A stretch of DNA of 58,766 nt, counting the filler, from Fonticula-like sp. SCN 57-25 (Eukaryota), in NCBI GenBank assembly GCA_001724245.1. It is 2 parts of 2 records of this genome, joined end to end, with 100 filler letters (N's around TTAATTAATTAA, not from the genome) between each part and the next. Parts side by side here need not be neighbours in the genome. Positions count along the whole stretch, not along the records: positions 1 to 29,750 come from MEDX01000050.1; 1 more part is not named here. One strand, given 5' to 3'. The position numbers and the translations under genes are program-made. The notes under the pieces were generated by a model, which saw only the letters and a list, made by a program, of their open reading frames with translations, was not told the origin of the DNA and searched no databases. How positions within the stretch are numbered: position 1 is the stretch's first letter; every line of letters begins with the position of its first letter. Below are positions 1-58,766 of the stretch, in pieces.

Positions 1-489
1 CCCGATCGAATTTGATTCGAGAAGGAATCGATCCCGCCACGATCCACATCACCGGCAATCCCGTCGTCGATTCTCTCAAACGGATCGCGGAACGAGACGA
101 GCCGCTACCGGTCGATCTCCCGCCTTCCCCCCGTATGATTCTGATCACGGCGCATCGAAGAGAGAGCCTGGGAATTCCCTTGCTCCGAATTTGTCAGGCG
201 ATCTCCGCTCTCCATCGAAAACATCCAGATGTCGAATTTCTCTGGCCGATCCATCCCAATCCTTCAATCCGGCCGATCGTTCAAGCTGAGATTGGAGGCC
301 TGGAACGCGTCCATCTCTGCGATCCCTTGCCGTACGCTCAGTTTGTTTCCGCGATGAAACGCTCCACGCTCATCCTGACAGACTCCGGGGGCGTGCAGGA
401 GGAAGCCCCGGCACTCGGTAAGCCTGTTCTTGTGCTCCGGCCCGACAGCGAACGCCCGGAGGCAATTTCCGCCGGCGTCGCCCGAATCG
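1..489 (+). pseudogene. wecB: Partial bacterial-type non-hydrolysing UDP-GlcNAc 2-epimerase, cut at both ends
   Basis: Motifs TGNPVVD, ITAHRRES, HPNP and LILTDSGGVQEEAPALGKPVLVLR..ERPEAI.AG. Similarity ends abruptly after AGVAR at ~489. No introns. Confidence 0.85.
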
Positions 490-1848
490 GCGGCAACCGC
501 GAGCGTGTCTGCTGCCGTGTCCGAGCCGTCCGCCACTACTGGCAAAAAGCGCGCGGCCTCCCCCGAGCAGTCGCTTGCGGCCAAGCATAATCGCAAGGCG
601 GGTCGGCAGGCCGCCGCGGTGGCCGCCAAGAAGCGCCGCGTGCTAGAGGCCGCAAACGAGACCGAATACTACTTTGAGAACGGCCTTCGCAAGGTGCGTC
701 CGTACAAATTCATCTACCACGCGCACGCGAAAGGGCGCTGGCTCGGCCGCCCTCTGCTCGATGTCTTCATGGGCGAGTTTCGCGACTTGACGCCGGCCTA
801 CTACAAGGATGCGATCGAGACCGGGCGCATCACGGTGAACGGCGCCAAGTCTTCGGTTGACTATATTGTGCGCAACGGCGACCTGATCGGCCACGCGCTG
901 CATCGCGTCGAGCCCCCCGTGACGGGCGACCCCATCGGTATCGTGTCCCAAACCGACGATCTCCTCGTGGTGAGCAAGCCCGCGTCGATCCCGGTGCACC
1001 CCTCTGGCCGCTACCGCCACAACTCTCTCCTCTTTATTCTCCGCCGCGAGCACGAAGAGTTTGCCGAGCTGTACCCGATCCACCGCCTCGACCGCCTGAC
1101 GTCGGGCGTGCTGCTCCTCCCGCGCACCAAGGCAAAGTCGCTCGAGCTGCAGCGGCAGCTGCTCGGCCAGGAGCTCCAGAAGGAGTACCTCTGCCGCGTA
1201 CAGGGCGTGTTTCCAGAAGGGGAAGTCGAGTGCGCCGAGCCGATCGCCGTCTTTCACCACAAGCTCGGCCTGAATGTCGTCGCAAAGGACGGCAAGCCGT
1301 GCCGCACTGTCTTTCGCCGCGTCGCCACGACCGGGCGCACCTCGCTGGTGCACTGCCGACCCTACACGGGCCGCACGCACCAGATCCGCGTGCACTTGCA
1401 GTTTCTTGGCTTTCCAATTGCCAACGACCCGCTGTACGCGCACCCGGCGTGGGGGCCGGCGCGCGGTCGGGGCGGCGTCGACGAGGAGGAGCGGCAACGC
1501 GTCCTCGAGCGGTTCTACGGCATGCAGCAGCGCGGGACGTACGACGAGGAGGCGCGCGGCGTCATAGAAAAGAAAAAGGAAGCGGAGGAACCAAAGGAAA
1601 AGACGGCGGCAGAGGCCGCAGAGTCTTTTTGGTCATCGCCGTCGGCGGCGGTGAGCCAGCGGCCCGACCCGCCGCCGCACAAGATGTGCCTGTGGCTGCA
1701 CGCGCACAAGTACTCGGGGCCCGCCTGGGAGCATGTCGCGCCGCCGCCGGCGTGGGCGAGCGAGGACTTTGAGGACGACAAGGACATTGAGCTGTCGACG
1801 ATATGGAGCGAGCTCGCAGTCGACCTCGGCGACGAAGGCGACAACTAG
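430..1848 (+). CDS. RluA-family pseudouridine synthase (Rib2/Pus8/Pus9/RPUSD2-like); true start codon missing
   Basis: YYFENGLRKVRPY, KGRWLGR, S4-like segment, KPASIPVHPSGRY, catalytic HRLDRLTSG, GRTHQIRVHLQ.LG.PIANDPLY, LWLHA..Y. Single exon. Confidence 0.93.
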   Translation: MCSGPTANARRQFPPASPESAATASVSAAVSEPSATTGKKRAASPEQSLAAKHNRKAGRQAAAVAAKKRRVLEAANETEYYFENGLRKVRPYKFIYHAHAKGRWLGRPLLDVFMGEFRDLTPAYYKDAIETGRITVNGAKSSVDYIVRNGDLIGHALHRVEPPVTGDPIGIVSQTDDLLVVSKPASIPVHPSGRYRHNSLLFILRREHEEFAELYPIHRLDRLTSGVLLLPRTKAKSLELQRQLLGQELQKEYLCRVQGVFPEGEVECAEPIAVFHHKLGLNVVAKDGKPCRTVFRRVATTGRTSLVHCRPYTGRTHQIRVHLQFLGFPIANDPLYAHPAWGPARGRGGVDEEERQRVLERFYGMQQRGTYDEEARGVIEKKKEAEEPKEKTAAEAAESFWSSPSAAVSQRPDPPPHKMCLWLHAHKYSGPAWEHVAPPPAWASEDFEDDKDIELSTIWSELAVDLGDEGDN

Positions 1849-1958
1849 AGTGTATATACGACCTTTTCGTGTACATCCCCTTTAATCGACGATCAATATA
1901 TTATCCGAAATATTTTACTCGAGACATTTTGCAAATAGAGAAACAAGAAAATAATAGT

Positions 1959-2359
1959 CTAGGCGACCGGCCGGCGCCGGCTGGCGGCATGGTACAGGCG
2001 GTCGAGGCGCTCCTGGATCACGCGCAGATGCTGGTGGACATGCTGAACGCGCCTCCTCGAGTTGGCAAGCTTTTGCACGTAGGGATCAAGGTTGGGCGTC
2101 TTGGATACCTCCACAAACTTTTGGAGCTCGCTCGATAACCGATCAATCTCCTTGAACAGGTCTATTTGGCTCTCGCGCACGGCCGTCACGCTCACATCAA
2201 GATCGTGCACAAGCGGTACCAAAAGATCAACAATGCCCTAAACAAACTATAAGAAACCATACTTAATATAAAACCATCCCGTACCTTTGTCAGCTCCTCC
2301 TTGGCCACCTCCAGCTCGTGCGAAAACTGCGTGTTGTCCGCCTCCTGCGCCGTCGCCAT
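1959..2359 (-). CDS. SNAPIN: Snapin (BLOC-1 subunit), 2 exons
   Basis: LVPLVHDLDVSVTAVRESQIDL..EIDRL..EL..DPYVQKL.NSRRRV..V...L..IQERLDRL matches the snapin pattern. GT-AG intron at ~2238-2284, ATG at 2359. Confidence 0.85.
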
Positions 2360-2387
2360 CGCCGCTCACAACAGGCCGGGTCGCGGG

Positions 2388-2395
2388 TCACGTGA
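2388..2395. promoter_or_regulatory. Palindromic E-box TCACGTGA in the snapin/RPS14 divergent promoter
   Basis: Exact 8-mer; the same motif sits upstream of RPL9 at 36669. Confidence 0.5.
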
Positions 2396-2519
2396 TTTGA
2401 TGGTGATCAGCCAGATCTTGATGGTCATCAAGAGAGAGTTTGGCTCAGGCGAGGTAACTTGTGCTCGGCCTCTTTCACCCATCCGCCTGTACGACCAACC
2501 GGCGCGTTGAGTAGTAATC

Positions 2520-3611
<1,092 letters not shown>

Positions 3612-3718
3612 TAGAGACACTTCCATTGCACACACATCACTTGAAAGTTGTTCAAAAGAGAGAGACATGACTGAGACGATTCTCTACATTCAAATCTCTC
3701 CCTCCCTTCCCGCCTGCC

Positions 3719-4279
3719 ATGAGCCTTCAAGCTGTCGTGTGCGACAAGAACTGCGCCGCCATCGGCCCGTACTGTATGCGCCTGTGCTGCTCGTTGCCTA
3801 TACCGTGCTAACAGTTTGGCGTTGAAGCCTCGGCCATTGTCGCCAATGGCCTTGTCTTTGCCTCTGGCCAGATTGGCGGCCATCTCCCCGACGGTCGCCT
3901 GGACGAGACCATTGAGGCCCAGACGGTGCGTTCCATCAAGCAGTGTAGGTAGTGTTATTAACGCCCCTTCTTTCATGTGCACAGACGCAGACGCTCGTCA
4001 ACCTCAAGAACGTGCTCGAGGCCGCCGGCTCGTCCATGAGCCTCGTGACCAAGTGCACCGTGTACCTCGCCAACTTTGATCACTTTGCGGCCATGAACGC
4101 CGTCTATGCCTCGGTGCGCCTCTTTATATCCACATTGTGCGTCTGTGCTCATAATTGTGTATGAATAGGCGTTTGGCGAGCACCGCCCGGCGCGCGTGTG
4201 CATCCAGGTGTCGCGCCTCCCCAAGGACGCCCTCGTCGAGATCGACGCCATCGCCGTCCTCGCCAACGCTTCCCTGTAA
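3719..4279 (+). CDS. RidA/YjgF/UK114 reactive imine deaminase, multi-exon
   Basis: [69 protein letters not shown] across GT-AG introns. Confidence 0.92.
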
Positions 4280-4592
4280 GCACGCGGCAAGTTTAGCGCA
4301 CCCCTTTCAATACAGTATCAATAAAGTTCTATTCCTATTCTATGAAAGCAAGCTATGCAACGCGTATGCGCTCATACACTATCATACACTATCATGATAC
4401 ACTCTCAAATGATCTAGTTTTCAATGCAGTTTTTATTACCTTTCCAGGCGACAACAAGCTATACATTGCATTGCGTGCGCGGCACTGTATCCATAGCGCG
4501 CACAATTACACGAAAAAGCGGCAAAGAAAACGAGCGAAATAGAAAACATTCGGTCGCCCCAAAAACGAATATCACAGCACCGACGCTTTCCC

Positions 4593-6105
4593 TTACTCGT
4601 CGTCCTCCTCATCCTCCTCATCTTCCTCCTCATCGTCGTCCTCCATGGCGTCCTCGTCCTTGGGCGCCTTGGCGGGCCGCACGCGGTTGGCCTGCTTGGC
4701 CTTTTGGCGCGCAGCGAGCTCCTCGGCCGTCGGCTCGACGAGCGTCGTCACCTTGCCGGCGTGCCAGTAGCCGAGCAGCTCAACCTTGAACTCGGCAATG
4801 GGCATCATAAGAAGTTTCTGCCAACGAAAGGTGAGCAAAGGGGGTAAAGAGCCAATCAGAGACGAGAAAAAGTCATATAAAAATGATACCAAAGTGATAC
4901 CAAAGTGAAGCAAAAGTGACACATGGGCAAGCAACGTAATACGTGAGCAAGCAAAAGAGATACACCGCCAATCATAGACACCCAAAAGTGATACACAGCC
5001 AATCAACAACCGCCAAAAAATTCACTTTGCCAATCATGACGTACCAAGATCTGCGCCTGCTCGGGCGTGAGCGCCTGGCCGGGCGTCGCCACCGTGTACG
5101 ACCTGAGGTTCATGACCTTGCCTGCTCAAGTGTCAGTGGCGGTAAAGGAAAGGAAAGAGACGCACCGTTCTTGAGGGCGGTCGTCATGCCGAGCTTGCGG
5201 AGCGTCGGCTCGAGCGTGTGCACCATCGGCTCAAGGCCGGCCATCACTTGGCCTGGGAACGATCGTCAGCATTTGTAGGACGAAGGGCGAAAACAGATAT
5301 GAAAATGAGTACATGTACACACATAAATGTACATGACACGTATGTACATTCATATACAGAGACATACAAACACCTTTACCATACACTCATACCCATACAC
5401 TCACACCCATACACTCATACCCACACCAATACCCATATCAATACTTACACCAATACTCACACCACCACACTATAACCATATACACTCAAAACTTTTCACT
5501 ATTATCGTCATAATTAGCCATGGAAAACGTACCTTCCGGGACGACGATCTCGTCCGAGGGGATGAAGCCCGAGCGGGCGTACTCGGTCTTGACAAACGTG
5601 TCAAAGTAGTCCTGCACCTCGGTGGGCTTGGAGTTGGTCATGAAGAGACCGACCTGGCCGGTGAGGCGCAGCGCAATCTCGTGAAGGTTCTTGTGCTGCT
5701 CGGTCTCGCGCGTGTTGCCGAGCGCGATGCTCATCACGCGGTTCTTGCCCATGAAGAACCTGCAGGAAAGGGTAAGACAGGGCCACGCGGGGGGGAATGG
5801 CGCACCGGCTCGTCTCCCAGTCGGAGCGGACGTCCTTCAGGTGCGCATTGCGCATATTATCGACCGAGAAAACATACACGTACGAGAACTCGTCAAGGGC
5901 AGAGCGGATCTACAGAGCACGGAAAGATCAGCAACAGCGGCCAGTCAGCGGTCAAACATACGTCCTCCATCATGCTGTCCTTGGCGACGCGCCCCTTCTT
6001 CTGGGTCTGCGTCAGCGACACTATAATTGAACGAACGTGTCAGTTATGCGTGTGCGCAAGGGGGAGAGAGGGCGTACCGAGCTTGGAGCGTTTCGACTTT
6101 GGCAT
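4593..6105 (-). CDS. MRT4: Ribosome assembly factor Mrt4 (P0 paralog), multi-exon
   Basis: MPKSKRSK, YVFSVDNMRNAHLKDVR, GKNRVM..ALG, GQVGLFMTN, EPTLRKLGM.T.LKNG, LTPEQAQIL, acidic tail. Confidence 0.93.
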
Positions 6106-7053
6106 GGCGGCGGGTGATGCTCCAGGTGTGGTTCCTCCACGTGCCGCTTGCAAACTGAAATCTGGTTTGCATCGAGCAAAGTGAGATCAGTTTGCGTCAT
6201 GTCAGGGCAGTATGCGGCTTGCTTGCCTATGCGCTCGTGCACCGGGATCAATGCACATGCACGGTGGGCGAGGAATAAGACAATACGACGAGCATGTACA
6301 TAAAGAGCGTGTATAACTACCGAGCATTATTTGACCTTCTTGTATTTTGTGGGCGATCTCACCAAGTCATATCTGCATATTTGAGGCCAAACATACGCTC
6401 ACGAAATAAGCAATGCATAATATATATTCTCAATGTACAATACCGACCTAACATATCAAGCTCTGTTTTATCAAATACGTACAATTGAATACGCGAGCGC
6501 AGCATGCCGTGGCATTCTTGTGATATATTTGTTCGTTGATCTTCATCTTACCAACATGATGTCGACATCAAAAGATCGCCGAGATCGCCAAAAATGACAC
6601 TGCGCATCACCCGCAGCATGTCCTCCCCTCCTTAACACGCACAAACCCGCCGTCGCCCACTCCCTCTGACCTCATCCGCATCATCGCCTATCGATGTCAC
6701 CATCTCGCAACACGTCCCAAAAAGGAAATCTGGGCTACTTTGTACAATGCGCATTTGGGCAGGCCCAAGCGGCCCAATTTGAATTCTCTGCCTCGCGGCG
6801 CGCGCCTCTTTCGTTCCTTTGGGCCGGGCAGCGCCATTTTTGTCTTTCCCTTCGTGCCTCCTGCTTTTCCCTTTCCTTTCGCTGTTTCTCGGCGGTCGAG
6901 TCTCGGTGGTGACTGCAGCGGTACGCTATGCTGACAGGGTGGCACGACGCAACTGCCGCTCTTGCTCTTTTCCCCTCTGCCCGGGGCGCCGGCGGGGCGC
7001 TGACGCGCGCTTTCAGGTAGCGGTTTAGAATTTAGACGACGGCGGTGAGGAGC

Positions 7054-7964
7054 ATGCAGCGGTGCTCAGACGACTGGGACCCAAAGCTCGTCGACTATGG
7101 CGCGGCGGGTACGACTAACAGTGTGGACCGCGTGCGGTGCTGATCTTGGACGCTGACATAATGGTAGGCGAGCTCGGCCGGAAAAATAGCAGCGGCCTCG
7201 AGCTGGAGCGCGACAGTGTCGAGTGGGCGGCGTTCCAGGCCGAGTACGCCGCGCTTCATCCGCCTAGTGACCTCTCCGAGTTTGCGCCCCTCCTGCCGCC
7301 TTTTCGACTGTCGAGCGCCGGAAGCTTGACCGAGACCCTCCAGAGCCCGAGCTTTGAACCTGCCGCCCTCAGCGACGTGCCGGGCCTCGCGCCGGCCGTC
7401 CTGCCGGCGCCGTCCATCTACCCCGGCGGCGAGGCGCCGCACCGCTACGACGGGCACGAGGCCAAGCGCTCGTCGCAGCCGCAGAGCAAGGACGACCAGG
7501 ACTATTCCAGTGACGGCTCGCCTGCCTCGTCGTGGTCACAAAGCGGCGCCTGGAGCGCGTCAGAGTGCGGCGCGGACAGCGGATCGCGCGGGCGGCCGCG
7601 CTCAAGAAAGGAGGCCGTGTTCCGCTCAGGCCGGACGACGCGGCAGACGCGCGGCGGCGCAAGATCGGCGGCCGACATCCCCGGGCGGGCCGAGACTGCC
7701 GTCGGGCGCCTCACGCGAGTCGAGTTTCTGCAGATGATCCAGGGCCTCGAGGAGGAAGAGGCGAACAAGCTGCGCAAGCTGAGGCGGACGCAGCGAAACG
7801 CGCAGTCGCAGCGCGAGTCAAGGCGACTAAAAGCAGAGTTCAAGTCGTGGGTGAGCAGCGACAGCAACAGCAACCGGTCAATAAAGATGAGCGATGCCGA
7901 GGGGCCGTGGCTGAGCAGCATCGCAGAGGACACGGTGCGGGATCGTGACAGATCTATAACATGA
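7054..7964 (+). CDS. Maf/CNC-like basic-region transcription factor with no evident leucine zipper
   Basis: ATG 7054; intron ~7109-7167 joins in frame. LTRVEFLQMIQGLEEEEANKLRKLRRTQRNAQSQRESR has a Maf-like extended homology region and the bZIP N-x7-R signature. Probable 5'UTR intron ~6921-7016. Confidence 0.6.
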
Positions 7965-8644
7965 CTGGGAAGCGGCGACGATCAGCTACTATAAAAAGGG
8001 TCTGCGAGACCCGACAAAGCTACAGCAAACGCCGTTTCTATACACGCTCAAGAGGACAAGAGCATTCATGGTTGCGAAACGAATACGAGGCGTGCGCAAG
8101 GCGACAACATCATGATCGCACAAGAGTGACAAGCAGGAGATCGATTTGGTGTGTCAGCACTGCAAAAGTGCTGAAAAGCATTGAAAGGATAAAAAAATTG
8201 CAATACTTTTTACTATTGTACAGGCTCTGTGAGCATTCGTCTTTCTCCATTATGTATTAATACTACACAGGACTACACTGTAATACACTCAATGCCACTC
8301 TTGCTGTACTAACAAGTGCAAGGTGCTGAATCCATATCTGTATTCCGTAAGATTATGATACGCAATACACATTATGGATAAGCAATACAGGCAAGGGTAC
8401 TTTTAGGACATAAATTAGATACTTTTTCTCATGCACTGGGTACTTTAATGTGTACTTTAACTATAGTATACATTGGTTTTACTTGCTTCACATTGTTATT
8501 ACTTGCTTATGTCTCTACAAGTCACTCAATGCCATCTACTATGCAAAAAAGCACTGCATTATATACTGTATATATACGTCCCTTTACCCCCCCAGGACAC
8601 ATCCTCTAATATCAAAATAATATACAAATCCCACCACTCCCAAT

Positions 8645-11600
8645 CTAATCCAACGGCCTCTCATTCCTAATAATCATCTGCGAATTGCACGCAATCCTCG
8701 TCAACTGCATAAGCACCTCTGCCTGACCCGCCTGCTCCCTCTTGAGCGCCTGACCTGCTTTTGCATGTCTGCTTTCTGCTTCTGCTTCATCAAACAGTTT
8801 TGCGACTGAGCGGACGGTGTGGCGAAGGTCGAGCATGCCACGTGCGTGCTGCTCGGCGGCGGCTTGCGTGCGCCGAAGCAAAGTTGTGTCAGAGCCGACG
8901 AGGAAAAGTGCCGAGGCGAAACGATCGGCTAAAAGTGCGTCTGAATCTGCCCCTGATAATGTGGAATCTGCCCCTGAATCTGGGGACGATGTTTGTGTGT
9001 CTGACCCTGAGAAAAAGGACAAAATGCCAGACGTTTCACCTGATACACTGACACTTCCACTATCAGAATCAGCCCCAGATTCAGCAGAGTCAACCCCTGA
9101 CAAACCGCCCTTTGCCTCCACATCAACCACGTGGCCACATTCACTGCAAACAATTTCGCCGACGCCGCCGACATCGGGCGCGACGACAGCGAGCCCGAGC
9201 GCCATTGCCTCCATGGCGACCAATGGCGTGCCTTCCACACGTGACGTCACCAACAAAATATCATGCTGCTCGGCCACGTGGCGCAGCTCATCCCCCTCGA
9301 GCGACCCTAATAAAGTAACAGAGACGCCCAATGAGCGAATAGCAGCGCGGACGGCGGACTCTTCTGGCCCCGCGCCGATCATTGTGGCGTGCACGGTGAG
9401 CGGCGACGCTGATTGGCGGAGACGGTCGATGAGGGCTGCGATGGCCAATGGGAAGAGAGCAGGGCGTTTTTCTTCCGAGAAGCGGCCGACAAAGAGGATG
9501 CGGAGGGTGGGGGGTGGGAGGGGTGGGCGGGGGGCGGTGCGCGAGAAGGCGTCAACGTCAATGCCAATATGGATTACCTGGAAAGATGGTGAGAAAGAGG
9601 AAAATATAGGGCAAATGTGATGTAAAATACAACACAGATAGCATCAAAACTCATGAAAAGTAACAATATTTATCAGTCATACAAGACAAGGTACAAGCAT
9701 CAGTCATACAAGACAAGGTACAAATTATCAATCATACAATGAAAGTAAAAAGTATATCAATCAGACAACAGAAAGTAAAATATATCAGTCATACAATGTA
9801 AATAATATATCAGTCATACATCACCATCATCAATATACAATATACATCCCATACTACTTTCTTTCCCATCTTCGCACCTTTCCTATCTCTGGATCTGCCC
9901 CATTCTCCACCATCTTCTCCCTCAACGCCCTCGATATATACACACTCTTATCAATATACCCCTGCATCCCAATCGACAGCGTCGTAAACCCGCCATCAAT
10001 CCACTCATCCACCCAATTATGATTCAAATCCACAACGGCGCCCACTGGACAATACCGCGCAATAAACGGCAAAAACAAATATGGCGCCGCCGCATTTGAA
10101 ATAAAAAGCGCGCCAATGTCCCTTGTCCTAACAAGGTAGCAGACAAGCTCGCCGTACACGTGCGCAGGTAAATGACCGTTCGCGACGAAAACGTCATCCT
10201 GCCGCGTGGACGCCCGCCCTCTGCCGAGCCACTCATTCCCGGCGGCGCCAAGCGGCTTTTGCGACAGCAATATGGTGGCGCTCCACGCGTGGTCGGCGCC
10301 AGTGAGGCCCTTGATAATGTCCAGCGCGACCTTGTCGGCGCCGCCAACGACGAGCCACGGCAGTAAAACTAGAATGTTGCGCTTGCGCGTGCCGCCGTCT
10401 TTCCCGCGCGAAACGTCAATGTCGGCGCGGCTGAAGAGCGGCTCAAAGTCGAGCGGCTGGTCGCCACGTGGCAGGGCGGCGGTGGTCCAGAAGGCGCGCG
10501 CGGCGGCGTCCGAGGCGAGGCTACGCTCGAGGCGGCGGTCGCCGACCATGCCGGGGCGCAGCGAGGAAAGGGAATTTAAAAGGGAGCGGGAAGTGGAAGG
10601 GCCGAGCGCGCCGCGGCACGTCGGAAGGGCGTGAAAGGCGCCGTCTGGGGAGAGAAATGCGAGCGGTTCGTTGAGGGAGACGCCCGTGCGGAGGTTAAAG
10701 TGGACGGCAAAGACGAGCTCGACGGGCGCGCAAAAGACGGCGGAGGGGGAGGGGGCGGGGAGGGAAAGGTGGCGGATGGCGTGCGTGGAAAAGAGGACGA
10801 GCGAGTCGGCCGCGTGGGCGAGGTCGAGAAGGGCGGCGGCGGACTCGGAGGGCGTCATTGTAAGGGTGGCGTTTTCGCGCCAAAGGTGGGAAAGGGCGCC
10901 GCCAATGACGACATAGTCGGCGGCAGAGTGCACGCGGAGGAGCCACGCGGCTTTTTCAAAAAGGTTTGGCGCAAATTCGTCGCCGATGCGCAGCACGGTC
11001 AAAAGAAAGCCGCGCGCGCTTTTCTTGGCAGTGTCGAGTTCAAACTTGCGCTGCGCGGATGCGGCATCGTCGGGGGGGCATCGGAGAAGCGTCGCGGCGG
11101 AAAGGGAAAGCTCTTTGGCGGCGACGAGCGCCCATTCTACAAAGGCGTCTTTTGATTGCGTGTGGCGATCGAGCTGGAGGACGACGGTGCGCTCGGCGCA
11201 CCCGCGCGCGATGCGGCCAAAGACTTCGAAGCGGCGGGCGGTGCTGCGCGCAATTGAGAGGGATGTTCGCTGCGCGTCGCGCAATAAAAGTTCCATGTCA
11301 ATTGGCTTGTCGTATGAAAAGAGGGCGGAGAGGACGATTGACACGGCGAGATCCTCGCCGCTGCGCAGCATCGACCGGCGCGCGCCCTGAACGCCATAGT
11401 ATGGATTCTCGTCCAGCCGTGGATCAGAATCATCGCCGCGCGACGCGCCATCGCACGCGGCCTGCACGCCGTCAGCGCCATACGAGCTAAACGCCGCGAG
11501 CTCGCGCTTTACGATCGCGCTCACGGTCGATGCCGTGCCATCGTAGGCGCGATTCAGGCGGACCAGGGCGAGGGTGCCCGCAAAGGCGATAATCACAAAA

Positions 11601-11761
11601 ATAATCCACCGAAACGAGGCGCGCAAAATTCGCCAGCTCCGCTTGGACACAACGCCGGAGCCGCTGCGGCTGACCCACGGCACGCCCGCACGGTCCGCGA
11701 GGCCCTCCTCGTTGAGCCGCCGGGCGGATCGAGGCGTCCGTGGAGGCGTCGGCGTCAACAT
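8645..11761 (-). CDS. Type II membrane glycosyltransferase: N-terminal TM, degenerate GT2-like region, GT4 (GT-B) domain; 2 exons
   Basis: LLPWLVVGGADKVALD, ILFVGRFSEEKRP, TSRVEGTPLVAMEAMALG.AVVAPDVGGVGEIV. Intron 9578-9877. Confidence 0.85.
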
Positions 11762-12077
11762 GTCAACGTGACAAAAATGCAATCTCGATGCAAACTAAAG
11801 GGCAAACTGGAAAAATCCGATGCAGCTTCGCGTAATTCTATGAATAGAACAAAAGTGTTGCAGCAGGGTAGTCTTTCAAAGAAATAGTACGGAAAAGCAA
11901 CTAAACTTAAGCACTTTTCAAGGTAAAACAGCCCAAAATATCACTTTTTCATGCTAAATTCCTTGAAATTCCATTGGTTCCATACATTGCAAACGCAAGA
12001 GTCATTATGAAATATATACAACTGAATAAATATGTGTGTGTTTGTGAGTCATATAATTAATATCGCGCCTACCGCGC

Positions 12078-13372
12078 CTACGCGCGCTTCTTATTCTGGA
12101 GGTACTCTTGCGTCGACGCAGTTCTCTTCTTTGCCGGATCGCCCCCCTCCTCGTACATCTTGATCAGCCGCTCGAGTATAAGCAGGCGCTCATCGCCTTC
12201 TGCTCAGGAAAACATATCAAAAATGAGCCAAAACGAGCCGCAACGTCATATTTAATATGACATACCGCACTTTGGCAGTCCTTCAATGAACTGCTCTTTG
12301 CCGATTCTGATCAGCGCAAAATGAAAAGCCGCATGGACGATCTCGATTGGGTCAAAGCGCAGAACAAGATTCGAAATATAGCTGTCATTCACATATGAAA
12401 ACGCCCACCTTGTCGCCTCTGCAAATTCAACACGCATCAGCACACGTGGATCATAAGGAATCACCATCGAGATCGTGCAGGTGATCATGCAGATCATTAT
12501 CGGAACATCATCACGCACCGCGGGGACAGTCGGGATATTTTTCTACCATTTCATAGCCGAGCGTGAGCAGGTAGTGGTACGGCGCGACGACAAATATGTC
12601 AAAGCAGAGCGTGGTCAGGATCAGCAGCTCGCGCTCAAACATTTTGGCCTTGTACTTTGGGTAATCCTGGCGATGGCGTCAGCAGGGCATCGGGAAGGAT
12701 GCCAAAGACGTACCTGAGGAGGGATGTTCAGACCGTAGACAGTGCTGAACTGCGTGAGGACATCGTGCGGGCGGATCTTGACCTCGCACACCTTGCCGGC
12801 AAGGAACGCGCAGGCGACGACCGTTTCCTGCGTGGCCGTCATGGCGGTCAGCATGCCGGAAAAGACACGAAAAGGGAAAGAAAAAAAAGGCGCACGGGAA
12901 TTGACTGCTTTCTCATTGAATGCAGCTGATAGAAGCGGTGAAAGTACGTCAGTGCCGTGGCTATTGTCGGCTGATCGCTGTAAAAAGACACACACGGGCA
13001 TGTGCGTCAGACGAAACCGAACAACAAAAAGGAAACACAAAAGGAAACCCAAGGCCGCCGCGCATATCCGCGCTTCATATCAATTCATATCCACAACACG
13101 CATGTTCCAACACATTTTCCGGTCGTGCCAACATTGCCCTTTTCACACAGCCATTTCTTTCATGATCCCGGAACAAAAACGCACTACTTGAGGTTAATCC
13201 CAATCTTCCACAGCGCGCCAGCATGCTTCTTACGCCACCGTTCCACTTCCTCGGGCTGCACATGGTCAATATAGAAAGTGGGCGACTTTTCTATCTCGTC
13301 ATCGCTAAACAGCCACTGATTCTTTTCCTTCTCCGCCTTGACCGGCGGCGTCAGCATGCTCCCCGCTGCCAT
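12078..13372 (-). CDS. Transcriptional cyclin (cyclin K/T/L, Ctk2/Pch1-like), multi-exon
   Basis: WLFSDDEIEKSPT..E.RWR, ACAFLAGKVCE, FERELLI..CFD.....YH, W.FVNDSY.S.L.L.F.P..I..AA. Confidence 0.8.
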
Positions 13373-14592
13373 CACTGCGTCTGCCCACGACTGTGGCAAT
13401 ACTGTCACAATGTTGTCACAATTTGATTGGTGTGCACAATTGGTTCAATCTATGATGATAATTATGTATTGTATCATACCTGGTACAGTATGAACATAAT
13501 CAACTTTCTGCGAATATTCGACTCAGATTCGACTAGAGAGTATCCATACAATATTTTTCGACTTACCCAGTCGTATTTATTAGAATCAAGACACGCTTAA
13601 AAAATTGGGATGGTCAAGTCGTCGAATAGCGCGATATTTCTTGATCAGCACTTGTGTACGCACTTGCACAGCTGGTGTCTTTTTTCGCATTACGGGCGCA
13701 CCCGGATGGTAAATTCTCCGCCTTCGTAAACCACGTCGCTCTGCAGACAGTGCTCCTCATATGTGCTTTGGTCCTCGCTTTTGTGAGAGTAGCCCTTCAC
13801 ATCTACAGGAACAAGCGTCATCAAGAGTATCGTCGACAATATGCTTAGATGTTGGACATTGACAGTGAAAAATAATAAACGGAGGCGGAGCCACAAGATT
13901 GAAGTTATGGCTGCTCAAGAAATATCGCGCTACTCAACGACTGCACTGCCTGCAGAGCGACGTGGTTTAGAATGGCGGTCAAAGATGCCAGTGCTGACTC
14001 GTCGTTCGACGACTTTCACATACGCACCCGCTGTGTCCCAATTTTGGGCCTCACCTTGTTCTCCGTACGTTTCCCACGTCCTCTTGCCTGATTCGACGGT
14101 GGAGCTATCGCAAGAAGTACTCTTGCGGGACCTCTGCAGCGGTGTAGGTTCCAATCAAGGTCCTACACTTGCTTTGATGATCGACTTCTACCCCACAATA
14201 CGTTGGGCTTGGTTTCGGTCTTGTTTGGCACGTCTCGGGTTTCTATAACGCCGACAATCACGACGACCTCACAAAAGAAATCCTATCGAACAAATGGGAT
14301 GCCCTTCTCAAAACCATTTTTTTTCTAAGGAACGTCGGCAATACAGGCACTTGCAGAGAACCGAAGAATCTTGCTAGGTAATGGCTGGTTTTTCCATTGC
14401 ACGTCAACCGGCCATCTCGCCCATACCTGCGCGGGAAGATTGAAAGACTGCCAGGTAAGTGAGCACCTCGTGTCGAACGTTTCGCGCCAACTTTTTTTCA
14501 AAAAAGGAAATGCGAAACGCATGCGATTTTGCGATCGTGGAGAATCAATCTTGTCACAGCACTGCCACACGATTGCTTGGAGGGAAACCGGG

Positions 14593-17125
14593 ATGGCGGG
14601 CAAGGTGGCGCGCCTCGCGACGTGCTCGCTCAACCAGTGGGCGCTCGACTTTGATGGCAACCTCGCGCGTATTATGCAGAGTATCAGGGAGGCGATCGGT
14701 GGCGGCGCGACGTACCGCATGGGACCCGAGCTCGAGACGAGGTGCGCATTGCCATGGTGGGATGACGTCGTCTAAAGAATGTTACAGTGGGTACGGCTGC
14801 AATGACCACTTTCTCGAGATGGACACGTTCATGCACTCGTGGGAGCTTTTGTGCACCGTTGTGGACGCCTTTCGTGACGATCGCATCCTGATCGACGTTG
14901 GCGCGTACGCGATCGCCCCTGATCATCATGTCCTAACCCATGCGCAGCCCTGTTGTGCACCGCAACATGCGCTACAACTGCCGCGTGCTCATCTTCATGG
15001 GCGAGATCCTCCTCATCCGCCCCAAGATGCAGCTCGCGAATGACGGCAACTACCGCGAGACGCGCTGGTTCTCTGCATGGCAGCGCCCCGGCGCCATCGA
15101 AGACTTTGTTTTCCCGATCGCGTGGGGCACCCCGTCATCGCGCGGGCAGTCGTCCTGCCCCTTTGGCGATGCGGTGATCCAGGCGCACGACGGCTGCATT
15201 GGCTTTGAGATCTGCGAGGAGCTGTTCACGCCCGAGTCTACGAGCACATCCCTCGCGCTCGATGGCGTCGAGATCATCTCGAACGGGAGCGGCAGCCATC
15301 ACGAGCTGCGCAAGCTGCATCGCCGCATGGAGCTCATCATGGGCGCCACTTCAAAGCTCGGCGGCATTTACATGTACGCCAACCAAAAGGGCTGCGACGG
15401 CGAGCGCGTCTACTACGACGGCAGCTCTGTGATCGTGCAGAACGGCTCGGTGCTCTCGCAGGGCGCGCAGTTTTCCATCAAAAACGTCGAGGTCGTCTTT
15501 GCCGACGTGTCGCTCGAGGAGGTGCGCCAGTACAGGGGCGGTAACAGGTCAATGTCCGTGCAGGGGTCGGCGCCGAACCGCATTCGCTTCCCGCGCGTCA
15601 AGGTGGATCTTGTGATCGCGCAGAGATCCATTGAGGATACGCCGCTGACCAAGAAGCGGGCGCCATTTTACCACACGCCAGAGATGGAAATCACGTACGA
15701 AGAATGTTTTTGATATGGAAAGGAAGGGAATATGTGTGTAAATATTGGTTTTTGTGGCCTTTTCGTTGGTTTTTATTGGCATTTTTATGTTTTCTGTGGT
15801 CATTTTCTGTATATAAAGTGCCCAAAAATGTACATTTCCTCTCAATTTATGCACATTTCTGTTGTTTTTTGTACACAAAATTGCACATTTTTTCCCCTTT
15901 CCACTCATCTTCCACCTAGACTTGGCCCCGCCTGCTGGCTCTGGGACTATCTCCGTCGCTCCGGCGCCGCCGGCTTCTTCCTCCCCCTCTCCGGCGGCCT
16001 CGACAGCTGCTCGACCGCCGTCCTCGTGCACTCCATGTCCTCCCTCGTCGTCGACGCCATCCTTTCCGGCGACGCCGACGCCCTTTCCGACGCCCGCCGC
16101 GTCACCGCCGACGCCACTTTTTCGCCCTCGTCCGCCGCCGACCTCACCCGCCGCCTCTTTCACACGTGCTACCTCGGCACTGCCAACTCGAGCGCCGAGA
16201 CACGCGACCGCGCGCGCACGCTGGCCGCCGCGCTCGGCAGCTACCACGTGGACCTCGACATGGACGGCGTCGTCTCCGCCGTGACGTCACTTTTCGCCGC
16301 CGTCACGGGAAAGTCGCCGCAGTTCCGCGCGCACGGCGGCAGCGCTTCCGAGAATTTGGCGCTTCAAAATGTTCAGGCGCGACTTCGAATGGTTTTGTCG
16401 TACATGTTTGCGCAGCTGCTGCCGTGGGTGCGCTCTGACAGGGGCAGGTCGCTGCTCGTGCTGGGCAGCGCCAATGTCGACGAAGGGCTCAGAGGCTACC
16501 TCACAAAGTACGACTGCTCGTCGGCCGACATCAACCCAATTGGTGGAATTAGTAAAACCGACTTGAAATTATTTTTGGGCCACGCCGAAAAGCACTTTGG
16601 GCTGCCGTGCATCGCCACGTTTGTGAATGCGGTGCCGACGGCCGAGCTCGAGCCAATCACAGAGTCGTACAGGCAGACGGACGAGGCGGATATGGGCATG
16701 ACATATGACGAGCTGAGCGCGTTTGGAAGGGCGAGAAAGATTGACGGAAATGGGCCGGTTTCCATGTTTTGGAACTTGGTCGACAAGTGGCGCGAGACGG
16801 CGTCGCCGGCGGTCGTGGCAGAGAAAGTGAAAAGGTTTTTTTATTATTATGCGATTAATAGGCATAAAATGACGACAATTACGCCGTCGTATCATGCAGA
16901 GTCGTACAGTCCGGATGATAACCGCTTTGATATGAGGCCTTTTCTCTACAATGGTACGAAGGTATTTTGGTTTGAATGGCAATTGACGATGGATGTTATT
17001 GTTTAGCCACGTGGTCGTATCAGTTTGGGCGTATTGACGAGGCGGTGGAGAGGCTGGCGAAGCGCGCGCGCGCAGCGGAAGAGGACGAGACGGCGCAATT
17101 GGATGCCAATAAGCGTAGAAAGTGA
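14593..17125 (+). CDS. NADSYN1: Glutamine-dependent NAD+ synthetase
   Basis: [91 protein letters not shown]. Confidence 0.97.
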
Positions 17126-17234
17126 GCGGGAAATCACGCGGGAAAGTGACATTTTTATGATTTTTTGATATGAAAGATGTTATTGTTATACAATGCGATG
17201 GAAATTAATACAAAATTACACTATTTAATGACGC

Positions 17235-18734
17235 TTAAGAGGCGATTTCGCGGCGCAAAACATTACAAAATTGTGAAAATATTTCTTGGCTATTTGGCGG
17301 AGCGCCGCCGGCCCAAAGTAATTCGGCGCGCGTAAATGGCTCATGATCATCTTGGCCAAAGTTATCTGCTTCATATTCAGCAATATCTTCTTCTTCAAGC
17401 TGCACTTCAACAATAAAAAGAGCATCTGAAGCAATACTTTCCAAAGTATTTGTATCAAAATGTGACGCTTTTTCATCTGTTTTTGCAGTTATAGCTTCAG
17501 AAACTTCCGTTTTCCCGCCGGAATTGTCACTTTTCCCGCCCATTTCGCCGTCTTTTTCGCCACATTTCCCGCCCATTTCGCCCTCTTTTCCTCCTCTCTT
17601 GGCCGCCGCCCTTCTTGCTCTTCTATTCCACGTCACACTCTTCACCTCGAGCACGACTGTCGCCGGCGGGTCCTCTGCCTGCACGCGCATCCCATACTTG
17701 TCCACCATAACCCCCATCAACTTTTCGTGTGCCTCTTTGACGCCGCCGCTGATGCGCATCACCGCATCATGCGGTCTTTTTCTCTTTTTCTTCCTCGCCA
17801 GCACGTCGGCGGCCGCCTGAGCAAGAATTTGCGGCGCAGCGACGCCGTCCTGGAATGACCACGCGACGCCCCACCGTGTTGTCTTTCCCTGCAAAAACGT
17901 GCCAGTGGCGATCGCCGACGCGCCACTGCGCCGCGCGAGCGCCAGCAAGGGCCGCACGTGCGCGCGGATGCCGACCTGAGAGGTGAACCACTTTACGCGG
18001 TCGGCGATGTCGCGGCTGTCGGCGATCATGCGCGCGACAAAGGCGGTTTCGCCGCCGGCCGTGATCATCTCGGCATCGTTGCCGGTGCACGCCGACAGGG
18101 GAGGGAGAGACTTGAGGTCGGCGCCTTGCGTGGCTTCGGCGGCGTCGGAGAAGAAAGGCGGGTTGCAGACGGTAAAGTCGAATGTGGCGTGATCGAGCAG
18201 AGATGCCGAGAGGATCTGATCGCCGAGCGATGCGTTGCTGACGACAGAGATGCGATCGGTGAGCGAGTTGGAGGCGACGTTGAGAGCGGCGTAGTGGAGT
18301 GCTTGGGGGTCGCGGTCGACGGCGAGCATGCGCCAGCGGGGATGAAGGCGGCAGGCGAGCATCGCGTAGATGCACGATGTCCCAGTGCCACTACTGGGGA
18401 TCAGCAACAAGAAACAAACTTTTACAACGTACATGTCAATGCCAGAATGAATGCTGTCCTTGTCTGCCGCGCCGTCGCCCAGCAAGTCCTCCACCCAGTG
18501 AAGGTAGTTTAGCCGCACAGTGATCGCGGGGCACAGCGCATGCGGCGGCAGCGCCAGCTCGACATCAAAGTCGCGACGCAGCAGGCATCGCGTGAGCTCC
18601 CTCACCGCGGCGACATCTTTAAAGTCGATCGTCACGTGGGGGCCGTCGCCGATGATGAACGGCTGAAGCGAGGGGTACTCGGCCGCAAGCTCAGCAAAGC
18701 TCGGCGGCACCGCGTACCGATTCCGCGGGTGCAT
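17235..18734 (-). CDS. METTL16: METTL16/RlmF-family RNA m6A methyltransferase, 2 exons
   Basis: MHPRN, LCP...RLNYLHW, DIGTGTSCIY (split by an intron), CNPPFF, GGE..FV.RMI.DS, QGKT.RWGVAWSF. Confidence 0.93.
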   Translation of the reverse strand: MHPRNRYAVPPSFAELAAEYPSLQPFIIGDGPHVTIDFKDVAAVRELTRCLLRRDFDVELALPPHALCPAITVRLNYLHWVEDLLGDGAADKDSIHSGIDMYVVKVCFLLLIPSSGTGTSCIYAMLACRLHPRWRMLAVDRDPQALHYAALNVASNSLTDRISVVSNASLGDQILSASLLDHATFDFTVCNPPFFSDAAEATQGADLKSLPPLSACTGNDAEMITAGGETAFVARMIADSRDIADRVKWFTSQVGIRAHVRPLLALARRSGASAIATGTFLQGKTTRWGVAWSFQDGVAAPQILAQAAADVLARKKKRKRPHDAVMRISGGVKEAHEKLMGVMVDKYGMRVQAEDPPATVVLEVKSVTWNRRARRAAAKRGGKEGEMGGKCGEKDGEMGGKSDNSGGKTEVSEAITAKTDEKASHFDTNTLESIASDALFIVEVQLEEEDIAEYEADNFGQDDHEPFTRAELLWAGGAPPNSQEIFSQFCNVLRREIAS

Positions 18735-18835
18735 GCACGCAGCTGCTGCAAATGTCCAGCAGATGCCCAGCAGATGCTTCGATTGATTACTTCAGCGTCG
18801 ACGGATTTCCCGCCATTTCACCACGTGGCCACGTA

Positions 18836-21028
18836 ATGATGTTGTCGGTCATGGGTGGGCGATGGCTGCGGCGCGGCCGATTAATAGGCCTGCTTTTCAC
18901 AGTTCTGCTGCTCGCGGCCAGCTCTGCTGCTCAAATGAATGAAACAATGACGGAAGTCTATGAAGCGGCGCCTGTTGACGGCGAGTGGATCGTCCAATTG
19001 AAGGGGTACTATCCCCATGCCAAGCACGCTGCTCTGCTGCAGCGGTCATTCGATAGTGCGCTGCTGACCCTCTTTGCTTGAAAGGTTTTCTGATGAATTA
19101 TTGCCGTTTTTAGAAGCGCAGTCGGTGCGGTGGTCGGTCCTTTCGCGCGACAATCCCGCTTCATCTCTCCCAAGCGACTTTGTCCTCTTGTCAATCACTG
19201 GCGACGATGCCGCGGTGACGCATTCGCTCGATGCACTCACATCGAATCGCTACGTCAAGAGCGTCTCTGCGCAGCGCCACGTGCGCCGCACACTCAAGTC
19301 GACCGTTTGGTGTACGTACTTTTCTTTTTTCCCTTCTTTTGATCCCCTTTTCCCTTTCTCATGCCTTCTCTTTAGCGCATCCCGGCCGCACACTCCGCCG
19401 CCTGGATCCCCTCACATCATCCCTCCTCTCCTCGGACGCCGCCGCCTCCTCCACCTCCCAGACGCCCATCACGACCATCCTCGACGCCGATCACCTCTGG
19501 TCTCAAGGCTTCACCGGCCAAGGCGTCCGCGTGGCCGTCTTTGACACTGGCATCCGATCCGGCCATCCGCACTTTCGGAATCTGCGCGAGCGCACAGACT
19601 GGACCGCGCAGCAGTTTCTTGACGACAATATTGGACATGGAACGTTCGTGGCGGGGATTATTGCGAGCTCGGCGGAATGTTTGGGGTTTGCGCCGGATGC
19701 GGAGCTGTACTCGTTTAGGGTGTTTACGGATGATCAGGTGTCATATACGTCATGGTTTTTGGACGCTTTCAACTATGCAATTCACCGCAAGTGCGTCATA
19801 TAGTATTTTTTGTGATAATGTGTGATAATGTGTGTGAAAATGATGTTTTTTGTGAGAATATTGATAGTACTTTTGTGACATGGTACTTTACGGCCCTTTG
19901 AATGTCACTGAACATGGTACATGTGTATGACAATATGATACTTTTCATATGTTTTTACCCATGTTTCTGTTCATTTTCTACTCATTTTTCATTCATTTTC
20001 TACTCTTTTTCACTTCTTTTAACTTCTTCCTTCAAAGGGTTCACATCATCAATTTGAGCATTGGCGGACCCGACTTTATGGACCGCCCCTTTGTCGACAA
20101 AGTATCCGAACTCTCCGCCAACAACATCATCATGGTCAGCGCCATCGGTACGCCATTGGCCACTTCCACGTGACCCCCCACGTGGCCCCTCACACCATCC
20201 AATAGGAAACGACGGCCCCACTTATGGCACGCTCAACAACCCCGCCGACCAAATGGACGTCATCGGCGTCGGCGGCATCGACCACGCCGACAAATTAGGT
20301 ACTAAAACTTTTTCTTTTGCTTCTGATTGGCCCATTTTGACACTAAAAATACCACCCAATCAGCGCCCTTCTCCTCCCGCGGCATGACCACGTGGGAAAT
20401 CCCCGACGGCTACGGCCGCGTCAAGCCCGACATTGTCGCCTATGGCGTCGGCGTCCCCGGCTCGCGCATCTATGGCGGCTGCCGCGTCTTATCGGGCACA
20501 TCAGTGGCATCGCCCGTTGTGGCAGGTGTACTTGCCTTATTAAGTAGTGTTGTTCCCGAAAAGGAAAGAGCACGAAAAGTGAATCCGGCCAGTATTAAGC
20601 AGGCGATTGTTGGGACGGGTGTTAGGCTGAAGGAGGGTAATATATTTGAGCAGGGGTTTGGGAGGGTTAATTTGAGGGGGGCGTATGAGTGGCTGAGGGG
20701 GTATGAGGTGATGGCGAGTGTCATTCCGGGTGAGCTTGATCTGACGGATTGGTACGGGGTGGAAGGGGGGGGGGAGGGGGGTAGAGGGAATAGTGGGTAT
20801 AGGGCGTATGTGTATGGGTGAATATCATATGGTGAATGTAGTAATTTGTGTATGTGGTGTATCATGTGTATCATGTGTGAGTGTGTATGTATATCATTGT
20901 ATGTATATGTGTGTGTGTGTGTGTGTGAGTATCATTGTGTGTATCATGTCAGGGTATGAGTCTGGGGTGGATTATGGATAGTGTGTGTATGTGTATATGT
21001 GTGTATATGTGTATGTATGTATGTATGT

Positions 21029-21068
<40 letters not shown>

Positions 21069-24000
21069 ATGAGTATATTGTATGTGTATGTATGAGTATG
21101 TGTGTGTGTGTGTGTGTGTGAGTATCATTGTGTGTGTGTGTATGTATGTGTGTATATGTTTGGTAAATGTGTCTGTCAATGTTATGAAAGTAGTCTTGTG
21201 AGTACCTTGTGAATGTCTTGTACATGTCTTATGACTATACATGTCTTGTTGTGACCATACATGACTATACATGTATTGTTATCCCATACATGTCATTCCC
21301 TACACATGTCATGATGTCATACATGTCTTTGTCATGTCTTTCCCTCTACCTATCTCTCCTTTTCTTCATCTCTACTAATCATCACTACAGCCCCTACATG
21401 TGGCCCTACTGCACCCAGCCCCTCTACTTCTCCGCCATCCCAATCATCATCAACACAACCATCCTCAACGCACACTCTCCCTCTGGCACCATCCTCTCCC
21501 CTCCTATATTCACACCTACAAACACATTAGGAAGTCATTTAAATGTGCGGTTTACATATTCAAGAGTGTTGTGGCCTTATACTGGGTATTTGGCGGTGCA
21601 TATTTCTGTGTTGCAAACTGGTTTGCATGTTGAGGGGGTGGCAGAGGGGAAAGTGGTGTTGGAAGTGGGCGGGAGAAGTGGCGGGAAAAGTGGCGGGAAA
21701 GATGGGAAGAATATGAAAAGTGGCGGGAAAGATGGCGGGAAAGATGGGAAAAGTGGTGAAAAAGGGGCTGAAAGTACAGTTATAACTGTCCCGATTCGTG
21801 TGAAAATCATACCAATGCCACCGCGTGAAAAGCGCGTCCTATGGGACCAATTCCATAACCTAAGGTACCCCCCCGGCTACTTTCCCATTGACGCAATGCA
21901 CCCACAAGACCGCGCGAGCCCACTCGACTGGCACGGCGATCATATTCATACCAATTTTAATGGAATGTATGATCACTTGAGGGGCATGGGATACTTTGTT
22001 GAGGTGCTTGGTGGGCCGTTTACGTGTTTTGATGGTGGGGCGTATGCGACGCTCATCATCGCTGACCCGGAAGAGGTACGAATGGGAGGGAAGTAAAGGG
22101 AAGGGTAAGGGAAGGTGATAGGGAAAGCATATATAATGGTGGTGTAATGATGGTAAAAGTATAGATAGTGGTGGTAATATGATGGTAAAAGTATAGATAA
22201 TGATGGTAATATGATAGTAAAAGTATAGTGTTTAATATGGATATGGTGGTAATAGGATAGTATTCAATAGCGAAATGGTAGTAAAAGTATGGTAAATGAT
22301 ACTTGATCTATAGTATTTAATAGTGAAATGACACATACTTTGTTACTTACACTTTCCCTTTAGGAATTCTTCCCTGAAGAGATTGCCAAACTACAAGACG
22401 ACATTAGTACACGTGGCCTCAGCATACTCGTCATCGGTGATTGGTACAACGCTGACCTCATGCACGTACGCAATGCTGACACACTGTTTGATCACATGAT
22501 CACATTTGCTGACTCATCATTTGACTCTTTTTTTTCACATTTGCTGACACACCATTTTCATATTTAGAAAAAGCGCTTTTTTGATAATAATACGAGGCAG
22601 TGGTGGACGCCCCACATGGCCGGCGCAAACATTCCCGCCCTCAACACTTTACTATCACCGTATGCAAACTGCAAACTGATTGACTATATGCAAACTGCAA
22701 ACTGACACATTATTGGTTCATTTTAGGTATGGAATTCAGTTTGGCGATCGTTCCTTTTCCGGCACTGTTTCAATCCCGATCGACCAAAAAGACTCTTTTA
22801 AGACCCTTTTATATGACTCTGGCACATCAATAGTCGCTTTCCCGCCAACTGGAATTGTCCTATCAGTGCCATTAGTGGATGACAATATAAGAGAGTTGAA
22901 TGGGGCGCAGATCACGGTGGATGCCGTGCCTGTGGTCGGTTTGTACCAGACTGAAGAGTGGGGTGGGAGGATTGCAGTGATGGGCGATTCGAATTGCTTG
23001 GATAGCAGTTTATTTAAAGATACGGTACGAATATATATGGGATAGGAAAGGGGTATTAGATAGATAGAATGGGTGTATATTGATATATTGATATATTTTT
23101 ATCTCTTGTTGTGTGTATTGATATATATTTATCTCTTGTTGTGTGTGCATTGATATATTTTTATCTCTTATTGTGTGTAGAGTGATATATTTTTATCTCT
23201 TATAGTGTGTGTGTATCATTATTTTTGTCTCTTGTTGTGTGTATATATGGTGCTTTTACCTCTTATTGAATGTGTATTGATATATTTTTATCTCGTATTG
23301 AGTGTATATATCATACCTTTTGTATGTATTTATCTTACTTTTACCTCTTCTTGTGTGTATAATTCGATATTTTTTCTATCTCTTCTTGTGTATGTATCAT
23401 GTTACTTTTACCTCTTCTCACGTTCCTTTTCCTATACTTTTCCCCCTATCTAACTTTTCTTCCCTTAGCCCTGCTTCTGGCTTCTCGACATGCTCCTCTC
23501 CTACACCAACCACCACCTCATCGACCGCCTCTTCGCCTCCCGCGGCACACCCATGTCCCCTTCCCTCCTCGCAAACGCCGCCCCGCCGCTTCCCCCCGTG
23601 CCGTCCGTCGAATTTGCCATGCTCTCAAAGGTGCTTTCACACAAGCTTCCCTCATGTTCACTTGGCTCCATTTCCTATTTTGGTAATTCCGGCAATTCGT
23701 CATCCAAATTGGGTATGGGCTCATCATGGTCATCAGATGGTTACTCAGATGGATCATGGTCATCAGATGGTTCATGGTCATCAGATGGATCATGGTCATC
23801 AGATGGATCTTCATGGTCATCAGGGACGGAATCGTCATTGGGTTCGGGCGGAGCGCCGCCATTGGCCAATGCGAATGACGAAGCTGATCCGGATTCGATC
23901 GCGATCGATCGTTTGTTTGCGTCTGCGGTGCGATCGGGGCCGCATGTGTCGCAGGTGGGGCCGCGGCCGGAGGATGCGGATGAGGGGGGGGTGTACACGT

Positions 24001-24164
24001 GGTGGGAGGTGGGGGGCGGTGGCAGAGTAGAAGAAGGTAGGGTCAAGTGGAGTGCAAATACAGTTCTTGGAATTGTGCTATTTATAGCAGTGATGATTAT
24101 AGTGTGTTTGAGGAGGGTGAGGGGAAGGAGGTCGGCTATGAGAGGGCCGCTGCCAATCGTATAA
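18836..24164 (+). CDS. MBTPS1: Site-1 protease (SKI-1/S1P subtilase), multi-exon
   Basis: Signal peptide, RRTLK pro-site, catalytic VAVFDTG / GHGTFVAG / [53 protein letters not shown]-terminal TM with basic tail. Confidence 0.96.
20820..21160. repeat. (TG)n/(TATG)n microsatellite tract in S1P intron 20752-21390
   Basis: Directly visible tandem repeats. Confidence 0.95.
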
Positions 24165-24498
24165 GAGTAGAGTTTTGTGTATGTATGTATATGTGTTAAT
24201 AGAATTAGTTTTATGAATGGGGTGAGAGGTATGGTTCAATAGGCTATCAAAGGTGATATTATGAAAGATTTAAGGCATATTCTATGACAATCAAGTACAT
24301 TATGTTGCACATTACAATCATATAGGCTGTCTGATATGAACAAAATACGTCATATATCACGATTCATATCTCATGTATCATGTATCATATCTCGTGTATC
24401 ATGTATAATGTATCATGTATCATGAATCATGTATCATGTATCATATTCATCTTCATCTTCATATTTATTTTATTTTTGTTTCATGCCATACATCACTT

Positions 24499-25375
24499 CT
24501 AGTTTGTCTTGACCTTTGTGGCGCGCGACAGGATCGCAGCGATGCCGCTGATGATGAGCCACACGACGATGAGCACCGTCATGAATGACGCGCCAATGAC
24601 CATGCCGGCAACAAGCGGGCTCTCGGAAATGTGCTGCGTGCCAAGATCATGCAGACGGACCTACGCGATGCGGGCGATGTCGTCAGTGAAAGTGGCGGGA
24701 AAAGATCACTTTTTTAAAAGGGCAAAGGCATATCAAAATGAAACATAAAAAGATATATAAATGACGTACAATTTCGTGCATGATGTAGTGGTAGACGAGC
24801 TGCTGCACGCGGTTCCAATAGGGAACGCGCTGGGGCATCGGGCGCGCCTTGTCGTCCTGCCAGAGATCCTTGGCCCAGTCGACGACGTTGTCGGTCTTTT
24901 GGAGGCCAGTGTACAGGTAGAAGCGGCCCTCGCGCATCCTAAACAGCAAAAGAGGCGTTAGAGGATGTGCAGTGGGGATCGGCCGCGTACAGGATCACCT
25001 GCGGGTAGCCAGTGATCTCAAACAGGCCGGCGGCCTCTGTGGCATCGTGAGCGTCATGCGGCAAGAGATTCTACTTCGTACCGTCGTTCACGTCGGCGTC
25101 AATGTAAGCAACGTTCACGCCGCTGCCCTTGAGCTTGTCGGCGACCTCCTCGTACGTCGGCGCGAACGCCTTGCAGGCACCGCACCACGATGCGCCGCTG
25201 CAGAGCGATGCTTAGCAACAATGCGAGTCATGGCAAAAGAGGCGCACAATTCTACGAGCCACGCGCCTTCCTTGACCGTGTCCATAAAGTTGCTGTCGTC
25301 AAGCTGGACAATCTCTGCCCGCGAGACGGCCGCGAGGAGGGCGACCGCCACAAGGAGAACGCTCGATGCGCGCAT
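24499..25375 (-). CDS. Thioredoxin-related transmembrane protein (TMX-like), multi-exon
   Basis: Signal peptide, EIVQLDDSNF, WLVEF..WCGACK, GYP-type turn, C-terminal TM ending KVKTN. Confidence 0.85.
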
Positions 25376-25891
25376 GTCGGAGGCGATGCGCAGCGATGAC
25401 TCAACAACGTAATGGGGGATGAGATTTGACCTACCTTAAAAGTGGCCAGAGTAGATCAGAATCTGCTACACGGTAGGCGAGCAGCAGCTTCAAATATGCG
25501 CAAGTATCTTTTATCAGTACTACAGGCAATGTAAATGGCTTAATACATAGCATGCAATAATGGCTTTTCTCTCACACACAATTATGTCGTTTTTTTTCTT
25601 ATTATTAGATACAGTTTGACCTTTCGGCAACTGTGCTAATATTTCCATGCCGTTCATCGTACACAACTCTATATCAACGCAAACAGTCACATAAGCACAT
25701 TCTCTATGTCATAACTTACATAAAATGTACCTTTTTTCTCTACTTTAAAGTACGCATTCCAGCACGAGACCGTTTAATTCTCATATTACGCACTCCTGAC
25801 TCTTATCGATCAAAATCGTCCGTTATAGTCGGTTTGAATCCGACCTTCTTTTTTTTTGTTGTTTCCCTCTCCCCTTGCCCGTCGTCGAAAG

Positions 25892-28800
25892 ATGCGGTTC
25901 CTGGGCGTGGCGGTGCTGGTGCTGGCCCTAGGCCTCGCCGCACACGTCGACGCTGTGGACAGGGTTCGTCAGCTTACTTCTTTTTTCCTTTATTTTTGTG
26001 CTCACATTTTCGCCTTTTCTTTCCCTTTTTTCCCTTTCCCTTTCCCCAGAAAAACTTCAAGACGTGCGATCAGAGCGGCTTTTGCCGCCGCAACCGCCGC
26101 CTTGCCGACAACCCGCCGGCGGCGTACCACCTTGTCCCCGACACTGTCAACGTTCAACTCGAAGACGCCGCTGTGAATGCGCAGCTCGTCAACCCCGCCA
26201 CCAAGGTCCTTTACAACCTCGAAGTCTTTGTCGCCGATGGCACTGCGCGCGTCGTCATTGACGAGGCGTCGCCCATTCGCCCTCGCTACCGCGTGCAGGA
26301 CGTCATTGTCGGCACCTGGACACCCGCCACTGCCACCATCGACACTGTGGACGACAAGACGACCATTTCCTTTGGCAGCGACGCCGAGCTCAAGGTCGTC
26401 CTCACGCATGCGCCCTTCCGCATCGACTTTTTCCGCAAGGACGACCTCGTCATGTCGCTCAACTCGCGCGGCCTCTTCAACATGGAACACCAGCGCATCA
26501 AAGTACGTCATTTTTTAGGGAAATTTGCAGTCCTTTTCTGACCCTTTTTTGTGCCTTTTTTCACAGAATGCCGCTGGCGATGCCGTTCAGCAGCAAGAAG
26601 AAGCCGATGGCATGTGGGCCGAGACCTTTAAATCGCACGAGGACAAGAAGCCCTTTGGCCCCGCCGCGATCAGCCTCGACATTTCCTTTGCCGATTTCCA
26701 GCATGTCTACGGCATCCCCGAGCACGCCACCTCCCTCGCCTTAAAGTCCACGAAAGGATCCGAGCCGTACCGCCTGTACAACCTCGACGTCTTTGAATAC
26801 GAGCTCGACAACCCGATGGCCCTCTACGGCAGCATCCCCTTTATGACGGCCCACTCTGCCAAGCACACTGTCGGCGTATTCTGGCTCAACGCGGCCGAAA
26901 TGTTTGTCGACGTGGACGTGATCGCCGGCTCGTCCGGCTTCATGGGCATTGGCAGCTCTTCTGAGCGTGTCGACACGCACTGGATTGCCGAGACTGGCAT
27001 TGTCGATGCGTACTTTTTCTTTGGCCCGACACCGCAAAAAGTAATCCAGCAGTACACTGCACTGACTGGCACGACAGCGCTGCCGCAGTCATTTGCGATT
27101 GCGTATCATCAGTGCAGATGGAATTATAATGATGAGGCTGATGTTGCTGCGGTTGATGCCGGCTTTGATGAGCATGATATTCCGTATGATGTGCTGTGGT
27201 TGGATATTGAGCATACGGAGGAGAAAAAGTATTTTACGTGGGATAAGATAAAGTTTCCGAATCCGGTTGCTATGCAGGAGGCAATCGCCGCAAAGCATCG
27301 CAAGGTAAGTGGAAGGAAATTGGATATGAAATTGGAAAGATAATGCTAACAAATGATGTTTTTTGTTGTTTATTTACTGTTTGTGTGTTTCTTTTGTGCT
27401 TTTTTATGATTGTTATAATGATTGTTATTATGATTGTTTTTGTTGCTTTTTTGTACTTTTTCCTACTTTTCCCTACTTTTTACTCTTCTTTCTTCTATCT
27501 GCCTTCTGCCCTCTTCTGCAGATGGTGACGATTGTGGACCCGCACATTAAGCGCGTGTCGTCGTATCACGTGCATGACCAGGCCGAGTCGTGGGGTTACT
27601 TTGTCAAGGATGCCGACAAGAAGGACTTTGAGGGATGGTGTTGGCCTGGTACGACTTAATGCGAAGGGTTTATTGTGGTTTGTAAGGGTTATTTGGTAGG
27701 GTTAGTGCACTTAGGGTTAGGTGTTAGGGTTATTTGTTATGGTACATGGTTCATTGTTAGGGTTTCATGTTCATTGTTATGGTACATGGTACTTTTGTAT
27801 GGTACATGGTACATGGTTATGATACATTGTCATGGTCCAACATCATGGTACATGGTACTTTGTTACGATATACTGTTGTGGCACATGGTACATGGTACAT
27901 TGTTATGGCACATAGTACTTTGATATGGTTATTTGTTATGGTTCATTGTACAGTGTTATGGTTCATTGTACTTTGTCATGGTACATGGTTCATTGTTATG
28001 GTCCTATATTATGGTGCATGGTTCATTGTTATGGCCCTATAGTTTGTTTTATGGTGCATTATAATGGTACATTGTCATAGTACATGGTTCATTGTCATGG
28101 TACATTGTCCATTGTTATGATACTTTCTCATGTTACTTGTCCTATAAATTACACCTTTTCTCCTTCTTCTCTCTTCCCCTACTAACCCTCCCTCCCTCTT
28201 CTTCTCTCTAGGCTCCTCCAGCTGGATTGACTACTTCAACCCCGACGCCTCCAAATGGTGGTCCCACAAATTCCTCACCACCGACTACCTCTTCTCCACC
28301 CCCACTCTCTTCACCTGGAACGACATGAACGAACCTTCTGTCTTTAACGGCCCAGAAGTCACAATGCCCAAACATAACCTTCACTATAACAATGCTCATA
28401 ATGGTCATAATGATGGTCATAATGATGGCCATAATGGTCATAATGATGCTGTTGATCATAATGGTCATCTTGATTATGTTGAGCATAGGGAAGTGCATAA
28501 TATGTATGGCATGATGCAGCACAAGGCCACGTTTGAAGGTCACGTGCTCAGGGATGAAGCGCGTCCATTTGTGCTTTCCCGCGCATTCTTTGCCGGCTCA
28601 CAGCGCTACGGGCCAGTATGGACAGGTGACAATACGGCCACGTGGGCACATTTGAAGGCATCAGTGCCCATGTTGTTGTCTTTGGGTGTTGCTGGTCAGA
28701 CGTTTAGTGGCGCTGATGTTGGCGGCTTTTTCGGCAATCCCGATGGTGAATTGCTGACACGTTGGTATCAAATGGCGGCGTTTCAGCCTTTCTTTAGGGG

Positions 28801-29750
28801 TCATAGTCATATTGAGACGCGGAGGAGGGAGCCGTGGAGTAAGGGAGAGCCGTGGACGAGTGCGATTAGGGGGGCGATTAGGGCGAGGTATCAGTTGTTG
28901 CCGTATTGGTATACGCTGTTTCATGATGCGTACTTGACGGGGGCGCCCACAATGCGGTACGTAGTAGGGGAAGGAAGTTTAATATGGGGTTATTTGGGGG
29001 TAGAAGGGTGTAATTTGAGAGTAATTTGAGGGTAATTTATGGGTAATTTGAGAGTAATTTGTGCTCATTTTGTGTTCATTTTGTGTTCATTTTGTGTTCA
29101 TTTCAAATTCATATTGGGTTCATGTCAAATTCAATTTGGGTCCATGTCAAATTCAATTTGGGTATTTTTGAGCCCAATTTGAATTCGTTTTCAATTCAAT
29201 TTGGGTCATTCGTGTGTCTTTGTTGTGTCTACATTGCGTCCATTTTGTGTTGTTTTTTCTCTCTTTTTCTCTCTTTTTCTTCTCTTTTTCCACTCTTACC
29301 TCCCCTTTTCCACTTTCCACTCACCCTCGTTCCTTCCCTTCCTCCTCCCCCCCAGCCCGATGTGGTACGAGTTCCCCTCTGACCCCCACACCTTTTCCCT
29401 CGACGACCAATTCATGGTCGGCCCCTCCATCCTCGTCAAGCCCGTCACCGACCCCTCCTTGTCCTCCCTCGACGTCTACCTCCCCTCTGGCTCCTCCTGG
29501 TACGGCCCCTCTTCCTTTACCCGCATTCCCGGCGGCCAAACCATCACTGTCAATGTCACCCTCGACGCCATCCCGACCTTCTTCCGCGCCGGGTCAATTA
29601 TCGTCAGGCGCGATCGCGTTCGCCGATCGTCGTCGATCATGCAAAAAGACCCGTACACTTTGATGGTATTTTTGGATGAAAAGTATAGTGCACGCGGGGA
29701 GTTGTACTATGATGATGGGGCGACGTATGGGTATAGGGAGGGGGGGGGGG
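25892..29750 (+). CDS. GANAB: Glucosidase II alpha subunit (GH31), truncated by the gap
   Basis: Signal peptide, NFKTCDQSGFCRRNR, YRLYNLDVFEY, YHQCRWNY, WLDIEHT, catalytic WNDMNEPSVF, WTGDN, GADVGGFFGNP. Confidence 0.97.
27735..28120. repeat. Degenerate minisatellite (GGTACAT / GGTTCATTGTTAT units) in GANAB intron 27649-28211
   Basis: Repeated ATGGTACATGG and GGTTCATTGT units. Confidence 0.85.
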
Positions 29751-29850
29751 NNNNNNNNNNNNNNNNNNNNNNNNNNNNNNNNNNNNNNNNNNNNTTAATT
29801 AATTAANNNNNNNNNNNNNNNNNNNNNNNNNNNNNNNNNNNNNNNNNNNN
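29751..29850. other. Artificial contig spacer N44-TTAATTAATTAA-N44
   Basis: Symmetric N runs around a six-frame stop linker; genes on both sides are truncated. Confidence 0.97.
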
Positions 29851-31485
29851 GCGCTGAACGCGGCGTCGACGCGGCGGCCAAACCCAGCCGCGCCCTCGTG
29901 CTGCCACGAAAGAAACAGCTTGACAATGTCGGGGCGGCGGCCGCACTGAAAGGTCTTGTCGCCGAGGTCGTACGGGCTGTCGCCATGGAAGAGATATTCA
30001 GCGCCGCAGGCTGCGAGTCCGGGGCAGACAGAAAAAGAGTGAGCGGCATAAAGTGTGACGGGCAGATTGAGAGAGATAAAATGTGCAGTAGATAGAGGTA
30101 TAGAGAACAGTACAGTACGCAGTAGAATATTCAGTAAAATGTGCAATTTGCAGTGTAGTTTGCAATATAAGTGCGTACACATGGCGCCGTGGAGTGAACC
30201 TCGCTCGCGCACGAGCAGCAGCGACGTCTGAATAGGAACACCAAGCATTTTGTGCGCGTTCCACGCAATCGAGTCGGTCTATCACAGCATTAGCGACCTC
30301 ACTGCTGCTCACCCGCGCACCAATCCCGAGCCGTCCATGAGGTGTCGGTGCGCGTCGGAAAAGACGACCGAGCCGCCCCAGCAAGCGTCCGTGTGCAGCC
30401 AGCAGTCGTTCGCGCGCGCCACCGCCGACAATGCCGCCAGGTGGTCGTACGCGCCAAACACGGTCGTCCCGGATGTCGCGCATATAATAAACGGCGTCTG
30501 GCCGGCCGCGCGGCACTTTTCGAGCGTCGTCGCTGTGAAATGATTGGTCAGCGCACGTCGGGAGAAAAGGGTGGCGTGCCAAGGGCGTCGGGCAGCATAC
30601 GGCCGGCCGCGTCGCAGGGGACGCCAATGACACTCGCGGTGCCCAGGCCCATCAGGTTCGCCGCCTTGGACAGCGAGTAGTGCGACGTTGTCGACGTGAG
30701 CGCCACCATGCGCTCGGTGCCGCGCATTCCATGCTGAGCGGGGGTTAGGTAAGATGAAAAAAGTCAGGGGCGGACCTCTTTGATGTAGGGGAATTTGCGG
30801 TGGCGAGCGGCGACCAGCGCAAGAATATTTGAAGAGGAGCCGCCGGGGCACGTAACGCCGTCGGCGTCGGCGTAGCCAAAGAGCTGGCCGACGCGGCGGA
30901 TCGTCTCGATCTCGATGCTGCATGCGCGGTAAGCAAATCATATGATACTGATAGATCAGTGTAGTACAGAGTAAAGACGGGAGCTACTTGGTAGACGTGC
31001 ATGTTGGTGTTGAGCACGGCGGTGAGCAGCTCGCTCACCATTCCTGCACAGGGCGTAAGCGAGGTTGGGGGTGCGGCAGAAACAAGCGTACCGATAGGCT
31101 CGGCGCCGACGTAGAGCTTGTCCATGAAGCGAGGATGGCCCGTTCGTACGCTATACCGCAGCATTTGCTTTATCAAAACCATTAGAGCTATGCATTCACA
31201 TTAGAGGCAGTTAGGAAAAAAGAAGGCCCAGTGTACCGTCGCGCCCTTTTCCTTCAGCAGGGAGATCGAGATCGAGGCGGCTCCTCAGCTCATCTGGCGG
31301 CATCGACTCGCAGATGCGTCGGTCTGGCTCGTCATTCTCGTTCAAGTCTATCAACAAATAAATATTAGCTTCGCATTCACAGTCAAGTAAACAACAGCTC
31401 CAAGCGCACATTGGGCTAGCAGCGGCGAAAGCGCCTCGAGCAGCGACGCTAGCTCTTCACCTCGACTTGGTTCGTTTCCCGCCAT
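29851..31485 (-). CDS. Group II PLP-dependent acidic amino acid decarboxylase (GAD/CSAD/GADL1-like), 3' truncated
   Basis: YSVRTGHPRFMDKLY, NTNMHVYQVAPVFT, PGGSSSN, HYS..KAA, ATSGTTVFGAYD, WLHTDACWGG, DSIAWNAHKMLG (PLP lysine), GDKTFQCGRRPD. Confidence 0.92.
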
Positions 31486-31596
31486 ATTACTGGAGGGGCA
31501 GCCGACTGCTTGTGTGATCTTTGTCGACGTCGCTACGTCAACCCTCACAGCTTGCTCGGCGCGAATACTGCGTGCCATAGACGTGTGAGGCGATAC

Positions 31597-32496
31597 ATGG
31601 ACGCGGCGCAGCAGCGGCTCACTCCCTTGGGGGACCTGCGGCCAAACATGAAGAGCGTCGCATGCCAGTTCATCGTCCTCGACAAGTGTACGCTACCTCG
31701 ACCCTGCAGAAATGTTGCTGTGCGTGCTTGTGCTGATCCACCGTGCCCTTTACAGCTCCGCAGTCGACAAAGACACGAGACGGTAACACTATTCACCAGC
31801 TTGTTGTGGCGGACTCGACGGCGGCGATCACGTTATCTCTCTGGGATGATCTCGGCGAGCTGGTAGAGTCGGGCGACATTCTTCGCCTAACCAACGGGTG
31901 CGCCATCGCCATGCTCCCCGCCGGTCGCTTACCATTGTTGAAGCTGGGCCTCGCTGCACAAGGGCGCTCTCCATCTCTATGCGGGCAACAAGGGAAAGGT
32001 TCGCCGGATTGGACAGTGCGCCGCTTTGCTCCTTGCCGCGCTTGAGCACTGTACTCTAACACGGCCGGTCTCAGGTACAATATGCTTTTCGTCGAGTCGC
32101 CCAATATGAGCCACTATCAATGGCAGCCGGACCCTAATAACCCCGACACGCCGGTGCGCCGCTCAGATCCTTTTATGTGATGCGTCGTCTCACACCATTG
32201 CTCGTGCAGATGATCGTGCCGCCGCCAAGTGGACCCGGAAGGTAGGCCTTTTCCCCTCTTTCTCTATTCAAACACTCTGTTGGACGCTGCTATTCATGTA
32301 CTAACTGTCCTTTTTCCCTATTTTTAGGCAGGGCGCACCAGGACAGCCGACCCCACCTATTGGTGGGCCGCCGATCGGGCAGCGCGCGGCCCCGCACGGC
32401 GGCGCCAGGCAGCCTCCTTCGTCCTTTGCCGGGCAGCCAGGAGGGCCGCCGCAGCGGCCGCCGCCGCGAAAGAGAAAGGCCGCCGAGGGGCCATGA
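31597..32496 (+). CDS. SOSS complex subunit B (NABP/hSSB1-like OB-fold ssDNA-binding protein)
   Basis: DLRPNMK....FIVLD, TKTRDGN.I....VADSTAAI.LSLWD..G..V.SGDILRLT.G, IGQYNMLFVE.PNMS, Pro/Gly-rich tail. Confidence 0.88.
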
Positions 32497-32784
32497 CCCA
32501 AAGTGGACCCCATTTGTAACACTACTGATCAATTTGTACTCTTTGAATGAACCGCGAAATCGCACGACTGCGTCGCGACACACCCGTGCAGATATGTCAA
32601 GAGGAAACCGCACACGTAACAGCATAACATTTTATATTGTCCTGTTGTCGCACACGCGTGGCTCGGCCCCGTCAGCCGCATCACCCAAGGGCATCCGGAT
32701 CAGACGGCGGCAAAAGAAACGAGTGCTAAACAAAAACATACACACACAAAAATAAAGAAAAATAGAATTCCTTAATCAGCTTTC

Positions 32785-33225
32785 TTAATACTTTGCGTTG
32801 GCGGCCTCCAGGCGGAGCTTGGCCTCGCGCTCGGCCCACGAACGAGCACTGAATCACGCGCATGTTAGCGTAAAAGCAACAACAAGAGCGGCATCAGCAA
32901 GTCGTCGTACCGAGTATCAGGCTTGAAATAAAGGGCGATGCCCGAAAGGATCATCGTGCCGTACATTCCAATGAACCAGGGGAGCTCCCAGCCCTCGCGG
33001 GTGCGCACCTCTCCAGGCTGCAGAAAGCGAGGAAGAAGGGAAGAAAAGGATTGGTTAGGTCACAAAAACGGCAAGTGATTCGAAACGTACCACACGCTGG
33101 AAAAGGTACCCCGACGGCTCGTAAGAGTGGTGGTCACCGTGGTGGCCGTGACCGTGGCTGTCGGCGGCACCGCGGGCACTCCGCGGGCGGAAGAGCGGCA
33201 CTCGCCGCATCACGCGCTGGAACAT
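32785..33225 (-). CDS. NDUFB11: Complex I subunit ESSS/NDUFB11, 3 exons
   Basis: Mitochondrial presequence, EPSGYLF, PG..R.REGWE.PW, TM, KPDTS..SWA.REA..RL. Confidence 0.85.
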
Positions 33226-33480
33226 GTCGGCACAAGGGCAAGGACGTTTGATTTCTGATTTTCTGATTTCGTCTGATTTCTTCTGATTGCGGATTTTCTG
33301 GCTCAAAAGTGGTCATTGCGCGGTGCATTGTAAAGAACGCACGTTTACAGCATAGCGGAAAGTGACAGAAAATAGAGACCAAGCATAGAGTGATAGTGAA
33401 AGCAAAAAATTCCAAAGAAAGCAGAGCAATAGATGAACAATGTAAGAGTGAAAAGGGAGAAATGTGCCGCGAAACGCGTC

Positions 33481-35005
<1,525 letters not shown>

Positions 35006-35567
35006 CGTGTGCGCGCGCGAAAAGCAACCGACTAAGTTTGCAGTTTGCACCTTCCAAGGGTGATTGCGACTTGAATCTTTGCGAGGATGATCCCCGCAGT
35101 GAGGTGGTACTATTTTCCCAGAATGACTCTTAAGAAACCAGGCACATAACTGGTTCGTCCTCTGTTCTCATTCAATGGCATTGCTTTGTGTGTTTGGTTT
35201 GCAAGCGCGCGCCCGATGCTCCCATCTGGGACTAGATGAGTGGCAAGCGAAGTGCCCTTTGTAAACGCAATGCGTTTGACATGGACTGAAGTGCAGAAGA
35301 TGTCACATTCTCTGCGTGTCCGCAGTCTGTGATTTCGTAGAGTAAAATTTTGGTGTCATATCACACAAGAACAGGCGCTGAAGCGTGAACATGAGGTGAG
35401 ATTCAGAATGTGATCCGCCTCTCTGCACAGCAAATAGTACTAAATTATTCGCATGCCCTCTACCTATGCTGTCGAGGAGAGCAAACATGCCCCGCCCTCT
35501 CGGTAAATATTGCCGTCACAAAGGGAACAAAAATAAACGTGAAGATAGCTCTCCATTCTTTACAAGT

Positions 35568-36306
35568 TTACTCCTTCACAATGTTGCCGCGCTCCGAAAC
35601 GTAGATACCGTCGAGGAACTTACGGATATCCTTGTTCTTCACAAGCACGCTCTGCTGCACGTTGGCGGCTGGAAGAGATAGGCATTAGTAAAATCCAACA
35701 CGCGAGGACGTCTCATTCGTACCCGACTGCGAGACACGCTCGATGTCGTTGCCGGTGATGATGAGCTCATCCTTGACGGCCTCGCTGATCTTGGCAGTGA
35801 CACCGTCAAGCATGGTTACCGAGCGGATGATGCGCTCACCGAGGAAGTTACGGATCTCAACAGTGGTCTCCTTGTCGACGAGCACGTTGATGGGGAAGTG
35901 AGCATACACAAAGCGCATCTTGTACTCGAAACCCTGCGATCACGAAAATATGAGCGTCGGAGCCCCAAAAACAATGGCCAGCATATGCGACCAAGGCGTA
36001 CCTTGGTAACACCGATGATGAGGTTGTTAATGTGGGTGAGGATGGTGCGGACCGAGGCAACCTGCTTGTGGGCGCCGAACCACTTGCCAACAGTGATGGT
36101 GCGGGTCTTGGCATTGTGCTGGAGCTCAAGGTTGAGGGCATCAAAGTTGCGCGTAAGGGTGCCGCGGGGACCCTTAAAAGTGACCGTGCGGCCCTTCACC
36201 TCCGCGGTGACTAAATCAAAGTTAGCATGGATGTTCCACGATGCACGGTGTCAAACGCACCATTCTCCGGGTAGGTGGTGGTCTGAACCGACGAAATCTG
36301 GCGCAT
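35568..36306 (-). CDS. RPL9: 60S ribosomal protein L9 (uL6); 5'UTR intron ~36315-36552
   Basis: [61 protein letters not shown]. Confidence 0.97.
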
Positions 36307-36668
36307 GGTGGATGCTGCAAAGCGAAAGACGCGTCAGTCAACGTGCCACGGATGCGGATGGCAGAGTAAGACACGCTAGTGACCTGTGCACGGATGGATG
36401 GATGCGTGTTGGTTCCAACCACTCATCCACCATCCGCAGGCCCCACAACCACAATCCAGCCGACCCACGGCCTGCAGAGCACAACCATCCGCAGGCCGAG
36501 GCATCCGCAGTCTCCCGGCCACCCCACCACCACTGTCAAGGCTCCAACGTACCTGCTCACGGATGAGCACCTGCGCGTCTCGAAGGGAGATAGAAAGAGG
36601 GTGTTCGCGCAGTTTGGATGCGCGACAGTGAACACATCGAATCGCGATCCACCAATCCGGATTTTAAA

Positions 36669-36676
36669 TCACGTGA
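36669..36676. promoter_or_regulatory. E-box TCACGTGA in the RPL9/SPO11 divergent promoter
   Basis: Exact 8-mer, shared with the RPS14 promoter. Confidence 0.5.
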
Positions 36677-36753
36677 TCCGATGTTGATGATTCGGTTTGG
36701 CGGGAAAGCAGTGTCGAGGACGATGCGCGAGAGCCCGTCATCCCGCCTTCGCC

Positions 36754-38281
36754 ATGGGGACGGATCTGATTCACTCGACGTCTTCCGTTGGTATTATACA
36801 TACATCTGACAACGATGTCAGGGACTTTGTGCGGTCCTCTTCTGCATCTGTGCTTCATTCCGGCTCCGTGTTCCATTCAGGCTCCGCGCACGGCATCTTT
36901 TCGTCAGGTTCGTCCCGGCTGGCGAGCGATCCAGTGAGCGATGGTCGGATCGGCGAGGAGACTGATACAGAAGACGGATCAGAAACGGAGAGCGAATGCG
37001 GCGCTGATTCCGCCGAGCACGAGGAGGACTTTCCAATGCACGTTGACGAGCCTGATCTGGAGGAGCGTGATCAGGTCGAGGAGGATCCTGCCATTCAGCG
37101 GTGCGGTGGCACAATTGGCGTTTTGCTGCATGATATCTAATACTGCATACAGGACAAATGAACTGATGGCTAGTCTTGGTGAGTTGCTTGAAAGCTCGCT
37201 CACTGACTCTGTGCGACCGACGCCGGCGCGTGTACTGTCGTGGAATCGCCTCCTGGAACTCGTTGTCGAGCTAAAGCGACAAGGGACGGTCATCACTAAA
37301 CGGTACGCGGTCATTTAATGCAGCAGTTTGAGCTTAATGACATAATTATGCATAGCGATTTGTTTTACATGGACCCGGCTCTTTTTGTCAGCCAGTCGTT
37401 CGTCGACAAAGCGGTCGTTCGCCTGGCCAACGCCTATGGCGTGACTCGCGATTCGCTAAACGTGGTTTGTGCAACGCACTTTTTTAACACCAAAGCTTAC
37501 TATTTGTGTTACAGGTTGCTTCTGCTCGTGGATTTGCCGTCGGCTGCGTCAAAGTGCTCGAAGGCGGCGCGCTCGTCACCAACTATGGCGTGCCTACCAC
37601 CACCGGGCACCTCATTTCGCCGCGCTTGCAATTCGAGTCTGTTCAAGTGGAATCAGAGGCGGCTTTTGTGCTCGTGGTGGAGAAGGACGCTGTGTTTTCA
37701 AGGATTCTGTCAGAGGGCGACTTGGCCGCCCTCCCGCCATGCGTCGTGGTGACTGTACGATCGCCGGCGCTCCCCGCCTTGACTAACAATATGCCCAGGG
37801 GAGAGGCTACCCCGACCTCGCCACTCGTCGCTTTGTAAAACTTATCGCGCAAGCCTATCCGAAATGCCCAATTTTCTTTTTGTCAGACTATGACCCCCAC
37901 GGCCTCGCCATCTGTGCGCAGTACTGGCTGAACCGTGCAACCACAATCGCAGATCGCAGTGACCCTCTCCCGCTCGCCAGCTACATCGGCCCTTCCATGC
38001 GCGACTGTACAGAGTACGACACCTTTTCTTCCCACCTATCGTTCTGTTGCGCTCACGAGCCCACCCTCAGCCCGCTCGTTGCCCCAGCCTTTCTTCCGCT
38101 GACCGCGGCTGATCGCCGTCGAGCCATGCTCCTTCTACAAGATCCGTATCTCCCGGCCCCTCTCCGTCGCGAGCTTCAGCACATGCTACATTCATCCGTA
38201 AAGGCGGAGACAGAGGCGCTGTACGCGCGCCCAAATTACTTGTACCAGGCCGTTATGCAAGCACTGGCCGTGCATCAATAG
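36754..38281 (+). CDS. SPO11: Spo11/TopoVI-A meiotic transesterase, multi-exon
   Basis: TKR|DLFY (catalytic Tyr), VLVVEKDAVF, GRGYPDLATRRF, SDYDPHG, KAETEAL. Confidence 0.9.
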
Positions 38282-38446
38282 CAGATCAATAGACAACAGA
38301 CGTTGGGGAGCGGAAGATGTCGGCTGATGACGTAGGTGGGTTTTGACCAATCAGCGGCGGACTTGGCGGCCACGTCACCTCACGTGTGTTTTTTCTCACT
38401 CCCAACAAATTCTGGGCACCAGGCCACCTGGTGCGAGGTAGCAGCC

Positions 38447-41400
38447 ATGCTTTCGGCCATCGGTCGCGCTGCGGCGCAACAGCCGTTTGCGCGTCGCGTT
38501 ACTGTCTCGGGAGCGCTGCGTGCGCTGGCACCTGTGCCTACTCGCTCTTATGCGAAGCGCAGCGCGCCGCACCCGTCCGAGTCGTTCCTTCGTGGAACCT
38601 CTGCCGTCTATTTTGAGGAAATGCACCGCGCATGGCAGAAGGATCCCGCGTCCGTTCACAAGTCGTGGGATGTCTACTTCTCGCAGGTCGCGCGCGGCGC
38701 TGCCCCCGGCGAAGGTGCGTGTTTGCCTGGCGTCCTTCGGCGCGGTCTAACTAGTGTGATTTGTAATAGCCTTTATGGAGGCGCCCGCTCCCGGCACCCC
38801 CCCGCCGGTCGCTGGTCAGATCGATGCGGCGACCCTGGAGCGCCTCGTTCAGGACTCTGTCAACGTGCAGCACCTCATTCGCGCCTACCAGGTGCGCGGC
38901 CACAACATTGCCAAGCTGGATCCTCTCGGCATCAAGGATGCGGATCTTGATCCGTCCATCCCTCCGGAGCTTGAGTTCACGCGCTACGGCTTCACCGAGG
39001 CTGGTACGCAGACGCGCAGGCCATTTTTGTCGCCGTTCTAACGACTTTTTTATAAGATCTTGACCGCAAGTTCACTTTCAAGTCGAACGAGGTCACTGGC
39101 ATCCTCGGCTCCAACGAGTCGTTGACCCTGCGCGAAATCATCGCCAAGCTGCAGAAGGTCTACTGCGGCACCGTCGGTGTCGAGTACATGGTATGTGGCC
39201 TCAGTTTTTTCTTTCTTTTTGCGCGTTTGCTTATCGTTTGTTTGCGCCTGTAGCACATTAAGAGCCGCGAGGAGTGCAACTGGCTCCGCGAGCGCATCGA
39301 GGTCAACCCGCGCAAGTTCTCGCGCGACGAGAAGCGCCGCATTCTCGACCGCCTCATCTGGTCCGATAGCTTTGAGCGGTACGTGTTCATTTTCACGCGC
39401 ATAATGTGGTCTGACGACGCGTTGCAGCTTTGTTGCGCAAAAGTACCCGTCCGAGAAGCGCTTCGGCCTCGAGGGTTGCGAGGTTCTCCTGCCGGTCATG
39501 AAGGCCGCCGTTGATCTCTCGGCTGACCTCGGTACCGACCACATTGTCATGGGCATGCCTCACCGCGGCCGCCTCAACGTTCTCTCCAACATGGTCCGCA
39601 AGCCGAACGAGGCCATTTTCTCCGAGTTCAACGGCAAGAACAAGCCGGACGACTCTTTCTCTGGCGACGTAAAGTATCACTTGGGCATGCACTTTGTCCG
39701 CCCCACGCATTCGGGCAAGAACATTGCGCTCACGCTCGAGGCGAACCCGTCTCACCTCGAGGCCGTCAACCCCGTTGTTATGGGCAAGACTCGCGGTCTC
39801 CAGGACGAGATGCACGACGCGAAGCGGGAAAAGGTCTTCTCGATGCTCCTGCACGGTGACGCTGCTTTTGCTGGCCAGGGTGTCGTCTACGAGTCGCTCG
39901 GTCTCACCAACCTCCCCCACTACACCACCGGCGGTGTCCTCCACATTGTCGTCAACAATCAGATTGGCTTCACCACGGACCCCCGCTTTGCCCGCTCGAC
40001 CCCGTACTGCACGGACGTTGCCCTTTCGCTCGAGGCGCCCATCTTCCACGTGAACGCCGACGACGTCGAGGCCGCCGTCTTTGTGAGCGAGCTTGCCACC
40101 GAGTACCGCGCCCGCTTTAAGAAGGACGTTGTCCTCGACCTTGTCTGCTACCGCCGCCACGGTCACAACGAGGTCGATCAGCCCGCCTTCACGCAGCCGC
40201 TCATGTACAAGGTCATCTCTGCTCACCCGTCCGTCTACAAGAAATACAGCCAGCAGCTCATCTCGGAGGGCGTTTTCACCGAGGAGGAGGTGAAGGCCAT
40301 GGAGGCTGAGGTTTGGCAGAAGCTCGAGGCCGCGTACCAGTCGGCCAAGGAGCAGGGTGTCGAGAATGAGGTGTGGACGAGCGCCGCCTGGATGACGGAG
40401 AAGGTGAAGCCGATCCGCGACAACTACAAGTCCATCTACCCCGAGAGGCAGACTGGCGTGCCGATGGCCGTCCTCAAGGAGGTCGGCGAGGCGATCAGCA
40501 GCTACCCGGCCGACTTTAAGGTGCACGACGGCCTTGCCCGCATCATTGCCACGAAGCGCAAGACGATCGAGACCGGCGCCGGCATCGACATGCCGACCGC
40601 CGAGGCGCTCGCCTTTGGTACCCTCCTGAATGAGAACTGCCACGTGCGCCTGAGTGGCCAGGATGTCGAGCGCGGCACCTTTAGCCACCGCCACGCCGTC
40701 CTCGTTGACCAGAACACTGAGCAGCGCTACGTTCCGCTCAACAATATCAGCAGCTCGCAGGCTCCCTTCACCGTGACCAACTCGCATCTCTCCGAGTATG
40801 GCGTCATGGGCTTTGAGCTCGGCTACTCGATGGTTAACCCCAACTGGCTGACCCTCTGGGAGGCCCAGTTCGGCGACTTTGCCAACACTGCTCAGTGCAT
40901 CATTGACCAGTTCATTGCCTCTGGTGAGCGCAAGTGGCAGCAGCGCACCGGCCTCACCCTCCTGCTCCCGCACGGTTACGACGGCGCTGGCCCCGAGCAC
41001 TCGAGCGGCCGCATGGAGCGCTTCCTGCAGCTCTGCGACGACAACCCGAACAAGGTGCCCGACATGGCCGAGGAGAAGCGGAGACAGATCCAGGACGCCA
41101 ATATGCAGGTCGTGTACCCGTCGACCCCGGCCAACTACTTCCACGTCCTCAGGCGGCAGCTTCACCGCGACTTTAGGAAGCCGCTCGTCGTCTTCAACTC
41201 CAAGGTCCTGCTCCGCCACCCGCTGGCCCGCTCGACCCTCGAGGAGATGTCGGGATCGTCAAAGTTCCGCCGCATGATCCCCGAGACTGCGCTCACCTGC
41301 CAGCCCGAGGCCGTCCGCCGCATTATCTTCTGCAGCGGCCAGGTCTACTACAACCTGCTCAATGCCCGCAACGCCAACGATATCCAGGACGTGGCCATCA

Positions 41401-41735
41401 CCCGCGTCGAGCAGATTTCGCCCTTCCCGTACGACCTCCTCGCCCGCGAGGCCGACAAGTACCCCAAGGCCGAGATCGTCTGGGCCCAGGAGGAGCCTAT
41501 GAACGCCGGCGCCTGGACCTACGTCCAGCCCCGCATCCGCTCCGCGCTCAACACCCTCAGCTCGTCGCACAAGAACGTTGACGCCCAGTACGCCGGCCGC
41601 TGCGCGAGCGCCTCGACCGCCACTGGCAACAAGAAGCAGCACGTTGCCGAGGAGTGCGAGCTCATTTCGCAGGCCTTCTTCTCCGAGAACCGCCCCGTCA
41701 AGGAGACCAAGAACGGCGCTCCCATCTTTGGTTAA
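38447..41735 (+). CDS. OGDH: 2-oxoglutarate dehydrogenase E1
   Basis: [78 protein letters not shown]. Confidence 0.98.
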
Positions 41736-42037
41736 GACTGCAAAAAAGACGATGACTATTTAGCAAATGAACGTGAAATATACAGAGCGCACGATTGAAA
41801 TCCTAGATACATTAAAGAGTAATTGCACGATAGAGATTTATTAAGAACGGGCCAAAGCCCATCCATATGGTCGCCCTACGGCACCGACATACACAGGGCC
41901 ACTATGTACATATAGCCGCAGTGCTTCAATGCAGTAGAATCGGAATAGGTGAGAGTGAAACCGATTGAAATGGATTGAAACGTTCATGTTTTGCTGACGT
42001 CATCATTGTGGTTGCCTTCACTGCCCCTTCACTCGAC

Positions 42038-43028
42038 ATGGCGCGCAAACTTGTGGTGTTTGACTTTGACCTTTCGCTTGCGAATGCGAATACGGATACC
42101 GAGGTCATTAAGAAGCTGGCAGGGAGCGAAATATGGGAGGAGGTGAAGCGTCAGTTTCCGCAGTTGCGGGCAAGCTGGAGCGACCAGATGGTGCGATCGC
42201 TCGCCACGTCTACGAACCCCTGCTAATATGCTTGCTTTAGACGATGGTGCTTGAAAAGATCCACGCAAAGGGGGTGACCAAGGAGGACATTCTCGACTTG
42301 ATGAGAAGCGACATTCCCCTGGAGGCGGACATGATCGAGTCTGTGCGCCTGCTGCATGCGAGCGGATTCGACATTGTAATCCTGTCGGACGCAAACAGCG
42401 TCTTTATTGAGACCATTCTAGAGGCACGCATATTTTCTTTTGCGTCTTCCAGCTCTAATTGTTGAGCAGAAGTACAATATTAGGCATTTCTTCCGTGAAG
42501 TCATCACGAACCCGGCTGCGTTTAATGAGCACGGCCGCCTGATCGTCCGCGCGTGCTTTGAGAATCGCGAGCATTCTTGCCCGCTCTGTGGCGCCAACTT
42601 GTGCAAAGGTACTTTTGAATTCCTTTTTACATTGCATTGTGTTGAGACAGGATATGCGCAGGTATCGAGATTGAGCGGCTTGTGGCCAATGGCGGCATGC
42701 CGTACGAGGCGGTGATGTATGTCGGCGACTCGAATAACGACTACTGCCCGAGCATCAAACTCACTTCGTGCGCATATTATCCCTTTTTATGTTGTTTTTT
42801 GTCGCGTGTGTCTTATTTGTTACCTTTCTATCCTTTTCATCTCCTTTTGTGTCTTTCCTTGACCTTGTTCTCATGGATGTTGTTGCCAGGCGCGATTTCG
42901 TGCTCGCCCGGCAAGGTATGGCGCTCCACCGGCGACTCACCGAGAACAACGAGCACCGGGCGACGGTGGTCCCGTGGTCCGACGGAAGCGGCGTCCTCGA
43001 GTTCACGCGCACGTTTGTCCTTTCATGA
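42038..43028 (+). CDS. PHOSPHO1/2-like HAD phosphatase (pyridoxal-phosphate/phosphocholine type)
   Basis: VVFDFDLS....TD, ILSDANSVFI, ITNPA, CPLC..NLCKG, YVGD.NNDYCP. One GC-AG intron at 42424-42469. Confidence 0.92.
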
Positions 43029-43237
43029 TCGTTTCGCATTCCCTTTTGGCGAAATGATGCGAGACATCATCGCGAACCCAAGTATTTGGTTTTACTGTAC
43101 AATGTGAAATACATGCCATTCTGCCCAATATTTATCCTTTATGCGGAATTTACGTGAACTGTGTGGCGCGCTTGCGAGGGATCCTCTGCTAGAGTTTTGG
43201 CGGGAAATCGCCGCAGCTGACAGCCAAGTCCTCCTCT

Positions 43238-43252
43238 GATTGGACCGATTGG
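43238..43252. promoter_or_regulatory. Tandem inverted CCAAT boxes upstream of the BLTP3-like gene
   Basis: GATTGG twice, ~70-80 nt before ATG 43320. Similar CCAATC motifs precede OGDH, the MFS gene and the BNR gene. Confidence 0.4.
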
Positions 43253-43319
43253 CAAACAGAAACGCGAACAACAGCCCGTGAAAGGCGGCCCGACAACCAG
43301 CCGACGGTGGCCGGCCGTC

Positions 43320-46300
43320 ATGGCGGACGCCCTACTTTATTCCGCCTTATCAAAGTACTTTCAGGCGTATCTACGCGACTTTGAGCGCAACGATTTCAAG
43401 TTCAAGTTAAAAGATGGCGAGGCGCGCCTGGCTAACGTGCAGCTCAAGGTGGAGGCCATCGAGCCGTTCATCAGGAATCTTCCGCTGAGAGTGGTCAGCG
43501 CAAGAATACAAACGTGCGATCGTTTCTGTCTATACTCCTTTGTTGCTCATCATGTGTGTGGTGTGGTAAATCAGCTTGACGGTCAAGGCCAAGCTGACCA
43601 AAATCACGTCGGAGCCGGTCGCGGTCATCATTGACTCGGTCAAGATCGAGCTTGCCGAGGCGCCCGTCGTTCCGACAGATCCCGCGGCGGCGGCGACGGC
43701 AGTGGCAGCAGCACCGAGCAAGAAAAAGCAGTCGTCAAAGTCTGAGGTACGCACCTTTGCTCGAGTGTTGGCGCCGATCGCAGGTCCTGATCCTTCTTTT
43801 ACCAGACTGTCAAAAAGACGTACCCGACGGTGGAAAAGATCGTCGACGGACTGCGGGTGGAAATCGGCGAGATCGTTATTTCATTAACTCTACTAGCACC
43901 GTGCGTGACATCCTGAAGCACGTTCTTTCTTGTTAACGCCCGCGCGACAGGGAGCTGCCCAAGCTTGTGTTGCGGATTAGCAACGCTGTTGCCGCTACCG
44001 TCGACGAAAACTGGCACGCGAGCCCGCTGAAGCGATGCCGCAAGTACAGCCGGTCCTTCCCGAATGACATTTACGTCTTCAAGCTTGTTTCCGGGTACAT
44101 GACGGTGTCGCTCGTCCCGCCCGACCGCAACAGAATGCCAATCATCATTTGCCTGGATCACTACATTAGCATGCGCGTGCTCATGCACAAGGTGCGCCCG
44201 CCGCCACGCTGGCCGCCTGTTCTCATATTTATATTCTTGTAGAACCCATGTGCGAGAAAGGGCGAGGATATCAGCCCGCTGCGCGGCATTCAGCTAGAGC
44301 TTTCCCTCGGCTCATTCGTCATCAAGCTGCCGCACGAGTCGCTGACGGACGCCATGGGTTTCATCAGCGGCGCTCTACTCATGCTTCTCGCCGCCATTCG
44401 CTCAGGGAACAACAAGGTGCGCCTATTTTTCTATTCATTTGCGACTTGGCACTGAACTGGCGCTTTTAAGGTGGTCGACATGTCTTCCGCCGAGCAGCAG
44501 CCGCGCATGGTTTGCTACGCGACGATGGAAAGCCTGCGCATCCTGATCCAGACGGACGGCGACCGCGCGGCCGTCCCTGCAATCCTGGATATTCTGCTGC
44601 AGGAGCCCGCGCTCTTCATGGACCAGGAGGTAAAGTCGATCGGCGACGCCATGTCCAGCTCGACCACGTCGGTCAACTCGCTGCCCTCCCTCCCAATGCA
44701 GCGCACCACCAGCGTGAACTTGTTTGTAACATCCATCTCGGTGTCGGACAATGCATCGCAGCAGCCGCTCGTCGCCATCGCGCCGAGCAATTGTACGCAT
44801 TTTGCCTTGAGAATCATTTTCGCTGATGGTAAATGTGTAGATTTTACGCGCGCGCTGCACCTGACGCCCAACGCGCCTTTCCCGTCGCTCGACCCAATGG
44901 CCACCGAGCGCCCCAGGTCCGTGCCGTCGGTCGCAGCATTCGCGCTCGCCCTCAACGTAAAGTACGTCACACCCGACCGCACGTTTTTGCTGACGCTCTG
45001 CGGCTCATAGAACGCCGCTTCCATTTCGGCGACCCGTGCACCAAAAGGCAGAGGCGTTCTGCAGCGATATTGTCGTGCGCATTGACGACGAGACGATCCA
45101 GGCGTTTGCGTCGCTGGGCTCGCTGATGGAGCGCGGCCTGGAGCTGAGCCAGGTCGTGGCGCGCGTCGTCGCTCCGCGGACCGACCTCACTCTCGATTTC
45201 ACGGTACAGCGTCAGCTTTTAGTAATGTATTTCTCATGATATTGCGTAGATATATCTCCATTCGATCTACGCGGATGTTGATATCATTTACGGGGCGCAC
45301 GTCGAGACCGTGTCACTCGAGATTCCGAATATGACAATGCTTGATATCCGGTACATGGCGCCCCTTTTACTCCCAACTATACTCACGAGTATGTCTTTTA
45401 GGAGGACGTCGTCGCCGCTGGATGGTCAAAGTGTAATTGTGCGAATAGAGTGGAATTGCCCACGTGCCTTGCTGACATTACTTGCTCTAGATTCTCTCGG
45501 CCTCGACCGAAATTTCGTCTTTTATCGTCGGGTTCACCGGCCACGCGGGCGTCCCTTTTTTGCGCGTGTCTCAACTGAACGTCAAAGTACGCAATTTATA
45601 CACATATTCATTGGCTAAGTCTCTTTGGAACAGACTTCCAAGGCACCCAATTTGCTGGATGTTTCGGTCGTGGTGGGCGGCGAGGCGCAAATGGTCGTGT
45701 CGCCCGTCTTTCTCGCACTCGTCGGCCACGTGCTTGACCAGCACGACTTTAGCGCCGCCGCCGTTCGCGCCAAGCCCAAGGAGGTGGACGAGCCGGCCAT
45801 GCCGGAGCTACTCATGCGTTGTGTCGTCAAGGTTCGCTTTTTTTTCGTTTATTCTGCAGCACTGATGTATCTTTTGAAATAGCGCGCGTCTCTGCAGCTG
45901 CTTCCCAAGGCTGAGGCCGAGTCTGTCTTTGCCCACATTGACGGCATGGACGTCGCGGTCGCTCGCCCTGCCGGCGCGCAGCTCACCACGTTTGTGATCG
46001 GTGCCGCGTCGCTCATCTGCAGCCAAAACAGCGCGCCTTTTGTGACGCTGATCGGCGCAGCGCAGCGCAACCCAATCGTAAAGGCCGTCGTGGACAGTGC
46101 GCATTTGCTTTTTCTGTTTTGTTGTTACTTACTTTTTTTGCTCTACAGAGAACGGCGCTGTTCACGAGATCAAAGTGCTGTTTGATCACGCTGACATGGT
46201 CGTATCGGGCGAATGGGTCAGCGTCGTCGCCGACATTGTGCACACGGCGATGCAGCGCCTTCCACCTGCGCTCTTGTCGCGCGCCCTTACCGCGTCGCCC

Positions 46301-47833
46301 AAGGCGGCCATCGCCGCGTCGGCCGTGCCAGAGGAGGCGGCGGAAGCGTTTTTCTCGGCGGCGCTGTCTTCGATCGCCATTGTTCCGCGCGTCTCGCTCG
46401 AGACCGGCCGCGTGCAGGTGGCGCTGCGCCACCGCCACGACCACGCGGACATTGTCGGCGTGCTCCTGCGCGACATCGATGCGCGCGTGTCGCCTAGCGA
46501 TGTCGGCAATGTGCATCTCATATCAGTTCGCGCGCAGATCTGCTCCACAACAATGAAGGAAGTCACGTACGATGAGGATATTTTTGGTTTGCCCAGGCTG
46601 ACGTTTGATAGATCGTTTGATATTCACGTTGAATCGACCGCCATGCACGACGAGGGCGTCCTGCGCCCGCTGTCGCTTTCATTTTTCATGAACGACCGGC
46701 CGCGGCTCGTCCTCGGCGGCACGCAGGTCGTCGATGTGCTCGCCGCGCTAGAAAGCATCCGCGCGCCGCTGCTGCCGCTCATGTACCTCGCATCGTCGAG
46801 CGCGAGCGATAATGCCGGCGATAGCGTGAGTGACGACGGAAGCGGGTCTACAAGGTCTGCGGAGATCACCACGTGGCGGAGGAAGCCTTTGGTGAGCCAC
46901 CCGACGATCCCCGGCACGCCGCCTCCAGGCGAGCCCGTCGACACGACGGTGGCGGACCTTCGCGCGGCCGTGCGCGCCATCCGGCACCACCTGCATGCCG
47001 GCAGCAACCACCTTGAAGAGCTGCTCGAGCGCACGAACGCGAACCTTGATGCCGGCCGCTCGCTGGACGAGCGCCTGCCCATGCTCGAGTTGGACCTGAG
47101 GAGGGGAATTCTTGTGCAGGAAAGGACATTTAACGGCGTCGCTATCCCTGGATGCTTTCTGGCTGCAGAAGCCGTTACGTGGATCGTGGCAAAGCACAAT
47201 TTGCTGTCAAGAAACGAGGGCATTCAGCTACTGAAGTGCGAAATAAGAGCTTTTCTTTCAGAATGACTCACTTATGCGCCTCCTAGATCGCTCTGCAAGA
47301 TGGGCACGATTGAGCCAATCGGCGACTCGTCTGACCAAGTCGTCGATGACCATGTGTGGTGGCGCTTTCGGTCGGTGGCGTTTGTGGGCAGCGACGGGAT
47401 GCACAAGCTGGACCTGCGCGACTCGCTGCTCGCGGGGCTCGGCAAGGCACAGGGGGAGCTGCTGATGGCGCGTGAGTCTGTCGGCGCGCTCGACAGCGCG
47501 CTCCACCGCTCAACGCACCCGCACCATCGCCCGGGACCAGACGCAGCGAAGGGTCAAGATGGGATGTTGTTGGCAGGCTCGCTGGGTGCCGCCGCGCAAG
47601 ATCAGGAAACGGAGACCGAATACAAACAAGACGATCAAGAAGGCGACTACGAATACGATCAGGAAGGCGACCACGGATACTATAAAGAAGGCGACCACGA
47701 ATACGATCAAGAAGGCGACCATGCAGGCGACCACGACGACCATCGAGATAACGACCAAGAAGATGGCCAAGAAGTCGACCAAGAAGACGACCAAGAAGAC
47801 GACGAAGATGACGAGGATGCCAAAGAGATTTAG
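43320..47833 (+). CDS. Chorein-N bridge-like lipid transfer protein (BLTP3/UHRF1BP1-like) with C-terminal DEP domain and acidic tail
   Basis: LSKYFQAYLRDF...F.FKLKDGEARL.NVQLK (chorein-N), TKITSEPV.V.IDSV.IEL.E, Y..VEKIVDGLRVEI, TVDENW. DEP: ILVQERTF...IPGCFLAAEAVTWIV....SRNEGIQL...L...G.I.......DD..WWRF. Confidence 0.75.
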
Positions 47834-48000
47834 GCGGGGCAATAGAGGATCAGCATATATGAGCATGGCAAGTATGGCTTCAAGGGCATATGCATGATAT
47901 CATTATAGACCGCGTGGTGGCGCGCATGCATTGTACAATATAATCTCCCGCATATTTTCACGCATTTTCAGTTAAGAAAAGAGAGCTTGTCGAGGTAAAT

Positions 48001-48099
48001 ATGGTAGGCGGGACTGTGTGTCACAGGGTTTCGGCAAAGCCACTTGGGACAGCGCAGAGCCTCGGTACGCTGTCGGTACGGGGCTCGCCCACCACCCAT
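48001..48099. ncRNA. Candidate structured RNA (closed multibranch fold with H-type pseudoknot), family unknown
   Basis: Terminal stem 48001-12/48088-99, two hairpins, and interleaved stems 48048-54/48068-74 and 48057-63/48080-86. Confidence 0.3.
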
Positions 48100-48234
48100 T
48101 GTGAAAGTTAGATCGATTGGGGCCTGGTCGGGTTGGGTCGGTTCTTGCCATATCGGGAAATCGGCCAATCATATGCTTTCCCGCAAATCGCAGTTGATTT
48201 TTCCACCCGCCCTGCCAAGCAGCGCGGTGGAAAT

Positions 48235-50205
48235 ATGGCCGGCGGGTGCACGGGAAGAATGCCGTCCGTCAATCGGCGACTCATTCTACCAAAAGTAACA
48301 TATCTTTTAGTATGGTGTACGTCTGCGCTTTGTGTTTAGCTTCCGCTTTGTTAGTAACATTTTGGTCCAATTCCTTTCCTCGATTGCCACGCGCAGCGTG
48401 CATGGCCAGTTTGATCCCGTTCCTTTCGGTGTACCTCAAAACTAAAAATCTGACGCCATTTGAAGTGGGCGTCATTTTGTCTGTTAAGCCGTTTACAGTG
48501 TTTGCAGGCACGACGGTCTTGTCAACGCTGGCAGACCGCTACGACGCGCACAAGGTACATGTTGGAGCACCCCCCCTAATCGCACCGAGTTCACTAACCC
48601 TTTTGCGGCTTTTTGCCTCGCTCCAAGATCATCCTCATAACGACGTTTGTGACAAGTTCTGCTATACGCATGCTTATAATGTGGGTCGAGAGTTTTTGGG
48701 CCCTTTTTCTCGTCGTTCTTGCCGCGTACGTCCTTTGTTGCTATGATAAAGCTCTTTTGCCTAATGCATTGCGATCCAGCGAGCTCATCGGGAGCGCGTA
48801 CATTGCGCTTATCGACGGGGGCGTCCTCGCAGTATTATGGCCCGACACGGCGCTGTACGGCAAGCAGCGACTATATGGAGCTGTTGGGTGCGCTTGGTTT
48901 TTTCTCTGCGTGTCCATGCTGATTCGTGCACTTACAGATGGGGCGCCATGGCCCTAGTTGCGGGCGCGATTGCCGAAGCCGCGCAAAATGACAACACCTT
49001 CTTTTACATTCACATGCTGTTAACCTTTGTTTCCTTGGTCCCCGTGCGTGCCTGCGCTTCCTTCTGTTGCTTGCCTGTGTCCTCACGCGCCTTTGCGATC
49101 AGCTCTCACTGCAGTCTTGGAAGGGGCGCTCCAGGGAGGAAGAGTCTCTTCCCACGCCATCAGGTATGCCTTATGTTTTTTCCCGGCTTGACTGCAGTGC
49201 TGACGATGGGTTGCAACAGCGTCGGGCGAGCTGAACATTGAGGGGCAAGCGCAGCCCACCAGCTCGTCGGGCTCGTCGTTCAGCCGGTACGCTTTGCAAG
49301 GAGCAAGTTTGCACTTCTGACCCGATTCCCCGCCAGATTTATCAATTTTCTGCGCCCCATGATGCGCGTTCTGATTCAGCCTGCCGTGGCGACCTTTTTC
49401 ATCACCGTGTTCTCGCTCGGCGCGCTCATGTGCCTCGTGAATGTGTACCTTTTTGTATACCTGGCGGACATGGGCGGCACGTCGACGCTCTTTGGCCTCT
49501 CCCTCGCGGTCACATGCATTGCCGAGATTCCGTTCTTCTTTTTTTCCGAGCGGCTTTTGAAGCGCTTTAGCCCGTCGGCCGTCATCCTCTTCTCCATCTG
49601 CGTCTACTCGCTGCGCTTCATTTACTACTCGTTCATCACGAACCCGTGGGCGGTCCTGCCCGCCGAGCTTTTGCATGGCATTACATACGCGGCGTGCTGG
49701 GCCGCGCAGACCGAGTTTGTCTCGCAGGTGCGTTTTTTCTCGCAAACCAATTGGCGGCTCACAGGCACTTACGGTGATTGGCCGCGCAGATATCCCCAGC
49801 TGGCATGGGGACGAGCATGCAGGGCCTCTTGACGGCGACAATGTGGGGCCTCGGCCTCGGCTGCGGGACGCTTGTCTTTGGCTTGGTCTACGACGAATTT
49901 GGCCCTGTAGGCCTCTACCGCACGGGCGTACGGCTTTATTCGCGGGCAACAGGCGCGGTACTGACCAATGTTTTTTTGCGTAGGCTGGGTGGTCGGCGGT
50001 GACGGGCCTCTTTTTCTATTTTACGCGGCCGACCTCTATGCTCGAGTCTCCGCTGCGGGAGCAAGCTCGGAGGCAGCAGGAGCAAAGGCTGCTTGAATCG
50101 GAATTGTCGAGCTCCGCACTGGATAACGACACGGACTTTTCCAGTTTCGGCGTGGCAGCCGACGGCGAGGAGGGCATAGAGATGGTGAGCCATCACTACT
50201 CGTAA
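48235..50205 (+). CDS. MFSD6-like major facilitator superfamily transporter
   Basis: PFLSVYL....L...EVG, LADRY, YGKQRLYGAVGWG, FVYLADMGGT.TLFGL, EIPFFFF, PWAVLP.ELLHGIT, WGLGLG.G.L..G. Confidence 0.9.
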
Positions 50206-50366
50206 TTGGTTTTGGCGAGTCTCTTTTGTTTTTTGTGTCGCATATATTTTGAATGTACTATTTTTGGGCGGAGGCGCGCTTCGCCATAGCCTGCCTTCAG
50301 ACTGTATTACAGTTAATATAATATATATTTACGAGCGAACTGGAATTGAAATGGAGTACATTAAAA

Positions 50367-51644
50367 TCAGGGCAGCGGCTTGCCCTTGCGAAGCGGCATT
50401 TCGGCCTTTTCGTAGATGGCGTCGACGACGCGCATTGTGGCGACGCCGTCGTCGGCCGTCGTCGGAAAGTCGGGCGTCGTGCCGCGCACCGCAGCGACGA
50501 ACGCGCGCAACTGATGCAAGTATGTCGTGCGGCCCCCGTCATAGACCTGCTCCACGCGAGAGGGCCCATCGCTCGGCGTCACCGTGATCTTGTGGTAAAG
50601 ATGCGGAAGCACAAAGTTGACCATGGTCATTTCACCGCGCTCGCACGTCACCTGCATAGCGCCATTCATTAGCACGCATAAAGAAAATAAACAAAGGATC
50701 GCATACCTTTGCGACGGCTAGCGGGTTAAAGATGGAGCCGACGAGAGTGCAAGCGATGGTGGCCGTCGTCGCCGGGTCGGCAAAGGCGAGCGTCGCGGTC
50801 GTGGTGTCGTCGACCTCGCGGGAGGTCGGCTGTGCGACGCATTCGGCGTTGGTGACCGACGTCGGCTCGGCGCCCAAGAGATAGCGCATATAGTTGATGC
50901 TGTAGCAGCCGGCGTCCATCTAAGGGGAGGTTAAAAAACGCCCAGAGGCAGACCGTGCGCGTACGAGGGCACCGCCGGCAAGCTGATAGTTGAAGCGAAT
51001 GTCGGACCGGTTGAATGCAACGGACGGAATGGGGAAGTTGATATGCACAGACTTGATCTTGCCAAGTTCTGTCTCGATGATCTCCTTGGAACGCTGCACC
51101 GCGGGGTGGTAGCGGTAGTGAAACGCCTCAAAGAGAACGCGGTTCGCCGACGCAGCCTCCTGCACCATCAGGGCCGCTTCCTCAGCATTTGACGCAAGCG
51201 GCTTTTCGCACAGCACGTGCTTCCCGGCCCTGAGCGCGAGCACGGTGTGCTGGTAGTGGAGGCCGTTCGGGGACGGAACGTACACGGCATCAATGTCGGG
51301 ATCAGCAAGCATGGCCGCATAGTCGTCATACACCTTTTCAATCGAATGGCGCTCCGCAAACGCACGGGCGCGTTCCTTATCGCGTGCTGCGCATCAAGTA
51401 AGCCCACGTCATGTACATGGAGGGTCGCACCTGTGATGCCGGCCACGATGATGTTCGACTCGAGGCGGGCCGGGTGGATGAGAGCCGCAGGCGCAATGTT
51501 TGCAGCACCAACAATGCCGATGCGCAGGGCGTTCGGCTCCTTTGCCACATACTCGGACGCCAGCGGGCCTTTGAGGACCCGCCAGATGCGCTTCCCAAAC
51601 CACGGGCTGCTTGTGTCAGCGACGGCCTGAGCGACGGTCGTCAT
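50367..51644 (-). CDS. Gfo/Idh/MocA NAD(P)-dependent oxidoreductase
   Basis: LRIGIVGAANIA, DAVYVPSPNGLH, GKHVLCEKPLA, EAFHYRYHP, DIRFNYQLAGGALMDAGCY. Confidence 0.93.
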
Positions 51645-52135
51645 TTTGCACTGTCACGATTTCAGTGGGGAAGCCCATGGGGGAAGCCTTTTCGATCACC
51701 CCGACCGTGAGAAAAATACGTCATCACTTTCGCAGTAAATAGATATTGTACGAAAGCGCACTGCGAACGCACACGTTCGGCTTCCTCGCTGTGCACGTTA
51801 TGTATTTGTCGGCGCACTGCGCAGAGTGAGATGCTCCTTTTATCAGATATATCGGCAGGCCACTCATGACCCGCATGCGACTTGTCTTGAGATCGATCAT
51901 AATTTATCAAAATCTGTAAATACCCGCCCTTTCACGATTGGTTCGCTCGGAATAGAAGCGGGGTGTACATCCTTGCTCGATGCGGCACTCTTCGTGTGAG
52001 ATCAGGGTGGCCTCGATTTGATCCCCCCAGGAAAACGTTATGGAATGTAATTCATTGCGTTGTTTGTTCATTGGAAGCTGCTGGTGGCTGTGTGCTCTGG
52101 AGCGCACTAGCCGACGGTGAACCTCATCGCCAAAG

Positions 52136-53900
52136 ATGGCGCTCACGAACTTGTGGGGCCTGTTCATTGTGTACGGGTTCTACATGGTGTACGGCATTAT
52201 TTGCACCTCTTTGATTGTGGCGCGGCGGAATCGCGAGCCCATGACGTCGCGTGGCTGGCAGGTGCGTGGCGTGACCTTTTTGATGAAAGATGACTAAAGC
52301 GCCACGCGCCTTTTTTAGCTGTCTCTCATTTCGGTGGTGTGGTGTATGGTGGATGCGACGTTTAGCTGTCTTCAGCCGGGCGATTTGCCCATTGCGTGCT
52401 GGGGGACAATCTGGATCGAGAACCTTTACATGCCGCTCGTTCCTCTGGTGCGCGAGATGCAATGGCAACTTTTGATCGGTTTACTCACGATCCTTTAGCC
52501 GCACGTGTTGCGCGCGTTTATGCTCAACAACTTGTACAACTGGAACGCCCGCAAGCTGACGCCCAAGGCGGACGACGCAAAGGTCGTTCCGAGGCTGCGC
52601 CTCTTTTCCGCGGTCAAGACGTACCTCTACATCCTCCTCGCGACTGTTGTGGTGACCGTCATTCTGACGGCATCTGTGCGCCTGACGGAGGACCCGCCGC
52701 TCCCCCTAATGGGAATGGCCCCCGTCTGCAGCGGAAGCATTGCGTTCATCACCATGGCGCAGGCCGTCATCGTCTTTATTCTTTTCCTGGCCTGCGTCGG
52801 CATCCTGTGGAACTCGCGGTACGCCTCCCTCGTTCTTCTGTGTATTTTTCACGCCACTAATTGGGTGACGTCGAATGAAACAGCGATGGTTTCCACTTTA
52901 AGACTGAACTCAAGTGGTTTGCCGCCATCTTCCCCATCTTTTACATCTGGTGGGCGCTGATCAACCTGCTCGACATTGTCTCCCGCGAGGTGCGCTTCCC
53001 GCCGCGCGTCTTTTTCTTTCCGCGCTGACATATAATTCTCCATAGTGGCAAGTTGCGACGCCGCTGTTTGGCGGCGTGATTGTCATGTCGGTGGCCGCCG
53101 TGTACCCCTCGTGGCTGACCTTCCGCCCCGAGTGGGCGATTGCCTCGGCCGACGACGAGGAGCTGGCCGAGCGCCTCCCCACCGAGTACTCGTCCGACGA
53201 CGAGCTGGTGGTCTCGCGCCCGCGCCCTACGCGCCCCAACTTCAAGTCCACCGCCGACCTCTTTTCCGTCATTCTCAACAACGCCGTGCTGCTCGCCGCC
53301 TTCCGCAAGTTTGCGCTCGACCTCTGGTGCGTCGAGAATCTGCTCTTTTTCGAGACCGCCGAGGCGTACGCCAAGATTTCCGACGAGGTGCGCCGCTTTT
53401 AAAATAATTTGAACCATGCACTCATGTTTTATCTGCGCGCAGAACGAGCGGAACACGCAGGCGCGCGTCATCCTGAACCTGTATATCAAGGAAGGCGCCG
53501 TTCGTGAGGTACGAAACCAATTTCTTTGCGTGTTTCCGGTGCTAACGGCCCTTGTTTGCAGATCAACGTCGACGACGGTCCGCGCCAGATGGTCAAGGAC
53601 GAAGTGAACGCTGGCAATATCACTCCGCACACCTTTGAGGGCCTCAAGATGGCCGTCTTCCACCAGATGCGCCTCGACACGTTTGCCAAGTTCCGCTTGA
53701 GCGAGTCGTTCAGGGAGGCGTGGGGCCTCGCCGGCTTTGGTACCGCGCCCGTTTTCCGGCGCGCGCACATGGAAGGCAGGCTGACGGGCAGCTCGCTCGA
53801 GGAGGGCGAGGAGGAGCTGGTCGACATGAGCAAGACCGCGAGGGACCTCCTCAGGGAATCAAAGTCGACCGACGGTCTGTCCTCATCACCGCCCAGCTGA
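52136..53900 (+). CDS. Seven-transmembrane protein fused to an RGS domain (7TM-RGS)
   Basis: Spliced model gives 7 hydrophobic segments, then ILNN....AFRKFA....CVENLLFF, I...YIKEGA.REINV, FHQMRLDTFAKF. Confidence 0.85.
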
Positions 53901-54313
53901 TCGGCCACCGAGCCGAGGTAAGCATGGGCGCCTTTCCTTTTCAAGCCTAAAGATGAATTCTTTATTTTTCAGAGGCCTTTTAGCAACCTTTCTCTTTTCT
54001 ATATCTGCAGATCCAACGTGATTTGGTGTTAGTCTCTTAGCGTGCTAGTACCTTTTTTTCTTTGCGCGGCGCCCGCGCGGTGTTTTACCAGCAATTATTA
54101 GGTGTGGCGGCATGCCCCGCCACCCTCCGTTCCTCCTAGTATCTTGGCCCTTTTTTGCTTGCCCTTTTTTGCGCCTTTGAAAGGTGATTATATAGCGCGT
54201 TTTCCCAGTGCCATTGCTTTTCCTATCCATGTATCATACAGGCACCCCGCCCGTTTGTAACTTTTCTATGGAATTTATACATATATACAGCAACTCTGAC
54301 CCGGCCATTCACA

Positions 54314-55158
54314 TCAATATAACAGGTCCGCGTCGTCGTCGAATAAATCTTGCTCGGCGGCCCGCCTCTTCGCCGCGTACCGGCGAGCGGCGGCCTGGTC
54401 CAAGCAGAGCGTGAGCGGCAGACACGGGTGCTCGATGCACGACAGCGACGTGTCCGACATGTCCTGCGGAATCGTGACCAAATTGAGCGGGTCGCCCACT
54501 TCCGGCAGCGCCAATATACTGGCGTCGCCAGCAGCAGCGGGGCCCCACCTCCCGCTCGGCAAGTGTATGGCAAATGCCGCGCTCCTGCTCGGCCCGCTGC
54601 GAAATTTGATGCAAAGAACGAGCAGAGCGCTATCGTTGCCGAGCGGCCGCACGTCCTCCACGTCATAGTCGCTCACGTGCTGCATGCCCGCCAGCAGACT
54701 TGGCAGCTCGATTGTTGTGACATGGGCGGCGTTGTGGGCGCGGTAGTCGAAGAGCACGAGCTCCTCGCACATCTCGGGGAACACAGCGACGAGCCCCGCG
54801 CGGGAGGCCCACGGGCGACGGAGCAGCGGCAACGAGGGCGGAAAGGAGGAGGAGCTTATTTCGTGGACGACAACGGGCTTTTCCGCCGCCAGCGGGTGGA
54901 AGGGCGACGGGATAAAGGCGACGCTCGCCTTGCAAGCCGCCATGTTGATATGGCATAGTACTGCAGTAACGTGAGCAGGCCGAAAATAAAAGAGATCCGC
55001 GGACCAAAATATAAACTGTCGCGCGTGTGAAGCAGCTGGGTACCCGCGAGGGCTTCCGCAAAGGATGCGGCCGCGTCAAAAGAAATGTCCAAGGGGACGG
55101 GGCGCGCGGGGTGAGCGTCGCCCAAGAGCGGGATCCACCCAAGAGAAAGAGCGGCCAT
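54314..55158 (-). CDS. Hypothetical protein, 2 coding exons
   Basis: ATG 55158; intron ~54961-55004 joins in frame to the 209-aa ORF. Host-like GC3; no recognised motif. Confidence 0.5.
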
Positions 55159-55953
55159 GCGGCCACCGCGCTGATCGCAAGGTTCTAAAGAGACTGGTTC
55201 AGGGTGAGCAGGCGCAAAGAAACCGCGACAGAGAGAAAAATGACAGAGCGAGCGGGTCAAATCGCCGAATGCACACCTAGGTGACGTCCGTCATTCGTGA
55301 ATCCGAGAACGACGCCGCGGAAGGTGCTGGGGCGCACAATGCGATCCAATTGAATTATTCTATTAACTTTACAAGAACTAAAAGCGCTCAGTTACCAGCT
55401 GACACGGCCTTGCGTAGCGCATACTGTGAATCGAGCGAGCGCCTGAGAGATTCCTGCCGGTTCGCGCCAGATTCCCGCTCACGAAGCAGCGCGGTAACAC
55501 TCTTCGTCATCGTCATCCAATAAAGATCTCGACTCGCAACTGAGTGAAACACTACGTCCAGTATCACTCCAACTAGCGGCAGAGTCTCAAGACTCGTACA
55601 GCAGCATGGGCTGCCGCTGGTTGGAGCGATGGCGCAGGGTCGAGCAGCTTTCTGGCAGCTTTCAAATGCGGAGCGCAGTCAGCATATCGAACCTGTTCAC
55701 GTCGGTTCGCGCCAAATCGTCGTCACAGCAACTTAAACCGAAAGCGCACGAATGGTTTGGCTATACAATAATTCATAGCGAATATATGGGGCAATTGGTC
55801 ATTTCGGTGATATGGGTAAATCTGCGACAGTTCTATTCGCAACCAGGAACTACATTGGAAAATCTACGAGGTAGCTAGACGCGGCCAGCACCGCGGTTTA
55901 TGAAAAGAAAAGCGTCAACGGTTCGAGGAAGCTGTCTCACTCACGCCGCCTGC

Positions 55954-57165
55954 TCAAGGGTGATACGCGAGGACGGACGAGAGGCCGTTCTGCATGAAGG
56001 CCGACGCGTAGGCGACGCCGCTCTCGGTGATGGTGATGCCGTTGGGGTAGGCACGGGGCATGGTCTCGGACGTATCCCAGGTGACACCGCCATCGACAGT
56101 GTGGGCGAAGAAGGCCTCGAAGGTGTTCTCGAAGAAGGCGCCGCCGACGGCCCAGCCCTCGAGCTCGCTGCGGAACTCAATGTCCATCAGGCTCTTGCCG
56201 GGGAAAATGGCGTTCTCGGCCCAGGTGCGGCCACCATCGGTCGACTGGAAGATGTAGGCATCAGTGGTGCCCTCAGCGACGGCCCAGCAGGTGTTCTCGA
56301 AGCAGTGAGCACCGTTGAAGTAGAAGCGGTCAAAGTCCTCATAGACGAGCTCCCAGGTCTCACCCTGATCAGGCGAGAAAGCGAGCTTGCCGACGTAGCC
56401 AGCAGAGTCAACGTTGGTGCCGCGGGGCTGCTCAACAAGCTTGAGGGCCTTGCGCTCGATGTCGCCAATCTGGGCGCCAAAGTGCTGCGAGATGGGGACG
56501 TAGCCGTCAACCAGGCGCTGGGTCGAGGACGCGGGCCAGGTGCCGCCGGTGATGATCCAGCCAGACTGGGAGGCGGCGCCATAACGGGGGTAAGTGTCAA
56601 CGTTCCAGTTCGAGTAGCCATAGGTCTGGCCACCATCCTTGGTGTAGAAGATGCCGTCGGTGTACTCGGACTCGTTGAGGCTGGGCATGAACGAGCCGAC
56701 CATGAAGAGAGTCTGGTTGTCGTACGCGACGACGCTCTGGGCAGCGCTGAAGAGGACCTTGTCACCAAAAGCGGTGAGGACATCATCGGGGTTAATGATC
56801 GAGCCGGCGGCGGTCTGGCCCCAGAAGCCGATGGCACCAGCGACGCCAGTGTTGGTGTGCTTGGCGACATCAATGGACATGTACATCTAGAGAAAAGCGT
56901 GAGCTGGAGAATCACAAAAACAAAAATCACATACCACCTGGGCGTCATGGGGAAGGCTTTCGTAGGTAACACCGCCGTCGACGGACTTGAGCACAGTCGC
57001 ACCGCCGCCGTTCTCACCGCCGGAAATGTAGACGGTCGAGGGGTCCGGGCCAGGAGCCGAGACACCCATAAGAACGGTGGCAAGGTTCGAGCCAACAATC
57101 TCCCAGGCAGCCTGGCTGCCGGCCACAAGCGCAAGAAGCGCAATGGCGATACCCGCGCGGGCCAT
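55954..57165 (-). CDS. Secreted BNR/Asp-box beta-propeller protein (Ycf48/sortilin-like fold)
   Basis: Signal peptide MARAGIAIALLALVAGSQA. Asp-boxes SVDGGVTY, TKDGGQTY, SPDQGETW, STDGGRTW, TVDGGVTW. One intron ~56887-56936. Confidence 0.85.
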
Positions 57166-57799
57166 TTCTCTCTACCCAACCGACAAAGAAAAAAGTGTGG
57201 GGCAAAACGCTGGGGTTTGAAGAAAGCCGCCTCGCTCGAAATAAACCGACTAATAAACGAGCAGCCAATCACGAAACTCTCATCATTTTCCGAGGTCAGC
57301 TGAAGCGATGTGGTTGGTTGGATACGTGTACGATTACACTACGTCATCAGTGACGTCACTTATCACAGCGACTGAAGGCGATCGGTTGCATTCGCGTCGC
57401 ACGATACGGCATGTGTACCAAAGAAAATACCATTTCAGCGCAGCCAAATCCTTCTCCTCAGGTAATTGTAACCCAGAGGCCGAAGATCATCTCGAAACGA
57501 CCTTCGAAATCGCCATTCGGCTGCCATCCCGTCTTTCGGTTTTGTCCCTCAAGTACGCCCCAGACGTGATTGGCCCAAACTGGCCAATGGCGCGAGGCCT
57601 ACTTTTCGCCTTTCTCTTTGCCCGCCGTCGGCTGGAATCGGAGGATGCGCAGCTTCGCATCAACGTAAGCGGAGTCATGGAATGGGTCGCTCGACCAAAC
57701 CAGAGGCAGACTTCTGATTCGAATACCAGCTGCTTTCATCTTGTCCTTACGAATCGGGGATCAAACGCGGCGGTTGCCCTTCCATGGCAGGTGCCATCG

Positions 57800-58344
57800 C
57801 GTGGATTCCCATCGGCTAAGGCACAGTCGGGGTCCGTGGGCGAGGCTCCACCAGCGTATTTAGTATGGCGCTAGGCAGTGCCAGCACCGGCGCTGTGGCT
57901 AGCGGTGCGGGCGGGCTCATCGAGATGCATCCGCAACCACAGGCCCTTCTTGCTCTCGTCTTTTTGCTCCGTGGCATCCGCACTGGTGACCGCCCACCAG
58001 TCCTCGAAATCGCGGAGCCACCCTTCGAAGTTCTCTCCGTTGAGGCCTGAAAACTTCCTCAACGGGGGGGCCGGCCGCCCCATGCCCGTGCTTGTCATCG
58101 GGATCTTGAAGATCGCCGGATGCTCTTGCTCCTTAACGGTTTCGGTGGACTCCTCCGAAACGTGGCGAATCCCGTCCGCGTTCTGGGATCTGGTCTGGGG
58201 TCTGGTCTTGATCCTTGGGTACTAATCCTGCACCAATCCTGCAGGCGACGCCAATGTGACACTGGGGAAAAATAACTTATATATTGCTTTATGGCCCATT
58301 TTGTACCTGCTCTTTGAGGCGAATAGAAACGTATCTCTTCTACA
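57800..58344 (-). mobile_element. Decayed Ty3/gypsy-like LTR retrotransposon: LTR end, PBS and disrupted gag
   Basis: Minus strand reads ...GTCACA T TGGCGTCGCCTGCAGGATT (LTR terminal CA, then PBS 58235-58253), followed by gag-like KFSG..GENFEGWLRDFE.W....LRMHLDEPA ending at a stop. Outer limits uncertain. Confidence 0.65.
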
Positions 58345-58766
58345 AGTGCTATGGGAAGCGCCCCGACGAAGGAATGTCAATGATGGGTCAACGTGTCGGC
58401 TGAACGCGGCTAACACAAAACGGCTAAATGGTATTGAAAATATCATAAGAACAATAGAAAGTTGCTATCCGCACAGAACGATTCATCGCGCCGCTGCTCG
58501 CTGTCGCCCAACAACTCAGTACTAAAGCAATGGGTGAACAGCCCGAACGACTATTGGCAGAATAAGGTATCGTATTACAATAGAGAAACCTTTTGGGAAG
58601 AATACAATTCGTTGTACAACGCGCACACCGACGATGCTGAAGAACTGCTTTCGATCAACATCCCCATACGGCGACCAATCAGATTCGAGGCAAGGGTTTC
58701 TAGGGTTTTCCGATCAGATCAGATTCGATAATCCAGTCAAACCTATAAGGTAGTTTCTTGGTGACC

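What the first reader, a model, noticed from the sequence alone, without database searches (positions are those of the whole stretch)
4820..29355. Long introns have complementary G-rich 5' and C-rich 3' ends, and the skew reshapes flanking codons: possible fold-back long-intron definition system
Seen: most introns here are 45-90 nt, but MRT4, GT4, NADSYN1, S1P and GANAB have 200-640 nt introns filled with low-complexity repeats. Most start G/purine-rich and end C/pyrimidine-rich, with complementary blocks. GGTAGAGGGAA 20780-20790 pairs exactly with TTCCCTCTACC 21340-21350. GGGAAGGAA 28968-28976 pairs with TTCCTTCCC 29330-29338. AGGGTTAGT 27698-27706 pairs with ACTAACCCT 28181-28189. In GT4 intron 9578-9877, AAGATGG-GAAAGA pairs with TCTTTC-TCA-CCATCTT. 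The bias extends 100-200 nt into exons: synonymous positions turn G/T before the donor (20600-20751, 28800-28956) and C after the acceptor (15920-16150, 21391-21520, 29356-29590). Inference A: the pre-mRNA folds back to bring distant splice sites to a short-intron distance, analogous to (AC)/(GT) bridging repeats in fish introns. Inference B: a DNA-level, strand-symmetric mutational process (see next finding). Purine/pyrimidine matches can also arise by chance.
Basis: partly seen in the sequence, partly recalled or inferred. Interest (0 to 1): 0.75.

Follow-up and report, generated by a model that had tools for sequence, protein, structure and literature searches.

The report
Skewed DNA around long repeat-filled introns
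In an unidentified microbial eukaryote, every long intron is an AT-rich repeat island with G-rich DNA before it and C-rich DNA after it, reaching into the coding sequence; this looks more like a local mutation footprint than a dedicated RNA fold-back device.

Summary
The composition claim holds. All 11 long introns I could define (217-639 nt, five genes) have a G-rich, C-poor 5' third and a C-rich, G-poor 3' third. The skew runs 100-250 nt into exons. Third codon positions are G 0.59 / C 0.08 at 51-100 nt before these introns and C 0.77 / G 0.06 after them. Eleven curated short introns show no such polarity.

The quoted complementary blocks exist but are about what this composition gives. Native 5'/3' ends pair no better than swapped ends (-39.1 vs -38.0 kcal/mol, p = 0.31). 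Predicted folds do have many end-to-end pairs, but gradient-preserving shuffles have as many. Spliced mRNA at these junctions is not unusually stable.

At synonymous sites the upstream flank has lost C and A, and the downstream flank G and T. This mirrors the strand asymmetry published for resected DNA beside meiotic breaks. Non-intronic AT-rich islands show the same polarity more weakly (7 of 8).

My best reading (0.45) is a DNA-level, island-centred, strand-symmetric mutational footprint, with end complementarity as a by-product. Selected RNA bridging stays possible (0.2). One window cannot settle it: no genome, RNA data or close relative was available.

The parts
4818..5044 (-). MRT4 long intron A (227 nt). 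GT/CT-rich tandem repeats. Weak G-to-C polarity and no exon skew.
   Evidence: Spliced frame. Composition. Repeats. D = 0.13.
5253..5532 (-). MRT4 long intron B (280 nt, donor GTACGT). C-rich only in the last ~65 nt. Flanking exons are not skewed.
   Evidence: Sequence read..
9578..9877 (-). GT4 long intron (300 nt) with a 27-28-nt tandem array. Holds the imperfect AAGATGG-GAAAGA / TCTTTC-TCA-CCATCTT pairing.
   Evidence: D = 0.98.
15695..15919 (+). NADSYN1 long intron (225 nt). The downstream exon 15920-16150 has C 0.81 at third codon positions.
19791..20037 (+). S1P intron 3 (247 nt).
   Evidence: A related strain differs in length here.
20557..21253 (+). G-rich, C-poor domain spanning the S1P exon end (20557-20751) and the 5' part of intron 6. 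It crosses the donor at 20752 without a break.
   Evidence: Cumulative G-C minimum and maximum. Third positions. Sequence.
20752..21390 (+). S1P intron 6 (639 nt) with a (TGTA/TGTGTGTA)n array. Holds the 11-nt block 20780-20790 / 21340-21350.
   Evidence: The interior 20775-21164 is not spanned by public contigs.
21254..21525 (+). C-rich, G-poor domain spanning the 3' part of intron 6 and the first ~135 nt of the next exon. It ends in a sharp C-to-G switch near 21528.
22076..22363 (+). S1P intron 7 (288 nt) with 32-nt repeats.
23025..23468 (+). S1P intron 10 (444 nt) with a 32-nt array of 7 copies.
27305..27521 (+). GANAB long intron a (217 nt).
27649..28211 (+). GANAB long intron b (563 nt) with a 20/33-nt array. 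The 5' arm has TTAGGG-like units. The quoted 3' block ACTAACCCT overlaps a TACTAAC branch-site-like motif.
   Evidence: Confirmed by a second assembly.
28957..29355 (+). GANAB long intron c (399 nt). Holds the 9-nt block 28968-28976 / 29330-29338.
28609..29658 (+). Paired skew domain around GANAB intron c. The G-rich exon end is followed, after the intron, by a C-rich exon start.
24167..24497 (.). Non-intronic AT-rich island between the convergent S1P stop (24164) and the end of a PDI-like gene (24502). Skew is +0.46 in the first half and -0.29 in the second. The S1P 3' coding end has third-position skew +0.69. The PDI-like side does not follow.
8150..8664 (.). Non-intronic AT-rich island between a + strand gene (ORF ends 7961) and the GT4 end (8648). 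D = 0.39.
25498..25828 (.). AT-rich island in the divergent promoter region of a PDI-like gene and GANAB. The GANAB 5' coding part to its right has third-position skew -0.51.

Best explanation
The long introns are AT-rich minisatellite islands. Around such an island, the DNA strand whose 3' end points toward the island has lost C and A. The + strand is therefore G/T-rich to the left and C/A-rich to the right, whichever strand the gene is on.

I read this as the equilibrium footprint of repeated single-strand exposure of that strand. Two routes fit the sign and the scale. One is 5'-to-3' resection of breaks that arise in the repeats. The other is the lagging-strand template of forks stalled at the repeats. 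In both, cytosine and adenine damage would be fixed as C>T, C>G and A>G. The same instability would expand the repeats and so lengthen the introns.

On this reading, the complementarity of the intron ends and of the flanking exons is a by-product of strand symmetry. It does bias predicted pre-mRNA folds toward end-to-end pairing, and the cell may tolerate or even use that, but it was not built stem by stem.

Shown here: the composition pattern, its extent, its spectrum at synonymous sites, the lack of partner specificity, and the weaker presence at non-intronic islands. Inferred: that the cause is mutational, and that single-strand exposure at breaks or stalled forks is the process.
For: 1. 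The skew domains cross splice sites. One G-rich domain runs 20557-21253 across the donor at 20752. The C-rich domain runs 21254-21525 across the acceptor at 21390.

2. Synonymous sites are nearly saturated. C is 0.02-0.04 at third positions in 20600-20751 and 28800-28956, and G is 0.07-0.11 downstream. Weak selection on about 50 individually marginal sites is an unlikely cause. That last step is a population-genetic inference.

3. Both transition classes shift in mirror fashion.
- Two-fold C/T sites have C fraction 0.23 upstream, 0.52 far and 0.81 downstream (n = 134, 689, 124).
- Two-fold A/G sites have G fraction 0.90, 0.64 and 0.35 (n = 89, 379, 26).
- Four-fold sites have G 0.62, 0.28, 0.08 and C 0.15, 0.45, 0.72.
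- So C and A are lost upstream, and G and T downstream.
- Passages of PMC7615360 report the same sign and mutation types beside human meiotic breaks: single-stranded DNA to the left on the forward strand, C>N and A>N there, the mirror on the other side, with C>G, A>G and C>T named.

4. There is no motif-level order in the exons. GGG occurs 58 times against 59.5 expected from synonymous-codon permutation, and CCC 75 times against 77.6.

5. Conserved protein positions are not eroded. The window departs from the GANAB consensus at 14 of 84 upstream-flank, 14 of 76 downstream-flank and 55 of 298 far columns.

6. Pairing is generic and adds no stability. Spliced 240-nt windows at 9 long-intron junctions fold at -73.0 kcal/mol, against -80.1 for 107 background windows.

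7. The polarity is not confined to introns.
- The left-minus-right skew D is positive at 7 of 8 non-intronic AT-rich islands. The mean is 0.28, and 4 of 8 exceed the 99th percentile (0.35) of 3481 random placements.
- Coding third positions within 400 nt of intergenic islands lose C on the left (C fraction 0.46 against 0.65 elsewhere) and G on the right (G fraction 0.35 against 0.69).

8. Short introns lack the pattern. In 11 curated short introns, the pooled inner 5' half has G 0.17 and C 0.27. 55 pattern-predicted short introns have flank skews of -0.07 to -0.02.

9. Islands, repeats and skew switches cluster together in the first 30 kb. That covers 23 of 24 islands, 46 of 47 repeat rows and 18 of 18 strong switches.

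10. Intron lengths differ between strains.
Against: 1. Inside the introns, the A/T component does not mirror. The sense strand is T-rich in both arms. AT skew is about -0.3 in the 5' bins and -0.45 in the last 80 nt. A strand-symmetric process predicts A-rich 3' arms. Selection for a polypyrimidine tract is only an excuse for the last tens of bases.

2. The G-to-C switch lies 33-164 nt from the 3' splice site, at 0.36-0.89 of intron length with a median near 0.68. It is not at the island centre. That looks anchored to the transcript.

3. At four-fold sites, only G and C exchange. A and T do not shift.

4. Both MRT4 introns have the intronic gradient but no exon skew.

5. Coding ends next to intergenic islands are mixed. 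Of 8, 4 go clearly in the predicted direction (S1P 3' +0.69, NADSYN1 3' +0.54, GANAB 5' -0.51, bZIP-like 3' +0.19). Two are near zero. Two are weakly opposite (METTL16-like 3' -0.11, PDI-like -0.17). Most intergenic cases are 3' ends, so a separate transcript-level rule could mimic them.

6. G-rich coding repeats at 21600-21780 and 17500-17750 give skew without an island.

7. Because the polarity is strand-symmetric, all intronic data fit an RNA-level cause equally well.

8. No breaks, forks or polymorphism spectra were observed. Only one 58.8-kb window was available.

9. From recall, not a call: budding yeast has stable hotspots but no reported skew of this size.
Confidence: 0.45

Rival explanations
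1. Selected RNA bridging. G/U-rich sequence at and before the 5' splice site pairs with C-rich sequence at and after the 3' splice site. This loops out the long repeat-filled intron and presents the splice sites at short-intron distance to a spliceosome tuned to 45-90-nt introns.
For: - 11 of 11 long introns have the polarity, and 11 curated short introns do not.
- 5'x3' arm duplexes average -38.1 kcal/mol, against -25.7 for 5'x5' and -12.1 for 3'x3'.
- Folds have 9-80 pairs between the 5' and 3' thirds, against 8-18 after a full shuffle. The predicted donor-to-branch-region distance is 1-36 in the native folds, against means of 21-32 after a full shuffle.
- Arms depleted of C or of G cannot fold on themselves, so pairing is forced to be long-range.
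- The switch lies within 33-164 nt of the 3' splice site.
- Precedents exist. Fish (AC)m-(GT)n introns are described in the abstract of PMC4691745. Human introns with G triplets at the 5' end and C triplets at the 3' end are described in its section 10.
Against: - There is no partner specificity: native -39.1 against swapped -38.0 kcal/mol, p = 0.31.
- Native folds match gradient-preserving shuffles in long-range pairs and in distance.
- The longest complementary blocks are near chance.
- The U-rich 5' arms face U-rich, A-poor 3' arms, so only the G:C part is complementary.
- Exon flanks pair no better than ordinary exon sequence: -63.3 against -65.0 kcal/mol.
- Near-saturation of about 50 synonymous sites per flank is hard to hold by selection on a diffuse helix.
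- Non-intronic islands show the same sign although their arms lie in different transcripts.
- MRT4 splices 227- and 280-nt introns without exon skew.
Confidence: 0.2
2. Splicing-signal composition read by proteins rather than by RNA pairing. G-rich or G/U-rich enhancers would sit at and upstream of the 5' splice site. An extended C/U tract and C/A-rich exonic enhancers would sit at and after the 3' splice site. C depletion after the donor would also remove decoy branch sites, and G depletion before the acceptor would remove decoy donors. All of this would be needed only when the intron is long.
For: - The polarity is specific to long introns.
- T-richness follows the sense strand in both arms, and the C-rich part is confined to the last ~80-160 nt.
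- GGG is mildly enriched in the 5' arms: 46 observed against 34.2 expected, P = 0.035.
- From recall, not a call: G-triplet intronic enhancers and A/C-rich exonic enhancers are known in vertebrates. PMC4691745 section 10 calls G triplets previously identified enhancer signals.
Against: - Exon flanks show no clustering of G or C runs beyond codon composition.
- The 5' arms are full of donor-like GTATGT and GTGTGT units, the opposite of decoy avoidance.
- Avoiding C or G does not explain the gain of G at A/G sites upstream or of C at C/T sites downstream.
- Non-intronic islands share the sign.
Confidence: 0.15
3. Two unrelated things that happen to sit together. Slippage expands whatever lies near each intron end, G/T-rich after the donor and C/T-rich before the acceptor. 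The exon skews would then be local codon or protein peculiarities or chance.
For: - All long introns are tandem arrays.
- The 3' arms resemble short introns in composition, with C>G and T-rich sequence.
- There is no shared element family among the long introns.
Against: - Short introns are not G-rich or C-poor after the donor. G is 0.17 and C 0.27. So there is no G/T-rich seed to expand.
- The exon skew is consistent at 9 junctions in 4 genes and sits at synonymous sites.
- It lies far outside the null. D has sd 0.17 for random placements, and intronic D has mean 0.65.
Confidence: 0.05

Closest known systems
(AC)m-(GT)n bridging introns of teleost fish (Lin et al. 2016, PMC4691745; abstract and section 10 read)
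   Same: Simple-repeat expansions sit at opposite ends of an intron, and their compositions are complementary. Predicted structure bridges the splice sites.
   Different: - Here 0 of 11 introns have AC repeats. The arms are G/T-rich against C/T-rich, so only G:C is complementary.
- Stability does not exceed gradient-preserving shuffles.
- The skew runs 100-250 nt into coding exons, which that abstract does not describe.
- No functional data exist here.
- Supplemental Table 3 of that paper, which lists other G/C-rich repeat combinations, could not be seen.
Human structured introns with G triplets at the 5' end and C triplets at the 3' end (PMC4691745, section 10)
   Same: The polarity is the same: G-rich start and C-rich end. 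The paper also found only a marginal stability gain over shuffles (-113.85 against -111.47).
   Different: The paper's criterion is at least 3 G triplets in the first 40 nt and at least 3 C triplets in the last 40 nt. It is met by 0 of 11 introns here. Here the bias covers hundreds of bases and the exons.
Strand-asymmetric mutagenesis beside meiotic double-strand breaks in human hotspots (Hinch et al. 2023, PMC7615360; passages read)
   Same: - The sign and spectrum match. C and A are lost on the strand that is single-stranded after resection (left of the break on the forward strand), with the mirror on the right. C>G, A>G and C>T are named.
- The abstract also reports strongly raised indel and structural-variant rates, which fits repeat-filled centres.
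   Different: - That is a de novo mutation excess over about 2 kb in short-lived hotspots. It is not an equilibrium skew of +-0.6-0.85 at third positions over 150-700 nt.
- Breaks are unobserved here.
- Intron A/T skew does not mirror.
Yeast long-intron stems that bring the 5' splice site near the branch point (Goguel and Rosbash 1993 and others, seen only as citations in the introduction of PMC4691745)
   Same: Intramolecular pairing shortens the effective length of unusually long introns in an organism whose introns are mostly short.
   Different: From recall, those are specific complementary segments. Here pairing is not partner-specific.
Strand compositional asymmetry of vertebrate mitochondrial DNA and strand-coordinated mutation clusters at resected breaks (both recalled; no call)
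   Same: Long single-strand exposure makes the exposed strand lose C and A. Clusters switch from C- to G-coordinated across a break.
   Different: Those are either whole-genome gradients or somatic, experimental events. Neither is an array of sub-kilobase domains centred on nuclear introns.

Membership tests
(AC)m-(GT)n bridging introns | Complementary AC and GT dimer repeats co-occur at opposite boundaries of the intron | tested here: not met
   (AC)>=3 is found in 0 of 11 5' arms and 0 of 11 3' arms. (GT)>=3 is found in 4 of 11 5' arms and 1 of 11 3' arms.
(AC)m-(GT)n bridging introns | A highly stable predicted structure forms across the intron, beyond shuffled controls | tested here: inconclusive
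   Native folds are lower in energy than mononucleotide shuffles in 9 of 11 introns (z from -5.4 to +1.1). These shuffles do not keep dinucleotides or repeats. Long-range pair counts equal those of gradient-preserving shuffles.
(AC)m-(GT)n bridging introns | The repeats are required for correct splice-site pairing, and splicing is independent of U2AF2 | not testable with these tools
   No RNA data, no organism in culture.
GGG/CCC structured introns (human) | At least 3 G triplets in the first 40 nt and at least 3 C triplets in the last 40 nt | tested here: not met
   0 of 11 introns meet both. S1P intron 6 has 4 and 0, S1P intron 7 has 5 and 1, GANAB intron b has 2 and 4, and GANAB intron c has 2 and 3.
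Partner-specific intron stems (yeast type) | The native 5' and 3' segments are complementary to each other more than to the ends of other introns | tested here: not met
   Native -39.1 against swapped -38.0 kcal/mol, permutation p = 0.31. Swapped partners equal or beat the native block length in 34 of 110 comparisons.
Break-associated single-strand DNA mutational asymmetry | C and A are lost on the strand with its 3' end toward the centre, with the mirror image on the other side | tested here: met
   This is tested as equilibrium composition at synonymous sites. C fraction at C/T sites is 0.23, 0.52 and 0.81 (upstream, far, downstream). G fraction at A/G sites is 0.90, 0.64 and 0.35. It is not met for the A/T skew of the intron arms.
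Break-associated single-strand DNA mutational asymmetry | The pattern is tied to the DNA feature, not to a transcript, so it is present at non-intronic centres | tested here: inconclusive
   D is positive at 7 of 8 non-intronic islands, and 4 of 8 exceed the 99th percentile of the null. Of 8 coding ends, 4 follow, 2 are neutral and 2 are weakly opposite.
Break-associated single-strand DNA mutational asymmetry | Breaks or long-lived single strands actually occur at the centres | not testable with these tools
   The only indirect hints are the tandem arrays and the length differences between strains.
Introner or MITE-type mobile introns with terminal inverted repeats | Copies share a sequence family | tested here: not met
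   All-against-all blastn of the 11 introns gave one 16-nt match, reported in both directions. An alignment of that pair shows no wider homology.

The most novel reading that the evidence does not exclude
An uncultured opisthokont-like eukaryote carries a genome-shaping, kataegis-like process. AT-rich minisatellite islands, mostly inside introns, act as persistent break or fork-stall sites. The single-stranded flanks are mutated so strongly that they lose C and A. As a result, codon usage, and at variable positions the amino-acid choice, is set over 150-700 nt on each side by position relative to the island. Intron length and pre-mRNA fold-back potential are by-products. This would be the first natural case in which break-associated strand asymmetry reaches compositional equilibrium and dictates gene architecture.
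Probability: 0.3. Interest if true: 0.8.

Novelty: new variant of a known kind. Interest (0 to 1): 0.6.

Why it matters
If the footprint is mutational, these introns would give a readable, equilibrium-level record of single-strand DNA damage around recurrent breaks or stalled forks. That record would include the tract lengths and the mutation spectrum, in an organism that has never been cultured. It would also link minisatellite growth, intron lengthening and codon usage in a single mechanism.

If instead the arms are selected, it would be a third, independent invention of structure-assisted definition of long introns, and one that recruits coding sequence.

Either way, the window warns that complementary intron ends can arise from strand-symmetric composition alone. 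Native-versus-swapped and gradient-preserving controls are therefore needed before a bridging structure is claimed.

Tried and rejected
- **Whole genome:** The test was done on the 11 long introns of the window only.
- **RNA evidence:** no RNA holder was listed among 16 runs. Intron boundaries therefore rest on frames and consensus.
- **Laid contigs:**
  - X2 and X3 are the same data at low depth.
  - X4 is a related strain, but only 40 of 270 differences were shown, too few to polarise a spectrum in the flanks.
- **Relatives:** the one metagenome scan gave one near-identical contig (L001) and 79 loci at 61% amino-acid identity or less.
  - Only 20 putative introns were found in those 79 loci, and only 1 is 200 nt or longer. 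No comparative or covariation test was possible.
- **Taxonomy:**
  - The atlas search gave nothing useful.
  - The best GANAB hits are 60-65% identical to animals and Mortierellomycota. The organism stays unplaced.
- **Hidden intronic RNAs:** there were 0 Rfam matches at gathering score in 4000-30000.
- **Mobile-element origin:** no shared family was found.
- **Simple cytosine deamination (C>T only):** rejected as the sole cause. G rises at four-fold and A/G sites, and T does not rise at four-fold sites.
- **Replication-origin or divergent-transcription asymmetry:** rejected on sign. This rests on reasoning from strand geometry, not on a call.
- **Erosion of conserved residues by the skew:** not seen.
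- **Stable hairpins in the mature mRNA from the exon flanks:** not seen.
- **Domain-length analysis:** the lengths were 166-700 nt and capped by the search window, so they were uninformative about the anchor point.
- **Technical failures:**
  - The first literature query timed out. A narrower one found nothing on this pattern. That single search does not show that the pattern is unpublished.
  - Script one search hit the time limit and was rerun.
- **Verbose explorations:** searches were superseded.

Full report
**What the window is**

The window is a 58.8-kb scaffold of a eukaryote assembled from a metagenome.
- It has two 44-N gaps, at 29751-29794 and 29807-29850.
- One public run holds 96% of the sampled words of 19500-29450. 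Two identical low-depth data sets hold the same strain, and one aquatic run holds a related strain. No RNA run was listed.
- The best protein matches of a GANAB exon are only 60-65% identical, to animals and Mortierellomycota. The organism is an unplaced, opisthokont-like lineage.
- Introns are mostly about 45-70 nt, with GT[AG]CG[TC]-type donors and CT[AG]A[CT] branch-like motifs.

**Gene models**

I built spliced open reading frames for several genes.
- S1P has 11 exons and 1099 codons, with the stop at 24162-24164.
- GANAB, GT4 and NADSYN1 were modelled in part.
- The two MRT4 long introns were defined.
- I also placed a METTL16-like single ORF (17238-18791, - strand), a PDI-like gene (- strand, ending at 24502) and a bZIP-like ORF (7119-7961).

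This gives 11 long introns of 217-639 nt. These models rest on frames, splice consensus and my recollection of conserved protein motifs, not on RNA.

**Check of the observation**

- The three exact block pairs are reverse complements, and the GT4 imperfect pairing is present.
- In 11 of 11 long introns the 5' third is G-rich and C-poor, and the 3' third is C-rich and G-poor.
- Pooled along the introns, C is 0.03-0.07 for the first ~170 nt. It rises to 0.22-0.37 only in the last 80 nt, where G falls to 0.07-0.10.
- All long introns are tandem arrays with periods of 4-36 nt. 46 of 47 Tandem Repeats Finder rows of the window lie in 4603-29297.

The exon effect is strong.
- Third positions 51-100 nt upstream of long introns are G 0.59, T 0.29, C 0.08, A 0.04.
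- Third positions 51-100 nt downstream are C 0.77, G 0.06, A 0.09, T 0.08.
- Positions 1 and 2 shift as well. For example, G at position 2 is 0.10-0.12 downstream, against 0.20-0.21 far away.
- Codon families switch. Arginine is AGG in 15 of 25 codons upstream and CGC in 10 of 12 downstream. Serine is TCC in 27 of 44 codons downstream. Leucine is TTG or CTG upstream and CTC downstream.
- Proline plus serine make up 21.8% of residues downstream, against 9.0% upstream.
- Conserved GANAB columns are no more often altered in the flanks: 14 of 84, 14 of 76 and 55 of 298.

Short introns do not show any of this.
- Eleven curated short introns have G 0.17 and C 0.27 in their inner 5' half.
- 55 pattern-predicted short introns have flank skews between -0.07 and -0.02. 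These are unverified, and at least three of them lie inside other features.

**Is the complementarity more than composition?**

- Duplex energy of the first 100 nt against the last 100 nt is -39.1 kcal/mol for native pairs and -38.0 (sd 13.2) for the 110 swapped pairs. The permutation p is 0.31.
- Against separately shuffled arms, z ranges from -2.05 to +0.97.
- The longest perfect Watson-Crick block is 6-11 nt, against block-shuffle means of 5.6-8.0 nt. Three of 11 introns have P <= 0.025, namely MRT4-A, S1P intron 6 and S1P intron 7. Two of 11 have P > 0.9. Swapped partners equal or beat the native block in 34 of 110 cases.
- One quoted block, ACTAACCCT, overlaps a TACTAAC branch-site-like motif.

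So there are no partner-specific stems. The compositions are nevertheless generically complementary: 5'x3' arms average -38.1, 5'x5' -25.7 and 3'x3' -12.1 kcal/mol.

In minimum-energy folds, the native introns have 9-80 pairs between their 5' and 3' thirds. After a full shuffle they have 8-18. After shuffling within 40-nt blocks, which keeps the gradient, they have 16-64. Total energies of full and block shuffles are alike. The gradient therefore re-routes pairing from local to long-range without making the RNA more stable.

The same holds for exons.
- Spliced 240-nt windows at 9 long-intron junctions fold at -73.0 kcal/mol, against -80.1 for 107 background windows.
- Upstream-by-downstream duplexes are -63.3 against -65.0 kcal/mol.

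**What kind of bias is it?**

Synonymous sites, split by class, show a mirror pattern.

| Site class | Upstream | Far | Downstream |
|---|---|---|---|
| C fraction at two-fold C/T sites | 0.23 | 0.52 | 0.81 |
| G fraction at two-fold A/G sites | 0.90 | 0.64 | 0.35 |
| G at four-fold sites | 0.62 | 0.28 | 0.08 |
| C at four-fold sites | 0.15 | 0.45 | 0.72 |

- This is not mere avoidance of C or of G. C and A are lost upstream, and G and T downstream.
- G runs and C runs in the exon flanks are no more clustered than synonymous-codon permutation predicts: 58 against 59.5, and 75 against 77.6. The bias acts site by site.
- The domains ignore splice sites. One G-rich domain runs 20557-21253 across the donor at 20752, and the C-rich domain 21254-21525 crosses the acceptor at 21390.
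- Passages of Hinch et al. 2023 (PMC7615360) describe the same sign and types beside human meiotic breaks. After resection, the forward strand is single-stranded to the left of the break. The flanks carry C>N and A>N there and the mirror on the other side. C>G, A>G and C>T are named. Indel and structural-variant rates are strongly raised.

**Is it tied to introns or to the DNA feature?**

- 23 of 24 AT-rich islands (GC < 0.42 over at least 120 nt) lie in the first 30 kb.
- All 18 strong skew switches lie between 5317 and 29659.
- No 250-nt bin beyond 30 kb exceeds |0.27|.
- The left-minus-right skew D is positive at 11 of 11 intronic islands, with mean 0.65. It is positive at 7 of 8 non-intronic islands, with mean 0.28. 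Four of those 8 exceed the 99th percentile (0.35) of 3481 random placements.
- Coding third positions within 400 nt of intergenic islands, and more than 300 nt from any long intron, lose C on the left (0.46 against 0.65) and G on the right (0.35 against 0.69).
- Taken one by one, the picture is mixed. S1P 3' (+0.69), NADSYN1 3' (+0.54), GANAB 5' (-0.51) and bZIP-like 3' (+0.19) follow. GT4 5' and GT4 3' are near zero. METTL16-like 3' (-0.11) and PDI-like (-0.17) go weakly the other way.
- Two 5' ends without an AT-rich island, S1P and METTL16-like, are not C-rich.

**Against a purely strand-symmetric DNA process**

- The sense strand is T-rich in both intron arms. AT skew is about -0.3 near the 5' end and -0.45 in the last 80 nt.
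- The switch lies 33-164 nt from the 3' splice site rather than mid-island.
- A and T do not shift at four-fold sites.
- The MRT4 introns lack exon skew.
- G-rich coding repeats create skew without any island.

Because a G-left, C-right pattern reads the same on both strands, gene orientation cannot discriminate the two readings.

**Verdict**

- The compositional observation is real and striking. The quoted stems are not evidence of designed pairing.
- I favour, at 0.45, an island-centred mutational footprint of single-strand exposure, from resected breaks or from stalled forks at the minisatellites. On that reading, intron lengthening and fold-back potential are by-products.
- Selected generic RNA bridging gets 0.2, protein-read splicing composition 0.15 and coincidence 0.05. 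The remainder is unassigned.
- The closest published systems are the fish (AC)m-(GT)n introns and the human GGG/CCC introns (PMC4691745; abstract and section 10 read). Their defining features are not met here. On the DNA side, the closest is break-associated strand asymmetry (PMC7615360; passages read). Its sign and spectrum are met at synonymous sites, but breaks are unobserved.
- I found nothing in print on this exact pattern. That rests on one completed search, so it is weak evidence of novelty.
- Supplements were closed. Supplemental Table 3 of PMC4691745 may list related G/C-rich repeat combinations.

Noticed in passing
window 21600-21780 and 17500-17750: Two unrelated genes carry similar G-rich, in-frame low-complexity coding inserts. 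S1P on the + strand reads [14 protein letters not shown]..., and the METTL16-like gene on the - strand reads GGKEGEMGGKCGEKDGEMGGK.... Each makes a skew domain without an AT-rich island.
   Followed up: partly
window 28380-28490: An in-frame His/Asn/Gly/Asp-rich tandem repeat (HNGHNDGHNDGHNGHND...) sits inside the GANAB catalytic-domain exon. It is AT-rich, with 12-27-nt periods.
   Followed up: no
window 27690-27740: The 5' arm of the 563-nt GANAB intron holds several TTAGGG-like units (agggttag, ttagggtta), the common telomere repeat motif. The name of the motif is from recall.
   Followed up: no
window 22662-22704: About 40 nt at S1P intron 9 (CAAACTG-type repeat) has summed contig depth 240-290, against about 13 for its surroundings. 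Many contigs there run on into unlike sequence. It is a short repeat shared with many other contigs or organisms.
   Followed up: no
window 29751-29850 and 30000-58766: Long introns, AT-rich islands (23 of 24), tandem repeats (46 of 47 rows) and strong skew switches (18 of 18) all lie left of the N gaps. The right half has the same splice consensus but none of these. This could be a regional difference along the chromosome or a scaffold join between unlike regions.
   Followed up: partly
window 19838-19853 and 27351-27366: An identical 16-nt stretch (AAATGATGTTTTTTGT) lies at almost the same offset from the donor (48 and 47 nt) in S1P intron 3 and GANAB intron a. The rest of the two introns does not align.
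   Followed up: yes
window 19929-20032, 23360-23402, 27704-27774: Contigs of a related strain (X4, a few per cent divergent) differ in length inside three long introns. They skip 102, 41 and 69 nt, and the last two carry 6 and 34 replacement letters. The arrays are unstable between strains.
   Followed up: partly
window 17126-17237: The NADSYN1 stop and the stop of the convergent METTL16-like ORF are only about 110 nt apart, so the two 3' ends must overlap or be very short.
   Followed up: no
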